DNA of 64,000 bases from positions 29,662-93,661 of the forward strand of contig JAXHVD010000002.1 in assembly GCA_034189385.1 (NCBI GenBank). Reading direction: 5' to 3'. The translations under genes were made by a program, and so were the position numbers. The notes beneath the pieces were generated by a model, which was not told the origin of the DNA, did no database searches, and saw nothing but the letters and a program-made list of their open reading frames with translations. Below, piece by piece: positions 1 through 64,000 of the stretch. The stretch comes from Thermodesulfobacteriota bacterium (GTDB taxonomy: Bacteria; Desulfobacterota; Desulfobacteria; Desulfobacterales; C00003060). Position 1 is the first letter of the stretch. Each line of letters begins with the position of its first letter.

Positions 1-154
1 AGAAGTGCAGGTATCCGCGGGCATAAGTAAAACTGGCTTCCGCTTCCGCTTCCCTTTTTGAAAGCACGTCGGTTATCAAGAGTTTCTCTGCTCCATAGGA
101 CGTCATTGAGATGAGCAACATCGGAAAAACTAGCCCTGCGATTATCCTTATCAT
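1..154 (-). CDS. Partial (runs off window) secreted outer-membrane protein, paralogue of 2313..3158
   Basis: Not in ORF track. Manual translation from ATG at 154 (AGAGG upstream): MIRIIAGLVFPMLLISMTSYGAEKLLITDVLSKREAEAEASFTYARGYLHF. Signal peptide, then a match to EEKLFVTDVLEKRDMEIGVSLSY of 2313..3158. Confidence 0.7.
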   Translation of the reverse strand, partial: MIRIIAGLVFPMLLISMTSYGAEKLLITDVLSKREAEAEASFTYARGYLHF

Positions 155-795
155 GAACCTTTTCCTCTGCCATGATCATGCTGAAATGGCGAGCCCATAC
201 TCTTCTGCCTGAAAGAGGGTGACTGTTAGTAACTTCCCAGAGAGAAGTCAATAAGATTCTTAAGTTATGTAACCAATAGATGGTGACCGTTGACCATGTG
301 GGCCCGTTACGTCGTCGTTTTAGAGAGGTAGGCAAAGACGGATACCGTTGTGGGGGAATTTCGGGTCCCTGGCGTTTCCTACCAAAACACGTTTTGGCAG
401 GCCTGGGCCAGCCAGAAGCAAATGGTGTCCGCTTGGCCAGTTGCCCAAACCGGGCTTCCCTTTGATCTGTTCATTGAGGCCTTTTCGGCTGCTACATCTT
501 GGCGAATCCGCCGGAGGCGGACTGGAACAGCCCCGGTTTCTTAGAAGAGAGTTGAGAATAGGCAGAAGGACATTTGGACAACAGCCCGTTGACATGGCAC
601 TCAAGGCTGTGTATTTTGCATCGACCATGGGGAGGCCTGTATGGTGTTGCACCATCAATGATGCCCGTGCCTGACATTTGTATGAAGATCCTTACCAGGC
701 GAATGTATGTAGCTCAAAGGGACGCTACCCCTTATCCCAAAATGATGACAGGAAAAGAGCCGTTGAAAAAGGGCGGGCAGGAGAGGTGAATAACC

Positions 796-1122
796 GTGTC
801 AGACACAGACATAAGAGAACGTGTTAGGAAGGCAGTTTATGATCTTGTTTGGCAAACTGCCCACCTGTATAAAGATGCGCCTGGAGGAAAGTTGGCCTGT
901 TCACAGCGGTCCAGGCTGGCAAGATATGTAGACAGCAAGATGATGAGCTTTGACTATATGTCAGAAAAGGAGGAGGATGAATTATCATTGATGGGAGTTG
1001 TTGAAACCTTCTTGAGGGGCCTGGAAGACAATTTTCGGGCAGAAGTATATCAAGAAGAAGAGTACCTTTCGTTTTATGAAGAGAGAAAAGAGGAGTGCTT
1101 GGAGGCAGTTTCTGCTCCATGA
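796..1122 (+). CDS. Hypothetical acidic helical protein, 108 aa
   Basis: GTG start with GAGAGGTGA RBS; protein-like composition; no recognised motif. Confidence 0.55.
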   Translation: MSDTDIRERVRKAVYDLVWQTAHLYKDAPGGKLACSQRSRLARYVDSKMMSFDYMSEKEEDELSLMGVVETFLRGLEDNFRAEVYQEEEYLSFYEERKEECLEAVSAP

Positions 1123-1306
1123 ATCGCTCGAGGGCATTTCAGTTTGGGCAACGGCCCGTTAAATGATGACACTGTATCGATTTATCCTACGACATATTGG
1201 CGGAGATTATTTGGAAAAGGTGACCAACGGGACTTGTCGCCGACGTGGGTAGAGAATCTCGCGACTTCGGATAGGACTGAGAACTCTCATAGAAAGGGGT
1301 ACTGCG

Positions 1307-2185
1307 GTGGAGAGAGGGATAGGGAAAAGGACTGGGTTCTTGACCAGTTGGATGTTGACGTGCCTTTGCCTGTTGTTTCTATGGGGAATTGCCTCTGCGG
1401 GAGACAGTGGGCATATGGTTCCTAGGCATGCATTTGCCCTTGGCGTGGGCGTGTCCCATTTTGACAATGAGGAGAATGCTGAGGGTGCTGAACGTGGAGG
1501 GCCGGAATGGGATGGCTGGATGTACGGAGTGGCTGGTCATTACACCTATCATCATGACATAATGATCAGCGCCAGTGTCCATCTCAGTGCAGGTGATCTT
1601 GACTACACTGGTGGGACTACAAGGTTGTTTCCTGGGGGAGAGACTGAACGGGAACCTGCGAAAAAAGACGCAGACTCAAACACAGTGGAATGCCGTGGTC
1701 TGCTCGGATATGATTTTCCCTTTAGAGGAAAACACCTGATAACCCCCTTTCTTGGCATGGGCTATCGTTATTGGAAAGAGGACCGTGGAGGGATTGGTGG
1801 CTACGAAAGGGAGGTGGCGTACTGGTACTCCCCTATTGGCATAAGAACCTATAGCCCCCTTTGTGACGGGTGGGTGTGGGGGGTGAACCTGGAATATGAC
1901 CTTTTCCTAGACGGCAAAGTAGACTCTGACATTTCTGGGATGCCAGCATTTCATTACGATTCTGGATATGGTGCCAGGTGTTCCCTCTCTTTTACGAGGC
2001 AATTGACGAAGAAGATGGCCCTTTGTATTGAACCGTACATCACCTATTGGGATATGGATGAGTCAGATCCGGAGCTCTTTGTACTGCCCGGAGGGTCTGA
2101 TGCAGAACAGCACACCGTCTTTCCTTTTATTGAGCCGGAGAACAATACGACAACCTACGGCCTTTGGATCAGCGTGGCATTTTAA
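1307..2185 (+). CDS. Outer-membrane beta-barrel protein (autotransporter-barrel-like)
   Basis: Signal peptide (LLFLWGIASA), alternating aromatic beta-strands, C-terminal barrel signal YGLWISVAF. Confidence 0.8.
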   Translation: MERGIGKRTGFLTSWMLTCLCLLFLWGIASAGDSGHMVPRHAFALGVGVSHFDNEENAEGAERGGPEWDGWMYGVAGHYTYHHDIMISASVHLSAGDLDYTGGTTRLFPGGETEREPAKKDADSNTVECRGLLGYDFPFRGKHLITPFLGMGYRYWKEDRGGIGGYEREVAYWYSPIGIRTYSPLCDGWVWGVNLEYDLFLDGKVDSDISGMPAFHYDSGYGARCSLSFTRQLTKKMALCIEPYITYWDMDESDPELFVLPGGSDAEQHTVFPFIEPENNTTTYGLWISVAF

Positions 2186-2312
2186 GGAAAAAGACTTCAG
2201 GCGCAGCCTTGCTCATCAAATCCGCCTATGGCGGACTGAATTGGAAACGGACGCCAGTTCCCATTTTTTCTAGGGCGTTGGTGGGACACCCGCTGTGATG
2301 GAAAGAGGGAGG

Positions 2313-3158
2313 ATGAGACAGATTATCGCGGCCATGGTCATTATCTTCATGATGATGCCACAGATTTCTTGTGCGGAAGAGAAGCTTTTTGTGACGGATG
2401 TCCTTGAAAAAAGAGACATGGAGATAGGCGTCAGTCTTTCTTATTCTCATTTTTCCGATGAGATTTCTTCTTCAAGTGACGAGTTGAACGCCGATAGAAC
2501 CATCGACAGGATAGGCACTGGATACGCTTTCAACGTGGGTCTTGGCCATGGAGTCGAGATGGGAGCCAGAACCTCTTATCTCTTCTCCGAAAGACTCAAG
2601 ATTCAGTACCCCAGTGTTCCAATGACGACTGAACGAGCCAGTGCCGAGGGCTTTGGGGACATCGCTCTAACGGGAAAGGTGCTGATATTTGATGAAAGGG
2701 ACAAGCCTTTCACCCTTATAGCCGGCCTTGATGTGAAGTTGGACTCTGCACCGGAAGATGAGGATGGAACGGGCACTACTGACATTCATTCTTCCGTGGC
2801 AGCGAGCACTACCCTTTCAAAAGGCCTCCGGCCTTTTGCACGCTATAGCTTTGTGGCGAGGAACCATGGTGCCAGGGATAGCCACGAGTTTTTGTTCGGT
2901 GCTGAAAAGGAACTAAACAAAAACGTGGGATTGCAGGCCAGCCTAGAGGCCCGATTCCACACATCGTCAGATGCCTTGAGTCACTACGAGAGCTACCATC
3001 TTCAGGTTCAAAGCTACATCCGAATCTGTCATGATTTCTATGCCGTGCCCAAGGTCGCTTATGCCATTCGCTCTTCTGCCGACATTAGAAAAAGCGATCG
3101 TCGTTTTGACTCGGCCACAAGTACAGGCCTAACGTTTGGGTTCTATTATCTCTTCTGA
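2313..3158 (+). CDS. Outer-membrane beta-barrel transporter-like protein
   Basis: Signal peptide, GFGDIALTGK strand motif, C-terminal FGFYYLF. Start uncertain (2295/2298/2313); 2313 chosen by alignment to the paralogue at 154. Confidence 0.8.
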   Translation: MRQIIAAMVIIFMMMPQISCAEEKLFVTDVLEKRDMEIGVSLSYSHFSDEISSSSDELNADRTIDRIGTGYAFNVGLGHGVEMGARTSYLFSERLKIQYPSVPMTTERASAEGFGDIALTGKVLIFDERDKPFTLIAGLDVKLDSAPEDEDGTGTTDIHSSVAASTTLSKGLRPFARYSFVARNHGARDSHEFLFGAEKELNKNVGLQASLEARFHTSSDALSHYESYHLQVQSYIRICHDFYAVPKVAYAIRSSADIRKSDRRFDSATSTGLTFGFYYLF

Positions 3159-3502
3159 TTCTTTTGTGTGGCTCATGATGGGATGAACATGAAACTCTTT
3201 TCACAACTACCAAAAACTTGGATCATCTCCAGAAGAGTTGGCAGGATCATCTTCCGCAGGCGGAGAGGGGTCAAGGGATTAGGGGATGGAGTGGTCGGGA
3301 GAAGACCAAAGGGTTCATCTCAGCAAAATAATCAGAGTGTCGGCCAAGCCTTTACATTGGAGGATGAAAAAGGCTATGAAAGGGAAAATGCAGCAACGGC
3401 CATCACAAGGGAGCCGAAGGGGTGCCGATGCATATCTAGCTGATAATTGGTAAGATGATAGGTTGAGAAAAAGGACTTTTTGGACAGGAAGGAGTTTGGC
3501 TC

Positions 3503-4465
3503 ATGATCGAAGAGATCACTGCCCAGGAGATTAACTGCGAGCAGTTTATCAAGGAAAAGATCAAAGAGATTCAGGGCGTAGTTGGGGACGGCAGGGCCAT
3601 CAATGCACTGTCGGGAGGAGTGGATTCGTCGACAGTCACGATGCTCGGGCATCGCGCCCTGGGAGAGCGCCTGAAGGTTGTTTTCATTGAAAACGGTCTC
3701 ATGCGCCAGGGAGAGGCCGAAGAGGTGGTGGGCCTTTTCCAGAAGCTGGGCGTCACGGTCCAAGTGGTGGATGCACACAAAGAGTTCTTCTCTTCCCTCA
3801 AGGGGATCACGGACCCGGAGGTCAAGCGGGAGGCTATTACTCAGACGTTTTACCGCAACGTGTTTGGACGCATGGTGCAGGAGAGCGGGGCGAAGTACCT
3901 TCTCCAGGGGACCATCCTGACCGATGTGGACGAAACAGTTGCAGGGATAAAGCGCCAGCACAACGTCTTCGAGCAACTGGGTATCAATCCCCAAGAGTCT
4001 TTCGGCTACCGCATCATAGAGCCCCTCATACAGCTTCGCAAGGACGGTGTGCGAAAGATTGGCAAGGCTCTCGGGCTTCCATCAGAGCTCTTCGATCGTA
4101 TGCCTTTCCCCGGGCCGGCGCTTTCGGCACGGGTGATAGGCGAGGTAACCCCGGAGCGCATAGACACTGTCCGCAAGGCAACTGCGGAAGTAGAGCGGTT
4201 GCTGAAGGACACCGGGGCATTTCAGTATATGGCGATCCTTCATGAAGACCGTGTGACGGGTATGCGCGACGGGAATCGCGATTTCGGCCAGCAGATTGAG
4301 GTGCGTTGCTGGGAAAGCATCGATGCCCGCACTGCAAGACCCACGAATCTCTCATTTGAAATCCTCGAGAGGCTTGCCAGCGAGATCATTCGACACGTGC
4401 CCGGCATCGTCAGCGTCACCTACAACATTACGTCCAAGCCCCCCTCTACCATGGAAGCCATCTGA
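3503..4465 (+). CDS. GMP synthase ATP-pyrophosphatase subunit-like protein (GuaAB-like, no GATase domain)
   Basis: PP-loop ALSGGVDSS, DPEVKR, LLQGTI, PFPGPALSAR, C-terminal KPPSTME; 320 aa with no N-terminal class I GATase. Confidence 0.85.
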   Translation: MIEEITAQEINCEQFIKEKIKEIQGVVGDGRAINALSGGVDSSTVTMLGHRALGERLKVVFIENGLMRQGEAEEVVGLFQKLGVTVQVVDAHKEFFSSLKGITDPEVKREAITQTFYRNVFGRMVQESGAKYLLQGTILTDVDETVAGIKRQHNVFEQLGINPQESFGYRIIEPLIQLRKDGVRKIGKALGLPSELFDRMPFPGPALSARVIGEVTPERIDTVRKATAEVERLLKDTGAFQYMAILHEDRVTGMRDGNRDFGQQIEVRCWESIDARTARPTNLSFEILERLASEIIRHVPGIVSVTYNITSKPPSTMEAI

Positions 4466-4736
4466 TGACGATCGCCAATCTAAACCCAGATATGGCTGAC
4501 GTGGGGACAAAGAGAATGCAGATTCAGCTCTGTTGATACGATCGAGTCAGAAAGAGCAGCATGAGCAATGTTTAGTTCGTAAGACTACCGGGGAAATGGC
4601 GGGTGATCCGCATGGCTTGGAACGATCTAACGGAGGAGCAAGAGACCCCCAAGAAGTATTCGTGGCCGGGAGCAGGGCGGCGGTCTGCCAGGGTGCTCAA
4701 GGGATGGGCCGGCCTTTGAAGGACAGGAAGGAAGAG

Positions 4737-5528
4737 ATGATGAGATGTCATGAAGTGGACTATAAGATCATCGGTGATGATATGCAGGTTGTTGAGGTAG
4801 AACTTGATCCCGGCGAGACAGTGATTGCCGAAGCAGGAGCCATGAACTATATGGATGACGGGGTCACGTTTGAAGCCAAGATGGGTGACGGGTCCAGACC
4901 GGATGAAGGGGTCTTTGGCAAGCTTCTCAATGTGGGAAAGCGGGTGCTTACGGGAGAATCGATCTTCCTGACCCATTTTACAAACAGGGGGAACGGCAAG
5001 AAGTCTGTGGCTTTCGCCGCCCCCTATCCAGGAAAGATTATCCCCATTGACATGTCCAAGGTGCAGGGGGAGCTCATGTGTCAGAAAGACGCTTTTCTTT
5101 GTGCCGCCTTTGGAACGGAGGTGAGCATCGCCTTTACAAAGCGTTTGGGAACCGGTTTTTTTGGCGGGGAGGGATTCATCCTCCAGCGTCTTCGCGGCGA
5201 TGGCATGGCCTTTGTCCATGTAGGTGGTACGGTGTCAACGAAGAAACTGAACCATGAGATCATCCGCGTTGACACGGGGTGCCTTGCGGCGTTCACATCA
5301 GGGATTGATTACGATATTGAAAGGGCAGGCAGTCTCAAGTCCATGTTTTTCGGTGGAGAGGGACTATTCCTTGCCACCTTAAGTGGGACAGGGACAGTCT
5401 TGCTGCAAAGCCTCCCCTTTTCCAGGATGGCTGACCGCATTTTACAGCATTCTCCGTCTGCCGGCGGGAGCCGCAAAGGGGAAGGGTCTATTTTGGGCAG
5501 CCTGGGAGACCTCGTCGACGGCAGTTGA
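4737..5528 (+). CDS. TIGR00266 / AIM24 family protein
   Basis: [39 protein letters not shown] twice, QSLPFSR; start moved to ATG 4737 after the GGAAGGAAGAG RBS. Confidence 0.9.
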
Positions 5529-5732
5529 GATGGCAGGAGTTGCCTCAACGGTTGTCTTCACCGATACTTGACAGCAAGGGCATGTTTTGGTGCTGGTCCC
5601 AAAACTTGAGGCCATAGAGTATCGAACCTGGAGCAAACGACCCAAAAATGATGAAAGCCATCTCTAAGAATAGTCTGTCAACCCGATTTCTGTTGTGCTG
5701 AAAACTCTCTTTTTTCGCTCTCTACATAGAAC

Positions 5733-5946
5733 TTGAACCGATTAAGCGAGCGCATTCTCCACAGGAGAGCTACCGCAGCCCCCGTAGGTTCCGCCTGACG
5801 GCAGTGGTTCTGCCCGTTGGCAGTGCTAGCGCGGCGCGGGCTGCGGGGTTAGCGAGCGTATATAAAATGAGACATATTCCTTACGGTCGCTGCGAAGCAC
5901 TGCCGCTAGGTAGAACATTCTCTGCAGCTTGCTGCAGGGTCTTCAA
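5733..5946. mobile_element. Palindromic non-autonomous element (MITE/REP-like)
   Basis: TTGAA...TTCAA termini; hairpins CCGCAGCCC/GGGCTGCGG (5773-5846) and CTGCAGC-TT-GCTGCAG (5922-5937); direct repeat AGCGAGCG (5745, 5851); intergenic. Confidence 0.6.
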
Positions 5947-6063
5947 ACAGAGACAGTGTTTTTTCAGCAGTACCTCATCCTGAGAGCGGTCCTCATAGGG
6001 GACCTTTTTCAACTGCGGCTTGTAGCCTTTAAAGACAACACCTGACAGTTTTCGAGAGGACCC

Positions 6064-7218
6064 ATGACTCGCCGTGTCCGAATCCGTTGGATCGTTGTGT
6101 TTTTCTTTGTGACTGCTTTGGGGATTGCCATATGGCACTCCACGCGACCTGAGCCAGTGGAGGTGATAGTCAAGGCCGTGGAGGAGGGCACCGTGGAAAG
6201 GACGGTGTCAAACACCCGCGCGGGAACGGTGAAGGCTTGCAGGCGGGCCAAGCTCTCGCCAAGCGTGGGCGGTCAAATCGCAAAGCTTCCCATTCATGAA
6301 GGAGACCGCGTCAAGGCGGGGCACCTCCTCTTGGAGCTATGGAATGAAGACATTGCTGCCCAGTTGAAACTGGCTAAAAAGGAGGCTGAGACTTCCAAGG
6401 CTCGGGCTCGCGCCACCTGTCTAAAGGCAGACAATGCGCAACGGGAAGCCCGTCGACTTGTCAGACTTAGACGAGAGGATTCTATTTCAGAGGAACGGGA
6501 AGATCGGGCCGTCACAGATGCCAAGGCCCTTGCTGCGGAATGTGAGTCGGCAAAGGCCTCTACCCTCATGAGTGAAGCCCGGGTCGATGTGGCCAGAGCC
6601 GAACTGGAGAGGACTCGCTTGGTAGCGCCTTTTGCAGGCGTTGTGGCCGAGATCAACGGTGAGCTCAATGAATATGTCACGCCCTCCCCTCCCGGTATTG
6701 CTACCCCACCGGCAGTAGACCTTGTTGACGACTCCTGCTTCTACGTGGAGGCTCCCATCGATGAGGTGGATGCCCCTGACATTGATCCCGGGTCAGACGC
6801 TCGGATTAGTCTGGACGCCTTTGGTGACCAACATTTTGCTGGGAAGGTGCGGAGGATCGCGCCCTACGTCCTAGACCGTGAAAAGCAGGCGCGCACAGTG
6901 GATGTGGAGGTGGAGTTCACCCGGCCAGAAGACGTGAACCGGTTGCTGGCAGGTTACAGCGCAGACGTCGAGATCATACTGGAGGTGCATCAGGAGACCC
7001 TGAGAGTCCCCACAGAGGCAGTGCTGGATGGAAAACAGGTCTATGTCTATCTGCCAGAAACAAACGTGATCGAGGAACGGGCCCTTGAGCCGGGTATTTC
7101 TAACTGGGACTTCACAGAGGTTGCCTCAGGGTTGTCCGCCGGGGAATTGGTTGTAGTCAATGTGGATCGGGCTGGCGTGAGAAATGGGGCTCACGCCGTT
7201 CTGGCCAGCGAGGATTGA
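6064..7218 (+). CDS. Efflux periplasmic adaptor (MacA/HlyD-like MFP)
   Basis: N-terminal TM, lipoyl halves (GQIAKLPIHEGDRVKAG; APFAGVVAEIN), coiled coil; first gene of an ABC operon. Confidence 0.9.
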   Translation: MTRRVRIRWIVVFFFVTALGIAIWHSTRPEPVEVIVKAVEEGTVERTVSNTRAGTVKACRRAKLSPSVGGQIAKLPIHEGDRVKAGHLLLELWNEDIAAQLKLAKKEAETSKARARATCLKADNAQREARRLVRLRREDSISEEREDRAVTDAKALAAECESAKASTLMSEARVDVARAELERTRLVAPFAGVVAEINGELNEYVTPSPPGIATPPAVDLVDDSCFYVEAPIDEVDAPDIDPGSDARISLDAFGDQHFAGKVRRIAPYVLDREKQARTVDVEVEFTRPEDVNRLLAGYSADVEIILEVHQETLRVPTEAVLDGKQVYVYLPETNVIEERALEPGISNWDFTEVASGLSAGELVVVNVDRAGVRNGAHAVLASED

Positions 7219-7904
7219 TGATTCACTTGGCCGGGATCGAGAGAGTGTTTCAGGTGGGAGACGAGGCTGTTCACGCCTTGAGCCATGTAAATCTGTCCGT
7301 GGCTGCCGGCGAACACATTGCCATTATGGGGCCCTCCGGCTCCGGGAAATCAACACTCCTGAATATTATTGGTCTCCTCGATAGGCCAGACAACGGGATC
7401 TATCAGTTAGAGGATGTGGATACGACAGAACTCACCGATGAGCAGCAGGCAGAAGTCCGGAGTCATAAGATCGGTTTCATTTTTCAGTTCTTCCACCTTG
7501 TTCCCCGCCTTACTGCCACGGAGAATGTCGAACTGCCACTCATTCTGGCCGGCATCGATCCTGAAGAGAGAAAGGTGCGTGTTGAGAGGGCCCTGAAGGC
7601 ACTGGGGCTAAACGAGAGGGCCAGGCATCGTCCGGATCAACTGTCTGGAGGCCAGCGGCAGCGCGTGGCCATCGCCCGGGCCACTGTGATGGAACCCCGC
7701 ATCATTCTTGCCGACGAGCCCACCGGGAACTTGGATCGTGCCTCTGGTCAGGAAGTGGTCCAGATCCTGGAGGACCTTAACAAGGAAGGGATGGCGATCA
7801 TGATGGTGACCCATGATCCTGATCTGGGCAGGCGCGCCGCTCGTAGAATACAGATGGTGGATGGGCGGATCTCCGAGGATACGGGAGTTGCCATAAATTC
7901 ATGA
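7215..7904 (+). CDS. ABC transporter ATP-binding protein (MacB/LolD-like)
   Basis: [31 protein letters not shown]. Confidence 0.95.
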
Positions 7905-9106
7905 AGAGTGAAGACGTCTTTCGCTTCAGCATCAAGGCTGTCTCCGGTTATCCGGCTCGGACTTTCTTGATGATCCTAGCCATGGGCATAGGGGTTGCCT
8001 CAGTGGTCCTTCTCACTGCTTTGGGAGAAGGGGCTCGACAATATGTGATCAATGAATTCGCCTCTCTGGGTACCAATCTCCTCATCGTCCTGCCCGGCCG
8101 TTCGGAAACCACTGGCGGCCCCCCGCCGCTGCTGGGACAAACGCCCAGGGACTTGACGCTGGAAGATGCCCTGGCCTTGAAACGGAGTGCCAATATCGGC
8201 AATGTGGCCCCCATAACGGTGGGTTCTGCTCCTGTGTCCTGGCGGCAGAGGGACCGGGAGGTCACCGTCCTTGGCTCCACAGCAGAGTTGTTTGAGATAC
8301 GTCGTCTGTCCATGGCCTTAGGCAGATTTATTTCTACCGGTGATCCAAGCCAGGGCTCTGCTGAGGCCGTCATGGGATACAAGCTTAAACGAGAGCTTTT
8401 TGGGAATCAGTCGGCTTTGGGGGAGTGGATCCGCATCGGGGATCGGCGGTTCAGAGTCATTGGCGTACTGGCCCAAAAAGGGCAGTCGTTGGGACTAGAC
8501 ATGGGAGATGTGGTCATTATCCCGGTAGTCTCTGCCCAGACGCTTTTTAACACGTCTGCCCTTTTTCGAGTTCTCGCAGAGGCCAAGGGCCGCGACGCCA
8601 TTGCCAGGGCGAAAAGGGCCATTCAGGACATTATCCGCGCCCGTCATGAGGGGGAAGACGACATTACGGTGATCACGCAGGATGCCGTGCTCTTGACCTT
8701 TGATCGTGTGTTCACGGCCCTGACCCTGGGTGTGGGCGGTATTGCCGCTATCAGCCTGGGGGTGGCCGGGATTCTGATCATGAATGTCATGCTGATTGCC
8801 GTTTCTCAGCGCACCACGGAGATTGGTCTCTTGAAAGCCGTTGGCGGTCAGGAGAGCCAGATCCTCAGCTTGTTTCTAGCCGAAGCAGGTATCCTTGCCC
8901 TCGTGGGGGCAGCCTTTGGTCTCGTTCTGGCCTTCATCGGCGTGTGGGCTATGGCCAGGCTCTTTCCGAGCTTTCCGGTGCCGCTCCCACTTTGGGCCCT
9001 TGGGGCCGCCACCGGCGTTTCCTTGTTTACCGGTCTCATCTTTGGTGTGCTCCCGGCAAGACGTGCAGCAAAGCTCGATCCAGTGCAGGCCTTGTCTAGG
9101 AGATAG
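7901..9106 (+). CDS. ABC permease, MacB/FtsX family
   Basis: GIGVASVV TM1, periplasmic domain, VSQRTTEIGLLKAVG, PARRAAKLDPVQAL. Confidence 0.92.
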   Translation: MKSEDVFRFSIKAVSGYPARTFLMILAMGIGVASVVLLTALGEGARQYVINEFASLGTNLLIVLPGRSETTGGPPPLLGQTPRDLTLEDALALKRSANIGNVAPITVGSAPVSWRQRDREVTVLGSTAELFEIRRLSMALGRFISTGDPSQGSAEAVMGYKLKRELFGNQSALGEWIRIGDRRFRVIGVLAQKGQSLGLDMGDVVIIPVVSAQTLFNTSALFRVLAEAKGRDAIARAKRAIQDIIRARHEGEDDITVITQDAVLLTFDRVFTALTLGVGGIAAISLGVAGILIMNVMLIAVSQRTTEIGLLKAVGGQESQILSLFLAEAGILALVGAAFGLVLAFIGVWAMARLFPSFPVPLPLWALGAATGVSLFTGLIFGVLPARRAAKLDPVQALSRR

Positions 9107-9117
9107 GGTATTTCCCC

Positions 9118-10317
9118 ATGCGCTTTCACGATGCCATGAAGCTGGCCTTGAGTGCTGTTTTTTTCCACAGGATGCGAAGTTTTTTGACGGCCTTGGGCAT
9201 CGCGGTGGGTGTCGCCGCTGTGGTGCTTCTGACATCCATTGGAGAGGGAGTACACAGGTTTGTGTTGTCCGAGTTCACCCAGTTTGGCACGAACCTCATT
9301 GCAGTGACTCCCGGTAAGGCGACTACGACCGGTATGTCTGGAGCGCTCATCAGCAACGTGCGTCCCCTGAGTCTGGACGACGCCCTGGCTTTGAAACACC
9401 TTCCAAAGGTGTTGGGGGTCGTTCCCTTTGTGCAGGGAAACGCCCCTGTGGAATATGGCCAGCGAAGTCGAAGGGCCTATGTTTTCGGTGTAGGCTTCCA
9501 GGTCCCGGCTGTCTGGCAGATGAACGTTTCGGTGGGCCGCTTTCTGCCCGAAGACGATCCCCGGGCTGCAAGGGCCTTTGCCGTTGTGGGCAGCAAGGTG
9601 CGGGACGAGATCTTCGGGGGAGACAATGCTCTTGGCAAACGCATACGCATTGGGGGAGAGCGGTACCGGGTTATCGGCGTCATGGAGTCCAAGGGGCAGA
9701 TGTTGGGCTTTGACCTGGACGATGCCGTCTATATTCCTACGGCCAGGGCTCTGGCCATGTTCAACCGGGAGAGCCTCATGGAAATAGACATTCTCTACGC
9801 CACTGAGGCTACGGCGGCGGAGATCGTAAAGAGAATAAAGGAATGCCTGATCAACCGACATGGCACCGAAGATTTCACTATCACTACGCAGGAGCAGATG
9901 TTGGATGTTTTGGGATCGGTACTCAGTATTCTGACCCTGGCCGTGGGCGCTTTGGGCGGCATCTCCCTGGTGGTGGGCGGCGTAGGCATCTTGACGATTA
10001 TGACCATCGCCATTAATGAGCGCACTGCAGAAATCGGCCTCCTGCGTGCCATCGGTGCTGACCGAAGACAGATCCTTACCCTGTTCATTGGGGAGGCCGT
10101 GGTTTTGGCAAGCATAGGTGGCCTTGCCGGGCTTCTCCTGGGTACGGCCGGGGCCTGGCTACTCGGTGCGGCCATCCCTGCTCTTCCTACCCATACGCCG
10201 TGGTTCTTCGTGATCCTGGCCGAGATCTTGGCTGCCCTCATAGGCCTTTCCGCTGGCGTCTTTCCCGCTTTCAGGGCAGCCAACCTTGACCCCATCGAGG
10301 CCCTGAGGGCAGAGTAG
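9118..10317 (+). CDS. ABC permease, MacB/FtsX family (second, paralogous)
   Basis: RSFLTALGIAVGV, INERTAEIGLLRAIG, PAFRAANLDPIEALRAE. Confidence 0.92.
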   Translation: MRFHDAMKLALSAVFFHRMRSFLTALGIAVGVAAVVLLTSIGEGVHRFVLSEFTQFGTNLIAVTPGKATTTGMSGALISNVRPLSLDDALALKHLPKVLGVVPFVQGNAPVEYGQRSRRAYVFGVGFQVPAVWQMNVSVGRFLPEDDPRAARAFAVVGSKVRDEIFGGDNALGKRIRIGGERYRVIGVMESKGQMLGFDLDDAVYIPTARALAMFNRESLMEIDILYATEATAAEIVKRIKECLINRHGTEDFTITTQEQMLDVLGSVLSILTLAVGALGGISLVVGGVGILTIMTIAINERTAEIGLLRAIGADRRQILTLFIGEAVVLASIGGLAGLLLGTAGAWLLGAAIPALPTHTPWFFVILAEILAALIGLSAGVFPAFRAANLDPIEALRAE

Positions 10318-10373
10318 CTACAGGGAGATAGATATTGGTCCAAGAGGAAGGGGATCTATGACAACACCTGCAA

Positions 10374-10498
10374 TGTCAAAGATTTGACACTTCTCCCTAT
10401 CCCGAATCGAGTTTCCTCACACCGTTGAAGCTAGCCTTTTTTAATCATACATAATTACAGCTGGTTGGTCCTTCATGCCTATTGGCATGCTTTCTGCT
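10374..10498 (+). promoter_or_regulatory. Sigma54 promoter with upstream palindromic activator site
   Basis: TGGCAT-N5-CTGCT at 10483-10498; perfect palindrome TGTCAAA-GA-TTTGACA at 10374-10389; AT-rich stretch between. Confidence 0.55.
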
Positions 10499-10590
10499 TT
10501 GCTTAGTCATCATGTGGTCTTGACAGGGCAAGGAGCTCTGGAGATGGCGACGGCAACCATAGGGAGAGCGTATAAGGGAGATTTGGACAA

Positions 10591-13500
10591 ATGGTAAGCC
10601 AATTAAAATGCTGGGATGTTTTTGAATGTGGCGAGACGGAATGTCCTGTCTACAAATCAAGGGAGTTGAGGTGTTGGCTTGTTTCAGGCACCCATTGCAG
10701 GAATGAAATCCAGGGGAAGTTTTTGGAAAAAATAGAAATGTGTCTGGATTGTGAGCCCTTCAAGGCCAACATTGATATCGATTCAGTAAAAGAAACACTC
10801 AGGGTTGTTCACAGGCAATTCACAGAATTTGGGAAGATGGTTCGGGAAAGAGATGCAGAGCTGGAAACCACCAGCATGGAGTTAGCCATAGGTCTGTCTG
10901 AGGTCATGGAGGCCTTAAAAAGGATCGCCTCAGGAGACCCTGAAATAAGAATTTCAGAGAGTTCCGAACTCGATTTGATTGCTAAACTAAAACACATGGT
11001 CAATCTGGCTGCCGAAAACCTTGGAGAGATTGTCGGCATGTCTCATGATTTCGCCATCGGTCTTGCGGAGCACTTTGATGCGTTGCACAGGGTTTCAGAA
11101 GGGGACCTCTCTGCCAGGGTATCTGGTACTTCTGAAGTGGAATTGTTGGAAGCCCTGAAAAAAGTAACCAACCAGATGATTGAGAGTGTGTCCAGAGAAA
11201 TCAACGAACGCAAGGCAGCAGAGGACACTCTGCTCAGGGAAAAGAATTTTTCTGAATCAGCCATCAGTAGTTTGCCAGGCATCTTCTATCTCTTTGACGA
11301 AAAAGGGAGGTACCTGAGGTGGAACGAGAATTTTGAAAAAGTGTCAGGGTATTCAGCTGAAGAGATATCAGGCATGGTTCCTCTTGACTTCTTTGCCGGA
11401 GAAGACAAAGAGATTATTGCCGAGGCGATTCAAAAGGCTTTCGACCAAGGCAGAGCCGCTGTAGAAGCGGATCTTGTGTCGGCCCATGGCACGAAAACCC
11501 CATACTATTTTACAGGGATGCGGGTAAGGATAGGGGATTCAACCTATCTTGTAGGAATGGGGCTTAACATTTCCGAGCTCAAGGCGGCGGAGGATGCCTT
11601 GCAAGAGAGTGAAGCACTGCTCACCAGCATCGTCGAATCCATGAGCGATGGCATATTGGTGCTGGACCGGAACTTCCATTATACCTATTGGAACCGTGCC
11701 ATGGAGAGAATATCCAAGACCGCCCGCAAGGAAGTAATCAACACCGGCAAGGTTGCGTGGGAGCTTTTCCCGCACTTGGCCGAAGAGGGGATAGATAAAG
11801 TGATACAAGAGGCCATGGGGGGCAGAACAGTCGAAACGGAGAACATCCCCTATTACCTCAGGGACGGAACAACCGGCTTCACTTCAGAGGTTTTTCGCCC
11901 TCTTAGGACATCGGCCGGAGAGATCAAAGGGGTGCTTGGCGTCGTTCGCGACGTTACTGAGCGCAAGAAATCAGAGGAGGAACTAAAAAAGGCCAAGGAA
12001 GATGCCGAGGCTGCCAACGTGGCCAAGAGTGAGTTCCTGGCGAACATGAGCCATGAGATCCGAACCCCCATGAACGCCATCGTCGGCATGACCGATCTTG
12101 CCCTTGGCACGGTCCTCACTACCGAGCAGCGGGAATACCTTCAAACCGTCAAGTCCTCCAGTGATTCCCTGCTGACCTTGATAAATGACATCCTTGACCT
12201 TTCAAAGATCGAGTCAAGAAAGCTGGCTCTTGACCTTGTAGAGTTCAACCTATCAGACAATGTGGGAGACACGTTAAAGACCCTTGCCGTGCGTGCTGAC
12301 GAGAAGGGACTAGAGCTGGCCTGTCGTATTTTGCCCGAGGTGCCGGATATCTTGGTTGGCGACGCTGGGCGTCTGCGCCAGATTTTGATGAACTTAGTAG
12401 GAAACGCTATCAAGTTTACGGAACACGGTGAGGTGGTGGTCCTTGTGGAGAGGGGGGACGAGATAATTGACAAGATTTGCCTGCATTTTACTGTGTCGGA
12501 CACAGGTGTTGGAATTCCCTCGGACAAGCAACGACTCATCTTTGACCCCTTTGCCCAGGCCGATGGTACCACCACGCGAAAATATGGCGGCACAGGTTTG
12601 GGGCTTGCCATCACAAAACAGCTGGTTGAGATGATGGGAGGAGAAATCCAGGTGGAAAGCAAGATGGGCAAGGGCACTTCATTGCGCTTTAGGGCCTATT
12701 TCGACCTTCCCAGGAGACCGTTGGTGGAACCGCCGGATTTCGAGTATGTTGACGTAAGGGGGCTCCGCGTGTTGGTGGTGGATGACAATGCCACGAATCG
12801 CAGGATTCTGGAAGAGATACTTGCCAACTGGGGCATGAAGCCTACAGGCGTCAATAACGCAAGGACTGCCCTTGCTACTATGGAGCAGGCCAAGGTGCTG
12901 GGGGTGCCTTTTGTCCTGTTGCTCCTAGATGCTGTGATGCCCGGAATGGATGGGTTTGCCCTGGCCAAAGAAATGAAGAGACGCCCTGGGCTTGTCGGGG
13001 TTGTTATCATGATGGTGACCTCTGCCGGCCAGCGGGGTGACGCTGCCAGATGCAGGGAATTGGGCATTTCCGCCTACCTGACAAAGCCGATCAAGCAATC
13101 AGATCTTTTGGATACCATCATGACCGTCCTCGCTCATGAGCAACGGGGTGAGAAAAGGCCGCCTTTTATCACCAGGCACAGACTCAGAGAAATGCAAGGT
13201 GTCCAGGCCGCAGAAATGGGCAGCAGGTTCCTTAGAATCCTCGTGGCTGAGGACAATGCTGTCAACCAGAAAGTAGTCTCCCGGATACTTGAAAAGCAGG
13301 GCCACACCGTTGTGCTGGTAGAAAATGGCAAAGAGGCGGTGGCTTCATTGGAGAAGGACAACTTTGATCTGATACTCATGGATGTTCAGATGCCCGAGAT
13401 GGACGGATTGGAAGCCACAAAGACGATTCGGGCAAGGGAGTCGGAACAGGGGACCCGGATTCCCATTATAGCCCTTACTGCTCATGCCATGAAGGGCGAT

Positions 13501-13995
13501 CGTGACCAGTGTCTGACGGTCGGGATGGATGATTATGTGTCAAAACCCATTAAACAAGAAGCGCTTTTTCAGGCTATGGCAAGGCAAGTTTTGGCTTCAG
13601 AAAAGATAAAGCCAAAGGGAGCTGACAAGGCCGCTTCAGAAAGGGGCGACATCTTCAATCGGGAAGCCTTGCTCCAGAGATTGGAGGGCAATGAGACCCT
13701 TTGCAACGAGCTTCTGGGGATATTTTTGGAAGATACCCCCGGACAATTGGAGAAACTGAAACAAGCAGTAGTGGACAATGATGCCTCACAAGTAGCATTT
13801 TCCGCCCACGCCATCAAGGGGGCATCAGCCAACATTGGGGCGGAGGCCTTAGAAGAGATAGCATATCAATTAGAAGTGGCCGGAAAAGACCAGAACATGG
13901 ACAAGGCCCAGTCCTTTGTGGGAAAACTCGAAGGGCGGTTTGAAGACCTGATGAAGATCCTGTCGGCCGGCAAGCTCCCTGGTACACGGAGTTAG
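10591..13995 (+). CDS. Cytoplasmic hybrid histidine kinase (two-CW Cys domain, tandem HAMP-like, 2 PAS, HisKA, HATPase, 2 REC, HPt)
   Basis: N-terminal CW..C..CP..CW..C..C..C; H-box [13 protein letters not shown]; [22 protein letters not shown]; two receivers (LDAVMP, MDVQMP); HPt [12 protein letters not shown]; no TM. Confidence 0.92.
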
Positions 13996-14055
13996 CCATC
14001 TGCTCTGGTGGCATCCAGCCCATGGAGGCAAAAGGCACTGGAGATTGCGTCTTTC

Positions 14056-14454
14056 CTAACGGGGCTTCACGTTTTCTTCAACCCACCCGACGATGTTCTT
14101 CAAGGGGGTGCCAGGCGGGAAGATCTCTTTAACCCCTATGGCCTTGAGTTTTTCCGCATCCTTTTCACAGATAATCCCGCCTCCCACGACCATGATGTCT
14201 TCTGCCCCTTGGGCTTTCAGTAAGTCAATGACTTTGCCAAAGAGGTAGAGGTGGGCACCGGCCAAGCTGCTCAGGCCGATGAGGTCCACATCTTCTTGGA
14301 TGGCGGCACTCACGATTTGCTCAGGACTCTGATGGAGGCCGCCATAAATGACCTCAAAGCCCGCATCACGAAAGGCTCTGGCAATGATGCGGGCCCCTCG
14401 ATCATGGCCATCGAGCCCGGGCTTTGCTACAAGAATTCTGACCTTTCGTGTCAT
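14056..14454 (-). CDS. Acyl-CoA mutase small, cobalamin-binding subunit (IcmB/MutB C-terminal type)
   Basis: AKPGLDGHDRG (DxHxxG base-off motif), IGLSSL, GGGII. Confidence 0.92.
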   Translation of the reverse strand: MTRKVRILVAKPGLDGHDRGARIIARAFRDAGFEVIYGGLHQSPEQIVSAAIQEDVDLIGLSSLAGAHLYLFGKVIDLLKAQGAEDIMVVGGGIICEKDAEKLKAIGVKEIFPPGTPLKNIVGWVEENVKPR

Positions 14455-14470
14455 GAGATTCGATGAAAGA

Positions 14471-14505
14471 AGGGCTCAAGCCATAGGGCTTAGGGCAAAA
14501 GGCTG
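14471..14505 (+). repeat. Degenerate heptamer tandem repeat (AGGGCWW-like x5)
   Basis: agggctc aagccat agggctt agggcaa aaggctg, between the mutase subunit genes. Confidence 0.45.
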
Positions 14506-14590
14506 GTAGCCTTGGCCCTCGTAATCTGCCCAAAAGCTAAAACCCATTTTAGACCGTCTATACCTCAAGCGATGTTGTGGCCCACTGTCG

Positions 14591-16276
14591 TCAAAAGGTC
14601 CCCGGATCCCGATACACTCCGAAGACCTTTCTAAACACATCACACATCTCTTGCAGGGTGCAATAGGCCGACGCCGCCTCAATGAGCAAAGGCATTACAT
14701 TTTTGTTGCCGCTGCAGGCCTCTGCCAGGTGTTCTAAAGACCCTTCAGCTTTCTTTTGGTCCCGGCTGTTTTTCACTTCATTGGTCCGTGCAATCTGACG
14801 CTCTTCCAGGGCCTCATCAACGTGGTAGATGTCAACGGGAATGTCATCTTCCTCCACATACTTATTCACACCCACCATGATCCTCTTCTTCTCGTCGAGC
14901 TCCCTCTGAAATCTGTACGCAGCGTCTGCGATTTCCATCTGAGGGTAGTTCCTTTCGATGGCCTTCAGCATGCCGCCCATATCATCAATCTTGTTAATAT
15001 ATGCGTAGGCGGCCTGCTCCATCTCCTCTGTGAGGGTCTCGAGGAAGTAAGACCCGCCTAGAGGATCGATGGTGTTTACAACGCCGGTTTCCTGGGCCAG
15101 GATTTGCTGTGTGCGCAGGGCAATAGTTGCGGCCTCTTCTGTAGGAATAGCAAGGACCTCGTCGAAGGAATTGGTATGAAGGGACTGGGTGCCGCCCAGC
15201 ACCGCAGCCAGGGCTTCCACGGCAGTGCGCACCACATTATTGAAAGGTTGGGCAGCGGTGAGACTGCACCCTGCTGTCTGTGTATGAAAGCGGAGCCACA
15301 GGGAACGCTCTGATGTTGCTCCAAATCGTTTCTTCATGATCTCTGCCCACATCCTGCGGGCGGCCCGGTATTTGGCGATCTCTTCAAAGAAGTCAATATG
15401 GGCATTGAAAAAGAAAGAAAGCCGAGGAGCAAAGGCATCCACGTCAAGGCCGCGCTTTAAGGCCGCTTCCACATAAGCAATGCCGTCTGCCAGGGTAAAG
15501 GCGAGTTCCTGGACGGCCGTGGAACCTGCCTCGCGGATGTGATAGCCACTGATGCTAATGGTATTCCATCTGGGCACGTCCTGGGCCCCAAACTCTATGG
15601 TGTCTACGATAAGACGCATGGACGGTTTAGGTGGGCACATGAAGGTCTTCTGGGCGATAAACTCTTTGAGCATGTCATTTTGAATGGTGCCGCCGAGTTT
15701 TTCTCTTGGTATGCCCCTCTTTTCTGCCATGGCAATGTACATGGCCCAGAGGACTGGGGCAGGGGGGTTAATCGTCATGGAGGTGGTCAGTCGGTCTACT
15801 GGGAGCCCATCAAAGAGGATTTCCATGTCCTTCAAGGTGTCGATGGCCACACCACACCTTCCACATTCGCCCCGCGACCTAGGGTCCTCGGTGTCATAGC
15901 CCATGAGGGTAGGCATGTCAAAGGCCGTGGACAGCCCCGTCTGTCCATGTTCGACTAGGTAGTGAAATCGCTTATTGGTTTCCTCTGCGCTTCCAAGACC
16001 CGCAAACATCCTCATGGTCCAGAGCCTTCCCCGATACATGGAGGCCTGAACCCCTCGGGTATAGGGATATTGACCTGGAAAACCCAGCTTGGCCCCGTAG
16101 TCGAAGCCTTTTATGTCTGAGGGCACGTAGAGCTCTTGAATCCCTTTGCCAGACACCGTGGTGGCATCTCTTCTGTCCGAAAGGCTGGTGGCAAGCTTTT
16201 CTTGGTAATGCTTCTGCCAGGCATTTTTCTCGGATGCTATCTTAGCCACTTCATCTTCTTTAAACAATTTGCCCAT
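14591..16276 (-). CDS. B12-dependent acyl-CoA mutase large subunit, isobutyryl-CoA mutase-type
   Basis: [48 protein letters not shown]; no fused B12 domain. Confidence 0.9.
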
Positions 16277-16357
16277 GGCGTGCCTCTCGGAGTTGGATGC
16301 CGACTCGAGGTCCCCGTGCTTGGTCGGGCCAGATGCATGTTGATCAAGTAGGCAGCT

Positions 16358-17518
16358 TCACCTTCCCCTTCCCTGTTTCAGAAGATTGCGAGCGATGACC
16401 AGCCGCATGATCTCGTTGGTCCCCTCATATATCTGACATATCTTGGCGTCGCGCATGTGGCGCTCCATGGGGAATTCCTTGCAGTAGCCGTATCCCCCAA
16501 GGATTTGAACGCCCTCCACGGAAGCCTCCATGGCCATGTCTGAGGCGTACATCTTTGCCATGGCAGCCTCCTTCTCAAAGGGTTTGCCATGATCCTGGAG
16601 CCAAGCGGCCCTGAGGAGGAGGAGTTCGGCTGCATCAAGGTGTGTGGCCATGTCCGCGAGTTTCCACTGTATGGCTTGGAATTTGGATATCGGTTTGCCA
16701 AACTGCTCGCGCACCATGGCATATTCCAGCGCTTCTTCCAGCACTGCCCGCCCAATACCCAGGGCCTGTGCCCCGATACCCAGGCGACCGGCGTCTAGGG
16801 TCGTCAGCATTTGCCTCAGGCCTGAGCCCAATTCACCGAGGAGGTTCTCTTTGGGGATACGGGCATCGTGAAACACAAGCTCTGCAGTGCCCGAGGCCTT
16901 AATCCCCATCTTGTCTTCCACATGGCCCACTGAAAAGCCTACCGTATTCTTCAAATCGACAATGAAGGAACTGATCCCCTTGTACCCTTTCTCTCTATCT
17001 GTGACCGCTGCCAGAATGCAGTAGTCTGCCACATTGCCATTGGTGATAAACTTCTTTTCTCCATTGATGACCCAGTGATCTCCGTCCCTCTCTGCAGTGG
17101 TGCCCATGGAGGCAGGGTCTGATCCTGCCCCCGCTTCGGTGAGGCCGTAGCAGCCGATGGCCGCGCCGCTTGCCACGGGGGTGAGGTATCTGACCTTTTG
17201 CTCATGGCTCCCAAAGGTGTTGATGGGAAAACAATACAAGGAGTTGTTTACGGACATGATGACCCCAGTGGAGGCACAGGCCCTGGAGATCTCGGTGACA
17301 GCCAAGATATAGGAGATATAGTCCATGGCCGCCCCGCCGTAATCCTCCGGCATGGTAATTCCCATGAGGCCCAGTTCTCCCATCTTCTGGCACAACTCGG
17401 CAGGATGTTCCTTTGTTTCGTCTAGCCGGCCGGCCACCGGCTTGATCTCCTTTTCTGCAAAACGCCGGCACATGTCCTGTATCATCTTCTGCTCTTCCGT
17501 TAACTCAAAATGCATCAC
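16358..17518 (-). CDS. Short/branched-chain acyl-CoA dehydrogenase
   Basis: GLTEAGAGSD, GEKKFITN, REQFGKPI, QILGGYGY, IYEGTNEI. Confidence 0.95.
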   Translation of the reverse strand: MMHFELTEEQKMIQDMCRRFAEKEIKPVAGRLDETKEHPAELCQKMGELGLMGITMPEDYGGAAMDYISYILAVTEISRACASTGVIMSVNNSLYCFPINTFGSHEQKVRYLTPVASGAAIGCYGLTEAGAGSDPASMGTTAERDGDHWVINGEKKFITNGNVADYCILAAVTDREKGYKGISSFIVDLKNTVGFSVGHVEDKMGIKASGTAELVFHDARIPKENLLGELGSGLRQMLTTLDAGRLGIGAQALGIGRAVLEEALEYAMVREQFGKPISKFQAIQWKLADMATHLDAAELLLLRAAWLQDHGKPFEKEAAMAKMYASDMAMEASVEGVQILGGYGYCKEFPMERHMRDAKICQIYEGTNEIMRLVIARNLLKQGRGR

Positions 17519-17729
17519 ACCTCCTCATCCAATCTCCAGGACTCCAACCTTTGTCGACGTCCGTTCACCGACGTCCGGGGAACCTCTCTGGCCAGTCGCC
17601 CTGTTCCGACCCTTACTAGCAATGCCACTCTAAGACGCACGGAGCTTGAATAAAGCTTGCTCCCAAGGAACAGACTCAAGAAAATAGGCAGATGCGCAAC
17701 GAACACTGGATAAGACTAAACAGATGTGT

Positions 17730-18515
17730 TCATGCCAGTTTTCCTGTAAACTTTGGTGGTCGTTTTTCCAGAAAAGCGCTTGTTCCTTCCTTTTGATCGG
17801 GGCTGGCAAAACAGAGGGAAAAGGCATCTGCCTCCAGGGCACACCCATTTTTGAGGTCCACGTCAAATCCATTATCGATGACGTATTTAATGGCCCGAAG
17901 GGCCACCGGGCCCTTTTCTGCGATGGCGGTTGCAATCTTCCATGTTTCTTCCATGAGGCTTTGTGCTGGGAAAACCCTGGTGATCAAGCCCATGGCAAAG
18001 GCCTCCTGGGCCGTGATGATGCGGCCCGTCATACAGAGTTCTTTTGCCCGGGCCTTTCCCACAAGTCTGGCAAGACGCTGGGTGCCGCCAAAGCCCGGTA
18101 TAAGTCCAAGATTGATCTCAGGCTGTCCAAGCTTCGCTTCTTCTGATGCACACACAAAATCACAGGCCATGGCGATCTCACAGCCTCCCCCTAGGGCAAA
18201 GCCATTGACACAAGCAATGACGGGGATGTCCAATGCCTCTAATGCCAGGAGGAGAGCCTGACCCTTTCTTGCGAATTCCTTTGCGCCAAGGGGATCAAGG
18301 CCCTGCAACACGGAAATATCTGCCCCGGCCACAAAGGCCCTACCGGCTCCTGTTAAGACAAGGACCTTGACCTCAGGCGGCTTTGGCAGTTCTGAAATCG
18401 CCCGGCCAATTTCTGCTATCACCTCCAGGTTCAAGGCATTGAGCACCTTAGGACGATTGAACGTAAGGGTGGCAATGGCACCAGATATGTCTACCTCAAT
18501 GGTTTTATAGGACAT
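17730..18515 (-). CDS. crt: Enoyl-CoA hydratase (crotonase)
   Basis: AFVAGADI, NGFALGGGCE, GQPEINLGLIPGFGGTQRL; start MSYKT at 18515 after AGGAGG. Confidence 0.92.
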   Translation of the reverse strand: MSYKTIEVDISGAIATLTFNRPKVLNALNLEVIAEIGRAISELPKPPEVKVLVLTGAGRAFVAGADISVLQGLDPLGAKEFARKGQALLLALEALDIPVIACVNGFALGGGCEIAMACDFVCASEEAKLGQPEINLGLIPGFGGTQRLARLVGKARAKELCMTGRIITAQEAFAMGLITRVFPAQSLMEETWKIATAIAEKGPVALRAIKYVIDNGFDVDLKNGCALEADAFSLCFASPDQKEGTSAFLEKRPPKFTGKLA

Positions 18516-18526
18516 GAGAACCTCCT

Positions 18527-19705
18527 TTAATCCCTTTCTACGAGTAGGCAAACGGCCTCACCACCACCCAGGCACAGACATGCCACGCCACGCTTTGCAC
18601 CCGTATCCTTCATGGCATATAGTAGCGTTACCAGGACCCGTGCACCGCTTGCACCAATAGGATGACCAAGTGCCACTGCCCCGCCCCGCAGATTGACCTT
18701 GGCCGGATCGAGTCCCAAGGTTTTGTTGATGGCCACGCTGGAGGCCGAGAAGGCTTCATTGATCTCAAAGATGTCGATGTCATCAATAGTAAGGCTGGCC
18801 TTTTTCAGGAGTTTGGGAATGCCGTAAATAGGTGCGATGAGCACATACTTCGGGTCAATGCCGACTGAACATTGTACGCCCACCCTGGCCATGGGCTCCA
18901 GATTCATGGCTTGGGCCTTTTCCCGGGCCATCACCACAACGGCCGCAGCGCCGTCGCTGATTTTGGAGGCATTTCCTGCCGTAACCGTACCGTCCTTCTT
19001 AAAGGCCGGGGCCAACTTGGCCAGGGCCTCCATAGAGGTCTCACGGACCGTCTCATCTCTATTAAAGGAGATGGCTGGGCCTTTCCGTTGAGGGATCTCA
19101 ACGGTAAATATCTCCTGATCAAAGGCGCCGTCCTTTTGGGCCTTAAGAGCCTTACCGTAGGAATTAAATGCGAATTCATCCTGGTCTTTCCGTGTCACCT
19201 CATATTTCTCAGCGCAAAGCTCTGCACTCATCCCCATATGAAAGTCATTGATGTGATCCCAGAGGCCGTCATGCACCATGCCGTCAATGAGCTTGCCGTG
19301 GCCCATGCGATATCCTGTTCGCGCCTTTTGCAAGAAGTACGGTGCTAGATTCATGCTTTCCATACCCCCGGCCACAACAACGTCCGCGTCGTTTGTCATG
19401 ATGGCCTGGGCGGCCAACATCACCGACTTCAAACCAGAACCACATACCTTGTTCACGGTGATGGCCTCGAGGTCGTAGGGAAAGCCTCCTTTCAGCAAGG
19501 CCTGCCTGGCCGGGTTTTGGCCGAGGCCGCAGGGCAACACATTGCCCATGATCACCTCATCTACATCCTCGGCGGAGACTCCTGCCCGTTTCATCGCTTC
19601 TGTGATGGCATAAGCCCCTAGGTCCGTCGCAGAAATACCGGACAACGTACCTTGAAATCCGCCTACAGCCGTTCTTGCCGCACTCACAATGACAACTTCT
19701 CTCAT
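18527..19705 (-). CDS. Acetyl-CoA C-acetyltransferase (thiolase)
   Basis: NKVCGSG, NEAF, GHPIGASG, CLGGG. Confidence 0.95.
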   Translation of the reverse strand: MREVVIVSAARTAVGGFQGTLSGISATDLGAYAITEAMKRAGVSAEDVDEVIMGNVLPCGLGQNPARQALLKGGFPYDLEAITVNKVCGSGLKSVMLAAQAIMTNDADVVVAGGMESMNLAPYFLQKARTGYRMGHGKLIDGMVHDGLWDHINDFHMGMSAELCAEKYEVTRKDQDEFAFNSYGKALKAQKDGAFDQEIFTVEIPQRKGPAISFNRDETVRETSMEALAKLAPAFKKDGTVTAGNASKISDGAAAVVVMAREKAQAMNLEPMARVGVQCSVGIDPKYVLIAPIYGIPKLLKKASLTIDDIDIFEINEAFSASSVAINKTLGLDPAKVNLRGGAVALGHPIGASGARVLVTLLYAMKDTGAKRGVACLCLGGGEAVCLLVERD

Positions 19706-19803
19706 GGATCCTCCTTTTTTTGCTGGAATTCGGGGAGATGTGATTTACACGGCCGTCTCGTCAACAGGCAACTCAAAAAGCTATAGGCTGCAGCAGACTC
19801 GGC

Positions 19804-20451
19804 TCAATGACCGTGTGCGTATTCTGGCCTAAAAAAAGGCGTAAACACGATTCTGTCTATGGTGCCCAAATGGAAACGGGCTCGCCTTTTCTTTTCAACC
19901 ACATAGGCTTCCACGAAAAGCTTAGATTGTTTCAAAGAGAGTCCCAATGGGTCTAGGACGATTTGTCGTTCTGGAGCACCATGGCGGAAGTGTACCAGAA
20001 TTCGCCTCTTCTCGTCCACGGCGCACATCATTTCTTTCAGGATGTCTTCCCTGCAGCCAAAGCCGTCTCTAATGATCACATCGTCAATGAGAGATCTGAT
20101 AAGTTCCCTGTGCGACTCCTGCAGGTGTTCAACAATGGCATAGAGACCCTTCAAGGCCCGCCGCACGACAGAAAAGTCTCTCGTGGCAAATAGATGGCGC
20201 GTGGCCAAGACAAGGGCCAAGATCTCGCTCAAAGGGAGCTTGTCTATGGTGACCACGGGGTCACCGAGTATCGTGAACCGCCCCTTTATCCTGGAAAACT
20301 GAAACCCCATCTCAGTCAGCTGATTTCTGTCGTAGTAAAACTGTCGAATAGAGATTCCGAGATCTTCGGCGATCCGTTCAGGCGGCTTCTGCGGTTGGGT
20401 CCGGACCTCAACAATCATGCGAAGAAGGCGTGCAAGACGGTGGCTTTGCAT
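19804..20451 (-). CDS. wHTH + WYL-domain transcriptional regulator lacking the WCX domain
   Basis: RLARLLRM..IAEDLGISIRQFYYD HTH; AVDEKRRILVHF..LDPLGL..LFVEAY..RARFHLGTIDRI WYL-like fold; 215 aa. Confidence 0.75.
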   Translation of the reverse strand: MQSHRLARLLRMIVEVRTQPQKPPERIAEDLGISIRQFYYDRNQLTEMGFQFSRIKGRFTILGDPVVTIDKLPLSEILALVLATRHLFATRDFSVVRRALKGLYAIVEHLQESHRELIRSLIDDVIIRDGFGCREDILKEMMCAVDEKRRILVHFRHGAPERQIVLDPLGLSLKQSKLFVEAYVVEKKRRARFHLGTIDRIVFTPFFRPEYAHGH

Positions 20452-20619
20452 GAAAAAACCATAGATTTTAATAGGTTCAAAGTCAAGACAAAAAGGTCGG
20501 AAGATCCCTTGACAGTGAAATTCCGGACATGGATGGTCTTATGTATAACATCCAGTACCTGGCCATGGGTTGCCAATGTGCTGTTGACATGACAGAGGCC
20601 GTCCTGCTATCGATGGCCC

Positions 20620-21414
20620 ATGACCAAGCAGATTCGTATCGGTGCATTGATTTCAGGAGGAGGCAGCAACCTGCAGGCCATCATAGAGGCCTGTGCGGCA
20701 AGACGGATAGACGGCCGGGTGGTATTCGTAGGGTCAGATAACCCTGGGGCTCAAGGGTTGGATAGGGCCATGGGCCACGGCATTGCCACCTTTGTAGTGG
20801 ACTACAAGGCCATTTTCAAGCAGGCCAAAGGGCAATCTCTAGATGAGCTGATTCCGCAGGATTTTGATCTGGACAACGTCCTAGCGATGCAATGTCTTGT
20901 GCCGGGCGCTTCGGATAGAGAAAAAATGGCAAGGTATTTTGGGATCAGGGCCGTTGCCGAGGCTGCCTTGCTTAAAGAGATGGCCAACCATCCTTTCGAC
21001 CTTTTGGTCTTGGCCGGTTTCATGAGAGTGCTCACCCCCTATTTCATAGACAGGGTGAACACTGATTCCTCACTGCCGCGCATTATGAATATCCATCCTG
21101 CGCTCCTTCCTTCTTTCCCCGGCACCGACGGCTATGGTGATACCTATAGATATGGCTGCAAGGTGGGGGGGTGTACGGTTCATTTTGTGGATTACGGGGA
21201 AGACACTGGGGCCATCATCGGCCAGAAGGCCTTTGAAATCGAGCCTCAAGATACGGTTGAAACGGTGCGGGAGAAGGGCCTTAAGCTTGAGTGGGAGCTT
21301 TACCCCACCTGTATTCAGCTATTTGCTAAAAAACGCCTGAGGGTTTTGGCCAAAGCCCATGGGGTCTTAAATGGGACGATAACGAGCAGGAAGGTGGTCG
21401 AGATCGTCACGTGA
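20620..21414 (+). CDS. purN: Phosphoribosylglycinamide formyltransferase
   Basis: ISGGGSNLQA, LAGFMRVL, NIHPALLP, GCTVHFVD, DTGAII; about 45-aa internal insertion. Confidence 0.95.
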   Translation: MTKQIRIGALISGGGSNLQAIIEACAARRIDGRVVFVGSDNPGAQGLDRAMGHGIATFVVDYKAIFKQAKGQSLDELIPQDFDLDNVLAMQCLVPGASDREKMARYFGIRAVAEAALLKEMANHPFDLLVLAGFMRVLTPYFIDRVNTDSSLPRIMNIHPALLPSFPGTDGYGDTYRYGCKVGGCTVHFVDYGEDTGAIIGQKAFEIEPQDTVETVREKGLKLEWELYPTCIQLFAKKRLRVLAKAHGVLNGTITSRKVVEIVT

Positions 21415-21626
21415 TGCCATGGGCTCCCACGTTTTCCATATTCCCTTTCTGCGGCACGCTGTCTCCGCCCTTCCGTGGGCCGCTTTCTGGTGAAAGCAGG
21501 CTACTTCCTTGACACACAGACCGTTCTGCGTATATATATTCCATCCATTTTGTTCCCATTACCCACAAGCCCGGAAAGGGGTTCATTTCAGGCTTGATCC
21601 CTTACTTTTCCTAAGGAGGTAACTCT

Positions 21627-22301
21627 ATGTACGTCGGTAGAGTCATGCGTACAGATTTGGTAACAGTGCCCCCTGACACGTCGCTAGTCAAAGCAAAGGA
21701 TATTATCACTGCCAAACGGATTGCCCATCTCTTGGTGGTAGACAAGAAAGACAAACTGGTTGGCATTGTCTCCGACAGGGACCTTAAGCAAAGTTGGGCA
21801 TCACCGGCAACAACACTGAGCGCTCATGAGCTGAACTATCTCTTGAAGCAGTTGTCCGTGGATATGATCATGGTAAAGAAGATTGTGACCATCCCGCCCG
21901 ACACCACCATTGAACGTGCCGCCCATATCATGCAAGAGAATAGGATTAGTGCCCTTCCAGTCCTACAGAATGAGGAACTTGTTGGGATCATCACCACCAC
22001 GGACGTCATGGAGATTCTTCTTGAGGCCATTGGCATTGATGGGGAAAGCAAGCGTTTTACTGTCTTGGTGGAGGATCGCATCGGTATCGTGGCGGAGGTG
22101 TCAAGAGTCCTGAAGGAGCAACAGGTCAACATCCGAAGCCTGGTCACTTGGCCTGAGAAAGGGAGATCTGGCGTCTACCACCTGGTCATGAGAGTGGCTG
22201 CGGCCCACGGAGAAAAGGCTGTTTCCGCTTTGACCACGGCGGGATACAAGGTGTTGACAGAATACGTTGAGGATCTCAGCCCATACTTGCCAAAACCATA
22301 G
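21627..22301 (+). CDS. CBS-pair + ACT domain protein (AcuB-like)
   Basis: Two CBS repeats (LVGIVSDRDL, LVGIITTTDV) and C-terminal ACT (VEDRIGIVAEV..VNIRS); AAGGAGG RBS. Confidence 0.9.
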   Translation: MYVGRVMRTDLVTVPPDTSLVKAKDIITAKRIAHLLVVDKKDKLVGIVSDRDLKQSWASPATTLSAHELNYLLKQLSVDMIMVKKIVTIPPDTTIERAAHIMQENRISALPVLQNEELVGIITTTDVMEILLEAIGIDGESKRFTVLVEDRIGIVAEVSRVLKEQQVNIRSLVTWPEKGRSGVYHLVMRVAAAHGEKAVSALTTAGYKVLTEYVEDLSPYLPKP

Positions 22302-22352
22302 CCCGTTCGCGCCCTCTTCATCCCTCGCACAGTCTTGACAGCAGGTGTACCT

Positions 22353-23981
22353 ATGTCTGGCCGCAGCAAAAGCGTATTGCTCCTGTATGCTGACAAGTAC
22401 TACTTGCTCAACCAGGTGTTTCCAGCTGGTCTGGACCGCATTTCCAGGCATGTGAGAAAACGCGGTCACAGGGTAGTGATGGCACATCCTTTTCTGCCGG
22501 ATAGAGATTACAAGAGAAACATCAGAGAGGCTATTAGGCGCACAGAGCCAGATTGTGTCGGTATCGGGATCCGTAACCTTGATACGTGCATGTCGTGTGA
22601 ACAATATGGAGACTTCGAGGGACGTGATTATCGAACGTTCTATTTTCTCCCTCAAATAAAGGAAGTCGTTTTGGAGATCAAAAACACGATTCCTCGCGTC
22701 CCTGTGGTGGTAGGCGGGGGCGCCTTCACGATGGCGCCAGTTGCTATACTCACCTATCTGGGGCTCGACTACGGGATTGTGGGCGAAGGGGAAGAGCCCT
22801 TCTGCCAGTTCATAGAAGCCTTTCCTGATGAAGAGAAGATAAGGCAGATACCGAACATGGTTTACCCATGCCACGATGGCCACAAGGTGAACCGTCGCAA
22901 ACCGTACAGCTTCGATACAGATCTAACCCTGGAGAATAGAGATGACGGATTCGACTTCGCCCTTCAGGCCACAGGGGTCCCAGTCCAGGTAAAGCGGGGT
23001 TGCCACCACAGGTGCAGCTACTGCGTGGAACCCTTGATTGAGGGTAGGCAGTTTGTCTTCAGGCCCATCGAGAGTGTCATCAACGAGCTTAAGACCATGG
23101 CGGAGGTGGAGGCTGCTGATCGGGTCTTCTTTGTAGATACTGAGTTTAATGTCCCGGATCTAAGGCATGGAACTGCCCTTGTGCAAGCCCTCTTAAGGGA
23201 AGGGCTTCATGAGCGCTTCCGTTTTGTCACCCAGTTGATACCCAAACCCTTTGATGGCTTCTTTGCCGCCCTCCTTGCTGAAGCACATTTCTCCGTTGTC
23301 TTTTCCTGCGAGAGCTTTTCGAACGCTGTGCTGGAAAACAACTGCATCTCCTATGGCGAAAAGGAGATCATAGGCGCTATAGAAGCCAGCGAAAGCGCCG
23401 GCCTTCACTCTACTGTCTCGCTCATATTTGGGCTTCCTGGAGAAGACTACAAGACCATGGATCACACCCTGTCAAGAATGAAGCAGTACCCCGCAGGTCC
23501 TCTGCGGGACTACGAGTACACGATCGGCGGTAGGATCTACGAGGGTACGCCCTTGTGTGAATATGTTGAAAAGAAGCGCCCCTTAAAGAACCTGTATGGG
23601 AAGAAGTCTTTCGGGTATTTGTTGCCCTATTACTTCTGTGCTCCGGCTAGTCCTTTCAGGGTCCATGAATATGTCAAAGCGGGCTCGTCAGACATGTTGT
23701 GCTATCACAACAGATACGACGACGGGGACGTTGAGGAAGTGGCCATAGGCTATTTGAGCGATCATGGGCTTTGGGGGGATGCTGTAGAGCGTTTTAGGGA
23801 AAGTGACGTAAGGGTTCAGTCAGGTATATACGATTATCTCTTTAAGAAACTCCTGCATTTTGGAAGACAAGATGACGCCGGGGACATTTCCAGAGCCATG
23901 TTGGAGAAGATGTCGGGTGCTGGTGCTCAGATTGATTCTGGGCAGGTCGAGGTGGCTCAGTTCTACCTGAGCCTTTTATAA
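22353..23981 (+). CDS. Cobalamin-binding radical SAM enzyme
   Basis: B12-binding N-domain (VGIGIRNLD, VVVGGGAF, GEGE), KRGCHHRCSYC motif, FFVDTEFN, FGLPGE; helical C-terminal extension. Confidence 0.88.
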   Translation: MSGRSKSVLLLYADKYYLLNQVFPAGLDRISRHVRKRGHRVVMAHPFLPDRDYKRNIREAIRRTEPDCVGIGIRNLDTCMSCEQYGDFEGRDYRTFYFLPQIKEVVLEIKNTIPRVPVVVGGGAFTMAPVAILTYLGLDYGIVGEGEEPFCQFIEAFPDEEKIRQIPNMVYPCHDGHKVNRRKPYSFDTDLTLENRDDGFDFALQATGVPVQVKRGCHHRCSYCVEPLIEGRQFVFRPIESVINELKTMAEVEAADRVFFVDTEFNVPDLRHGTALVQALLREGLHERFRFVTQLIPKPFDGFFAALLAEAHFSVVFSCESFSNAVLENNCISYGEKEIIGAIEASESAGLHSTVSLIFGLPGEDYKTMDHTLSRMKQYPAGPLRDYEYTIGGRIYEGTPLCEYVEKKRPLKNLYGKKSFGYLLPYYFCAPASPFRVHEYVKAGSSDMLCYHNRYDDGDVEEVAIGYLSDHGLWGDAVERFRESDVRVQSGIYDYLFKKLLHFGRQDDAGDISRAMLEKMSGAGAQIDSGQVEVAQFYLSLL

Positions 23982-24066
23982 GGGCATCTGCACGCCTGGA
24001 AATCGCCTGTCCCGTGGGTGAAGGAAACAAAATGGGGGAGAGGAAGCATTCTTTATTGTGGGGAAG

Positions 24067-24942
24067 ATGAAGGAAGCAGTTGCCATTATCGGTTGTGGGA
24101 TTGTAGGCTCTGCCATGGGAAAACTCCTTGCCAGGGCAGGGTACCGCATCACAGGTGTTGCTACGAGAAGCCTAGAGACTGCCCAAAGAGCCGCCAGGGC
24201 CGTTGGCGCGGAGCGCTTCTCGGACTGTCCTTGGGATATGAGCCAAGGCGCCCAAGTGGTGTTCATCACTACTCCTGACGACGCCATACAATCGACCTGT
24301 GAGGCCATTGCCTCCCATAAGGGAGTAGCAACGGGCGCAGTGGTCATGCATTGCAGCGGTGCCCTTTCCTCTCAAGTCCTCTCCTCTGCCAGGGACTGTG
24401 GGGCGGCCGTGGCGACCCTTCATCCCCTTCAGAGCTTTGCATCTGTGGATCAGGCGGAAAGACTGGTGCCCGGGTCTTTCTGTGCCGTTGAAGGCGATGA
24501 AGAGGCGTTGCCTGTTGTGTGCCAGATTGTGAGCGACCTGGGCGGTGTGCTCATGGAGATAACCCCTGAAGGGAAAACCCTGTACCATGCAGCAGCCGTG
24601 GTAGCGTCAAACTATCTGGTGCTCCTCATGCATCTTGCCCTGGAGTTGAACCGTGTGGCGGGAGTGTCTCCGGAACTCTCCTTTAAGGCCCTTCAACCTC
24701 TCATCAGGGGGACGCTCAGTAATATTGACGCAAGGGGCATCCCTGAGGCCCTGACTGGTCCTATAGCCAGGGGGGATGTGGACACAGTGGCGGCCCATGT
24801 GGAGGCCATTGAAGAACAGGCACCTGAATTGCTTGTGCTGTACAGAACCCTTGGTCGGTATGCCCTTGGCCTTGCCAAGGAAAAAGGAGCCCTGAGCAAG
24901 GAGGAATTAGAAAAACTCATTGCCCTTCTTGGGAAACGATAG
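24067..24942 (+). CDS. Rossmann-like + DUF2520 oxidoreductase (PanG-like)
   Basis: IIGCGIVG, ITTPDD, HCSGA, LHPLQSF, YHAAAVVASNY, LTGPIARGD. Confidence 0.9.
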   Translation: MKEAVAIIGCGIVGSAMGKLLARAGYRITGVATRSLETAQRAARAVGAERFSDCPWDMSQGAQVVFITTPDDAIQSTCEAIASHKGVATGAVVMHCSGALSSQVLSSARDCGAAVATLHPLQSFASVDQAERLVPGSFCAVEGDEEALPVVCQIVSDLGGVLMEITPEGKTLYHAAAVVASNYLVLLMHLALELNRVAGVSPELSFKALQPLIRGTLSNIDARGIPEALTGPIARGDVDTVAAHVEAIEEQAPELLVLYRTLGRYALGLAKEKGALSKEELEKLIALLGKR

Positions 24943-25015
24943 TTGGCCCACCCGGGCGTCACAAGAAGGCCCAAGTGACATCCTGAATATTGCCCGGCTG
25001 AGGTTTTCGTTGGAA

Positions 25016-25057
25016 ATCCAGGATCGAGGATCGAGTATTCAGCAACCAGTATCAAAA
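25016..25057 (+). repeat. Degenerate heptamer tandem repeat (ATCSAGK-like x6)
   Basis: atccagg atcgagg atcgagt attcagc aaccagt atcaaaa, immediately upstream of the nupC-like gene. Confidence 0.5.
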
Positions 25058-25068
25058 GGCAGTCACTC

Positions 25069-26340
25069 ATGGCGTTGCATAGACTTACCAGCCTTTTTGG
25101 GCTTTTTGTCCTCATGTTTCTGGCATGGCTGGTAGCCAGGGACAAGAAGAACATCAACTTTAGGTTGATCTGTACCGGTTTGCTGTTGCAGTCTCTCTTT
25201 GCCTTGATTGTCTTCAGGCTCCCGGCGGGGGTTGTGGTTTTCTCTTGGTTAAATGATGTTGTGCTTAGAGTCATTTCCTTTGCCAAAGAGGGAACATACT
25301 TTCTGTTTGGGCCCCTGGCAGTGGGCCCTGGAGAGACCGGCCCCAGGGGAGAGACGTCTGTGGGTTTTATCCTTGCCTTCCAGGTCCTTCCGTCCATCAT
25401 ATTCTTCTCGTCACTCGTTTCACTGTTTTATTATCTCAATGTGGTGCCAGCCCTGATCAGGGTCTTTTCCAGGATCTTCGCCTATTTGATGCAGATCAGT
25501 GGGGCAGAGGCCTTGTGCGCTTCGAGCAACATATTTGTGGGGGTTGAGTCTGCCCTCACAATCCGACCCTATATCCAGGACCTGACCACATCGGAGCTCT
25601 GCACGGTCCTTGCTGCAGGCATGGGCACCATTGCCTCCACCGTACTTGCCCTATATGTGGGATTCTTGCACATGGAGTTTCCGTCCATAGCTGGGCACCT
25701 TATATCAGCTTCGGTCATTAGCGCACCTGCGGCCATTATCATGTCAAAGCTAGTGGTGCCTGAGACAGAGAAGCCAAAGACACTGGGAATAAGCGTGACG
25801 GTGGAAAAAGACAGGCGGTCCACAACCTGGATAGAATCCATCATCAATGGGGCCAACGATGGCATGAAACTCTGTGTGGGAATTATGACTCTGTTGCTGG
25901 CCTTTCTGGGGCTCCTTTCTTTGTGCAACTGGCTTCTGGGAATAATAGGGAGCCAAGTGTTGGGGATGGATCTCTCCCTGCAAGTCATTCTGAAGTATCT
26001 TTACTATCCCTTGACGGTCGTCATGGGAGTGCCTCTTGAGGACGCAGGCGCCGTGGCCACCCTCCTTGGTGAAAGGACCATCGTTACAGAGGTGGTGGCT
26101 TACCAACACTTAAATCAGCTTATTCAGGAAGGGGCGTTAACAAACCTTCGGAGCATTACTATTGCCTCCTATGCCCTTTGCGGGTTTGCCCACATTGCCT
26201 CCCTGGCGATTTTTGTGGGCGGCTTTTCCGTCCTTGCACCCACCAGGGCCAAAGACCTGGCAAAGGTTGCCTTTCGTGCCCTTTACTCTGCCACCGTCGC
26301 CTGCCTCATGACAGGCTGCGTGGCAGGGTTGTTTGCCTAG
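25069..26340 (+). CDS. nupC: Concentrative nucleoside transporter (CNT/NupC family)
   Basis: FQVLPSIIFFSSL, NIFVG, GMGTIA, YALCGFAHIASLAI. Confidence 0.92.
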   Translation: MALHRLTSLFGLFVLMFLAWLVARDKKNINFRLICTGLLLQSLFALIVFRLPAGVVVFSWLNDVVLRVISFAKEGTYFLFGPLAVGPGETGPRGETSVGFILAFQVLPSIIFFSSLVSLFYYLNVVPALIRVFSRIFAYLMQISGAEALCASSNIFVGVESALTIRPYIQDLTTSELCTVLAAGMGTIASTVLALYVGFLHMEFPSIAGHLISASVISAPAAIIMSKLVVPETEKPKTLGISVTVEKDRRSTTWIESIINGANDGMKLCVGIMTLLLAFLGLLSLCNWLLGIIGSQVLGMDLSLQVILKYLYYPLTVVMGVPLEDAGAVATLLGERTIVTEVVAYQHLNQLIQEGALTNLRSITIASYALCGFAHIASLAIFVGGFSVLAPTRAKDLAKVAFRALYSATVACLMTGCVAGLFA

Positions 26341-26752
26341 GGAGCCTTCACAGAACTCCCAATTTTCCCCTGCCATGAGCTTCTTGACCCATCTATGACA
26401 CCCTTCCAAAGAGCTGGTTGATGATGCGCCCTGCAAAGCGCTTCAATGCATTGGAAGCAGAGCCATAAGCTCATCAACGTTTTCTCATATGAACAAATTT
26501 GATGGATTCGTAAAAACTCGCCACTCCGGTAAAAACCCAAGTCCAGGCCATGTATAATGGTTTGAATAGACTGGATTCCAGCCTCCGCCTGCCTGCACAT
26601 TGACCAGATCATAACATTTCCGGTGTTGCCACCCGTTGCTACGACGAATTTGTTGTGCTGTTTACGGGAAGCTACGATAATGTTATTTTTACTCGGTTGC
26701 CAGCCATCAAAACATGGCGCGTTTTTCTGGTACAACCAATTAAAATAATTAG

Positions 26753-27184
<432 letters not shown>

Positions 27185-27263
27185 TCACCCTTACTTTGAG
27201 CGGTCTGAACCGTTATCTGTGTTGAATAATGAATTTTAGGAATAGCAGAAAGGAGAAGAGACA

Positions 27264-28691
27264 ATGAAGGCGTGGACAAAAAACCTGATCTATTTGGCAA
27301 CAGGGATTTTTTTTGCAATCCCCGTGATGGCCTGGGGTTCAGATGAAGCCCCAACCATTGCTGGCAACGCTGAGGCCATTGCCGCCGTACAGACCCATGC
27401 GGACTATCTGTGGACCTTGATCGCTGCTGCCTTGGTCTTCTTTATGCAGGCCGGGTTTGCCATGGTGGAGACAGGCTTTACCAGGGCCAAGAACGCCGTC
27501 AATATCCTCATGAAGAATCTTATGGATTTTTCCATGGGTTCCATTGCGTTCTGGGCCATCGGCTTTGGCCTGATGTTTGGGGCCACCAGTACAGGGTGGT
27601 TCGGCACTTCCGGGTTTTTCTTGAGTGACTTTTCCCCGGGCGATGATCCATGGGTGCTGGCCTTCTGGATGTTCCAGGCCGTCTTTTGCGCCACGGCAGC
27701 CACCATTGTGTCAGGGGCCATGGCTGAAAGGACGAAGTTTGTGGGGTACTTGGCATACAGCGCCCTTCTGAGTGCCATCATATATCCTATTTTTGGGAGC
27801 TGGGCCTGGGGCAGTCTATTCAACGGCAGCGGCTGGCTTGAAAATTTGGGATTCATCGATTTTGCTGGCTCCACGGTGGTCCACTCCGTTGGCGGATGGG
27901 TGGCCCTAGCAGGTGCCATCGTCCTTGGGCCCCGGATCGGAAAGTACACGAAAGAGGGCAAGATCAAACCGATCCCCGGTCACAACATGCCTCTGGCTGC
28001 ACTTGGGGTCTTTATCCTGTGGTTGGGGTGGTTTGGCTTCAACCCTGGTTCCACCACGGCTGCCAACAAAGACATTGCCATGATCTTTGTGAATACAAAC
28101 CTAGCTGCTGCTGCGGGTGCCATCCTGGCCATGATCACGGCCTGGATGAAGTTTAAGAAACCGGACGCCGGCATGAGCTTGAACGGGGCCCTGGCAGGCC
28201 TGGTAGCCATTACAAGCCCTTGTGCCACCGTCACGCCGATGAGTGCCATTATCATAGGGGCGGCTGCCGGTGTGCTCGTGGTCCTCTCAGTGCTCTTTTT
28301 CGACCGCATTAGAGTAGACGACCCGGTCGGGGCCATTTCAGTGCACGGTGTCTGCGGCGCCTGGGGGACCCTGGCTGCCGGCCTATTCAACATGGGAGGG
28401 ACCTCTGCCAAGATCATCGGGGTTCAGCTCCTAGGCATCAGCTCCTGTTTTGTCTGGGCCTTTGGGACGGGATTTATCATGTTTAAAGTCATTGAAAAAA
28501 CCGTGGGCCTTCGCGTCAGCCCAGAGGAAGAGATGGAAGGCCTTGACTACGGTGAGCACCGTGCCAATGCCTATCCTGATTTCCAGATTAGCAGTCCAGT
28601 GTGGGCACCTCCGGCCCCACAAGGCCATGCAGTAGAGAAAGCACAGGTCCTTTCAGAAGCCATCCGGCCTGCAAGTGAGCCGGCCGTATGA
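27264..28691 (+). CDS. amtB: Ammonium transporter
   Basis: FMQAGF, DFAGSTVVH, WFGFNPGS, DDPVGAISVHG (twin His); signal peptide; Pro-rich C-terminal tail. Confidence 0.97.
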   Translation: MKAWTKNLIYLATGIFFAIPVMAWGSDEAPTIAGNAEAIAAVQTHADYLWTLIAAALVFFMQAGFAMVETGFTRAKNAVNILMKNLMDFSMGSIAFWAIGFGLMFGATSTGWFGTSGFFLSDFSPGDDPWVLAFWMFQAVFCATAATIVSGAMAERTKFVGYLAYSALLSAIIYPIFGSWAWGSLFNGSGWLENLGFIDFAGSTVVHSVGGWVALAGAIVLGPRIGKYTKEGKIKPIPGHNMPLAALGVFILWLGWFGFNPGSTTAANKDIAMIFVNTNLAAAAGAILAMITAWMKFKKPDAGMSLNGALAGLVAITSPCATVTPMSAIIIGAAAGVLVVLSVLFFDRIRVDDPVGAISVHGVCGAWGTLAAGLFNMGGTSAKIIGVQLLGISSCFVWAFGTGFIMFKVIEKTVGLRVSPEEEMEGLDYGEHRANAYPDFQISSPVWAPPAPQGHAVEKAQVLSEAIRPASEPAV

Positions 28692-28704
28692 ATTCTGCCA
28701 TAAA

Positions 28705-28762
28705 ACAGCCGTCCCGTCACTTTGCGGGATGGCTGTCATTCCTTTCCCTGAAGGGAAAGGAA
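28705..28762 (+). other. Two adjacent GC hairpins between amtB and the porin gene
   Basis: ACAGCCGTCCCG/CGGGATGGCTGT (28705-28736) and TTCCTTTCCC-TGAA-GGGAAAGGAA (28739-28762); no clear U-tract. Confidence 0.55.
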
Positions 28763-28863
28763 CAAGGACGTGGCTCATAGACTAGCAATAGCGTTTTTTC
28801 GAAGAACCTCATCTGATGAACAGAAAAACAAAAAAGGAAATTGAAAGGAGCGAAAAGCGAATA

Positions 28864-29679
28864 ATGAAGAAAAACAGTCTGATAAGGAGCCCTCTAACGG
28901 TTGTTGCAGCGCTGATACTCACCGTATCTTTTACTTTACCGGCATCTGCTGAGGTGGAGACGCCTTCTGCAGATCTATCTGTTGCTGTCCTGAGCGCTTA
29001 CATCTGGCGCGGCCTGGAGTTGAGCAACGACAGCATCGTCATTCAGCCCTCTATGACAGTGGGCTACAAGGGTTTTTCCGCCAACGTTTGGGGAAACCTG
29101 GACACCGATCCCCACGAGAATCTGGGAGGCGGGACGAACAACTGGAATGAGACGGATTTCACCTTGGCCTATGGAAAGGACTTCGGGTCTTTGAGCTCGG
29201 AGCTCGGCTACATCTATTATGCCTTGAACGGCGAGGAAGATATCGACGATTCCCAGGAGCTATACCTAAGCCTCGGTTTGGATACGGTGCTCTCTCCCAC
29301 ATTGACAATCTATAGGGAGTTTGCACACTACCCAGGCTGGTACATCCTCTTGGGGATCTCTCATGCCTTTGAACTGAAAGACAACATCTCTTTGGAGCTT
29401 GCCGGATCTGTGAGCTACCTCTCGGGTGACGAGGAAGATGATTACCCGGAGTACGATGACGATGGGATGGAAACAGGAGACGAGTTCAACAATCTCCATG
29501 ACGCCACAATTTCCGCAAGCCTTCCCATCGCGGTGACAGAATATGTCACTGTCACTCCCTCCATTACATACGTCTTTCCTCTCTCAAGCGATGCTGAAGA
29601 CCGCATGGAGGCCCTAAGCGTTGAGGGAGACAAAAAGGACTTCTTCTACGGAGGGGTGACAGCCAGCTTTGCGTTCTAA
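28864..29679 (+). CDS. Outer-membrane beta-barrel, TorF/Gcw_chp-like putative porin
   Basis: Signal peptide (LPASA), SAYIWRG, NVWGN, ETDFTLAY, GYIYY, C-terminal GGVTASFAF; very acidic loops. Confidence 0.8.
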   Translation: MKKNSLIRSPLTVVAALILTVSFTLPASAEVETPSADLSVAVLSAYIWRGLELSNDSIVIQPSMTVGYKGFSANVWGNLDTDPHENLGGGTNNWNETDFTLAYGKDFGSLSSELGYIYYALNGEEDIDDSQELYLSLGLDTVLSPTLTIYREFAHYPGWYILLGISHAFELKDNISLELAGSVSYLSGDEEDDYPEYDDDGMETGDEFNNLHDATISASLPIAVTEYVTVTPSITYVFPLSSDAEDRMEALSVEGDKKDFFYGGVTASFAF

Positions 29680-29725
29680 CTTGTTAGGTCTGTGGGCCTT
29701 GGACTGCGCGGTCTAGGGAGAGGTG

Positions 29726-29784
29726 GTGGTGCGGCCCCTTTAAGTCCCCGTCGATTCATCAGAGAATTCTGGGGGCCGCACCAC
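29726..29784. other. 13-bp perfect inverted repeat (stem-loop)
   Basis: GTGGTGCGGCCCC (29726-29738) / GGGGCCGCACCAC (29772-29784), 33-nt loop, after the porin stop. Confidence 0.55.
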
Positions 29785-29868
29785 AACACCGAGGAGAGCT
29801 GGTGCCTTGTACAAGGCCAAAGGCGGACAACAATGCTAAGCTACTTACTTGGCGGGAGACTTTGACCC

Positions 29869-30648
29869 ATGTCCATGGATTTTCTTGTCTTACAACACCT
29901 GTCCTGGGAAGGACCGGGGAGACATCTGATCCGCGCCGCCAAAAAGCACGGCGCCCATCTCCACATGGTGAAGGTCTGGCGCGAACCCATCCCTGACGTG
30001 GGGGGGTATGACGGGCTCATTGTATTGGGAGGCAGTCCCAATGTGGATCAGGAAGAAGCCTATCCCTTTCTAAGGGCCGAGAAAGAACGTATTCGCCGTG
30101 TCATAGATGAAGAGATGGCCTATCTGGGGTTTTGCCTGGGCCATCAGCTTCTGGCCCATGCCCTGGGCGCAAGGGTCGGTCCCAACTTCTGCAGGAGCGT
30201 GGGCTTCACCCTGGGCCATCTTACCAAGGAAGGCCGGAAACATCCGGTCTTCAAAGACTCGCCCCGGTCTTTTCAGCTCTTCAAGTGGCATTCCCAGGCG
30301 GTGTTGCCGCCTGTCCCCAAGGAAGTGGAGGTCCTTGTCACTTCCCCGGCCTGTCAGGTAGAGGCCATCTCCGTCCAGGGGCGACCCCATGTCCTGGGCC
30401 TTCAGTTTGACAATCAGTCTGCCACGGTTTCCGATATTCGCCTTTGGCTTGAAGCAGACGAGGAATGGCTGTCCCAGCCTCCGGGCATCGATCCAACAGC
30501 CGTGCTTAGAGACGCTTCAAGATACCAGACAGCAGTGGGTTTGCAGTTTCAAACCCTTTTCAGCAACTACCTCAACTTGATTTCACGATACCCCAAAAGA
30601 CTCTCTGTTACCTCAGAAGCGTCCATGCCAGAGGCACCCATGGCTTAA
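29869..30648 (+). CDS. Class I glutamine amidotransferase-like protein with degenerate triad
   Basis: LQHLSWEGPG, LIVLGGS, nucleophile elbow GFCLGHQ, FKWH; GLQFDNQ where GxQFHPE is expected. Confidence 0.85.
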   Translation: MSMDFLVLQHLSWEGPGRHLIRAAKKHGAHLHMVKVWREPIPDVGGYDGLIVLGGSPNVDQEEAYPFLRAEKERIRRVIDEEMAYLGFCLGHQLLAHALGARVGPNFCRSVGFTLGHLTKEGRKHPVFKDSPRSFQLFKWHSQAVLPPVPKEVEVLVTSPACQVEAISVQGRPHVLGLQFDNQSATVSDIRLWLEADEEWLSQPPGIDPTAVLRDASRYQTAVGLQFQTLFSNYLNLISRYPKRLSVTSEASMPEAPMA

Positions 30649-31011
30649 GAGAAAGACTGCCATGCTCAGGAAGGTGGCGGTCAGTCTCGTGAAGAGAGCA
30701 CGAGACCATGCCTTGCCAGTGACAGGGGAAAGGATTGCCAGATGCCTATGGACTGTGGTATGTTCATATACGTCTTGTTCATGGATGTATGGTCGGGTGA
30801 CCCCCTTTCTTATCAAAAGGGTTCGGGGTCGGCGTGATCGGACAGGGAGGCGTGATACCTTCTCGTCTCTGCCGGGATGTAGAGACTGAGGTGCTGTGGA
30901 AGTATAACGCGAGCTGGGGAATCTGAAAAGGAAGGGGGATGGAGCAGGGGGATTAGGGATACCAAGGTGCTGGGGAAGACCAGAAAAGGGTTTTTCAAAG
31001 GGAGGACCTGA

Positions 31012-31503
31012 ATGAGTTACCCCAAATCAGAGTTCCTGAAAGAGAACATACTCATCTTGTTGAGCAGGTACGATCTTTTTTACTGCAAGGGCAGGGATTG
31101 TATCGAATACTTCATTGAAGACAGAAACAGCCACGAGCAGATCTCCTACGATGTCATATTGTGTCTGGATAGGCCCGCAAGAAGGCTTATCGTTCGCAGG
31201 TTCTGTCCGGAACTCTACAAGCAGGTCGGGTGCCACTACCTTTCTGCTGCATGCTTCTATGTTCTCGTCCATCATTTTGCCCACGAGTATGACCTTCCAA
31301 CGGACTATTCCATCTGTCTTGAAACGCGTCGCGAAACGTATCGGCAGTTCTTTTCCCTGCTAAGAGATTTTCACCTTGAAATAACCACAGCGAAACTGGG
31401 GGTGGCCGTTGAGGTATGTGGGGACTATCCTGACATCGACATAGACACTTCCATGCTACGGAAAACCCAAGTTGAAGCGCAAGACCTCCCCTTTCCGGTC
31501 TGA
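31012..31503 (+). CDS. Hypothetical protein, possibly a divergent GNAT fold
   Basis: GGGAGG RBS; FCPELYKQVG..ICLET..FFSLLRDF is loosely GNAT motif A/B-like. Confidence 0.6.
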   Translation: MSYPKSEFLKENILILLSRYDLFYCKGRDCIEYFIEDRNSHEQISYDVILCLDRPARRLIVRRFCPELYKQVGCHYLSAACFYVLVHHFAHEYDLPTDYSICLETRRETYRQFFSLLRDFHLEITTAKLGVAVEVCGDYPDIDIDTSMLRKTQVEAQDLPFPV

Positions 31504-31532
31504 GACGGCCATGCTGACAGTCCCTTTCAGCC

Positions 31533-32498
31533 TTACCGCTTGATAAGGCCGTGCTCAATAAGGTACTTCTCGGCCACCTCCCTTGGTTCCATTCTCTCAA
31601 TATCTACCTTGGCGTTCAACTGCTGCCATACACCCTGGCACTTGCCAACGATCACCGGACTGGCTGGTTTCCCTCCCCCAGGAAAAGTGGCGACCAATCC
31701 ATTGATGATGTCAGCCATCTCCGGATACTTGTCCAGTGCATCCTTGCGGATATAGGGCGTCAAATCGTATGGGGGAAAAAAGGACTTGTCGTCTCTATAT
31801 ATGTGCCAGCCGTATTTGGCGATAGAGGCGTCTGTGCCAAAGACCATAGCTATGTCCGCCTTATGTTCCCTCAAGGCAATGAGTGAAGCCCCGGGTGTTC
31901 CCGCCTTCAGGGTACTTTTTGCTGCCTTAAAGCCATAAAACTTCTCGAGGGCTGACAGGCCGTCTGGGCGGATGGAGAATTCAAAGTTGACAAAGGTCTC
32001 TATCTTGCCGTCCTTCTTTTCATACAGCCCTGCCAAATCGCTCAGGGTGGCTACTTGGTGTTTCGTGGCAAATCCAGGCCACGATGCCATGGCATAGGTG
32101 TTGTTGTTCCATGTGGGATGAAGCCATATGAACTGATTGCCCTTTTCTTTCTCCTTTACAAGGTAGTAGAGCTGGTTGTTGTCAGTTCCAGGCTCGTACT
32201 GGTGCTTGAGGTGAACCATCCAGGCTGTCCCAGTATAGTCAGCACAGAGATCAATGTCGCCCGATTCCATGCCCCCTCTAAGGGCCATGGAAGTGAGGTC
32301 AGACCTCAGATCCACCTTGAAGCCACGGTCTTCCAATAGTTGCTTCATCAGTTCACCAATAATATACTGCTCGGTGAAGTTCTTGTTCCCCACGGTTACT
32401 CTTTTATCCGTTGCCCCGGCCGGCACGGGACCCGGTATCAGTGCAATCGTTATGGCCCAGAGAAGGGTACAAAAAATGCGTTTAAGCTTTACTCCCAT
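31533..32498 (-). CDS. Osmoprotectant ABC transporter substrate-binding protein (OpuCC/OsmF-like)
   Basis: Signal peptide; VGNKNFTEQ, DYTGT, NNTY, EFSIRPDG, VFGTD, FFPPY. Confidence 0.92.
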   Translation of the reverse strand: MGVKLKRIFCTLLWAITIALIPGPVPAGATDKRVTVGNKNFTEQYIIGELMKQLLEDRGFKVDLRSDLTSMALRGGMESGDIDLCADYTGTAWMVHLKHQYEPGTDNNQLYYLVKEKEKGNQFIWLHPTWNNNTYAMASWPGFATKHQVATLSDLAGLYEKKDGKIETFVNFEFSIRPDGLSALEKFYGFKAAKSTLKAGTPGASLIALREHKADIAMVFGTDASIAKYGWHIYRDDKSFFPPYDLTPYIRKDALDKYPEMADIINGLVATFPGGGKPASPVIVGKCQGVWQQLNAKVDIERMEPREVAEKYLIEHGLIKR

Positions 32499-32510
32499 GT
32501 CTCACTATCC

Positions 32511-33239
32511 TTAAAAACTTTCGGGTTCAATCCTTAGGCCCCTTGGAGTCATCCTCCGTTCCGCCAGCTCCAGAACTAGGCCCAGTGCGATGGCCATGGC
32601 TGCAGTGGGGGCTGCTCCCTGGAGGATGATTAAAGGCTCTCGAGCGAACACCCCTGTCAATGTAATCTTTCCCAAGCCTTCCCCGCCCACAAGAACGGCC
32701 AGCTCCGCTGTGCCAACGGTGATGACGGTGGAGACTCTAATCCCTGCCATGATGACCGGTCTTGCCAGAGGGAGCTCTATTCTTCGGGCGATTTGTATCC
32801 CTGTGAGCCCCATCCCCTGGGCAGCTTCTATGACTGCAGGATCAATAGATTTGATACTTGTGTAAGCATTGCGCAAGATAGGGAGCAGTCCATAGATGAC
32901 CAACGCCACAATGGCTGACTGCAGGCCAAAACCGAGAAGTGGGGCCATGACCGCAATGACAGCCAGGCTGGGGATGGTCTGCCCGATGTTTGCCCCGCCA
33001 ATCACAGGAAGGACAAGTGGTGAAAAAACCGGTCGAGCCACCAGGACTCCAAGGGGAACACTTATAGCAGTGGCTATGACGACGGCGATGAATACCATCT
33101 TGAAGTGAGCCCATGCGCTGTGGAGCAGATCACTGTAGGTAAAGGTGCTATAGATTCCCACCTTGCCCAAGCTCGTCACCCAGAGGGTAGCTCCCAAGAG
33201 AAGCGTCAAGAGGGCAAATAGAATCACCTGATGTCTCAT
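32511..33239 (-). CDS. Osmoprotectant ABC permease
   Basis: QTIPSLA, LPILRN, EAA loop (IEAAQGMG), ELPLARPVIMAGIR. Confidence 0.93.
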   Translation of the reverse strand: MRHQVILFALLTLLLGATLWVTSLGKVGIYSTFTYSDLLHSAWAHFKMVFIAVVIATAISVPLGVLVARPVFSPLVLPVIGGANIGQTIPSLAVIAVMAPLLGFGLQSAIVALVIYGLLPILRNAYTSIKSIDPAVIEAAQGMGLTGIQIARRIELPLARPVIMAGIRVSTVITVGTAELAVLVGGEGLGKITLTGVFAREPLIILQGAAPTAAMAIALGLVLELAERRMTPRGLRIEPESF

Positions 33240-34351
33240 TGAGAGGCTCCCCCTTGAACAGCCTCTCTCATGGTCTCCTGGATGGTTTCAAAGGTCACGA
33301 CACCTTCTAGTCTGTTGTGCTGATCTACGACAGCCAGGACATCTGAGCCGCTGGTCAACATAAGAGAAAGGGCCTCACTGAGCACAGCGTTTTTGCCGGC
33401 AGCAACAGACGAGATCTTGGTGATCTCTTTCACCCTGCCTGCTCCTTGTGCATCTGAAGCAGAAGCCCATCCCCTGAACTTGCCGTCAGGCTCAATGACC
33501 GCCAGCCGATCGATGCCATATTGCTTCATCCGTTTTCGGGCAGCTTCAGTCTTCTCGTCAGGATGTGCCGTGGGCGGGGACTTCCACATGACCTCCCTTG
33601 TGCGGATGAGCTGCAGACCTTTGAGCCCCCGATCAGCACCAACAAAACCTGCCACAAAGGAATCTTTGGGCCTGAAAAGCAAGTCTGCAGGCGGCGCGTA
33701 TTGCACGAGCTGGCCTTCCTTCATCAGGGCTATCTTGTCTCCCATCTTGATAGCCTCATAAATGTCGTGGGTAACTAGGATGATGGTCTTCTTTATCTCC
33801 TGCTGTATCTTCAAGAACTCGTTCTGCAATTCCAGTCGAGTGATGGGGTCTATGGCACCAAAAGGCTCATCCATGAGGAGCACAGGAGGATCCCCCCCCA
33901 ATGCCCGGGCCACGCCCACCCGCTGGCGCTCGCCACCAGAGAGTTCGCGGGGGTATTTTTCTATGTATTCATGAGGCCTCATCCTCAGGAGTTCCAAGAG
34001 TTCCTCTGCCCGCTTTCTTTGTTCGGCCTTTGTCCAGCCCTTCAGAGCAGGAACGGTTTCAATGTTTTCTCCAACCGTCATGTGAGGGAAAAGTCCCACA
34101 TCCTGAATGGCGTAGCCTATATTCCTGCGAAGCTCAGTTTCATCCATCGTCGAATTGTCTGAGCCATCAATATAGATGCTGCCGTCGGTCATGGCGATCA
34201 GTCGATTAATCATCTTCATGGTGGTGGTCTTCCCACATCCAGACGGGCCTAGCAGAACGCAGAGTTCCCCTTTCAGGACTTCAAAGCTTACCCTCCTGAC
34301 GGCCACGGTGCCATCAGGGTAGACCTTGGTGACGTTTTCCAGCCTGATCAT
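33236..34351 (-). CDS. Osmoprotectant ABC ATPase with CBS domains (OpuCA-like)
   Basis: GPSGCGKT, LSGGERQR, LMDEPFGAID, C-terminal CBS pair; ATGA-coupled start at 34351. Confidence 0.95.
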   Translation of the reverse strand: MIRLENVTKVYPDGTVAVRRVSFEVLKGELCVLLGPSGCGKTTTMKMINRLIAMTDGSIYIDGSDNSTMDETELRRNIGYAIQDVGLFPHMTVGENIETVPALKGWTKAEQRKRAEELLELLRMRPHEYIEKYPRELSGGERQRVGVARALGGDPPVLLMDEPFGAIDPITRLELQNEFLKIQQEIKKTIILVTHDIYEAIKMGDKIALMKEGQLVQYAPPADLLFRPKDSFVAGFVGADRGLKGLQLIRTREVMWKSPPTAHPDEKTEAARKRMKQYGIDRLAVIEPDGKFRGWASASDAQGAGRVKEITKISSVAAGKNAVLSEALSLMLTSGSDVLAVVDQHNRLEGVVTFETIQETMREAVQGGASQ

Positions 34352-35019
34352 TTTGATTCTACCCCTAGCCCTCGAGGTGTCATCCATCTCGCCAGCAGGG
34401 AAAGCAGACCGTCAACCATGAGGGCGAGCACAGAAACCAATACCCCGCCAATGATGATCAGGTCCATACGAGCGTTTCTCAATCCCCGGAAGATAGGCAC
34501 GCCAAGGCCCCCTGCCCCGATCAAAGCGGCAATGGCTGCAATGCCGACAATGAGGACGGTGGCATTCCTTAATCCTGCCATGATAACGGGAAGGGCAAGG
34601 GGAAATTTGACCTTAAAAAGCAACTGCCTTTCGGTCATGCCCATCCCCCTTCCAGCTTCGATCACTGCAGGGTCCACCTGCCGGATGGCCGTATAGGTGT
34701 TGCGCAAGATTGGAAGCTGGCCATAGACAATCAGCGTGATGACAGCGGGCACAAAGCCAATGGCACTTAATCCCATGTAGCCAAGGAGCAGCATGAGGAG
34801 CCCAAAAAGGGCCAGGCTTGGAACCGTCATCATGATCTCTGCCAGGTAGAGAACCCCATCTGCCAGGCGTTCCCGCCCTTTTCCTGCGATGAAGACTCCC
34901 AGGGTACAGCCCAACATAGCCGCTATGACCATGGCAACAAGGCTCAAAGTCACATGATCGACGCCCCACCTTGCCACCATGTCAGGATGGCTGAGCACGA
35001 ATTCATAGACTTCTGTCAT
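34348..35019 (-). CDS. Osmoprotectant ABC permease
   Basis: TVPSLALFG, LPILRNT, IEAGRGMG, IGAGGLG. Confidence 0.93.
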   Translation of the reverse strand: MTEVYEFVLSHPDMVARWGVDHVTLSLVAMVIAAMLGCTLGVFIAGKGRERLADGVLYLAEIMMTVPSLALFGLLMLLLGYMGLSAIGFVPAVITLIVYGQLPILRNTYTAIRQVDPAVIEAGRGMGMTERQLLFKVKFPLALPVIMAGLRNATVLIVGIAAIAALIGAGGLGVPIFRGLRNARMDLIIIGGVLVSVLALMVDGLLSLLARWMTPRGLGVESK

Positions 35020-35096
35020 AAGCTGTCACCGTCTATAAGAAGAGCATCCAATAAACGAGCCGCCAGCAGCGCCCCCGGGGGCAGGCAAGAATAGTA

Positions 35097-35147
35097 TTGT
35101 CCCACATCCTTGTTCGTGGTAGACTCGCAGAAATATTTCAATTGAAA
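35097..35147 (+). promoter_or_regulatory. marR promoter and candidate MarR operator
   Basis: TTGTCC-N17-TAGACT (TGn-extended) at 35097-35125, followed by GAAATATTTC and the perfect palindrome TTTCAATTGAAA (35136-35147). Confidence 0.55.
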
Positions 35148-35172
35148 CCTTTTTTACAGACGATACAGGACT

Positions 35173-35664
35173 ATGTCAAATAATCTACAAGCATCTACGC
35201 AATGGGTCCCCGTTGAGGCCCCGCCAGATCCCGTAAAACAGATCATCTACCAGATCCGTCGGCTCATTCAGGCAAGAGAGCTTTACACCAAGGAGCTGAA
35301 CAAAAAATATTCGGTAACGGCAGCCCAACTCAATTGCCTTCTCGCCCTCCATGAAAGCGGGCCTTTACCCTTGTCCCATATCGCCAAGCTCATTATGGTG
35401 AAGTCCAGCACCGTCACAGGGATCATTGACCGTTTGGAACAAAAAGGGCTTGTGGAGCGAGTCAGAACCTCTCGAGATCGCCGAGTGATCACCATTCAGT
35501 TGACAGAAGCTGGAACCAGGCTAGCCAATAATGCCCCTCCCCCTATCCAACAGAAGATCATGGATGGCCTCAAAAAACTTCCCAAAGAGGATATAGAGCG
35601 CATTGTGACAGGTCTCAATATGCTCACGACCATGTTGGACGTCCAGGACCTGGAAGTGCGATAG
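35173..35664 (+). CDS. MarR family transcriptional regulator (EctR/CosR-like)
   Basis: IRRLIQARELYTKEL..VTAAQL, STVTGIIDRLEQKGLV, DRR..LTEAG; divergent from the osmoprotectant transporter. Confidence 0.92.
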   Translation: MSNNLQASTQWVPVEAPPDPVKQIIYQIRRLIQARELYTKELNKKYSVTAAQLNCLLALHESGPLPLSHIAKLIMVKSSTVTGIIDRLEQKGLVERVRTSRDRRVITIQLTEAGTRLANNAPPPIQQKIMDGLKKLPKEDIERIVTGLNMLTTMLDVQDLEVR

Positions 35665-35958
35665 ACCGCTTTGGAGGGCCATTTATATCCACATACACTT
35701 GAGGCAGATCCTTAAAATGCCATGCCCTGTGGGCAGAAAGACATTCACTCGCCGTGAGTCGGGTCTGCTACCCGTGTCTAAAGCAAGCTCATGGAAGCGT
35801 CTGAATTGTTTACAGGAGTGAGCAAAATCGGGTTTTTCAAAAGCTAAATGCTTACAAAGGGAAGAACCGTGGTAGCTGCTTTTCAGGCGCTCTTCTGCTG
35901 ATAACACAATGATTTTATTGGGACTTGAAAGGAGAGCCTGAAAACTCTAATAAAAACC

Positions 35959-36004
35959 TTGACATGTCACACAGCCTCGAGTATGATTTCAGTTCAAATA
36001 TTTC
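35959..36004 (+). promoter_or_regulatory. Near-consensus sigma70 promoter of the mttB-like operon with overlapping candidate operator
   Basis: TTGACA-N17-TATGAT (35959-35987); TTTCAGTTCAAA (35987-35998) and AAATATTTC overlap -10/+1. Confidence 0.7.
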
Positions 36005-36149
36005 GACATCATATCATGTCAGCAAAACCATTCTGAAGCGTTACTTCCCCTTCAATCCCCTTTGAATGACTGCACAATAGACCTGCCGCCCACATCGTGT
36101 GTGGGGCACCCGTCTATTGGGAGTGACACTGTTTTGCGAGGAGAGTTTT

Positions 36150-37364
36150 GTGAACCAAAAAGAGGTGGAAAAATCGAGGTCGTTGTTGGGTAAGGATGCC
36201 GTGGAAATGCTCATGCAAGTCCACCAGGATGCCCTGTGGATACTGGAGAACCTTGGTGTGGGCTGCCAAGAGCCGGAAATCCAAAAGGTATTTCGGCAGT
36301 TTGAGGCGGACGGGTTGGCTGTGGTCTACGAAGACCGCGTGTTCGTGACCTCCAGCCTGGTGGAGGAGTGCCTCCAACGGGCGCCAGGGGTGAGTGACTT
36401 TTTTGTGCCCAGGAACAGCTTCTTCATCGGCGGTACAGCGCCCTATGTCTATGACGATGATGCCGGAAAGGGCGGGCTGGCCCCCACACCCCAGCATTTG
36501 ATCCGAATTGCCCAGATAGCCGAGGAGCATAGAATGGTGGCCGGTATGGGCAGGGGGATAAAGCTGAAGGACGAAGTGGAGCAGATGAACATCATGGCCG
36601 CGCATTGTACGAAGCCCCTCTATTTTGCGGTGACCTCCGATGGCGCCTTGGCCAGGGCCAAAGAGATCCACGAACAGAGAGGGAACATTATGATCGTGTT
36701 TTGCCTTACCCGGCCCCCTTTGGAGGTCAACGAAAACTTCTCCGGCCACTTCGTCAAGGTGGTCAGGGCCGGGTTGCCGGTATTTATCTCAGCCATGCCC
36801 ATGGGCGGCATCAGCGCCCCCTATTGCTACAACGGCGTTCTGGCTATGACCCATGCCGAGGTCCTCTTCGGCATCTGTGCAGCCCAGCTGCTCCATCCAG
36901 GGGTGACGTGCGTTCATGCAGGCTTTCCCACCATTGCCGATCCTCGGATTGAATACAATCCAAATTATGGCCTTGTGAGTCACAATTTCTTGAATATCCT
37001 CATGACCCACCTGAACCTTATGTTGGATCTGCCCTCCTTCCAGAGTGGCGGTACCACCCATGAAGAACACCCCACGGAGCAAGCCTTTGCAGATGCCAGG
37101 ATGGGCCAAGCCCTATGTCTGAAATACGGATTTCACATGATCCGCCATCCCTTTGCCTTTCTCCGCTACCTCATCGACTTCTCCATAGCCAAACTCGAAA
37201 AGGCGGCCAGAATCGCCGAGGAAGTCACTCCTGAAGAGGCCCCAGAGGTGGAAACGCCCACGTACGACGAGAGGGGCATGGAGTCCATCAAGCGTATCGG
37301 TTTGGGTATGTACATGGAAGATTCCCTTACCACGGCGAACCTTGGAAGGATCTTCGTTAGTTAG
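36150..37364 (+). CDS. Trimethylamine methyltransferase (MttB) superfamily protein, non-pyrrolysine, short form (copy 1)
   Basis: HQDALWILENLGV, LVEECLQRAP, GGTAPYVYD, AMPMGGISAP, THAEVLFG; GTG start after GAGGAG; 404 aa; no internal TAG. Confidence 0.8.
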   Translation: MNQKEVEKSRSLLGKDAVEMLMQVHQDALWILENLGVGCQEPEIQKVFRQFEADGLAVVYEDRVFVTSSLVEECLQRAPGVSDFFVPRNSFFIGGTAPYVYDDDAGKGGLAPTPQHLIRIAQIAEEHRMVAGMGRGIKLKDEVEQMNIMAAHCTKPLYFAVTSDGALARAKEIHEQRGNIMIVFCLTRPPLEVNENFSGHFVKVVRAGLPVFISAMPMGGISAPYCYNGVLAMTHAEVLFGICAAQLLHPGVTCVHAGFPTIADPRIEYNPNYGLVSHNFLNILMTHLNLMLDLPSFQSGGTTHEEHPTEQAFADARMGQALCLKYGFHMIRHPFAFLRYLIDFSIAKLEKAARIAEEVTPEEAPEVETPTYDERGMESIKRIGLGMYMEDSLTTANLGRIFVS

Positions 37365-37390
37365 AAACTATTGCAAGGAAGGATTGAATA

Positions 37391-39010
37391 ATGTGTGGGT
37401 TAGCAGGATGTGTTGGGACAAATGACCTTGGAACCGTTAATCGTATGCTGGATGCCCTTCCCCACCGTGGTCCCAATGACAGGGGCCTCCATACGCATGG
37501 AGATACGGTTCTGGGGCACACGCGACTATCCATCGTAGACGTGGCCCAGGGTCGTCAGCCCATTTTGGTAAAAGGGGGAAGCGCAGGCGTTATCTGCAAC
37601 GGCGAGGTTTACAATTTTCGAAACCTTAGAGGCAAGCTTTCGCCTAAGCACCGGTTTGTGACCAAATCGGATACTGAGGTGATCCTCCATCTCTATGAGG
37701 AGAAGGGGCCGGAATGCGTCAGAGAGCTGGACGGCATGTTCGCCTTTGCGGTTTTCAACGGTGATGATTTTATGCTGGCACGGGACCCCATTGGTATCAA
37801 GCCCCTCTATTACGGTTATTATAATGATAACCTCTATTTCAGCTCAGAACTGGGCGCCATGACCCTGGCCGGTGTTGACGAGGTGCATGAGTTTCCTGCG
37901 GCCCACTACTACACCCTTCAGGAGGGTTTTGTCGAGTATTACCAGATCCCAGAGATTCAGGACCATCTCCTCACCGATATTGAAGAGACCAGCTGCTTGA
38001 TTAGAGAGACCTTCATCAGGGCGGTAAAAAAGAGATTGTTGGCCGACCCGGAAGTCCCTGTGGGTTCTTTTTGCAGTGGTGGGCTGGACAGTAGTCTGGT
38101 TGCAGCCATTGCGGCTGAAGAGATCCCTCATCTTCACACCTTTGTGGTTGGGATGAAGGACGATCATGGGGATGTGAGCGACGATATAAAGGCGGCGCGC
38201 ATTGCTGCCGGCCACATAGGCTCCACCCATCACGAATTGATCTTCACGGAGGATGAATACTATGAGGCCCTTCCAAAAGTGATAAGAAAACTTGAGAGTT
38301 ATGACCCTTCCTTGGTTCGCTGTGCCATCCCCTGCTACTTTACCTGCAAGCTTGCAGCCGATTATGTCACTGTAGTTCTCACCGGTGAAGGCGCAGACGA
38401 GCTCTTCACAGGCTATCACTACATGAAGCATTTTCCCTTTGATAAGCTGAACATGGAGGCCAGGCGCTGCATTGGCAACCTTCACAATATCAACCTGCAA
38501 CGGGCCGATCGTATGGGCATGCTCTTCAGCCTCGAACTCAGGGTCCCTTATCTGGATGTGAACATGATCGATCTTTCTATGAAGATCCCGCCTGAGCTCA
38601 AGATTCGAGAGCACAAGGGCGCCAAGATCGAAAAGTGGATCTTACGCAAAGCCTTTGAAGGCACCGGTTATCTCCCAGACGACATCCTATGGCGATATAA
38701 GGTTCAGTATACCCAAGGAGCCGGCTGCGAGAGCCTAGGGGAGACGCTGGCAGAAAAAGAGATGAGCGAAGACGAGTTTCAGAAGATCAAGGCTGAAAAT
38801 CCCAAGGCCACCATTAACAACAGGGAGGCTGCCTTTTACTATAAGATTTTTCGTGAGTCTCACCCGCAGGATTCTATTCTTGGCTCCATCGGGATCTGGA
38901 CGGGCTTTGACTTCGCAGAGGAAAGAGAACGGGTGCGGGGAACGGTGGACGGAGACCTAAAATACGAACATGGAGAAAAGGAGTCCAAAAACAGGACCAT
39001 GGCTGTGTAA
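37391..39010 (+). CDS. Asparagine synthetase B-like amidotransferase (intact class II GATase)
   Basis: MCG N-terminus, HRGP, GHTRLSIVD, NGEVYN, RDPIGIKPLY, SGGLDSS, TGEGADELF, EKWILR. Confidence 0.92.
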   Translation: MCGLAGCVGTNDLGTVNRMLDALPHRGPNDRGLHTHGDTVLGHTRLSIVDVAQGRQPILVKGGSAGVICNGEVYNFRNLRGKLSPKHRFVTKSDTEVILHLYEEKGPECVRELDGMFAFAVFNGDDFMLARDPIGIKPLYYGYYNDNLYFSSELGAMTLAGVDEVHEFPAAHYYTLQEGFVEYYQIPEIQDHLLTDIEETSCLIRETFIRAVKKRLLADPEVPVGSFCSGGLDSSLVAAIAAEEIPHLHTFVVGMKDDHGDVSDDIKAARIAAGHIGSTHHELIFTEDEYYEALPKVIRKLESYDPSLVRCAIPCYFTCKLAADYVTVVLTGEGADELFTGYHYMKHFPFDKLNMEARRCIGNLHNINLQRADRMGMLFSLELRVPYLDVNMIDLSMKIPPELKIREHKGAKIEKWILRKAFEGTGYLPDDILWRYKVQYTQGAGCESLGETLAEKEMSEDEFQKIKAENPKATINNREAAFYYKIFRESHPQDSILGSIGIWTGFDFAEERERVRGTVDGDLKYEHGEKESKNRTMAV

Positions 39011-39074
39011 AGGTCACTTCTTACTGTGGCTGTGGTCTTTCGGCGAAATACAGTAGCTGCTGGGAGGACGGAAA

Positions 39075-40556
39075 ATGGCAAGCATAGCAGGGATTATATC
39101 GCAGCACGGTAGAATCAACGCCAATTGCACCAAGCAAGTTGGAAAGATGTTGAAACTCATGCGTCACAGAGGTCCAGATAATTCTATCATCCGAACCTTG
39201 ACAGACGACAGAGGGGCATTGGGTGCCAATGAAATCAACCTGACGCCGCAGATGACCCATTGCACATCCCTGGACGAATCTCCATACATACTCTTTGATG
39301 GGGAACTCCACAATGACAGGCCCAACGGCCAGAGCGACATAGACCTCTTCAAGGAATACTACGAAAAGTATGAGAGAAACTGTTTTTCCCGTTTAGATGG
39401 AAGCTTCTCCTGTGTCATTGTGGAAAAAGACGAAGAGGTTATCCTTGCCCGGGATCACGTAGGGGCGCGGCCCCTCTTCTTTGGCTCTGACAACAGCGTG
39501 TTTTATTTCAGTTCGGAGATGAAGGGTCTGATAGACCATGTTCAATTCAATATCCAAGAGCTTGCTCCAGGATGCCTCTTGAGTAGCAAGAAGGGGATGA
39601 CAGATTTTGCGCCGTTTGCTGCTGAGGTGCCGGAAATCGGTGACTTGAAGGAGACGGCCGCCGTGCTAAAAGACCTCCTCGTAGAAGCGGTGAGGCAGAG
39701 AATGGATGGGACGGATGCCGTCTCTTTGAGCGGAGGACTGGATAGTTCCATCGTGGCCGCCATTGCCAAGGAGTTCAACCCCAATCTCAAATTGTTTACC
39801 GCTGCGGTGGAGCGAAAGCCAGGCCCAGACCTGGAAAACGCCAAACACATGGCGGAATACCTGGGGTTGGAACATTACATCTACATGATCTCCGATCAAG
39901 ACATCGTTGATTTTATCTCCGATGCCGTCTGGTATTTAGAGAGTTTCGATGAGGACTGTATATCAGGCATTATTTCCAACTACTATATGTCCAAAATGGT
40001 CAAGCAATACTGTAATATGGTCCTCGTTGGGGAGGGGGCGGATGAGTTGTTTGGCGGCTATCGCATGGTCCTGAAGAACCCCAAGGTAAAGAGTGAGGAG
40101 CAAAGAGAACGGCTTGCTCAGAAGCTTGTGGATATTGCCTATAATACGGCCCTGAGAAGGCTTGATAGGGCCTGGATTGCCAATGGCGTCGTCTATCGGA
40201 CGCCCTTCCTGGATACCAAGATCGTTGCCTTCAGCCAGAAGATACCTATGGCGTGGAAGATATACGGTGAGAAGCAGACAGAAAAATTCATCCTAAGAGA
40301 GGCCTTCAGGGATATCCTTCCAGAGAGAATCGCCAATCGTGAAAAGCTCAGGTTTGCCATGGGTACGGGTATGGACGATGTGATGGACGAGGTCGTGGCC
40401 GATAAGATCAACCCCGAAGAGATAAAGCAAAGGCCTAAGGCAGCCTATGGCCTGCCTTTTGCTTCCTTTAAGGAGCTTTATTATTACGACGAATTCCTGC
40501 AGCTCTTCCCACCATCTTACGAGAAACAGACCATCCGCTGGGATCCGTTTAAATAG
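39075..40556 (+). CDS. Asparagine synthetase-like ATP-dependent amide ligase with inactive glutaminase domain
   Basis: MASIAG (no Cys1), DGELHN in place of NGEIYN; intact LSGGLDSS, GEGADELFGGY, PFLD, EKFILR; GGGAGG RBS. Confidence 0.88.
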   Translation: MASIAGIISQHGRINANCTKQVGKMLKLMRHRGPDNSIIRTLTDDRGALGANEINLTPQMTHCTSLDESPYILFDGELHNDRPNGQSDIDLFKEYYEKYERNCFSRLDGSFSCVIVEKDEEVILARDHVGARPLFFGSDNSVFYFSSEMKGLIDHVQFNIQELAPGCLLSSKKGMTDFAPFAAEVPEIGDLKETAAVLKDLLVEAVRQRMDGTDAVSLSGGLDSSIVAAIAKEFNPNLKLFTAAVERKPGPDLENAKHMAEYLGLEHYIYMISDQDIVDFISDAVWYLESFDEDCISGIISNYYMSKMVKQYCNMVLVGEGADELFGGYRMVLKNPKVKSEEQRERLAQKLVDIAYNTALRRLDRAWIANGVVYRTPFLDTKIVAFSQKIPMAWKIYGEKQTEKFILREAFRDILPERIANREKLRFAMGTGMDDVMDEVVADKINPEEIKQRPKAAYGLPFASFKELYYYDEFLQLFPPSYEKQTIRWDPFK

Positions 40557-40571
40557 AAGGAGAGTCTACGT

Positions 40572-41909
40572 ATGTCATTTCCAACAAGCTACAAGTATGT
40601 CATTGTGGGGGCCGGCATTCACGGTCTCAGTACTGCCTACCATCTGGCCAGGGAACTAAGGAAGAAGAAGTCCGCTGGGTCAGGAAAAGACATTCTGGTC
40701 ATAGACAAAACAGCCATTGGGGCCGGGGCCTCGGGAATCGCCTGCGGCGTTATCCGAAACAATTACTACCAACCTGCCATGCAGGAGCTTATTGCCCACA
40801 GTGTAGGCGTCTGGGAAGAGGATGGTGAGGGATATGGCTATTATCCTGTGGGCTATATGCAGATTTCCCCTGAGTCCATGCATCTTGATGTGGCCGGGAT
40901 TCACGGCCGGCAGAAAGACATGGGGTATCCATCTGTATTCATTGAAGGAGAAAAGGAATGTCTGGCCTATATGAAAGAGAACATCTTTCATGACTGGCAG
41001 GCGAAGAATATTACCTCCGTCTTACACGAGAAAAAGGGCGGTTACGCCCATAATACGAGATCGTTGTACCGGCTCGCAGACAAGGCGGAGGCCGAAGGGG
41101 TTCGAATCCTGACGGGAGTGGAGGTCACTGGATTTAGGACTTCTAACGATGTTGTGACTGCTGTTCAAACCCTGAAAGGCGATATTGCCTGTGACTGGGT
41201 GGTTATTGGCGCGGGCCCCTGGGCCAAAGGTTTTTGGGACATGCTAGACCTTCCCAAGGAGATCGCCGTGAGAGGCCCTGACGGTACGATGCACGATGGT
41301 ATGAAAATGTGGACATACTGGTGCCTTGAGGAAGGCACCCTTGGCGTGCCTCCAGAGCATGGCATGAATAACGACGGGAAGATGCCTCCAGTCATTCATG
41401 TGGATTCAGACGCCCCTCTCTATTCTAGCGAGGATGGTTCTCTTATCACGGACAAGATGTGGGGCATCTACTACAAGCCGGACTTCCACTTCAAAGGGAT
41501 CCAGGGTGGTTCCACGCCCTACATTGTGGAAGGGGAAGAGGTGGCGGTAGATCCCTACGGCATCGATTCCCCTGATTTCATTGCGGGCCCTGAATTTGCT
41601 CATATGTGGACCTCGGCCCTTGCTCATTGCCAGAAAAGGTACGAGGATAAGTATCGATACTACAAGAAGGAGCCCTCTGGAGGCCTCGGCGCTTTCACGC
41701 CCGATAATTTTCCCATCTTCGATACGATGAAAGAGAATTGCTACATGATTTTGGATTCCAATCACGGCTACAAGATGATTGGAGTGGGACAACTGGTAGC
41801 CAAAGAGGTCCTAGGAACGGAGCAGGCCCTGCTCAAGCCTTTCCGTTTTGATCGCTACGCCAAAGGGGAGCTGCACCCAGTATCTAATAGTCCCTTTCCC
41901 TGGAGCTAG
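40572..41909 (+). CDS. FAD-dependent amine oxidoreductase, sarcosine oxidase beta / N-methylglutamate dehydrogenase A-like
   Basis: VIVGAGIHG, GASGIACGVIRNNY, IGAGPW, FTPDNFP, DSNHGYK, C-terminal HPVSNSPFPWS. The MgdA resemblance is recalled, not computed. Confidence 0.8.
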   Translation: MSFPTSYKYVIVGAGIHGLSTAYHLARELRKKKSAGSGKDILVIDKTAIGAGASGIACGVIRNNYYQPAMQELIAHSVGVWEEDGEGYGYYPVGYMQISPESMHLDVAGIHGRQKDMGYPSVFIEGEKECLAYMKENIFHDWQAKNITSVLHEKKGGYAHNTRSLYRLADKAEAEGVRILTGVEVTGFRTSNDVVTAVQTLKGDIACDWVVIGAGPWAKGFWDMLDLPKEIAVRGPDGTMHDGMKMWTYWCLEEGTLGVPPEHGMNNDGKMPPVIHVDSDAPLYSSEDGSLITDKMWGIYYKPDFHFKGIQGGSTPYIVEGEEVAVDPYGIDSPDFIAGPEFAHMWTSALAHCQKRYEDKYRYYKKEPSGGLGAFTPDNFPIFDTMKENCYMILDSNHGYKMIGVGQLVAKEVLGTEQALLKPFRFDRYAKGELHPVSNSPFPWS

Positions 41910-42105
41910 TTGGTTTCCATTCAGAAATGGCATCTTTTCGCCCAATGCGGCGTTCTCCGCGGGTTCCTGTCCTCGACGTAGCGCTGCTACGCCTGTGGCA
42001 GCAACCCTTGTGCGGCCTTGTCTTGGACGAAAATCTACCCTTTCTGAATTGGAACCTGGCCCCCGGTGTCCATGGTTTGTGGACTCATTTGTGGATGGAC
42101 ACTGG
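41910..42105. mobile_element. Palindromic MITE-like element inserted in the operon
   Basis: Imperfect arms GGTTTCCATTCAGAAATGG / CCCTTTCTGAATTGGAACC (41912-42056), inner TTTTCGCCCAA/TTGGACGAAAA, central CGTAGC-GCT-GCTACG, second IR GTGTCCAT/ATGGACAC; flanked by TAG on both sides. Confidence 0.65.
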
Positions 42106-42125
42106 TAGGGCAGTGGAGTTGTTAA

Positions 42126-42974
42126 ATGGAGCTGACCATCCTTGGATCAGGGGGATGCACGGTCATCCCCAAGCCTCTTTGTGGATGCCCTGTCTGTGAA
42201 GAGGCAAGGAGAAAAGGGGCGCCCTACGAGAGGACTGGGCCATCGGCATTCATCCATGATGTGAACCTGCTCATCGACACACCTGCAGAGATAGCGCTCC
42301 AGCTAAACCGATCCCCAATTGACCAGATTGATTACCTCCTCTTTACTCACCTGGATCCGGACCACATCGAAGGATCCCGCGTGGTAGAACATCTTGCCCT
42401 CGACTTTCGCACGTGGCAGGCCTATCCGGACAAAGAGATCCAACTCATCCTCCCCGAGAAGCTGGACAATCGCTTGAGGGACATTCGGTCTATTTACGGA
42501 CCCCTTATCGACTACTACGAAGAACAAGGTTTCGTGCAAAGGACCCCTTTTCAGGACAGTATCGAGCTAGGAGGAATGAGCATCACGGGTATTCCCATAG
42601 ACCGTGGTTCTCAATGGTCCTATATATATGTGTTTAAAAGTAAGGGCCGAAAGATGGTCTATGCACCCTGTGACATTAAACCTTTCCCTGAGGACCGGCC
42701 TGAGGTTCTCAGGGCGGACCTCTTGGTCATACAGCCTGGCATCTTTGAAGACGGGCTGAAGCATGGTTTTACCTATGGCGAGGATCACATCTCCAGAACA
42801 ACGCTCTATACCTTTGAAGAGACCTTGGCACTGGCTAGAAGGATCCGGGCCGACCATGTCCTTTTCATTCATCTTGAGGAGTACTGGAACAGAAGTCATG
42901 ATGACTATGTGGCACTGGAGGCAAGTCTAGACAACGTCCGATTTGCCTACGACGGCATGCACGTGAATGTGTAG
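42126..42974 (+). CDS. Metallo-beta-lactamase-fold hydrolase, PhnP-like
   Basis: ILGSGG, CGCPVC structural Zn site, LLIDTP, THLDPDH (HxHxDH variant), FIHLEE, AYDGM. Confidence 0.88.
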   Translation: MELTILGSGGCTVIPKPLCGCPVCEEARRKGAPYERTGPSAFIHDVNLLIDTPAEIALQLNRSPIDQIDYLLFTHLDPDHIEGSRVVEHLALDFRTWQAYPDKEIQLILPEKLDNRLRDIRSIYGPLIDYYEEQGFVQRTPFQDSIELGGMSITGIPIDRGSQWSYIYVFKSKGRKMVYAPCDIKPFPEDRPEVLRADLLVIQPGIFEDGLKHGFTYGEDHISRTTLYTFEETLALARRIRADHVLFIHLEEYWNRSHDDYVALEASLDNVRFAYDGMHVNV

Positions 42975-42983
42975 GGAGAGAAC

Positions 42984-44162
42984 ATGAATATTGAGGACAA
43001 TGACTATTTGGAGAGAATTCACCGTGACGCGCTTTGGATTCTGGAAGAAGTGGGCGTGGCATGCCCTTCTTTGGAAGTAAGGAAGATTTTTGAGGCTACG
43101 GGCCTTGCCGCCTATGACGAGATGACAGGACATCTTCACGTCCTGGCTCCCTTGGTAGAACAGGCCCTTAACACAGCGCCAAAGCGGGATGCGTATTGGA
43201 TTCCCGAGGACTCCTTTGGAGTTGGGGGAACGGCACCCTTTGTCTATGATGATGAGACTGGTGACCTCATAGCGCCCACCTTCGAACATCTTGCCAAGAT
43301 AGCCAGGATTGTTGACAACGCTGATGTCATTGACTTTATGGCTAGGGGGGTTCTGATTAAGAAGGAAGAGGTGAAGGTTATAGACACCCTTGTGGAGAAT
43401 TGCCATAAACCCATCTATGTAGCTGCTGTGACGGATGCAGGCATTGCCAGGGCTCAGGAAATCCATGAGACTAGAGGCGACCTTACTGTCCAATTTTCCA
43501 TCATCAACAGTCCGTTGAATGTCATCGAAAGCATGATCGATCCATTCCTTTTGTGCGTGAGAAAAGGGATCCCTATCTATGTCTCTACCATGCCCATGGC
43601 TGGCCTTTCGTCTCCTTATTGTATGTCCGGTCTCTTGGCCCTGACGCACGCTGAAGCCCTCTTTGGCATCACCCTGACCCAACTGGTCAACCCGGGACTC
43701 ATGGTGGTCCATGCCGGCCTTCCCTCCATTGCGAACATCCAGAAGAACTATGCCGTGGACTTAGGACTCATCTCACACAACGTGGCCAACCTTTTGACGG
43801 AAAAGGTGAACGAGAGACTGGGGCTCCCGTCCATACAGACGGCCTGCACAACGAGCCAGGAAAGGCCCAACAAAAAGGCCGAAGAAGAGGCTATCGCAGG
43901 ATATGGCCTTATGAAAAAGTACGGTTTTCACCAGATGCGGCATGCCTTTGGATTCTTAAAGGAACTGATTTCTTTTTCCATCGCCAAGCTGGAAAGGCAT
44001 ATCGCCCTTTGCCAGGAGACAGGACCAGACCAGGCCCCCGAATATGACATTGAGCCCTATGACCCAGAAGGCCTTGATGCCATTAAGCGCAACGGCAGTC
44101 AGGCCAACTACATGCGGGACGATCATACCTTGAAAAATACGGGGAAATCCTTTATGTGTTAG
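42984..44162 (+). CDS. MttB superfamily protein, non-pyrrolysine, short form (copy 2)
   Basis: HRDALWILEEVGV, GGTAPFVYD, SIINSPL, TMPMAGLSSP, THAEALFG; colinear with 36150..37364; 392 aa. Confidence 0.8.
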   Translation: MNIEDNDYLERIHRDALWILEEVGVACPSLEVRKIFEATGLAAYDEMTGHLHVLAPLVEQALNTAPKRDAYWIPEDSFGVGGTAPFVYDDETGDLIAPTFEHLAKIARIVDNADVIDFMARGVLIKKEEVKVIDTLVENCHKPIYVAAVTDAGIARAQEIHETRGDLTVQFSIINSPLNVIESMIDPFLLCVRKGIPIYVSTMPMAGLSSPYCMSGLLALTHAEALFGITLTQLVNPGLMVVHAGLPSIANIQKNYAVDLGLISHNVANLLTEKVNERLGLPSIQTACTTSQERPNKKAEEEAIAGYGLMKKYGFHQMRHAFGFLKELISFSIAKLERHIALCQETGPDQAPEYDIEPYDPEGLDAIKRNGSQANYMRDDHTLKNTGKSFMC

Positions 44163-44182
44163 GATAAGGAAATCTGCGGAAA

Positions 44183-45100
44183 ATGAAAGTAGCCGTTTAT
44201 CAGACGAGCCCGGTCCTATTGGATGTGAAGGCCAACCTGGAAGGTGTGATTTCTAAGATCCATGAGGGTCGAGAAAAGGGGGCCAGGCTCATCGTGTTCC
44301 CTGAGCTGGCCCTCACAGGGTATTTCGTGGGGCAAAGATATCACGAAGTGGCTCTGAGGCTGGATTCTCCAGAGATCAAGAAACTAGCATCTGCTACAAA
44401 AGGCACGGCGGCCGTAGTGGGCTTTATCGAGGAATCCCTCTCTATGAACTTTTACAACTCTGCCCTTGTGGCCGTAGACGGAGAGATCTTTTTTGCGTAC
44501 CGCAAACTCAACCTGCCCAACTACGGTGTCTTTGAGGAGCGGAAATACTTCGCCCATGGAAAACAGGTTCCTGTATTGAGACTCCTCGGCTTTAATATTG
44601 CTGTGTTCATCTGCAATGATCTCTGGCATCCCTCCCTGCCGTATCTCGGAGTGTGCCAAAAGGCAGACATCTTTGTGACGATCTTCAGCTCGTCACAGGG
44701 TTCCATGGGGGATGAATTCAGCAATATCGAAAGCTGGTCCATCATCGACAGTTTCTATTCGCGCATTTTTGGCATATATAATATCTGTGCCAACCGGGTG
44801 GGAGAAGAATGCTATGAAGAGAGGCGGTCTTCGGTCATCTATGAAACTGACGGGGCAGATTCAGCAGAGGCCCCATTTCAGATGTTCCAGGATACCACTT
44901 TCCGGTTCTGGGGGGGCAGTGAGATCATCAACCCTTTTGGCAACCCTATTGCAAAGGCTGCGCTTTACGAGCCGGACCAAATCTTCGGAGAGATTTCAAG
45001 AGACCTCCTCCGTCGAAAAAAGATCATGCTTCCCTACCTCAGAAATGATGATCCCTACTTCACCCATCGTGAGCTTCAGCGCATTTTGTATGGAAACTAG
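44183..45100 (+). CDS. Carbon-nitrogen hydrolase (nitrilase superfamily), NAD-synthetase-glutaminase-like
   Basis: Triad E (FPELALTGY), K (YRKLNLPNYGVFEERKYF), C (ICNDLW); ANRVG, FWGGS. Confidence 0.9.
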   Translation: MKVAVYQTSPVLLDVKANLEGVISKIHEGREKGARLIVFPELALTGYFVGQRYHEVALRLDSPEIKKLASATKGTAAVVGFIEESLSMNFYNSALVAVDGEIFFAYRKLNLPNYGVFEERKYFAHGKQVPVLRLLGFNIAVFICNDLWHPSLPYLGVCQKADIFVTIFSSSQGSMGDEFSNIESWSIIDSFYSRIFGIYNICANRVGEECYEERRSSVIYETDGADSAEAPFQMFQDTTFRFWGGSEIINPFGNPIAKAALYEPDQIFGEISRDLLRRKKIMLPYLRNDDPYFTHRELQRILYGN

Positions 45101-45262
45101 ACGGTCATCAAATTCCCGTTTCCGTGTCTCACTTGCCTGCGCCCATTTCACCACATAGGGGTAGTGCCCTTTCTTGTCAACAAGTCTCGCTGAACAGGCC
45201 TTTGAGTCCACGGCACCTGCTATGGTGGCGTCTTCGCGCCTCATGACCAGCCGTGACTCAGC

Positions 45263-45292
45263 TTGACAACTTGTCGCTGATTGATGTACAAT
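45263..45292 (+). promoter_or_regulatory. Sigma70-type promoter
   Basis: TTGACA-N18-TACAAT upstream of the 45471 kinase. Confidence 0.5.
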
Positions 45293-45470
45293 AATGCGAA
45301 ATAACGACGAATTCAAATGGGAAGGCCCTGTGATAGACAAGAAATCCCCGTGTATGGAAGGAGTGTTCAAGGTGCTCGGAGTTTCGTTTTTTTCAGGGAG
45401 CAACTGGTAGGAATTTTCCCACGGGAGTGATGGTATTGCTATCTGCATACCGTTGAAAAGGGATCAATCC

Positions 45471-47348
45471 ATGGAACAGGTTCAAGTGCTTAACGTGGCC
45501 ATCGTGGGTGGGGGCCCGGGATGCAAGGCAATCATGAACATGATGTTTGCCGAAAAGTTGAGCCAGCTTCGGATGAAGCTCATTGGAGTGGCATGCACGA
45601 ATCCTAGGGCTGAAGGTTACTGCTACGCCCAGGAAAAGGGCCTCTATACAACGAGAGACTATCGTGATCTATATGGGCTGGAGGACCTTGGTTTGATCAT
45701 TGAGCTGACCGGTCGTGATGACGTTGCCAACGAGATCGGTCGAACCAAGCCTGACCATGTGCGACTTATTGACCACGTGGCTGCCCGCCTTTTCTGGGAC
45801 GTCTTCCAGATCGAAGAGGAGAGATTAAAAGACCGGAAGCAGGCACAGGCGGCCCTTGAGAAGGCCGAGAAGGAAAAGGTGACCATCCTCGATAACCTGG
45901 TGGAGCATGTCATACGTGGGGATAGGGACATGAAGATCCTCTGGGCAAACAGGGCTGCATGTGCCTCAGCTGAGTTGGCTCGCGAGGAATTGATAGGGCG
46001 CCATTGTTATGAGATATGGGCCAAGCGTAGCACCCCCTGTCCCGACTGTGCCGTTGTGAAGGCCATGGAGACTGGTCTTCCACAGGAAGTGCAAAAGACC
46101 ACCCCAGACGGGAGAACTTGGTCTATAAAGGGTTATCCAGAGCGGGATGAACGTGGCCATATCGTGGGGGGTATCGAAGTCACACTGGATATTACTGAGT
46201 CGAAGCGTCTAGAAGAACAGTTCCAAGAGGCCCAGAGGTTGGAGGCTATTGGCACGCTTGCTGGAGGCATTGCCCATGATTTCAACAACCTTCTCATGGG
46301 GATCCAGGGGCGAGCCTCTTTGATGTTGATGGATATGGATTCTAATCATCCACACTCTGAACATTTGAGCGGGATAGAGGATGCAGTAAAGAGGGGAGCC
46401 CATCTTACCAAACAGCTTTTGGGATTTGCCCGCGTTGGCAAATACGAGGTCAGGCCGACAGACCTGAACGATCTGATTGGAAAAAGCTCTGAGATGCTGG
46501 GTCGAGCCAAAAAAGAGATAAAGATTCGCAGGAAATACCAGAAAGACATCTGGACAGTGGAGATAGACAGGGGGCAGATAGAGCAGGTATTGGTGAATCT
46601 TTATGTGAATGCATGGCAGGCCATGCCCGAGGGCGGGGATCTATACCTTGAGACCAAGAATGTCAAGCTTGATACAGATGATGCGAGGGCTTTCGACGTA
46701 GAGCCTGGCCATTATGTGAAGATATCGACGACAGACTCCGGAACCGGTATGGATGAGGCGACACGGCAGAGGGTGTTTGAGCCGTTCTTTACCACCAAGG
46801 AGCTGGGAGTGGGGACAGGCCTGGGGCTTGCCTCTGCTTACGGTATCATCAAGAATCATGGAGGCGTCATTAGTGTAGATAGCGAACTAGACTACGGGAC
46901 CACATTTAACATCTATTTGCCGGCCTCGGAGAAGGAGATACGAAGAGAGAAGGAGCCGCCGGGAGATGTCGTCAAGGGTACAGAGACAGTGCTTCTTGTA
47001 GACGACGAGGCCATGATCATGGACGTGGGCAAGGAGATGCTCACAGCATTGGGCTACAGGGTCATTGAAGCGAAAAACGGAAAACAGGCAGTAGAGCTAT
47101 ACGAGGAGAACCAGGACAAGATTGATATCGTGATCCTGGACTTGATCATGCCGGATATGGATGGTGGCAAGGTATATGACAGATTGAAGGAGATGAACCC
47201 TAAGATCAAAGTGCTGCTTTCAAGCGGATACATCAGGGACGACCGGGCGAACGGGATAATTGAACGGGGCTGTGACGGGTTTATTCAGAAACCCTTTGAT
47301 GTGAAAGAGCTCTCCGGCAGATTGAGAGAGATTCTGGGGACGAAATAG
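45471..47348 (+). CDS. Hybrid histidine kinase (Rossmann-like N-domain, PAS, HisKA, HATPase, REC)
   Basis: VAIVGGGPG..IIELTG N-domain; GGIAHDFNNLL; NAWQAM, DSGTG, FFTTK, GTGLGL; receiver ILDLIMP. Confidence 0.92.
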   Translation: MEQVQVLNVAIVGGGPGCKAIMNMMFAEKLSQLRMKLIGVACTNPRAEGYCYAQEKGLYTTRDYRDLYGLEDLGLIIELTGRDDVANEIGRTKPDHVRLIDHVAARLFWDVFQIEEERLKDRKQAQAALEKAEKEKVTILDNLVEHVIRGDRDMKILWANRAACASAELAREELIGRHCYEIWAKRSTPCPDCAVVKAMETGLPQEVQKTTPDGRTWSIKGYPERDERGHIVGGIEVTLDITESKRLEEQFQEAQRLEAIGTLAGGIAHDFNNLLMGIQGRASLMLMDMDSNHPHSEHLSGIEDAVKRGAHLTKQLLGFARVGKYEVRPTDLNDLIGKSSEMLGRAKKEIKIRRKYQKDIWTVEIDRGQIEQVLVNLYVNAWQAMPEGGDLYLETKNVKLDTDDARAFDVEPGHYVKISTTDSGTGMDEATRQRVFEPFFTTKELGVGTGLGLASAYGIIKNHGGVISVDSELDYGTTFNIYLPASEKEIRREKEPPGDVVKGTETVLLVDDEAMIMDVGKEMLTALGYRVIEAKNGKQAVELYEENQDKIDIVILDLIMPDMDGGKVYDRLKEMNPKIKVLLSSGYIRDDRANGIIERGCDGFIQKPFDVKELSGRLREILGTK

Positions 47349-47547
47349 GCGTGTAAGGTCGGCCCAGACAATGAGAGGCGTGGGGGGGGGGCATTGCTCC
47401 TACTGGGCTTGAAAGGTATCGTTTTTTCAAGGCCCACTGGGGGTTGTGCAAAAGGCTTTCACCGTGTAAAAAGAATCCCTTTGCCTCTGTAGGATGAAGC
47501 CAAGGGCGGGTCCCCTGGTACTGGTTTTTGTTCCGTCCGTTTCAGTG

Positions 47548-47592
47548 AAAAAAGAGAGGGGCAACCAGGGGGGGGTGGTTTCTGGTTGCCCC
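47548..47592 (-). terminator. Rho-independent terminator, minus strand
   Basis: Perfect 11-bp stem GGGGCAACCAG/CTGGTTGCCCC followed on the minus strand by CTCTTTTTT. Confidence 0.65.
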
Positions 47593-48147
47593 AGTTGAGA
47601 GAGGAGGTACTCAGGGGTAAATGATCTAATGAGCCGCGCGTATTTCTTCAGCAAGACCTTCGCAAGCCAACAGGGTGCAGGCCGTTGAGATGATGCAAAA
47701 AGTCTTTCATGGTTTTCCTGCGTTTGCCATGCTGCCAATGGGATTAACCATAGACGCAGAAGGATTGGCCAAGTTTGCGTTCTATTCAATTCTTGGAAAC
47801 TAGCCGGCGCTTCCACAAACCAGGTTTCCCCATTGACAAGCAGGGCAGACAACAAACGATAGCCAGCCCTGTGAAGAACCGAAGGCCGGTGTGTTCTCTT
47901 TTCTGGTAACCTTCCATTTCCATGGCCCGTTCATCCAACCTTCTGGGGCTGGCCTCTTGTCAGGGTTGTAAAAAGCCCCCTTCCGCTGTGTGATTGCCGG
48001 CCAAGATTGCGCAATGGACGTCTGGGCTTGCGGCAGTTAGGGGGGGGCATGCTGTAAAGTGCTGCGTAACAGAGTCGTCTTGACTCAAGGCTTTGCTGTT
48101 CTTTATCGTCGCCACTGGCGGAGGTAGAGAACTTGGTCTTCATGAAT

Positions 48148-48411
48148 TCACTTAGGCCTCCCTTGGCAGAATGGACAAGCGCCAAATTCTGCTCTGTTAA
48201 ACCACGTTGCACAGAGAGGGCATTCCCCGGCAGGTAAATGGCTGGCCTCGGGCCTTTTTGTCTGAGGCCGTCTGTGGTGTCCCCGTCTCCACTTTTTCCC
48301 GGGGGTCACGGCAAGGCCACAGCCGCAAGCGCAGGTTTCCGTGGCTGCCTCCTTTCTCCGTTGAAACGTCTGTTCTCTGACCTGTTGCGGGGATTTCATC
48401 GTCTTTCCCAT
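48148..48411 (-). CDS. Small Cys-rich phage-like protein (CACGCG + zinc ribbon)
   Basis: CACGCGLAVTPGKKWRRGHH and CPLC-x12-CPFC; first of several small minus-strand ORFs downstream of an AT-rich region. Confidence 0.55.
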   Translation of the reverse strand: MGKTMKSPQQVREQTFQRRKEAATETCACGCGLAVTPGKKWRRGHHRRPQTKRPEASHLPAGECPLCATWFNRAEFGACPFCQGRPK

Positions 48412-48473
48412 TGCCGCTTACATAAAACTCGGCTTTGTAAACACATTCTTGTGAGGACAAAGTCTATAAGTTC

Positions 48474-48552
48474 AAACTAACAAGTATATAAATAATGAAA
48501 AATTAATACTTTGTCAATCAAATTAGTTTAAATTATATATAATTAATACTAA
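48474..48552. promoter_or_regulatory. Extremely AT-rich region with dyad symmetry (operator-like)
   Basis: Perfect AATTATATATAATT (48531-48544) within a 30-bp near-palindrome (48523-48552); AATTAATACT direct repeat at 48501 and 48541; minus-strand TTGACA at 48517-48512. Confidence 0.5.
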
Positions 48553-49002
48553 CTACCTATATGTGGTACTGCTCGTCCCTTGTCCATACCCAATATGGTC
48601 AGGAACCCTCGTAACCCATAAAAAAGATCACGCTGTGTCCGGTAATGGAGGGCAAGACCGGGGCGAAGAAGAGACAAGGTCGGGCCAAGGAGGTGAGGAA
48701 AAGGTGCAGATGGGCAGACTCCGAGCTTTTCCAAACGGTTACCCTTCATGTCAGGCAGGACTTGACCTGTTCTTTGTCTCCCTATAGGTTGATTGCAGAG
48801 GGCATTTGCCTCTCTGATGAGCCAGTGAAGATCTTGCTTTTTCCTGAGAGGTGGGGGGCTGATATATAGGCGAAGGCCGAAGTCCAGCATATACAGAAGA
48901 TCCTGATGTCGGCTTCTGCCGGTAGGACAGAAAATTCGATTTTTTGAGGTCTTACGAGACCATCTTTGTTGATTCTCTGCGTGCCATTTGGCGTCTAATA
49001 AG

Positions 49003-49587
49003 GTGAATGAGGATATCCTGGATGAGAAGAGGCTCGTCTCCTTGCTAAAACAAGGGCAGGAGGAAGGATTTCGCCTGCTTGTTCGACAGTATCAAGCCAG
49101 CCTCCTCAAAATAGCCTATGGTATTACCCTAGACAGAGAAGAAAGCCTGGATATCATACAGGAAGTCTTTCTCAAGGTGTACAACAACATCCAAACCTTC
49201 AGAGAAGCATCGAGGCTTTCCACGTGGCTCCATCGCATTACTGTCAACCAGTGCCTTAACTGGAGGAGAAAATGGAAGCGGAGGTTCAGGTGGCATCATA
49301 AATCCATTGATGAAGAGGGGCTGTTTGACCACCCCGCCTTGGGAACGAGCGATTATGATCCGGAGATCCTCTACCAGAACAGGGAGATGAGAGAAACGCT
49401 TTTGGCTGCCCTGAAAAAGCTCCCCAAAGAGGCAAGGGCCGTGTTTGCATTGAGGGAACTGGAAGGTCTTTCCTACGATGAGATTGCCAAGGTGTTGAAC
49501 ATCAAAAAAGGAACGGTCAGTTCCCGGCTCTTTCACGCGCGCAAGATGCTAAGACAGGGGCTGAAGCCTCATCTCGAACAAGTGTGA
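49003..49587 (+). CDS. ECF RNA polymerase sigma factor
   Basis: DIIQEVFLKVY, STWLHRITVNQCL, LRELEGLSYDEIA..GTVSSRLFHAR; start GTG 49003 (or TTG 48988). Confidence 0.95.
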   Translation: MNEDILDEKRLVSLLKQGQEEGFRLLVRQYQASLLKIAYGITLDREESLDIIQEVFLKVYNNIQTFREASRLSTWLHRITVNQCLNWRRKWKRRFRWHHKSIDEEGLFDHPALGTSDYDPEILYQNREMRETLLAALKKLPKEARAVFALRELEGLSYDEIAKVLNIKKGTVSSRLFHARKMLRQGLKPHLEQV

Positions 49588-49865
49588 TCAAACAACAAGG
49601 GGGCAATATGTGACAAACTCTTTTACATGACAAAGCGCATCTGTTATGACCAAACTGAGTCTGGGAAGGCTTTGGACAACCCCTTCTGACTTGGTTCTGT
49701 GTAACCTTTTTGATCTGCCAGGGCGGACCGCTCATCCCGACGGAGTCGGGAATGGGTACCACAAAAAACCCACAATGGACGTTCGAAAGAGTTGTGGAAG
49801 GGTCTCTCTGGGACAATGGGGCGCTCTATTCTTACGTACCTGCGTGCGTTCGACAGGGGAACTGG

Positions 49866-50315
49866 ATGGCACTCAAAAGACTCAACTATTTGGTTTTATT
49901 AGTTATTATTGGGGCTATATGGCCAGTTGCTCTGTGGGCAAGGGGCAATATTGCCATTGATGTCAAGACGGTGCTGGCATCTCAGAAATCGGAAGACTTG
50001 GATCCCAGGTTATCGTCCTTAGTAAAGGAACTCCAGTCTGTGTTCCGATATTCTTCATACCGGCTTCTAGGTGAGGACCGTGTAGATCTGACCATGAAAG
50101 AGACCGGTACCGTTTTCCTGCCTGGAAATCGGGTCCTAAAGATGACCCCTATGAAGATTGCAGGAGATAGAATTGAACTAAAACTTGTCATCCTGAAGAA
50201 AAAAAAGCAGATATTCGAAACCCTCATCAAACTTCTGAACCACACAAGCCTTACCGTGGGAGGACCCAAGCACCAAGACGGTGTTCTCCTCTTTAACATT
50301 TCCGCCTCCTTCTAG
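49866..50315 (+). CDS. Exported hypothetical protein of the ECF module
   Basis: Signal peptide; DPRL..L.KELQSVFRYSSYRLL, VGGPKHQDGVLL; lies between sigma and anti-sigma. Confidence 0.75.
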   Translation: MALKRLNYLVLLVIIGAIWPVALWARGNIAIDVKTVLASQKSEDLDPRLSSLVKELQSVFRYSSYRLLGEDRVDLTMKETGTVFLPGNRVLKMTPMKIAGDRIELKLVILKKKKQIFETLIKLLNHTSLTVGGPKHQDGVLLFNISASF

Positions 50316-50801
50316 TCTCCTGCCAAGGGGCCAAGGCAGCCGAATAATTGGGCTGTTACCCAAAGAAAAAACCCTTTCAGTGGTTTATTGAAGCGTTTTT
50401 TGTGAACAAATTTTGGCAAAGCGCAAGACAAGCGATGTCAACTCGTTGAGCCTGCAAGGCAAGTATAGCGCAAAGGTTGCGCCTGACGGCTTGAAGAGCG
50501 CCACGACATGCGACATCGCCTGAAGGGAGCCTTGGTCGTCAATTGAGGCTTCAGAACAGACGAAAAGGAATTTGGGCAACAGCCCGACACGGGTGACCCC
50601 GTCGCACAAAGACAGAACCCCAATGGAGTGAAAACGATCTTTCATCCTTTGGACCAATCCACAGCAAGGCTCTGTGCAAACACCATGTGACACTCATGAA
50701 GCCTCCAGCCCCGTTCACAAATCTCTTTTTCGAGTGAGTTTTTTTAAAAGACCGGTGTCTAATAGAATAGAACGCCACATCTGTGAGGCAAAAGGACGAT
50801 T

Positions 50802-51293
50802 ATGAGCCGAAATATGTGTGATGAGGAGTTGTTAAGCCGCTTTTTTGATCAGGAACTCGGACCGGAGGAGTCTGTCCATATGAGGGAACACGTGGATCAT
50901 TGTGCTTCCTGTCAAAAAGCCCTTCAAGAGAATCAGACCCTCTCAGTCCAGTTTAAAACTGGTTTGGATCAAGGGCTTTCTGGTGTTGACCTTGGAAAGA
51001 TTGAAAAAAACGTAATCGCGGTGATCTGTAGACAAGACGTCCAGTGGTGGATGGGACTGAGGGATCTGCTTTTTTCCAAAAGATTCTTTTTCCCTGCCGC
51101 AGCCATGGCCGTTGCGCTTCTCTTCTTCACATTGTTCAAACCGCCGGCATCTATACCGGGCCCCAGCGCTATCGTAAGCTCTTTCGAGGGCGATGTGGCA
51201 TCTGTCATGATCTTGGAGACACCAGAATCGCACCAGACCATCCTCTGGATTAGCGAGAATGTGACTTCTGCCGGGGACAATGGCAATGGATAG
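50802..51293 (+). CDS. Anti-sigma factor with zf-HC2 domain
   Basis: LSRFFDQEL, HVDHCASC (HxxxCxxC), single TM, short extracytoplasmic domain; AAGGA RBS. Confidence 0.88.
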   Translation: MSRNMCDEELLSRFFDQELGPEESVHMREHVDHCASCQKALQENQTLSVQFKTGLDQGLSGVDLGKIEKNVIAVICRQDVQWWMGLRDLLFSKRFFFPAAAMAVALLFFTLFKPPASIPGPSAIVSSFEGDVASVMILETPESHQTILWISENVTSAGDNGNG

Positions 51294-51404
51294 TGCTGAA
51301 ACAATGGTTGATCTTTTGGCATGAAGCCTTTACATGCCACCTCATGGGATGAGGTGGCGTGACAAGAGTTAATGGACTCAAAAAAATCTCTGTAAAGGAG
51401 GAAA

Positions 51405-51866
51405 ATGGAGCTTATGAAGAAGAGAGTATTGCTCGTGTTGATGGTTTCAGGCTTGGGCGTGGCCTTTCTATTTGCCGGTGTCTATGCCACGCAACAGGCG
51501 CCTGACAATGTCACCATGCATTCACCGGTCTTTGAAGAGCACAAGAAGGCCCTCGTGACATTTACCCACAAGAAACACAATGTGGACTACAAGATCGCCT
51601 GCGCAGACTGCCATCATGTGTACAAAGATGGGAAGAATGTGTGGAAAGAGGGTGATGAAGTCAAGAAATGCATGGCCTGTCACAGCGAGGCCAAGGCCCC
51701 AAAGCCAAAGGAAGGTGCGCCCAAGCTCAGCAAGGCAGAAAAGATCAAGAAGTACTACTACTCAGCCATACATGAAAACTGCGTGGGCTGTCACAAGGCC
51801 TTAAAGAAAGAAGCGAAGCCTACAGGTCCCACGGCCTGTAAGGAGTGTCATCCCAAGAAGCAGTAA
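51405..51866 (+). CDS. Tetraheme cytochrome c3
   Basis: Signal peptide; FTHKKH; four CxxCH motifs (CADCH, CMACH, CVGCH, CKECH); Lys-rich; AAGGAGG RBS. Confidence 0.93.
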   Translation: MELMKKRVLLVLMVSGLGVAFLFAGVYATQQAPDNVTMHSPVFEEHKKALVTFTHKKHNVDYKIACADCHHVYKDGKNVWKEGDEVKKCMACHSEAKAPKPKEGAPKLSKAEKIKKYYYSAIHENCVGCHKALKKEAKPTGPTACKECHPKKQ

Positions 51867-51882
51867 CGCTCAAAGACTAAGG

Positions 51883-51920
51883 ATAGGGTGGGGGTCCCTT
51901 ACGGACCTTACCCTATTTTC
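51883..51920 (+). terminator. Rho-independent terminator after cytochrome c3
   Basis: ATAGGGTGGGGGTCC / GGACCTTACCCTAT stem followed by TTTT. Confidence 0.65.
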
Positions 51921-52082
51921 TGGAATCATCTGTGGCGGTAGCGCGCCAAACTAGGGGTGTCGCCCATAAACGTGGTCAGAACATCGTCTTAGGCCCATGA
52001 TCTTAATGCTACCATGGTGCTGGCATCAGACAGGAAGACAGGCTTGACGTGCCAATCAATGATCACAGGTGAGCAGACAGCG

Positions 52083-52940
52083 TTACAAGACCCCGCGGTA
52101 AAACGCCAGTTGTCTTGCATGGGGTTCGAATCGCCGGGCGAGATCCGATTTTTCCTTGGCACTGAGGGGTTCTTCTTTTCGACCTGCCTGTGCCAGTGTC
52201 TTGACCTCCTCTATAGTTGAACAGCCAACAATAACGACCGTTGTGTCGTAGGACAGGGCGCATCTGATGAGTTCTTCTGGTGTGGTCTCTAACTGGGGAT
52301 GGATGTAATAAGAGGCACCCAGGACTTTCATGGCGATGACGGCCCTGCCCTTTTTTTGGGCTGCAGGGAAGGTTGAGGTGAGAAAACCGCCAAGCACGAC
52401 TTCCACCGGGTTGACGGGCATCATCACTGTATCTACTGGCCACTCGATAACCGCCCTGGTTAAGACGGCAGGGTCATGATGCCCGGTGACCCCAATGAAA
52501 CGGACCTTGCCAGAGGCTTTGGCTTCCACAAAGGCTTCTAGGGCCCCGCCAGGGCCTGAGATGACGTTTAGATCCTCATCAGTTCTCAGGTCATGAATCT
52601 GCCACAAATCCAGATAACTGGTTCCCAGGCGATCAAGCGTGCTTTCAAGGTCTCTCAAGGCCCCTTGGCGATCCCGGCTCGCCGATTTGCTGGCCTGGAA
52701 GATCCTGGTCCGCTCATCAGGAAACTCCCGCCAAACAGAACCATAATAGACTTCGCTATCGGCGTAAACATGGGCTGAGTCAAAGTAGGTGATGCCCTGG
52801 GCGATGGCCTCCTGGATGACCGTCCGGGCCTGGTCGATCTTTCCATAGGTACGCAGGATCCCTTCACCGCCCAACCCGATTGCCGTGACCTTTTGACCTG
52901 TTACGCCGAATGGTCTCATTGGCATAGCCGTACCGCCCAT
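52083..52940 (-). CDS. Aldo/keto reductase
   Basis: IGLGG, GITYFDSAHVY, ASK, YLDLWQIH, VRFIGVTGH, AMKVLG; start after GAGGAGG. Confidence 0.92.
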   Translation of the reverse strand: MGGTAMPMRPFGVTGQKVTAIGLGGEGILRTYGKIDQARTVIQEAIAQGITYFDSAHVYADSEVYYGSVWREFPDERTRIFQASKSASRDRQGALRDLESTLDRLGTSYLDLWQIHDLRTDEDLNVISGPGGALEAFVEAKASGKVRFIGVTGHHDPAVLTRAVIEWPVDTVMMPVNPVEVVLGGFLTSTFPAAQKKGRAVIAMKVLGASYYIHPQLETTPEELIRCALSYDTTVVIVGCSTIEEVKTLAQAGRKEEPLSAKEKSDLARRFEPHARQLAFYRGVL

Positions 52941-53178
52941 GGCCCCCTCCTCTGCAGAGAAATCCATGTTGACATCCCATTCTTCAGATTATAACAGTAC
53001 TATATCAAAACGATTTTTCAAATTGCATAGGGATAGAGGCTGGAAAAGCCCTTTCTCGCCTCCGGCTTCACAGGACAAGCACAGCCCGTCATGGGAGAGG
53101 CTGGGGTGAGTTGAAGGATGGAGGGGAGATTTGTTTAAGCTATCTAAGACAATCAGGGAACATTGGGACAAAAAAGAC

Positions 53179-54066
53179 ATGTCATTTAAAGAGAATAGGT
53201 TAAAGGTCGGCCGAAATGACCCTTGCCCTTGCGGCAGTGGCCTGAAATACAAGAAGTGCTGTCTTGGGAAAAAGAGCCCCCCTTTTGAAAGCCTCAAGGA
53301 TCTGTACTTTCAGAAGCACAAGATCCGTCTTAAAGCTCGAGGAGACATTGAACATATCAGAACGGCAGGACGTCTGGCCCTGGAAACCCTGGATTTGGCC
53401 GAGGAGGCCATCAGGCCAGGGATCACGACCGATGAGATCAACACCCTGGTCCATGAATTTACGCTCAAAAGGGGTGCCATTCCTGCCCCCCTCAACTATA
53501 AAGGCTTTCCTAAGAGTGTATGCGTTTCTGCCAATGAAGTCATTTGTCACGGGATTCCTGGGGACAGGGTCCTAAAGGAAGGAGACATTGTCAATGTAGA
53601 TGTCACTCCTATCTTAAATGGATATCATGCCGACACCAGCAAAACCTTTTTCGTTGGAAAACCGGGTGCGAAGGCAAAAAGGATCGTTACCGTGGCTCGA
53701 GAGTGTTTGAGAAGAGGCATGGAAGAAATACGTCCCGGAAACACCGTGGGAGACATAGGTTGGGCCATTCAGACCTATGCAGAAGGGGAGGGCTGTTCAG
53801 TGGTGAGAGAATTCGTGGGCCATGGTGTCGGGTTTGAGTTTCATGAACCCCCTCAGATTCCCCACTACGGTCAGAAAGGAGAAGGGGTTGCCCTGGTTCC
53901 AGGCATGGTGTTCACGGTGGAACCCATGATCAACTTGGGCAAAAAAGACCTTCGGATTTTGGAAGACAGGTGGACAGCCGTGACAGCCGATGGGTCCCTT
54001 TCTGCCCAGTTTGAACAAACGATCCTTGTTACGGTGGATGGCTTTGAAAGCCTCACCCCTTTTTGA
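53179..54066 (+). CDS. map: Type I methionine aminopeptidase with N-terminal SEC-C motif
   Basis: [18 protein letters not shown]; [38 protein letters not shown]. Confidence 0.96.
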
Positions 54067-54167
54067 CTGAAACCAAGGTTTCCGCTGGTCTCCACCCACC
54101 GGAGCGGAGCCTGCCTCTATGGGACGAACGGATCCCGCTTTAAACCATCCTTATCAGACATAATACC

Positions 54168-55085
54168 TTGATTTCCCGCTTTGTAGAAGAGGCCAAGAAT
54201 TTAGGGTTTGTAGCTGTGGGCTTTTCCAGGCCCCAAAAGCCTTTGTTCTTTGATCAATTCTGTTCATGGGTCAGTGCCGGCAAGCATGGAGAAATGGCCT
54301 GGCTAGAACGGTATCAGGAATTGAGAGAGAATCCAACGGGGCTCTTGGCGGGTTGCCAGACAGTGATCTCCTTGGCCTATCCCTACGGCTCGAAGAAGCC
54401 GATGACCCCTGACGGTTTTACTGTGGCAAGATATGCAGAACCGCGCAAAGCGGACTATCACGATCGGTTGAGGAGACTGGCCCGGCAGTTGATCCATGAC
54501 CTTGCCGACAGGTATCCGGGAAGTAAGACAAGGATCTGTGTTGATTCGGCGCCCATTCTTGAAAGGAGCTTCGCCTATGCGTCGGGCATGGGGTTTATTG
54601 GGAAAAACAATATGCTCATTGTCCCTGGTCATGGGTCATATGTCTTCCTGTTGGAGATTCTTACTACGGCCCTTTTGCCGCGGTCGACGAGTCCGCCCAT
54701 GGAAACCCAATGCGGCTCCTGTACCCGATGCGTAGATCTTTGTCCCACTGGGGCCCTTGAAGGTCCCTTTTCTATAAATGCCTCAAAATGCCTGTCGTAC
54801 TTGACCATTGAGTATAGCGGGGCAATCGACCGTCAGACAGGAAGAAAAATGTCACGCTGTTGTTTTGGTTGCGATGTCTGCCAGGAAGTGTGTCCGTTTA
54901 ACCAGGGCCGGTCAGCAATGGATCTTTGCCTGCCGTCAACAGACGAGATCCTAGCCATGGGGAAAAGGCATTTTGAGAGGAGGTTTGGCAACACTGCCTT
55001 TGCTCGAGCAGGCCTGGAAAAGGTGAAGGCCAATATCAGGGCTGTGAGATCTCAATCCCCCCGTTCATTTTCAGAGCCACCCTGA
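54168..55085 (+). CDS. queG: Epoxyqueuosine reductase
   Basis: HGEMAWL, ARYA..DYH, VDSAPILER, IGKN, CGSCTRCVDLCP, CLSYLTIE, GCDVCQEVCPFN. Confidence 0.92.
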   Translation: MISRFVEEAKNLGFVAVGFSRPQKPLFFDQFCSWVSAGKHGEMAWLERYQELRENPTGLLAGCQTVISLAYPYGSKKPMTPDGFTVARYAEPRKADYHDRLRRLARQLIHDLADRYPGSKTRICVDSAPILERSFAYASGMGFIGKNNMLIVPGHGSYVFLLEILTTALLPRSTSPPMETQCGSCTRCVDLCPTGALEGPFSINASKCLSYLTIEYSGAIDRQTGRKMSRCCFGCDVCQEVCPFNQGRSAMDLCLPSTDEILAMGKRHFERRFGNTAFARAGLEKVKANIRAVRSQSPRSFSEPP

Positions 55086-55091
55086 AAGACT

Positions 55092-56024
55092 ATGATGGAG
55101 TGTGTACTTCTCGGTTCAGGGGGCATGGCGCCCATGCCCTACCGCTCACTGACCTCCCTGGCTGTCCGCCACCAGGGAGATCTCTATCTCTTTGACGCCG
55201 GGGAAGGGGCTCAGGTAGGTCTTAAAAAGGCCAAGTTAGGCATTAAGGCCCTTCGGGTCCTTGCGATCAGCCACCTGCATGGAGACCATTGCCTGGGTGT
55301 ACCAGGGCTTCTCATGATGAGAGCTCAGGTGCCGGAGCCCGGTCCTCTCACCATCCTTGGGCCTTCGGGGATCAAGGAATTCATTTCACATCTGCACCAG
55401 TCTCTGGGCTTTTTCCTCAACTATCCAATGGAGTTCGTGGAATGGAACGAGGCTGCCTCTCATGTGGCTTATGAGGATGAAAGGGTCCGTATCCTTTGGA
55501 GGCCTCTAAAACATACCAGCTTCTGCCTGGGGTATCGTCTTGAAGAACACCCCCGTCCAGGGAAGTTCAGAGCCCAGGCGGCACAGGCCCTTGGCGTGCC
55601 AAGTGGCCCCATGTGGGGAGAACTGCAAAGGGGCAATGAAGTGATCTTGAAAGATGGGACCAGGATCTCTCCGAATCAGGTCTTGGGCAGTTCCAGACCA
55701 GGGCGTCAGGTGTGTTATGCCGTGGACACCCGACCAAGCAAGGACCTGTATCGCCTTTGTGAAGATGTGGATCTGGCCTTTCTGGACGGTATGTTCCTTC
55801 CAGAACACGAGGCAGAGGCAGAGGCCAAGGGGCATATGACGGTAGATGATGCTGCCCGTGTGGCTTCCAGGGCAGGCGTTGGCCGGGCGGTCCTTGTGCA
55901 CATCAGCCCCCGGTATCGGGAGGAAGTGCTGGAAGAACTCACCGCTGCGGCAGTCAAGAGATTTGAAAATGCTGAGATGGGCCGCGACCTTCAGTCATAC
56001 CTTGTTGACCTGAAGAACGAGTGA
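55092..56024 (+). CDS. rnz: Ribonuclease Z
   Basis: LGSGGMAP, FDAGEG, SHLHGDH, exosite PGKF..GVPSGP..LQRG, DTRP, GHMT, HISPRY. Confidence 0.93.
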   Translation: MMECVLLGSGGMAPMPYRSLTSLAVRHQGDLYLFDAGEGAQVGLKKAKLGIKALRVLAISHLHGDHCLGVPGLLMMRAQVPEPGPLTILGPSGIKEFISHLHQSLGFFLNYPMEFVEWNEAASHVAYEDERVRILWRPLKHTSFCLGYRLEEHPRPGKFRAQAAQALGVPSGPMWGELQRGNEVILKDGTRISPNQVLGSSRPGRQVCYAVDTRPSKDLYRLCEDVDLAFLDGMFLPEHEAEAEAKGHMTVDDAARVASRAGVGRAVLVHISPRYREEVLEELTAAAVKRFENAEMGRDLQSYLVDLKNE

Positions 56025-56067
56025 AGCTCAGCGATCCGGCAGCGGAATAGGTGGTTGAAACATAATA

Positions 56068-56367
56068 CCTCAGATTGCACACGTATCACCTTTCTGAAAT
56101 AACCGGTAAAAATGTGCCAAAGTCTCTGGAAAACCGAAGGGCTCTGGTTTGGACTTTTCTATCCAATGGGAGCCTCGGGATGGAGAAATCCGCTTCTCTT
56201 CGGCCTCCAATGCCTTCAGTAGCTGTGCGGAGATTGTAGGTGGCAATGGCTGTAGACCTTCGTTCAGCGAATTTCTCCATCCCTCTGTTGCCAGATTTGG
56301 GGGGTGCCAGTCTTGATACACCTGCTGTTGGTGAAAACGAGTGATGCGAAACTAGAGGCACTATCAC
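56068..56367 (-). mobile_element. Degenerate IS fragment (C-terminus of a DDE transposase, IS4/IS5-like)
   Basis: ORF remnant with YNLRTATE (Y-x2-R-x3-E) ending next to CTCAGATTGCACA; imperfect inverted copy TGCGAAACTAGAG at 56345-56357. Confidence 0.35.
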
Positions 56368-56579
56368 CGGGTCATGGCACGTGTCAGCCCCATTGCTATT
56401 TCCTTGGGTTTTGAGAAATGAAAGATATCGGTTTGGGTAAAGGCCGACGAGTGATTATATTTTTGTGACATGGTATTTTCTCTCAAAGGGGGACAGGGCC
56501 GAAAGGAGACAGGCACAGGGCCCAGAAAGCTTTCGGTCACGATAGCAACACCTGCGGCGATATGAGAGGAGGGGATCAC

Positions 56580-56777
56580 ATGACAACGGTGAAGATAAAA
56601 GGGATGTCGTGCAATCATTGTGTCATGGCCGTTACCAAGGCCCTAAGGGAGATCGACGGGGTGAAAGACGTGGAAGTTGACCTCAAAAAAGGTGAGGCCA
56701 CCTTTGACGCCACAACGTCCGTCCACATGGACATGGTGCGTACAAAGATCAAGAAGGCAGGCTATGACGTTGACTGA
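56580..56777 (+). CDS. copZ: Copper chaperone (HMA domain)
   Basis: GMSCNHC, 65 aa, AGYDV C-terminus, GAGGAGG RBS. Confidence 0.92.
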
Positions 56778-59001
56778 TAAAGTCACCCTGAACATCGGCG
56801 GTATGACGTGCGCAGCCTGTGTCCGGCGGATAGAGACTGCCTTGAACATGGTGGACGGGGTGGATAATGCTTCTGTAAACCTTGCTACGGGAAAAGCAAC
56901 GGTCATCCACCACTCAGCTTGGGCCGGCTTGGAAGAACTGAAAACCGTCATCTCTGACGCCGGGTTCGAGTTGCTGGGTATTTCAGAACAGGCCCTTGAG
57001 GACTCTGCACAGCTGGCACGGGAAAGGGAAATAAAAGAGCTGAAGGTGAAGTTCTTTGTGGGCCTGGCATTGAGTGTCTTTGTTTTTGCTGGTTCCATGC
57101 AAGACTGGTTTCCCTTCCTTCGGCCGATTCCGAGACAGGTGATGCTTTTTTGTGTCTTTGGGCTCACCACCCCTGTGGTCTTCTGGGTCGGGGGCCGGTT
57201 CTTTTCAGGGGCCATCAAGGCTGCTAGACAAAGGACCTCAGACATGAACACCCTGGTGGCAGTGGGCGCCCTTTCCGCTTATCTCTATTCCACTGTGGCC
57301 ACCTTCTTTCCGAATGCTTTTGCAGGTGCAGGTGTGGCTCCCCATGTCTATTTCGACGGGGCGGCTATGATCATCACACTGATCCTTTTGGGCCGGCTGC
57401 TGGAGGCCAAAACCAAGGGAAAGACCTCCCAGGCTATCAAACGGCTCATGGGGCTCAAGCCCAAGACTGCCTGGGTCATAAGGGACGGCAAGGGAATGGA
57501 TATCCCCATAGAGGCCGTGACAAAAGGGGACCTCCTATTGGTGCGGCCCGGGGAGAAGATCCCCACAGACGGAGTCCTCGTCTCAGGATCATCTTCAGTG
57601 GATGAATCCATGCTCACGGGAGAAAGCGTTCCTTTGGTCAAGGGGGTGGGAAACGAGGTCTTTGCGGCGACCCTCAATAAGAGCGGGAGCTTCACCTTTC
57701 GGGCGACCAAAGTCGGGGCTGAGACAGCGCTTGCCCAGATTATCCGACTGGTGGAAGAGGCACAAGGATCGAAAGCCCCCATTCAACGGATTGCCGACAA
57801 GGTGGCATCCATTTTTGTGCCCGTGGTTTTTGGGATTGCCGTCCTGACTTTTGTCGTCTGGTACTTCCTCGTGCCAGAGCCCGTATTCAGCCGTGCCCTC
57901 CTCAATTTTGTCTCCGTCCTGATCATTGCATGTCCCTGTGCCATGGGCCTGGCAACACCCACAGCAGTGATGGTGGGTACGGGTCTTGGGGCAGAAAACG
58001 GTATCCTGATCAAAGGTGGAGAAAGCCTGGAAAAGGCGTACAAACTCACTACAGTGGTTTTTGACAAAACAGGCACCTTGACCAAAGGAGAGCTTGAGGT
58101 TACAGACGTAATTACCGCAGAAGGGGTGGAGCAAGAAGCGCTTCTAAGGGCCGCCGTTTCTGTTGAGGCTGTTTCGGAACATCCCCTGGCACAAGCCGTA
58201 GTGGAGAAAGGACGTCAGCAAGGAATCCTTCCCGGGGCCGTGACTTCCTTTGAAGCCATATCAGGGCTGGGGGCAAAGGCTGTGCTACATGGCAGCAAAT
58301 GCCTTGTCGGAAACGGGCGGTTCATGGAAAAAGAGGGCATGAAGATCAATGGCCTGTACCAAGAGGGAAAAAGGCTGGCCAACGAGGGCAAGACCTGTGT
58401 CTTTGTAGCAGAAGGGGACCGTGCCATAGGTCTCATTGGCCTTTCAGATGTGCCCAAGGATTCAGCTGGCGAAGCGGTGACTGCCCTGAAGGCCATGGGC
58501 TTGGAAGTGGCCATGATCACCGGCGATAATGAGACCACTGCCAGGGGCGTAGGCCATGCCGTTGGCATCCATGAGATAATGGCCGAAGTGCTTCCTGGTG
58601 AGAAGGCAGCGGCAATAACGCGTCTAAAGGCCGAGGGAAAGACCGTAGCCATGGTAGGAGACGGCATCAACGATGCCCCTGCCCTGACAACGGCAGACAT
58701 CGGGATTGCCATCGGTGCCGGGACGGATGTGGCCATGGAGGCCAGCGATATTACCCTGATCAGAGATGACCTGCAATCCGTTCCCGCAGCCGTGCGGCTT
58801 TCCTTTCAGGCCATGAAGGTGATCAAACAGAACCTTTTTTGGGCCTTTTTCTACAACAGTCTTGGGATTCCTATTGCAGCGGGCGCCCTATATCCATTTT
58901 TTGGAATCCTGTTGAATCCTGTCTTTGCGGCAGCGGCCATGGCCATGAGTTCCGTTTCCGTGGTCAGCAATTCGCTCCGTCTTAGAAACTCATGGCCCTA
59001 G
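56764..59001 (+). CDS. copA: Cu(I)-translocating P1B-type ATPase
   Basis: [33 protein letters not shown] and MxxSS Cu+ signatures. Confidence 0.96.
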
Positions 59002-59040
59002 TTGAGAAGCGGGTAGCCGTTTCCATCGGCTCCTGGCCTG

Positions 59041-60429
59041 CTAGATCTTTGCCTCCAGCGGCAGTGTTATCGTGAATGTGGTTCCGGCCCTCTCCTCGCT
59101 TTCAACCACAATCTTGCCACCATGGGCTTTGACAATGTCATAGGTAATGCTAAGGCCGAGTCCAGTCCCCTGTCCCACCGGCTTGGTAGTGAAGAAAGGG
59201 TCAAACACCTTGAAAAGATCCCTCTTAGGAATACCGCACCCTGTATCGGAAATGGATAACTCCACGCATTTGTCATCTGCCCGATTTCCTTTTTGTTTGT
59301 AGCTCCCAGCTATCGTGATAGTCCCCTTTGCTTCAATGGCCTGAGCCGCATTAACCAGTATATTCATAAAGACCTGGCTCACCTTGTGAGGGAAGCACTT
59401 GACCTTAGGGAGTTCATCAAAGTTTATGACAATCTCCACCTTATACTTGAGTTCGTTGTGTATGATGTTCAGAGTGGCATCCATGACCTCTTTGATGTCG
59501 ACATACTTCAGCTCTTCCTGGTGAACCCTGGAAAACGTCTTAAGGTCCTTGACAATCTTGCCCACCCGTTCAGTTCCATCGAGGGATTCTTCTGCCAGAT
59601 TCACTAGGTCTTGCAGGATGAAGTCGATTTTTTGTCTTTCCTTAAAGTCTCTAATCTCTTCAAGAGAGTCTTGCCCCTTGCTCCAATGGCTTCGATCCAC
59701 AAGGGCTTCCAGCTGTTCATACTTCTCTAGAAGATCTCGAATTCTTACGCAATACTTTTTGATACTCGACAGGTTGCCGTTTATAAAGGAAATGGGGTTG
59801 TTCATTTCGTGGGCCACCCCGGCAGCAAGGGTACCGATAGAGGCCATCTTCTCAGATTGAACGAGAAGGGCTGTCTGCTGATCCACTTTCTCTTTCAGGT
59901 TTTTGTTGATGTCTTCCAGCTTACTAGAGAGCAACTCTCTTTCGGACTCAAGGTTCCACTGGTTGGTCAGGGCACGGGCGAATTGCTTTATCTCTCCAGG
60001 GTGGAAGGGCTTGCGGAGATAAAAGAGGTCATCCCGGCCAGTGACCCGGATGATGTCATCGGGTTTGAATTCGCTGAAGGCTGTGACAATGACAAGCTTT
60101 ATCCTAGGGTCCATCGCCCATATCCGCTTGGAAGTCTCAGCCCCATCAATACCCGGCATCCTCATGTCGATAAAGGCTGCGGCAAAATGGTGGTTATGGT
60201 CAACCGCCTTTTGAACTGCCTTGACTGCTTCTTCTCCTGTCTCAGCTAGAGTCAAATCATATTCCTTTTCGTCTCTGGAGACCAACTCCGCTGCTTCTGC
60301 TGGTTCGTCACGGGGAGAAACCGATTTGGCGGTCAGGCCCTCCGTGGGATTTGGGCCGAGAAAATACTTGTAGGAATGCCTAATCCCACGATCATCATCA
60401 ACAATCAGTATTCTGTTATTCTCTGTCAT
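59041..60429 (-). CDS. REC + NtrB-type histidine kinase (no sensor domain)
   Basis: ILIVDDD, FIDMRMP, KPF; AGVAHEMNNP, NAAQAI, DTGCG, FFTTKPVG.GTGLGL. Confidence 0.92.
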   Translation of the reverse strand: MTENNRILIVDDDRGIRHSYKYFLGPNPTEGLTAKSVSPRDEPAEAAELVSRDEKEYDLTLAETGEEAVKAVQKAVDHNHHFAAAFIDMRMPGIDGAETSKRIWAMDPRIKLVIVTAFSEFKPDDIIRVTGRDDLFYLRKPFHPGEIKQFARALTNQWNLESERELLSSKLEDINKNLKEKVDQQTALLVQSEKMASIGTLAAGVAHEMNNPISFINGNLSSIKKYCVRIRDLLEKYEQLEALVDRSHWSKGQDSLEEIRDFKERQKIDFILQDLVNLAEESLDGTERVGKIVKDLKTFSRVHQEELKYVDIKEVMDATLNIIHNELKYKVEIVINFDELPKVKCFPHKVSQVFMNILVNAAQAIEAKGTITIAGSYKQKGNRADDKCVELSISDTGCGIPKRDLFKVFDPFFTTKPVGQGTGLGLSITYDIVKAHGGKIVVESEERAGTTFTITLPLEAKI

Positions 60430-60745
60430 TTTCTCCCGCCTCTTGCTACTTGCCAGGACCAATAACATGGCAAGGTTGGGAATCTATACCTTGACCGACT
60501 GCGAATCGTCAAGGGGATCCCTGTGACAGTACAGAATGGCCCCTATCGAATCCTGACGAAGCCTCCTTGAGTGGCAGCCTCATAAAGAGTAGGCTTCCAT
60601 CAAGGGGGACAGATTCAGGATCGTTGTATCCAAGAAAATCCCCTGCTTTGTGAGTAAACAAAGTCAAAGGATGATGACCCGTGTATCTGCGAGTGTCGAG
60701 GAGGAGGTTTGGTTTTCTGTTGGAATGATCAATGGGGATTTGCGG

Positions 60746-60780
60746 AAAAAGCGCTCACAGGCAGGCGGGTGCCTGTGGGC
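60746..60780 (-). terminator. Rho-independent terminator of the small Cys-rich gene
   Basis: GCTCACAGGCA/TGCCTGTGGGC stem followed on the minus strand by GCTTTTT. Confidence 0.6.
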
Positions 60781-60834
60781 TCTATAGAAGTTGGAGGCCT
60801 AAGTGGGACTGGTGCGGCAGGTTACATCATCTTA

Positions 60835-61089
60835 CTAGTCGGCTGCAACTTCCCGGGAGGCAACCCTCTGTAACCTCGTAGGCTTCTTTAGCGCCATCTT
60901 GGCCTTATAGATTTCACATGCCTCATAGTTTTTCATGCAATAATGCACAACGTTTACTATTTTTTGGCTATTCATATTCTTACAATAGCACTGATCAAAA
61001 CGGCAGGCTATCAGAGGACACTGAGAGGTTACGTCCATCTTGTATAATTTAACCCTGGGCTTCTTTCCTTTTGTGATGTCTCTTGTCAT
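60835..61089 (-). CDS. Small six-cysteine hypothetical protein (84 aa)
   Basis: GAGGAGG RBS; CPLIACRFDQCYC..NSQ..YCMKNYEACEIY; has its own promoter and terminator. Confidence 0.75.
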   Translation of the reverse strand: MTRDITKGKKPRVKLYKMDVTSQCPLIACRFDQCYCKNMNSQKIVNVVHYCMKNYEACEIYKAKMALKKPTRLQRVASREVAAD

Positions 61090-61144
61090 TGACGATCCTC
61101 CTCGTGGCATATTCTTGTTCCTGTTCTGTTTATCATTCTCGTAA

Positions 61145-61282
61145 AGCCAGAAATGTGCCAAAGGGAAGATCTGTGTCTATCTTGTTGAAATATTAACGGA
61201 TATGAGATGTCGATGGGCCTAAATGGAGTCGGCGGCTCATCAAATTGACAGGGTGCTACCAGATGAGTCTATCAGGGTGAAA
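61145..61282 (-). promoter_or_regulatory. Sigma54 promoter with two upstream activator sites
   Basis: TGGCAC-ATTTC-TGGCT at 61160-61145; CATCAAATTGACA (61238-61250) and TATCAGGGTGAAA (61270-61282), 32 bp apart. Confidence 0.65.
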
Positions 61283-61323
61283 ACGAAGGGCCTGCAGTAG
61301 TACAAGACTCGGGACATGGTGGG

Positions 61324-62697
61324 CTAGCCACTGATGCCATATTTCTTTATCTTCCGATAAAGGGTGGCCTCTCCAATACCAAGGATCTCTGCCGCCCTTT
61401 TTCGGTTCTGACCACTCTTGCCCAGGGCATTCCGAATGGCCGCTTCTTCGTACGCATCCAGGCTATCTTCTGAGACACGAATGGTGTCCAGGGAAGGTTC
61501 TTCAGGGGAGAGATGAATATTCGAGGGTAAATCTTCAGGCATGATAGTTTGCCCCTTGCCTAAGGCTACGGCCCTGCGCAACACGTTTTCCAGTTCTCGT
61601 ATATTTCCAGGCCAGTTATGGTTTTCCAGGCAAATGAGGGCTTCCTTTGAGATCTCTTCCACAGGTGAGAAGTCTGTGGCAAAGCGCTTCAAAAAAAAGT
61701 TTGCCAGCAACGGTATATCTTCTCTGCGATCCCGGAGGGGCAAGACATTGATGGCAACCACGTTCAACCTGTAAAAGAGGTCTTCACGAAAATTTCCCAG
61801 AGAGACTTCCTCAGTCAGATCACGATTTGTTGCTGCCACAATCCTCACGTCTACGGGATAACTCGTGCTGCTGCCTACAGGTCGGACTTCTCTCTCCTGA
61901 ATGGTTCTCAAAAGCTTTGCCTGAATGGCCGGAGAGAGTTCACCCACCTCATCCAGAAATAGCGTCCCTTTGTCGGCTGAACGAATAAGCCCCAGGGTAG
62001 AGATATGAGCTCCAGTAAAGGCGCCCTTTAAGTGGCCGAAAAGCTCACTCTCTATAACTGTTTCACTAATGGCGGCACAATCAACAGGAACAAAGCTCTT
62101 CTCAGACCGCAGACTATGATAGTGGATCGCCCTGGCCACCAACTCCTTTCCCGTTCCAGTTTCCCCTTGAATAAGGACAGACGTATCCCCCGGTCCGATG
62201 TGAGCGATGGTCTCCTTCAATCTTAGCATGGCAGTGGCGTTACCGATCAGATGATCAAACCCGAACTGAGATTCTATCTTGTCTCTGAGGGCACGGTTTT
62301 CCTCCCTCAATGCCCATATGTTGTGTAGCTGAGCCACCCTAGCCCGCAACCCTTCAGGTGAAAAAGGCTTTTCCAGAAAATCATCTGCCCCCAGTTTCAT
62401 GGCCTCCACGGCCTCCTTAATCCCCCCGTGGCCCGTAAGCATAATCACCATAAGCGCCGGGGAGGCCTTTTTCATCTCTTTTAAGAGGGCAAATCCGTCC
62501 ATCCCCGGCATCTTGAGATCCACCAGTGCCGCGTCGATCCTTGCCTTGCCCATGATTTCAAGGGCATCCTCTCCGCTCTGGGCACTGTGAAGGTCATAAT
62601 CATCGTCAAAGAAGACCCTCTTCAGCGAGGAAATCACCGCAGGCTCGTCGTCAACCATGAGGAGGGAGAATCTGGAGGGGCTGACCATCATGTTCAT
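61324..62697 (-). CDS. Sigma54-dependent response regulator (REC-AAA+-Fis HTH)
   Basis: LVDLKMP, GETGTGKE, GAFTGA, FLDEVGE, FREDLFYRL, WPGNIRELEN, LGIGEATLYRKIK; start moved to ATG 62697. Confidence 0.96.
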   Translation of the reverse strand: MNMMVSPSRFSLLMVDDEPAVISSLKRVFFDDDYDLHSAQSGEDALEIMGKARIDAALVDLKMPGMDGFALLKEMKKASPALMVIMLTGHGGIKEAVEAMKLGADDFLEKPFSPEGLRARVAQLHNIWALREENRALRDKIESQFGFDHLIGNATAMLRLKETIAHIGPGDTSVLIQGETGTGKELVARAIHYHSLRSEKSFVPVDCAAISETVIESELFGHLKGAFTGAHISTLGLIRSADKGTLFLDEVGELSPAIQAKLLRTIQEREVRPVGSSTSYPVDVRIVAATNRDLTEEVSLGNFREDLFYRLNVVAINVLPLRDRREDIPLLANFFLKRFATDFSPVEEISKEALICLENHNWPGNIRELENVLRRAVALGKGQTIMPEDLPSNIHLSPEEPSLDTIRVSEDSLDAYEEAAIRNALGKSGQNRKRAAEILGIGEATLYRKIKKYGISG

Positions 62698-62704
62698 GTC
62701 AATA

Positions 62705-62757
62705 ATATTGCCATAAAATAGTAGGGATTTCAAGAAAAAACTATCATATTGATAGTT
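62705..62757 (-). promoter_or_regulatory. Promoter and perfect palindromic site upstream of the sigma54 regulator
   Basis: AACTATCA-TAT-TGATAGTT (62739-62757) just upstream of TTGAAA-N17-CAATAT (62733-62705), which ends 7 nt before the ATG. Confidence 0.65.
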
Positions 62758-62833
62758 CCGAGGCAAGGATCGTGTGCGCCTGAAAAAAAGAGGCCTTTGC
62801 AGCCCCGTGGAGATACCCAACGGGATGGGACGG

Positions 62834-63052
62834 TCAGAGCTGGGAATGGTTCTCTGACACCGTGTCGCCCTTTTCCTGAAAGTCAGGACAAGTGTGCGTG
62901 GGAAGAAGATACCAATCGTGGAGCGCGCAAATGCCGGCATCTCCTCGACAGGAACCGTGAACAGAACTTAAAATATTGATCCCTTTGAAAGTCTCTTCAA
63001 GCATCAGGGGGTCATTGTTGAAGTGTTTGCAGTGACCACATACACGACTCAT
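62834..63052 (-). CDS. Small Cys-rich protein coupled to the YeiH transporter (72 aa)
   Basis: ATGA overlap with the transporter stop; CGHCKHFNND..SS.HGSCRGDAGIC..HD..CPDF. Confidence 0.75.
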   Translation of the reverse strand: MSRVCGHCKHFNNDPLMLEETFKGINILSSVHGSCRGDAGICALHDWYLLPTHTCPDFQEKGDTVSENHSQL

Positions 63053-64000
63053 TTGATCGCCTGCCAATAATGACTGAATACCACCGTGGAAAGAAAGAAG
63101 CCCAGGGGGACGTTCACAATAACCCCAATGGTAAAGGCCCAAAAGGGTTTCATACCAAAGGTGAGCAAATCCTTAAACCTGGTAGACAGCCCGATACAAA
63201 GAAAGCAGAAGACAAAGGCCCAGGATCGAAGCTTCTTTATGGGGCCAATGGCCCTTGAATAGAGCTCGCTTTGAAACCAGTCCGACTTGTAGTGGAGGTC
63301 CTTTAGCGCCCACCCCTGATCTGCTGTTGTTGTTGCCGATGTCAGGTCGCTAAGCTCGTCCAATGACATCTTCCCTTTAAAGGTGATGACCGACCCCTCT
63401 GGATCATAGGCGAATTTGTGGGCAAGCTCTTCAGGCACCTGATAATCGGAAAAGTCAGCCTGATAGGCATGCTTCTGTGCCTTGGATTTGAACGTCCCTG
63501 CCACAGCGCTTTTACCCACGTGGTCCTTTGGGGCAAGGCCTGCAATAATACTCATGATGATACAGGCACTAAAGAAACCCAAAACGAATTTCGGAAACCG
63601 GTCCCATATAACACGGGCGCCGACGGTGGCGCCCTGGTCCCTTTCCCAGAAAGTACAAGAGACAACGGCGAGGACAAAGGCCCATATCCCTATCCAGATG
63701 TCCCTGCCGATAACCTTCATCAGCGTAAAGGCATGGATGGCGGCATCTCCGTATTCCGTGGCGATCTCTGCCACTACAGCAAACCCTGCAGCGTCGGCGT
63801 ATTCTGAGGTCCCAACCCAGGCACCTGCCTCTCCAGGTGTGATGGCATACCAGGGGGATGAGTCGGTCACAGGCACGCCAAGGGGAGGAATCATGAACTT
63901 GGTGACGATGGCTAGGGCGAAGACCATGACGATAGCCCAAACAGAGACCACTCCAATGCCGATAGCGATGTGATCCTTGTCAGCCCTTACGGCTCCGCCA
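63049..64000 (-). CDS. YeiH / putative sulfate exporter family membrane protein (partial, 5' end outside window)
   Basis: Frame open to the edge (GGAVRADKDH); AGAWVGTSEYADAAG, MKVIGRDIWIG, WDRFPKFVLGF, FLCIGLSTRF. Confidence 0.88.
   Translation of the reverse strand, partial: GGAVRADKDHIAIGIGVVSVWAIVMVFALAIVTKFMIPPLGVPVTDSSPWYAITPGEAGAWVGTSEYADAAGFAVVAEIATEYGDAAIHAFTLMKVIGRDIWIGIWAFVLAVVSCTFWERDQGATVGARVIWDRFPKFVLGFFSACIIMSIIAGLAPKDHVGKSAVAGTFKSKAQKHAYQADFSDYQVPEELAHKFAYDPEGSVITFKGKMSLDELSDLTSATTTADQGWALKDLHYKSDWFQSELYSRAIGPIKKLRSWAFVFCFLCIGLSTRFKDLLTFGMKPFWAFTIGVIVNVPLGFFLSTVVFSHYWQAIK

What the first reader, a model, noticed from the sequence alone, without database searches (positions are those of the whole stretch)
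31533..45100. Candidate new pathway: MarR-controlled methylated-amine/amide locus (OpuC importer, 2 MttB-like, 2 AsnB-like, MgdA-like, MBL, nitrilase)
Seen: a four-gene OpuC-type importer divergent from a MarR gene, then one strong promoter and seven co-oriented genes with 9-64 bp gaps (apart from one MITE). Established: MttB-family proteins move N-methyl groups to corrinoids. AsnB-family enzymes form amides via acyl-adenylates. Sarcosine-oxidase-beta/MgdA flavoproteins oxidise N-methyl amino acids. Nitrilase-family enzymes hydrolyse amides. EctR/CosR-type MarRs control compatible-solute genes. I know no described pathway with this combination. Inference, three alternatives: (a) synthesis and turnover of an unknown N-methylated amino-acid amide osmolyte; (b) stepwise demethylation of an imported betaine such as trimethylglutamate to N-methylglutamate and glutamate; (c) an anaerobic analogue of the N-methylglutamate pathway in which an AsnB-like ligase captures methylamine.
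Basis: partly seen in the sequence, partly recalled or inferred. Interest (0 to 1): 0.85.

Follow-up and report, generated by a model that had tools for sequence, protein, structure and literature searches.

The report
Conserved betaine-type demethylation operon, unknown substrate
This is a real, widely shared but uncharacterised gene cluster of sediment sulfate-reducer relatives that most likely imports a methylated ammonium compound and strips its methyl and amide groups, using two unusual short relatives of trimethylamine methyltransferase whose substrate and methyl acceptor are unknown.

Summary

The cluster is modular.
- An AsnB-type gene is present in 46 of 46 well-covered loci, either Cys-bearing, Cys2-less or both.
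- The DAO flavoprotein (31 of 46) never co-occurs with a corrinoid protein plus canonical MttB (7 of 46).
- OpuC-type importers lie beside or inside the operon in at least five different arrangements.
- SoxBAG-like, pterin-binding and B12-activation genes are occasional additions.

The two MttB-like proteins form a distinct short clade with a true MttB fold (TM 0.76-0.80). G000 has no cap-domain corrinoid protein.

Best reading, at 0.45: MarR-controlled catabolism of an imported trimethylammonium compound by stepwise N-demethylation plus amide hydrolysis. The substrate, the methyl acceptor and the role of AsnB are unknown. I found no description in print. I rate it a new variant of a known kind, interest about 0.6.

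The parts
31533..32498 (-). Substrate-binding protein of the OpuC/OsmF-type ABC importer (321 aa)
   Evidence: Pfam OpuAC 146 bits. NCBIfam OsmF 133 bits, below the 400 cut-off. Nearest solved relatives are choline/acetylcholine-sensor scaffolds, OsmF, OpuCC/OpuBC, ProX and EgtUC.
32511..33239 (-). ABC importer permease (242 aa)
   Evidence: Pfam BPD_transp_1.
33236..34387 (-). ABC importer ATPase with C-terminal CBS domain (383 aa)
   Evidence: Pfam ABC_tran plus CBS.
34348..35019 (-). ABC importer permease (223 aa)
   Evidence: Pfam BPD_transp_1. Overlaps the ATPase gene by 40 bp.
35173..35664 (+). MarR-family regulator (163 aa), divergent from the importer
   Evidence: Pfam MarR 64.7 bits. 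No NCBIfam equivalog is reached. An ortholog precedes mttB1 in 31 of 46 well-covered loci.
35959..35987 (+). Sigma-70-type promoter TTGACA-17-TATGAT of the seven-gene operon
   Evidence: 11 of 12 match. CTTGACA is present in 23 of 31 homologous intergenic regions.
35988..36021 (+). Conserved operator-like sequence just after the -10 box (TTCAGTTCAAATATTTCGACATCATATCATGTCA); near-palindromes TCAAATATTTCGA and CATCATATCATG
   Evidence: Seen by eye in the aligned listing of 31 regions. TCAAATA occurs in 14 of 31. That this is the MarR site is inferred. The motif is not enriched in the window.
36150..37364 (+). mttB1: short non-pyrrolysine MttB-superfamily protein (404 aa from GTG 36150; the ORF is open from 36099)
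   Evidence: Pfam MTTB 76 bits. 44-45% identical to mttB2. No internal stop. Orthologs are 65-83% identical.
37391..39010 (+). asnB1: glutamine-type asparagine synthetase B-like (539 aa), N-terminus MCG
   Evidence: NCBIfam asnB equivalog 585 bits against a cut-off of 499. E. coli AsnB 285 bits. Cys2 is present in 28 of 28 orthologs.
39075..40556 (+). asnB2: AsnB-like amide synthetase without the N-terminal Cys nucleophile (493 aa, MASIAG...)
   Evidence: asnB equivalog 304 bits, below 499. The PP-loop and the equivalents of E348, D351, E352, R387 and K449 are kept, while R325 is Ser. No Cys at position 2 in 29 of 29 orthologs.
40572..41909 (+). DAO-family FAD-dependent amine oxidoreductase (445 aa)
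   Evidence: Pfam DAO 117 bits, N-terminal half only. soxB subfamily 66.8 bits against 529. The best solved relative is an L-proline dehydrogenase/sarcosine oxidase beta-type chain, 45.7 bits.
41912..42056 (.). MITE-like insertion with 34-nt imperfect terminal inverted repeats
   Evidence: Absent from the same gap in relatives.
42126..42974 (+). MBL-fold hydrolase of the PhnP/PqqB-like kind (282 aa), motif THLDPDH
   Evidence: Pfam Lactamase_B_2 52 bits. Weak matches to 6b9v and PhnP. The motif is present in 43 of 44 orthologs.
42984..44162 (+). mttB2: short non-pyrrolysine MttB-superfamily protein (392 aa)
   Evidence: Pfam MTTB 112 bits. AlphaFold2 model pLDDT 94.5. Foldseek TM 0.76-0.80 to MttB, MtgB and 4yyc. 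Orthologs are 73-84% identical in 80 loci.
44183..45100 (+). CN-hydrolase (nitrilase-superfamily amidase/glutaminase-like, 305 aa)
   Evidence: Pfam CN_hydrolase 108 bits. The best solved relatives are NAD+ synthetase glutaminase domains, 85.6 bits. The E41-K108-C144 triad is invariant in 38 of 38 orthologs.

Best explanation
The locus is a modular catabolic or scavenging operon, probably spread by lateral transfer, for an imported trimethylammonium (betaine-type) compound that probably also carries a carboxylate or amide. The proposed steps follow; only the gene families and their linkage are shown, and each step is inferred.

1. The OpuC-type ABC system imports the compound.
2. MarR represses the operon at the conserved palindromes just downstream of the -10 box until a ligand arrives.
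3. The two short MttB paralogs remove N-methyl groups in succession. mttB1 would act on the quaternary form and mttB2 on the next, protonated form.
4. The last N-methyl group is removed or the amine is oxidised by the DAO flavoprotein. In other genomes a canonical MttB with its corrinoid protein, or a SoxBAG-type enzyme, supplies a further N-demethylation module in its place.
5. The MBL-fold and CN-hydrolase enzymes cleave an ester or phosphodiester and an amide or carbamoyl bond of the skeleton.
6. The AsnB-type enzyme makes a primary amide from an aspartate-like carboxylate. It could be asparagine itself, acting as a sink for the released nitrogen, or an amide form of a pathway intermediate.

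The substrate, the methyl acceptor and the order of steps are unknown.
For: The gene set is conserved as a unit.
- Short MttB genes occur in 12 of 25 genus genomes, with the same order wherever contigs allow.
- 115 of 200 candidate stretches in species-representative genomes encode an mttB2 relative, and the 80 loci kept are 73-84% identical.

OpuC-type importers are linked in several independent arrangements (19 of 80 loci overall; 9 of 26 with long flanks).
- Divergent and upstream: the window, L016, L017.
- Downstream: L027, L035, L043, L067, L093, L120.
- Between dao and mttB2: L042, L069.
- After mttB1: L115, L117.
- Downstream in G033.

The optional modules are all N-demethylation machinery. 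They include a corrinoid protein (B12-binding_2 plus B12-binding), a canonical MTTB (289 bits), Pterin_bind, the Met_synt_B12 activation domain, and SoxB/SoxA(GCV_T)/SoxG-like genes.

Among 46 well-covered loci, DAO is in 31, the corrinoid protein in 7, and both together in none. Most variants therefore carry three candidate demethylases: mttB1 + mttB2 + DAO, or mttB1 + mttB2 + canonical MttB.

Two loci place a corrinoid protein directly beside the short genes: L113 has MarR-mttB1-mttB2-corrinoid protein, and L118 has corrinoid protein-mttB1.

mttB2 has the MttB fold. It keeps the residue that aligns with the carboxylate-binding H348 of MtgB (abstract of PMC13080624).

mttB1 and mttB2 differ at fixed positions near the aligned MtgB cage: 86 is Y/F, 284 is F/I and 327 is Y/E.

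The binding protein's nearest solved relatives bind choline, betaines, carnitine or ergothioneine.

The promoter and operator-like sequence are conserved across genomes.

AsnB1-type genes were found only in the genus (8 of 25 genus genomes; 0 of 16 genomes of other genera), and 7 of those 8 also carry a short MttB gene.
Against: - No enzyme here has been assayed, and no substrate can be named.
- An ATP-consuming amide synthetase has no obvious place in a catabolic route, yet it is the most constant partner (46 of 46 loci).
- AsnB1 scores as a plain asparagine synthetase. Its active-site signature is ordinary for its roughly 500-aa clade. In G022 it sits beside genes I took from their lengths and similarity to be purF, carB and carA, which were not scanned against a family library.
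- G000 has asparaginyl-tRNA synthetase, so free asparagine has a housekeeping use.
- No cap-domain corrinoid protein was found in G000 (90% complete), G022, G013 or G003. Both small B12-binding proteins of G000 are mutase subunits. The proposed methyl acceptor is therefore missing in most DAO-type carriers.
- Three of the four MtgB substrate residues are not kept.
- Desulfotignum carries only asnB2-MBL-mttB2 and no second short MttB, which does not fit a count of three methyl groups.
- Flavin amine oxidases and quaternary-amine methyltransferases act on different substrates, so their mutual exclusion need not mean that they are equivalent.
- The loci are related to one another, so the counts are not independent.
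Confidence: 0.45

Rival explanations
1. The operon makes, and recycles, an unknown N-methylated amino-acid amide that serves as a compatible solute. The AsnB-type enzyme would form the amide, and the MttB-like proteins would run in the methylating direction.
For: AsnB-type amidation in osmolyte synthesis has a precedent, AsnO in NAGGN synthesis (recalled). AsnB1 matches that NCBIfam model only weakly, at 258 bits against a cut-off of 570. Importer plus biosynthesis loci under MarR-type regulators are known for osmoprotectants (recalled). In a few loci, neighbouring genes look by eye like sucrose-phosphate synthase, sucrose phosphorylase, fructokinase and a mechanosensitive channel (L037, L054, L063). 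I did not scan these against Pfam.
Against: Two hydrolases and an amine dehydrogenase are not what a biosynthetic route needs. The optional modules (SoxBAG-like, canonical MttB with corrinoid protein and pterin-binding methyltransferase) are those of methyl-group catabolism. No MttB-family enzyme is known to me to act as an N-methylase (recalled). I recall carrier N47 as coming from fresh water, which does not fit an osmolyte role.
Confidence: 0.12
2. The demethylation and hydrolysis genes form the pathway, and the AsnB genes are only asparagine synthetases that travel with it. They would supply asparagine, or fix the ammonia released, without acting on any pathway intermediate.
For: AsnB1 passes the asnB equivalog cut-off. 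Both AsnB proteins keep the residues that bind the alpha-amino group and the adenylate in human ASNS (passages of PMC6748925). AsnB1 lies outside the operon in G022, G013 and Desulfotignum. Some variants have no AsnB gene nearby (L113, L115, L117). G000 has asparaginyl-tRNA synthetase.
Against: The AsnB slot between mttB1 and the next gene is filled in 46 of 46 well-covered loci. A second, highly diverged form without Cys2 is kept at 63-91% identity. Relatives without the operon lack AsnB1 altogether. A passenger gene would not be expected to show such linkage.
Confidence: 0.18
3. An anaerobic analogue of the N-methylglutamate pathway. AsnB2 would ligate methylamine to aspartate, the flavoprotein would oxidise the N-methyl group, and the CN-hydrolase would regenerate aspartate.
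For: AsnB2 lacks the glutaminase nucleophile, so it must take ammonia or an amine from solution. A ligase, oxidase and amidase would form a closed carrier cycle, like the gamma-glutamylation routes (recalled).
Against: Five genomes whose operon has only AsnB1 have no AsnB2 anywhere. All 28 AsnB1-type proteins keep Cys2. N-methyl amides are poor substrates for flavin amine oxidases (established chemistry, recalled). The scheme gives the two MttB proteins and the OpuC-type importer no role.
Confidence: 0.05
4. The short MttB proteins are not substrate:corrinoid methyltransferases. Instead they bind free corrinoid or another cofactor, and the operon salvages or remodels it. Alternatively they pass methyl groups directly to a thiol or to folate.
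For: No cap-domain corrinoid protein was found in 4 of 5 genus carriers tested. The last ~63 residues of MtgB have no counterpart in mttB2. The corresponding part of MttB anchors the loop that docks MttC (passages of PMC9842639). The clade has its own invariant His, Cys and Arg residues.
Against: A corrinoid protein lies directly beside the short genes in 10 loci: 8 of the 80, plus L113 and L118. The importer is of the onium-compound type, not the Btu type. The fold and the barrel are those of MttB and MtgB.
Confidence: 0.1

Closest known systems
MtgBCA-type quaternary-amine methyltransferase systems: MtgB of Desulfitobacterium hafniense, and MtcB, MtpB and MtyB of Eubacterium limosum
   Same: The proteins are non-pyrrolysine MttB-superfamily TIM barrels (Pfam; fold). 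They are linked to betaine-type importers. In 10 loci they are linked to a corrinoid protein, and in some of those to a pterin-binding methyltransferase and an activation domain.
   Different: The proteins are about 390-405 aa instead of about 480-500. They score 76 and 112 bits against 289 for a canonical neighbour. They lack a counterpart to the last ~63 residues of MtgB. They keep 1 of the 4 MtgB substrate residues. They come as a fixed pair of paralogs. In most carriers they have no corrinoid protein in the operon, and in G000 none was found in the genome. The described systems have no AsnB, MBL, CN-hydrolase or DAO partners (recalled).
Aerobic betaine to dimethylglycine to sarcosine to glycine route, and the N-methylglutamate pathway (SoxBDAG/MgdABCD flavoproteins)
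   Same: The logic is stepwise removal of N-methyl groups ending with a DAO-family flavoprotein. True SoxB/SoxA/SoxG-like genes are inserted in the operon in L055, L041 and L115, and a SoxA-like gene lies beside mttB1 in G033.
   Different: The operon's own DAO protein is not a SoxB or MgdA ortholog (66.8 bits against 529). The hosts are relatives of anaerobic sulfate reducers. No gamma-glutamylmethylamide synthetase or N-methylglutamate synthase is present in the window region annotated.
Asparagine synthetase B, and AsnB-like enzymes that lack the Cys nucleophile (beta-lactam synthetase, CarA)
   Same: AsnB1 meets the asnB equivalog cut-off. AsnB2 keeps the PP-loop and adenylate-site residues. 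Like beta-lactam synthetase and CarA (recalled), it has no N-terminal Cys.
   Different: AsnB2 is much closer to E. coli AsnB (163 bits) than to beta-lactam synthetase or CarA (58 and 56 bits). No AsnB is known to me as part of a methylamine or betaine operon, and I found no paper on one.
Glutaminase (CN-hydrolase) domain of glutamine-dependent NAD+ synthetase
   Same: These domains are the best solved relatives of the operon's CN-hydrolase (85.6, 68.5 and 56.9 bits). The Glu-Lys-Cys triad is intact.
   Different: The protein stands alone and has no fused synthetase domain. Its presence does not track the Cys2-less AsnB2; I judged this by reading the listing, not by a formal count. A role as ammonia donor for AsnB2 is therefore not supported.

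Membership tests
MttB superfamily (PF06253) | Profile match above Pfam's gathering score | tested here: met
   76.3 and 112.1 bits against a cut-off of 25. This is far below a canonical neighbour at 289 bits.
MttB superfamily (PF06253) | TIM-barrel fold of MttB and MtgB | tested here: met
   mttB2 model pLDDT 94.5. The top 10 Foldseek hits are chains of MttB, MtgB and 4yyc, with TMq 0.76-0.80. The next fold, MtmB, scores 0.52. mttB1 was not modelled.
Trimethylamine methyltransferase MttB proper (TIGR02369) | In-frame UAG (pyrrolysine) and a score above the equivalog cut-off | tested here: not met
   No internal stop. Scores are 68.8 and 94.7 bits against a cut-off of 525. Thr289 aligns with the pyrrolysine position.
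Glycine betaine methyltransferase MtgB | Substrate residues Y97, R312, H348 and F356 (abstract of PMC13080624) | tested here: not met
   In mttB2 only H348 is kept, as H320. R312 aligns with I284, F356 with L328, and Y97 falls in a 9-residue deletion. This rests on a pairwise HMMER alignment at about 20% identity, so it is approximate.
Corrinoid-dependent methyltransferase system (MT1 + corrinoid protein + MT2) | A cognate corrinoid protein encoded with the methyltransferase | tested here: inconclusive
   There is none in the window. No PF02607 domain was found in G000, G022, G013 or G003, and one was found in G020. The small B12-binding proteins of G000 are mutase subunits. A corrinoid protein is adjacent to the short genes in 8 of 80 loci and in L113 and L118.
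Asparagine synthetase B (NF006949) | Equivalog cut-off, N-terminal Cys nucleophile, PP-loop | tested here: met
   For AsnB1: 585 bits against 499, an MCG N-terminus, and SGGLDSS. For AsnB2 the test is not met: 304 bits, an MAS N-terminus, and R325 replaced by Ser.
Sarcosine oxidase beta / MgdA (TIGR01373) | Score above the subfamily cut-off | tested here: not met
   66.8 bits against 529.45. Only the N-terminal half matches Pfam DAO. A structure model failed (pLDDT 36).
Nitrilase (CN-hydrolase) superfamily | Pfam match and the Glu-Lys-Cys triad | tested here: met
   108 bits. E41, K108 and C144 are invariant in 38 of 38 orthologs. It is not a nitrilase proper: nitrile_Arch scores 50 bits against a cut-off of 500.
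OpuC/OpuB/OsmF-type ABC importer | OpuAC binding protein, two permeases and an ATPase with CBS | tested here: met
   The ligand is unknown. The OsmF equivalog is not reached, at 133 bits against 400. I did not map the aromatic-cage residues; their identity is recalled only.
EctR/CosR-type MarR regulators | Orthology to a characterised compatible-solute regulator | not tested
   Only generic MarR-family matches were found, all below their equivalog cut-offs. No EctR, CosR or GbsR model appeared among the 23 matches listed.

The most novel reading that the evidence does not exclude
The short MttB pair would be a pyrrolysine-independent solution to a step that no known anaerobe enzyme performs: removing the second and third methyl groups of a betaine, from the tertiary and secondary amine forms. 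In most carriers they would do this without a dedicated corrinoid protein, passing methyl groups to another acceptor. The ever-present AsnB-type enzyme would be an ATP-driven amidation step that is part of the chemistry, with the CN-hydrolase removing the amide afterwards. Together these would let sediment sulfate reducers mineralise betaines completely instead of excreting dimethylglycine-type products.
Probability: 0.12. Interest if true: 0.85.

Novelty: new variant of a known kind. Interest (0 to 1): 0.62.

Why it matters
Quaternary amines are major carbon and nitrogen currencies of sediments and precursors of methane. As I recall the field, the known anaerobic MttB-family systems remove one methyl group and leave products such as dimethylglycine.

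This cluster is present in about 4% of sampled genomes of the phylum (16 of 401). It contains two divergent MttB paralogs, further demethylation modules and an importer. It is therefore a concrete, clonable candidate for a more complete anaerobic degradation route.

It also poses two sharp biochemical questions. The first is what accepts the methyl group where no corrinoid protein is encoded. The second is why an asparagine-synthetase-type enzyme is always attached.

Its proteins are 66-80% identical between lineages whose GatB is 46-47% identical. That points to lateral spread and hence to a selectable, self-contained function.

Tried and rejected
- Complex prediction of the L086 mttB2 (alignment A1) with its neighbouring corrinoid protein (A2) gave 'no answer', score 0.00. 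I draw no conclusion for or against binding. The solved MttB-MttC interface uses the partner subunit of an MttB dimer (passages of PMC9842639), and a monomer job cannot show that.
- The look-up of sequencing runs for RNA listed no RNA holder. Co-transcription and induction remain untested, and read laying was not used.
- The DAO structure model was unusable (pLDDT 36.4 from a 10-row alignment), so no fold search was made for it.
- The Atlas look-ups gave only generic names: DAO-family oxidoreductases, and MTTB proteins of Thermodesulfobacteriota.
- Rfam found nothing in the window, so there is no known riboswitch in the 160-nt leader.
- The operator-like 13-mer is not enriched in the window: 15 matches with up to 3 mismatches against 14.9 expected. 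The similar GAAATATTTC in the marR-importer intergenic region is only a hint.
- I considered the CN-hydrolase as a stand-alone glutaminase feeding the Cys2-less AsnB2, and rejected the idea as unsupported. The hydrolase also occurs with AsnB1-only operons and is missing from the Desulfotignum asnB2-MBL-mttB2 sets (read by eye).
- I considered that AsnB1 has an altered aspartate site (S-L for T322-T323, and N for D384). I rejected this because the same signature is common among 130 representatives of its clade: L in 82, N in 53.
- I considered several specific substrates and could support none of them: glycine betaine, beta-alanine betaine, DMSP, choline esters, creatine-type compounds, N-methylated aminophosphonates and trigonelline.
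Supplementary files were not requested; the alignment supplements of PMC9842639 and PMC13080624 might refine the residue mapping.

Full report
**What is there.**
- A four-gene OpuC/OsmF-type ABC importer lies on the minus strand. It comprises an OpuAC binding protein, two BPD_transp_1 permeases and an ATPase with a CBS domain.
- A MarR gene is divergent from it.
- Seven co-oriented genes follow: mttB1, asnB1, asnB2, a DAO-family flavoprotein, an MBL-fold protein, mttB2 and a CN-hydrolase.

The gaps between the seven genes are 26, 64, 15, 216, 9 and 20 bp. The 216-bp gap is caused by a 145-bp MITE-like element with 34-nt inverted ends. It has seven diverged matches on five other contigs of the genome and is absent from the same gap in relatives.

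The operon promoter, TTGACA-17-TATGAT at 35959-35987, matches 11 of 12 positions. The true start of mttB1 is probably GTG 36150. No Rfam family matches anywhere in the window.

**The individual proteins.**
- The two MttB-like proteins are 44-45% identical to each other. They have no internal stop, so no pyrrolysine.
- They are weak members of PF06253, at 76 and 112 bits. A canonical MttB encoded beside the operon in another genome scores 289.
- A confident model of mttB2 (pLDDT 94.5) finds only chains of MttB, MtgB and 4yyc in its first 10 hits, at TM 0.76-0.80, then MtmB at 0.52. The fold is therefore that of the superfamily.
- The proteins are about 100 residues shorter than MttB. The last ~63 residues of MtgB have no counterpart. 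In MttB the C-terminal helices anchor the dimerisation loop, which is the main docking site of the corrinoid protein MttC (passages of PMC9842639).
- Of the four substrate residues of MtgB (abstract of PMC13080624), only the carboxylate-binding His is kept.
- The short clade has its own invariant residues. mttB1 and mttB2 differ at fixed positions: 86 is Y/F, 284 is F/I, 288 is G/C, 291 is H/S and 327 is Y/E.
- AsnB1 passes NCBI's asparagine synthase B equivalog cut-off (585 against 499) and starts MCG.
- AsnB2 is only 28% identical to AsnB1 and scores 304 bits. It starts MASIAG, without the N-terminal Cys nucleophile.
- AsnB2 keeps the PP-loop and the equivalents of E348, D351, E352, R387 and K449, but has Ser for R325. 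Residue roles come from passages of PMC6748925.
- Among orthologs, 28 of 28 AsnB1-type proteins have Cys2 and 0 of 29 AsnB2-type proteins do. At position 3, 8 of the 29 have Cys, 20 have Ser and 1 has Gly.
- The flavoprotein is a remote DAO-family member (soxB 66.8 against 529).
- The CN-hydrolase has an intact Glu-Lys-Cys triad (38 of 38). It is closest to the glutaminase domains of NAD+ synthetases.
- The MBL protein belongs to the PhnP/PqqB-like group. Its best solved match, 6b9v, is called an FAD photoproduct diphosphatase in one figure legend I read.
- The binding protein's solved relatives bind choline, betaines, carnitine or ergothioneine.

**Conservation.** Within the genus, 12 of 25 genomes have short MttB genes. 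Wherever contigs allow, the order MarR-mttB1-(asnB1)-asnB2-dao-mbl-mttB2-cnh is kept at 61-91% identity.

A scan of species-representative genomes gave 115 confirmed relatives of mttB2. The 80 loci kept are 73-84% identical. They come from MAGs labelled Desulfobacterales, Desulfobacteraceae, Desulfatiglandales and Desulfotignum, and from strains NaphS2 and N47.

In an even sample of the phylum, 16 of 401 genomes (12 of 255 genera) have the clade. The hits are sharply bimodal: at least 68% identity for mttB2 orthologs, or 41-45% for mttB1 orthologs.

GatB of G000 is 46-47% identical to that of NaphS2, a Desulfatiglandales MAG and the L049 genome. The operon proteins are 66-80% identical to theirs (asnB2 of L049 is an outlier at 63%). 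This is one marker only, but it suggests lateral spread.

**Modularity.** I called ORFs in the 80 loci and clustered them. I then tabulated the 46 loci that have at least 6.5 kb upstream of mttB2.

| Feature | Loci (of 46) |
|---|---|
| AsnB-type gene (A1 only 24, A2 only 17, both 5) | 46 |
| mttB1 | 39 |
| MBL | 35 |
| DAO | 31 |
| MarR | 31 |
| Corrinoid protein | 7 |
| DAO and corrinoid protein together | 0 |
| Neither DAO nor corrinoid protein | 8 |

- Six of the eight loci with neither are Desulfotignum-type asnB2-MBL-mttB2 sets. Those genomes have no second short MttB.
- The CN-hydrolase is present in 37 of 58 loci that have at least 2.5 kb downstream.
- Five genomes whose operon has only AsnB1 have no AsnB2 anywhere. 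Either form therefore suffices.

Pfam confirms the optional genes:
- a corrinoid protein (B12-binding_2 plus B12-binding);
- canonical MTTB;
- Pterin_bind;
- the Met_synt_B12 activation domain;
- SoxB, SoxA (GCV_T) and SoxG-like genes;
- a giant protein that matches only a SIS domain in Pfam; a shorter member of its cluster shows a Cys-type amidotransferase N-terminus by eye.

Further variants add to the picture:
- MarR-mttB1-mttB2-corrinoid protein, with no AsnB (L113);
- a nine-gene set with the full corrinoid module (L118);
- SoxBAG-mttB1-importer (L115);
- MarR-mttB1-importer-CNH, with the remaining genes on another contig (L117, L116);
- MarR-mttB1-asnB2-mttB2-importer (L120);
- SoxA-CNH-mttB1-PrpD-importer (G033).

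OpuC-type importers of two kinds were found in 19 of 80 loci. They sit upstream, downstream or inside the operon.

**Regulation.** The sequence CCTTGACA, about 17-19 nt, a -10 box, then TTTCAGYTCAAATAATTTGA and ATGATATCAT recurs upstream of mttB1 in other genomes. CTTGACA is in 23 of 31 regions and TCAAATA in 14 of 31. I take the palindromes to be the MarR operator, which is an inference.

**The missing methyl acceptor.**
- G000 has only these two MttB-family genes.
- It has no B12-binding_2 domain.
- Both of its small B12-binding proteins sit beside methylmalonyl-CoA mutase genes.
- G022, G013 and G003 also lack PF02607, and G020 has one.
- The genomes are 89-98% complete, so absence is not proven.
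- In marine aerobes, MttB-family enzymes use an unlinked, shared corrinoid protein (passages of PMC12478193). Unlinked partners therefore have a precedent, but here none was found.

**The AsnB puzzle.**
- AsnB1-type genes (E at most 1e-100) occur in 8 of 41 relatives. All 8 are in the genus, and 7 of the 8 also carry a short MttB gene. None of the 16 genomes of other genera has one.
- Yet AsnB1 looks like an ordinary member of a large clade of roughly 500-aa AsnB proteins.
- In G022 it lies beside genes I took to be purF, carB and carA from their lengths and similarity, without a family scan.
- G000 has asparaginyl-tRNA synthetase and GatB.
- I cannot tell whether AsnB acts on a pathway intermediate or simply supplies asparagine.

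**Reading.** The linkage to onium-type importers, the MttB fold, and the fact that every optional module is N-demethylation machinery point the same way. They make catabolism of an imported trimethylammonium compound by stepwise demethylation the best-supported explanation, at 0.45.

Most variants have three candidate demethylases: mttB1, mttB2 and DAO, or mttB1, mttB2 and a canonical MttB. That fits three methyl groups, but the Desulfotignum sets do not fit.

The substrate, the acceptor, the order of steps and the roles of AsnB, MBL and the CN-hydrolase are all inferred or unknown.

The rivals are listed with their odds in their own section:
- an osmolyte-synthesis locus;
- a pathway with AsnB as a passenger;
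- methylamine capture;
- a non-canonical function of the short MttB proteins.

**Novelty.** Full-text searches found nothing relevant. They combined MttB or trimethylamine methyltransferase with asparagine synthase or synthetase. Papers on the MttB superfamily that I saw in search listings concern canonical members.

I file the locus as a new variant of a known kind: quaternary-amine methyltransferase gene clusters. It has a distinct MttB subclade and unprecedented partners.

**Limits.**
- Most loci are MAG contigs and are related to one another, so the counts overstate independence.
- My ORF calls are crude; antisense shadow ORFs formed two spurious clusters.
- The residue mappings rest on alignments at about 20% identity.
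- Expression could not be examined.
- The complex prediction gave no answer.

Noticed in passing
window 41912-42056; G000 contigs C10, C24, C6, C34, C23: A 145-bp hairpin-forming element with 34-nt imperfect terminal inverted repeats sits between dao and mbl. It has seven diverged matches (68-83% identity) on five other contigs of the genome. It looks like a MITE or REP-like family and does not appear to split the operon.
   Followed up: partly
window 45453-47348 (+), with a promoter-like site at 45263-45292: A hybrid PAS-HisKA-HATPase-receiver kinase lies directly downstream of the operon, behind its own 11 of 12 promoter match. Weakly similar kinases (25-40% identity) lie near the operon in several other loci. 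This is probably generic similarity.
   Followed up: no
window 27264-31503: Upstream of the importer lie an ammonium transporter, a Gcw_chp outer-membrane-type protein, a class-I glutamine amidotransferase and a 163-aa ORF with no family match. The last three were not found next to the operon in the relatives examined; the ammonium transporter was not used as a query.
   Followed up: partly
window 14056-19705 (-) and G000:C1 around 180878-184216: There are two methylmalonyl-CoA mutase loci, each with a separate 132-133-aa B12-binding subunit. The one in the window lies next to acyl-CoA dehydrogenase and thiolase genes. These are the only small B12-binding proteins found in the genome.
   Followed up: yes
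L037, L054, L063 (downstream of mttB2): In a few genomes, genes that look by eye like fructokinase, sucrose-phosphate synthase, sucrose phosphorylase and a mechanosensitive channel lie between mttB2 and the CN-hydrolase. This could be an osmotic-stress neighbourhood. They were not scanned against Pfam.
   Followed up: no
L056:11234-15910, L095, L099, L115:12412-16824: A giant protein of up to 1558 aa matches only a SIS domain in Pfam; a shorter member of its cluster shows a Cys-type amidotransferase N-terminus by eye. It recurs beside the operon or its importer in at least seven loci. Its function is unknown.
   Followed up: partly
window 48988-51866: An ECF sigma factor, a putative zf-HC2 anti-sigma factor and a class III (c3-type) cytochrome lie downstream. 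They appear unrelated to the finding.
   Followed up: no
Desulfotignum loci L085, L089, L091, L094, L097: The three-gene set asnB2-MBL-mttB2 follows two genes that look by eye like a Fur-family regulator and a catalase-peroxidase (KatG). A conserved ORF of about 90 aa with no family match lies downstream of the set.
   Followed up: no
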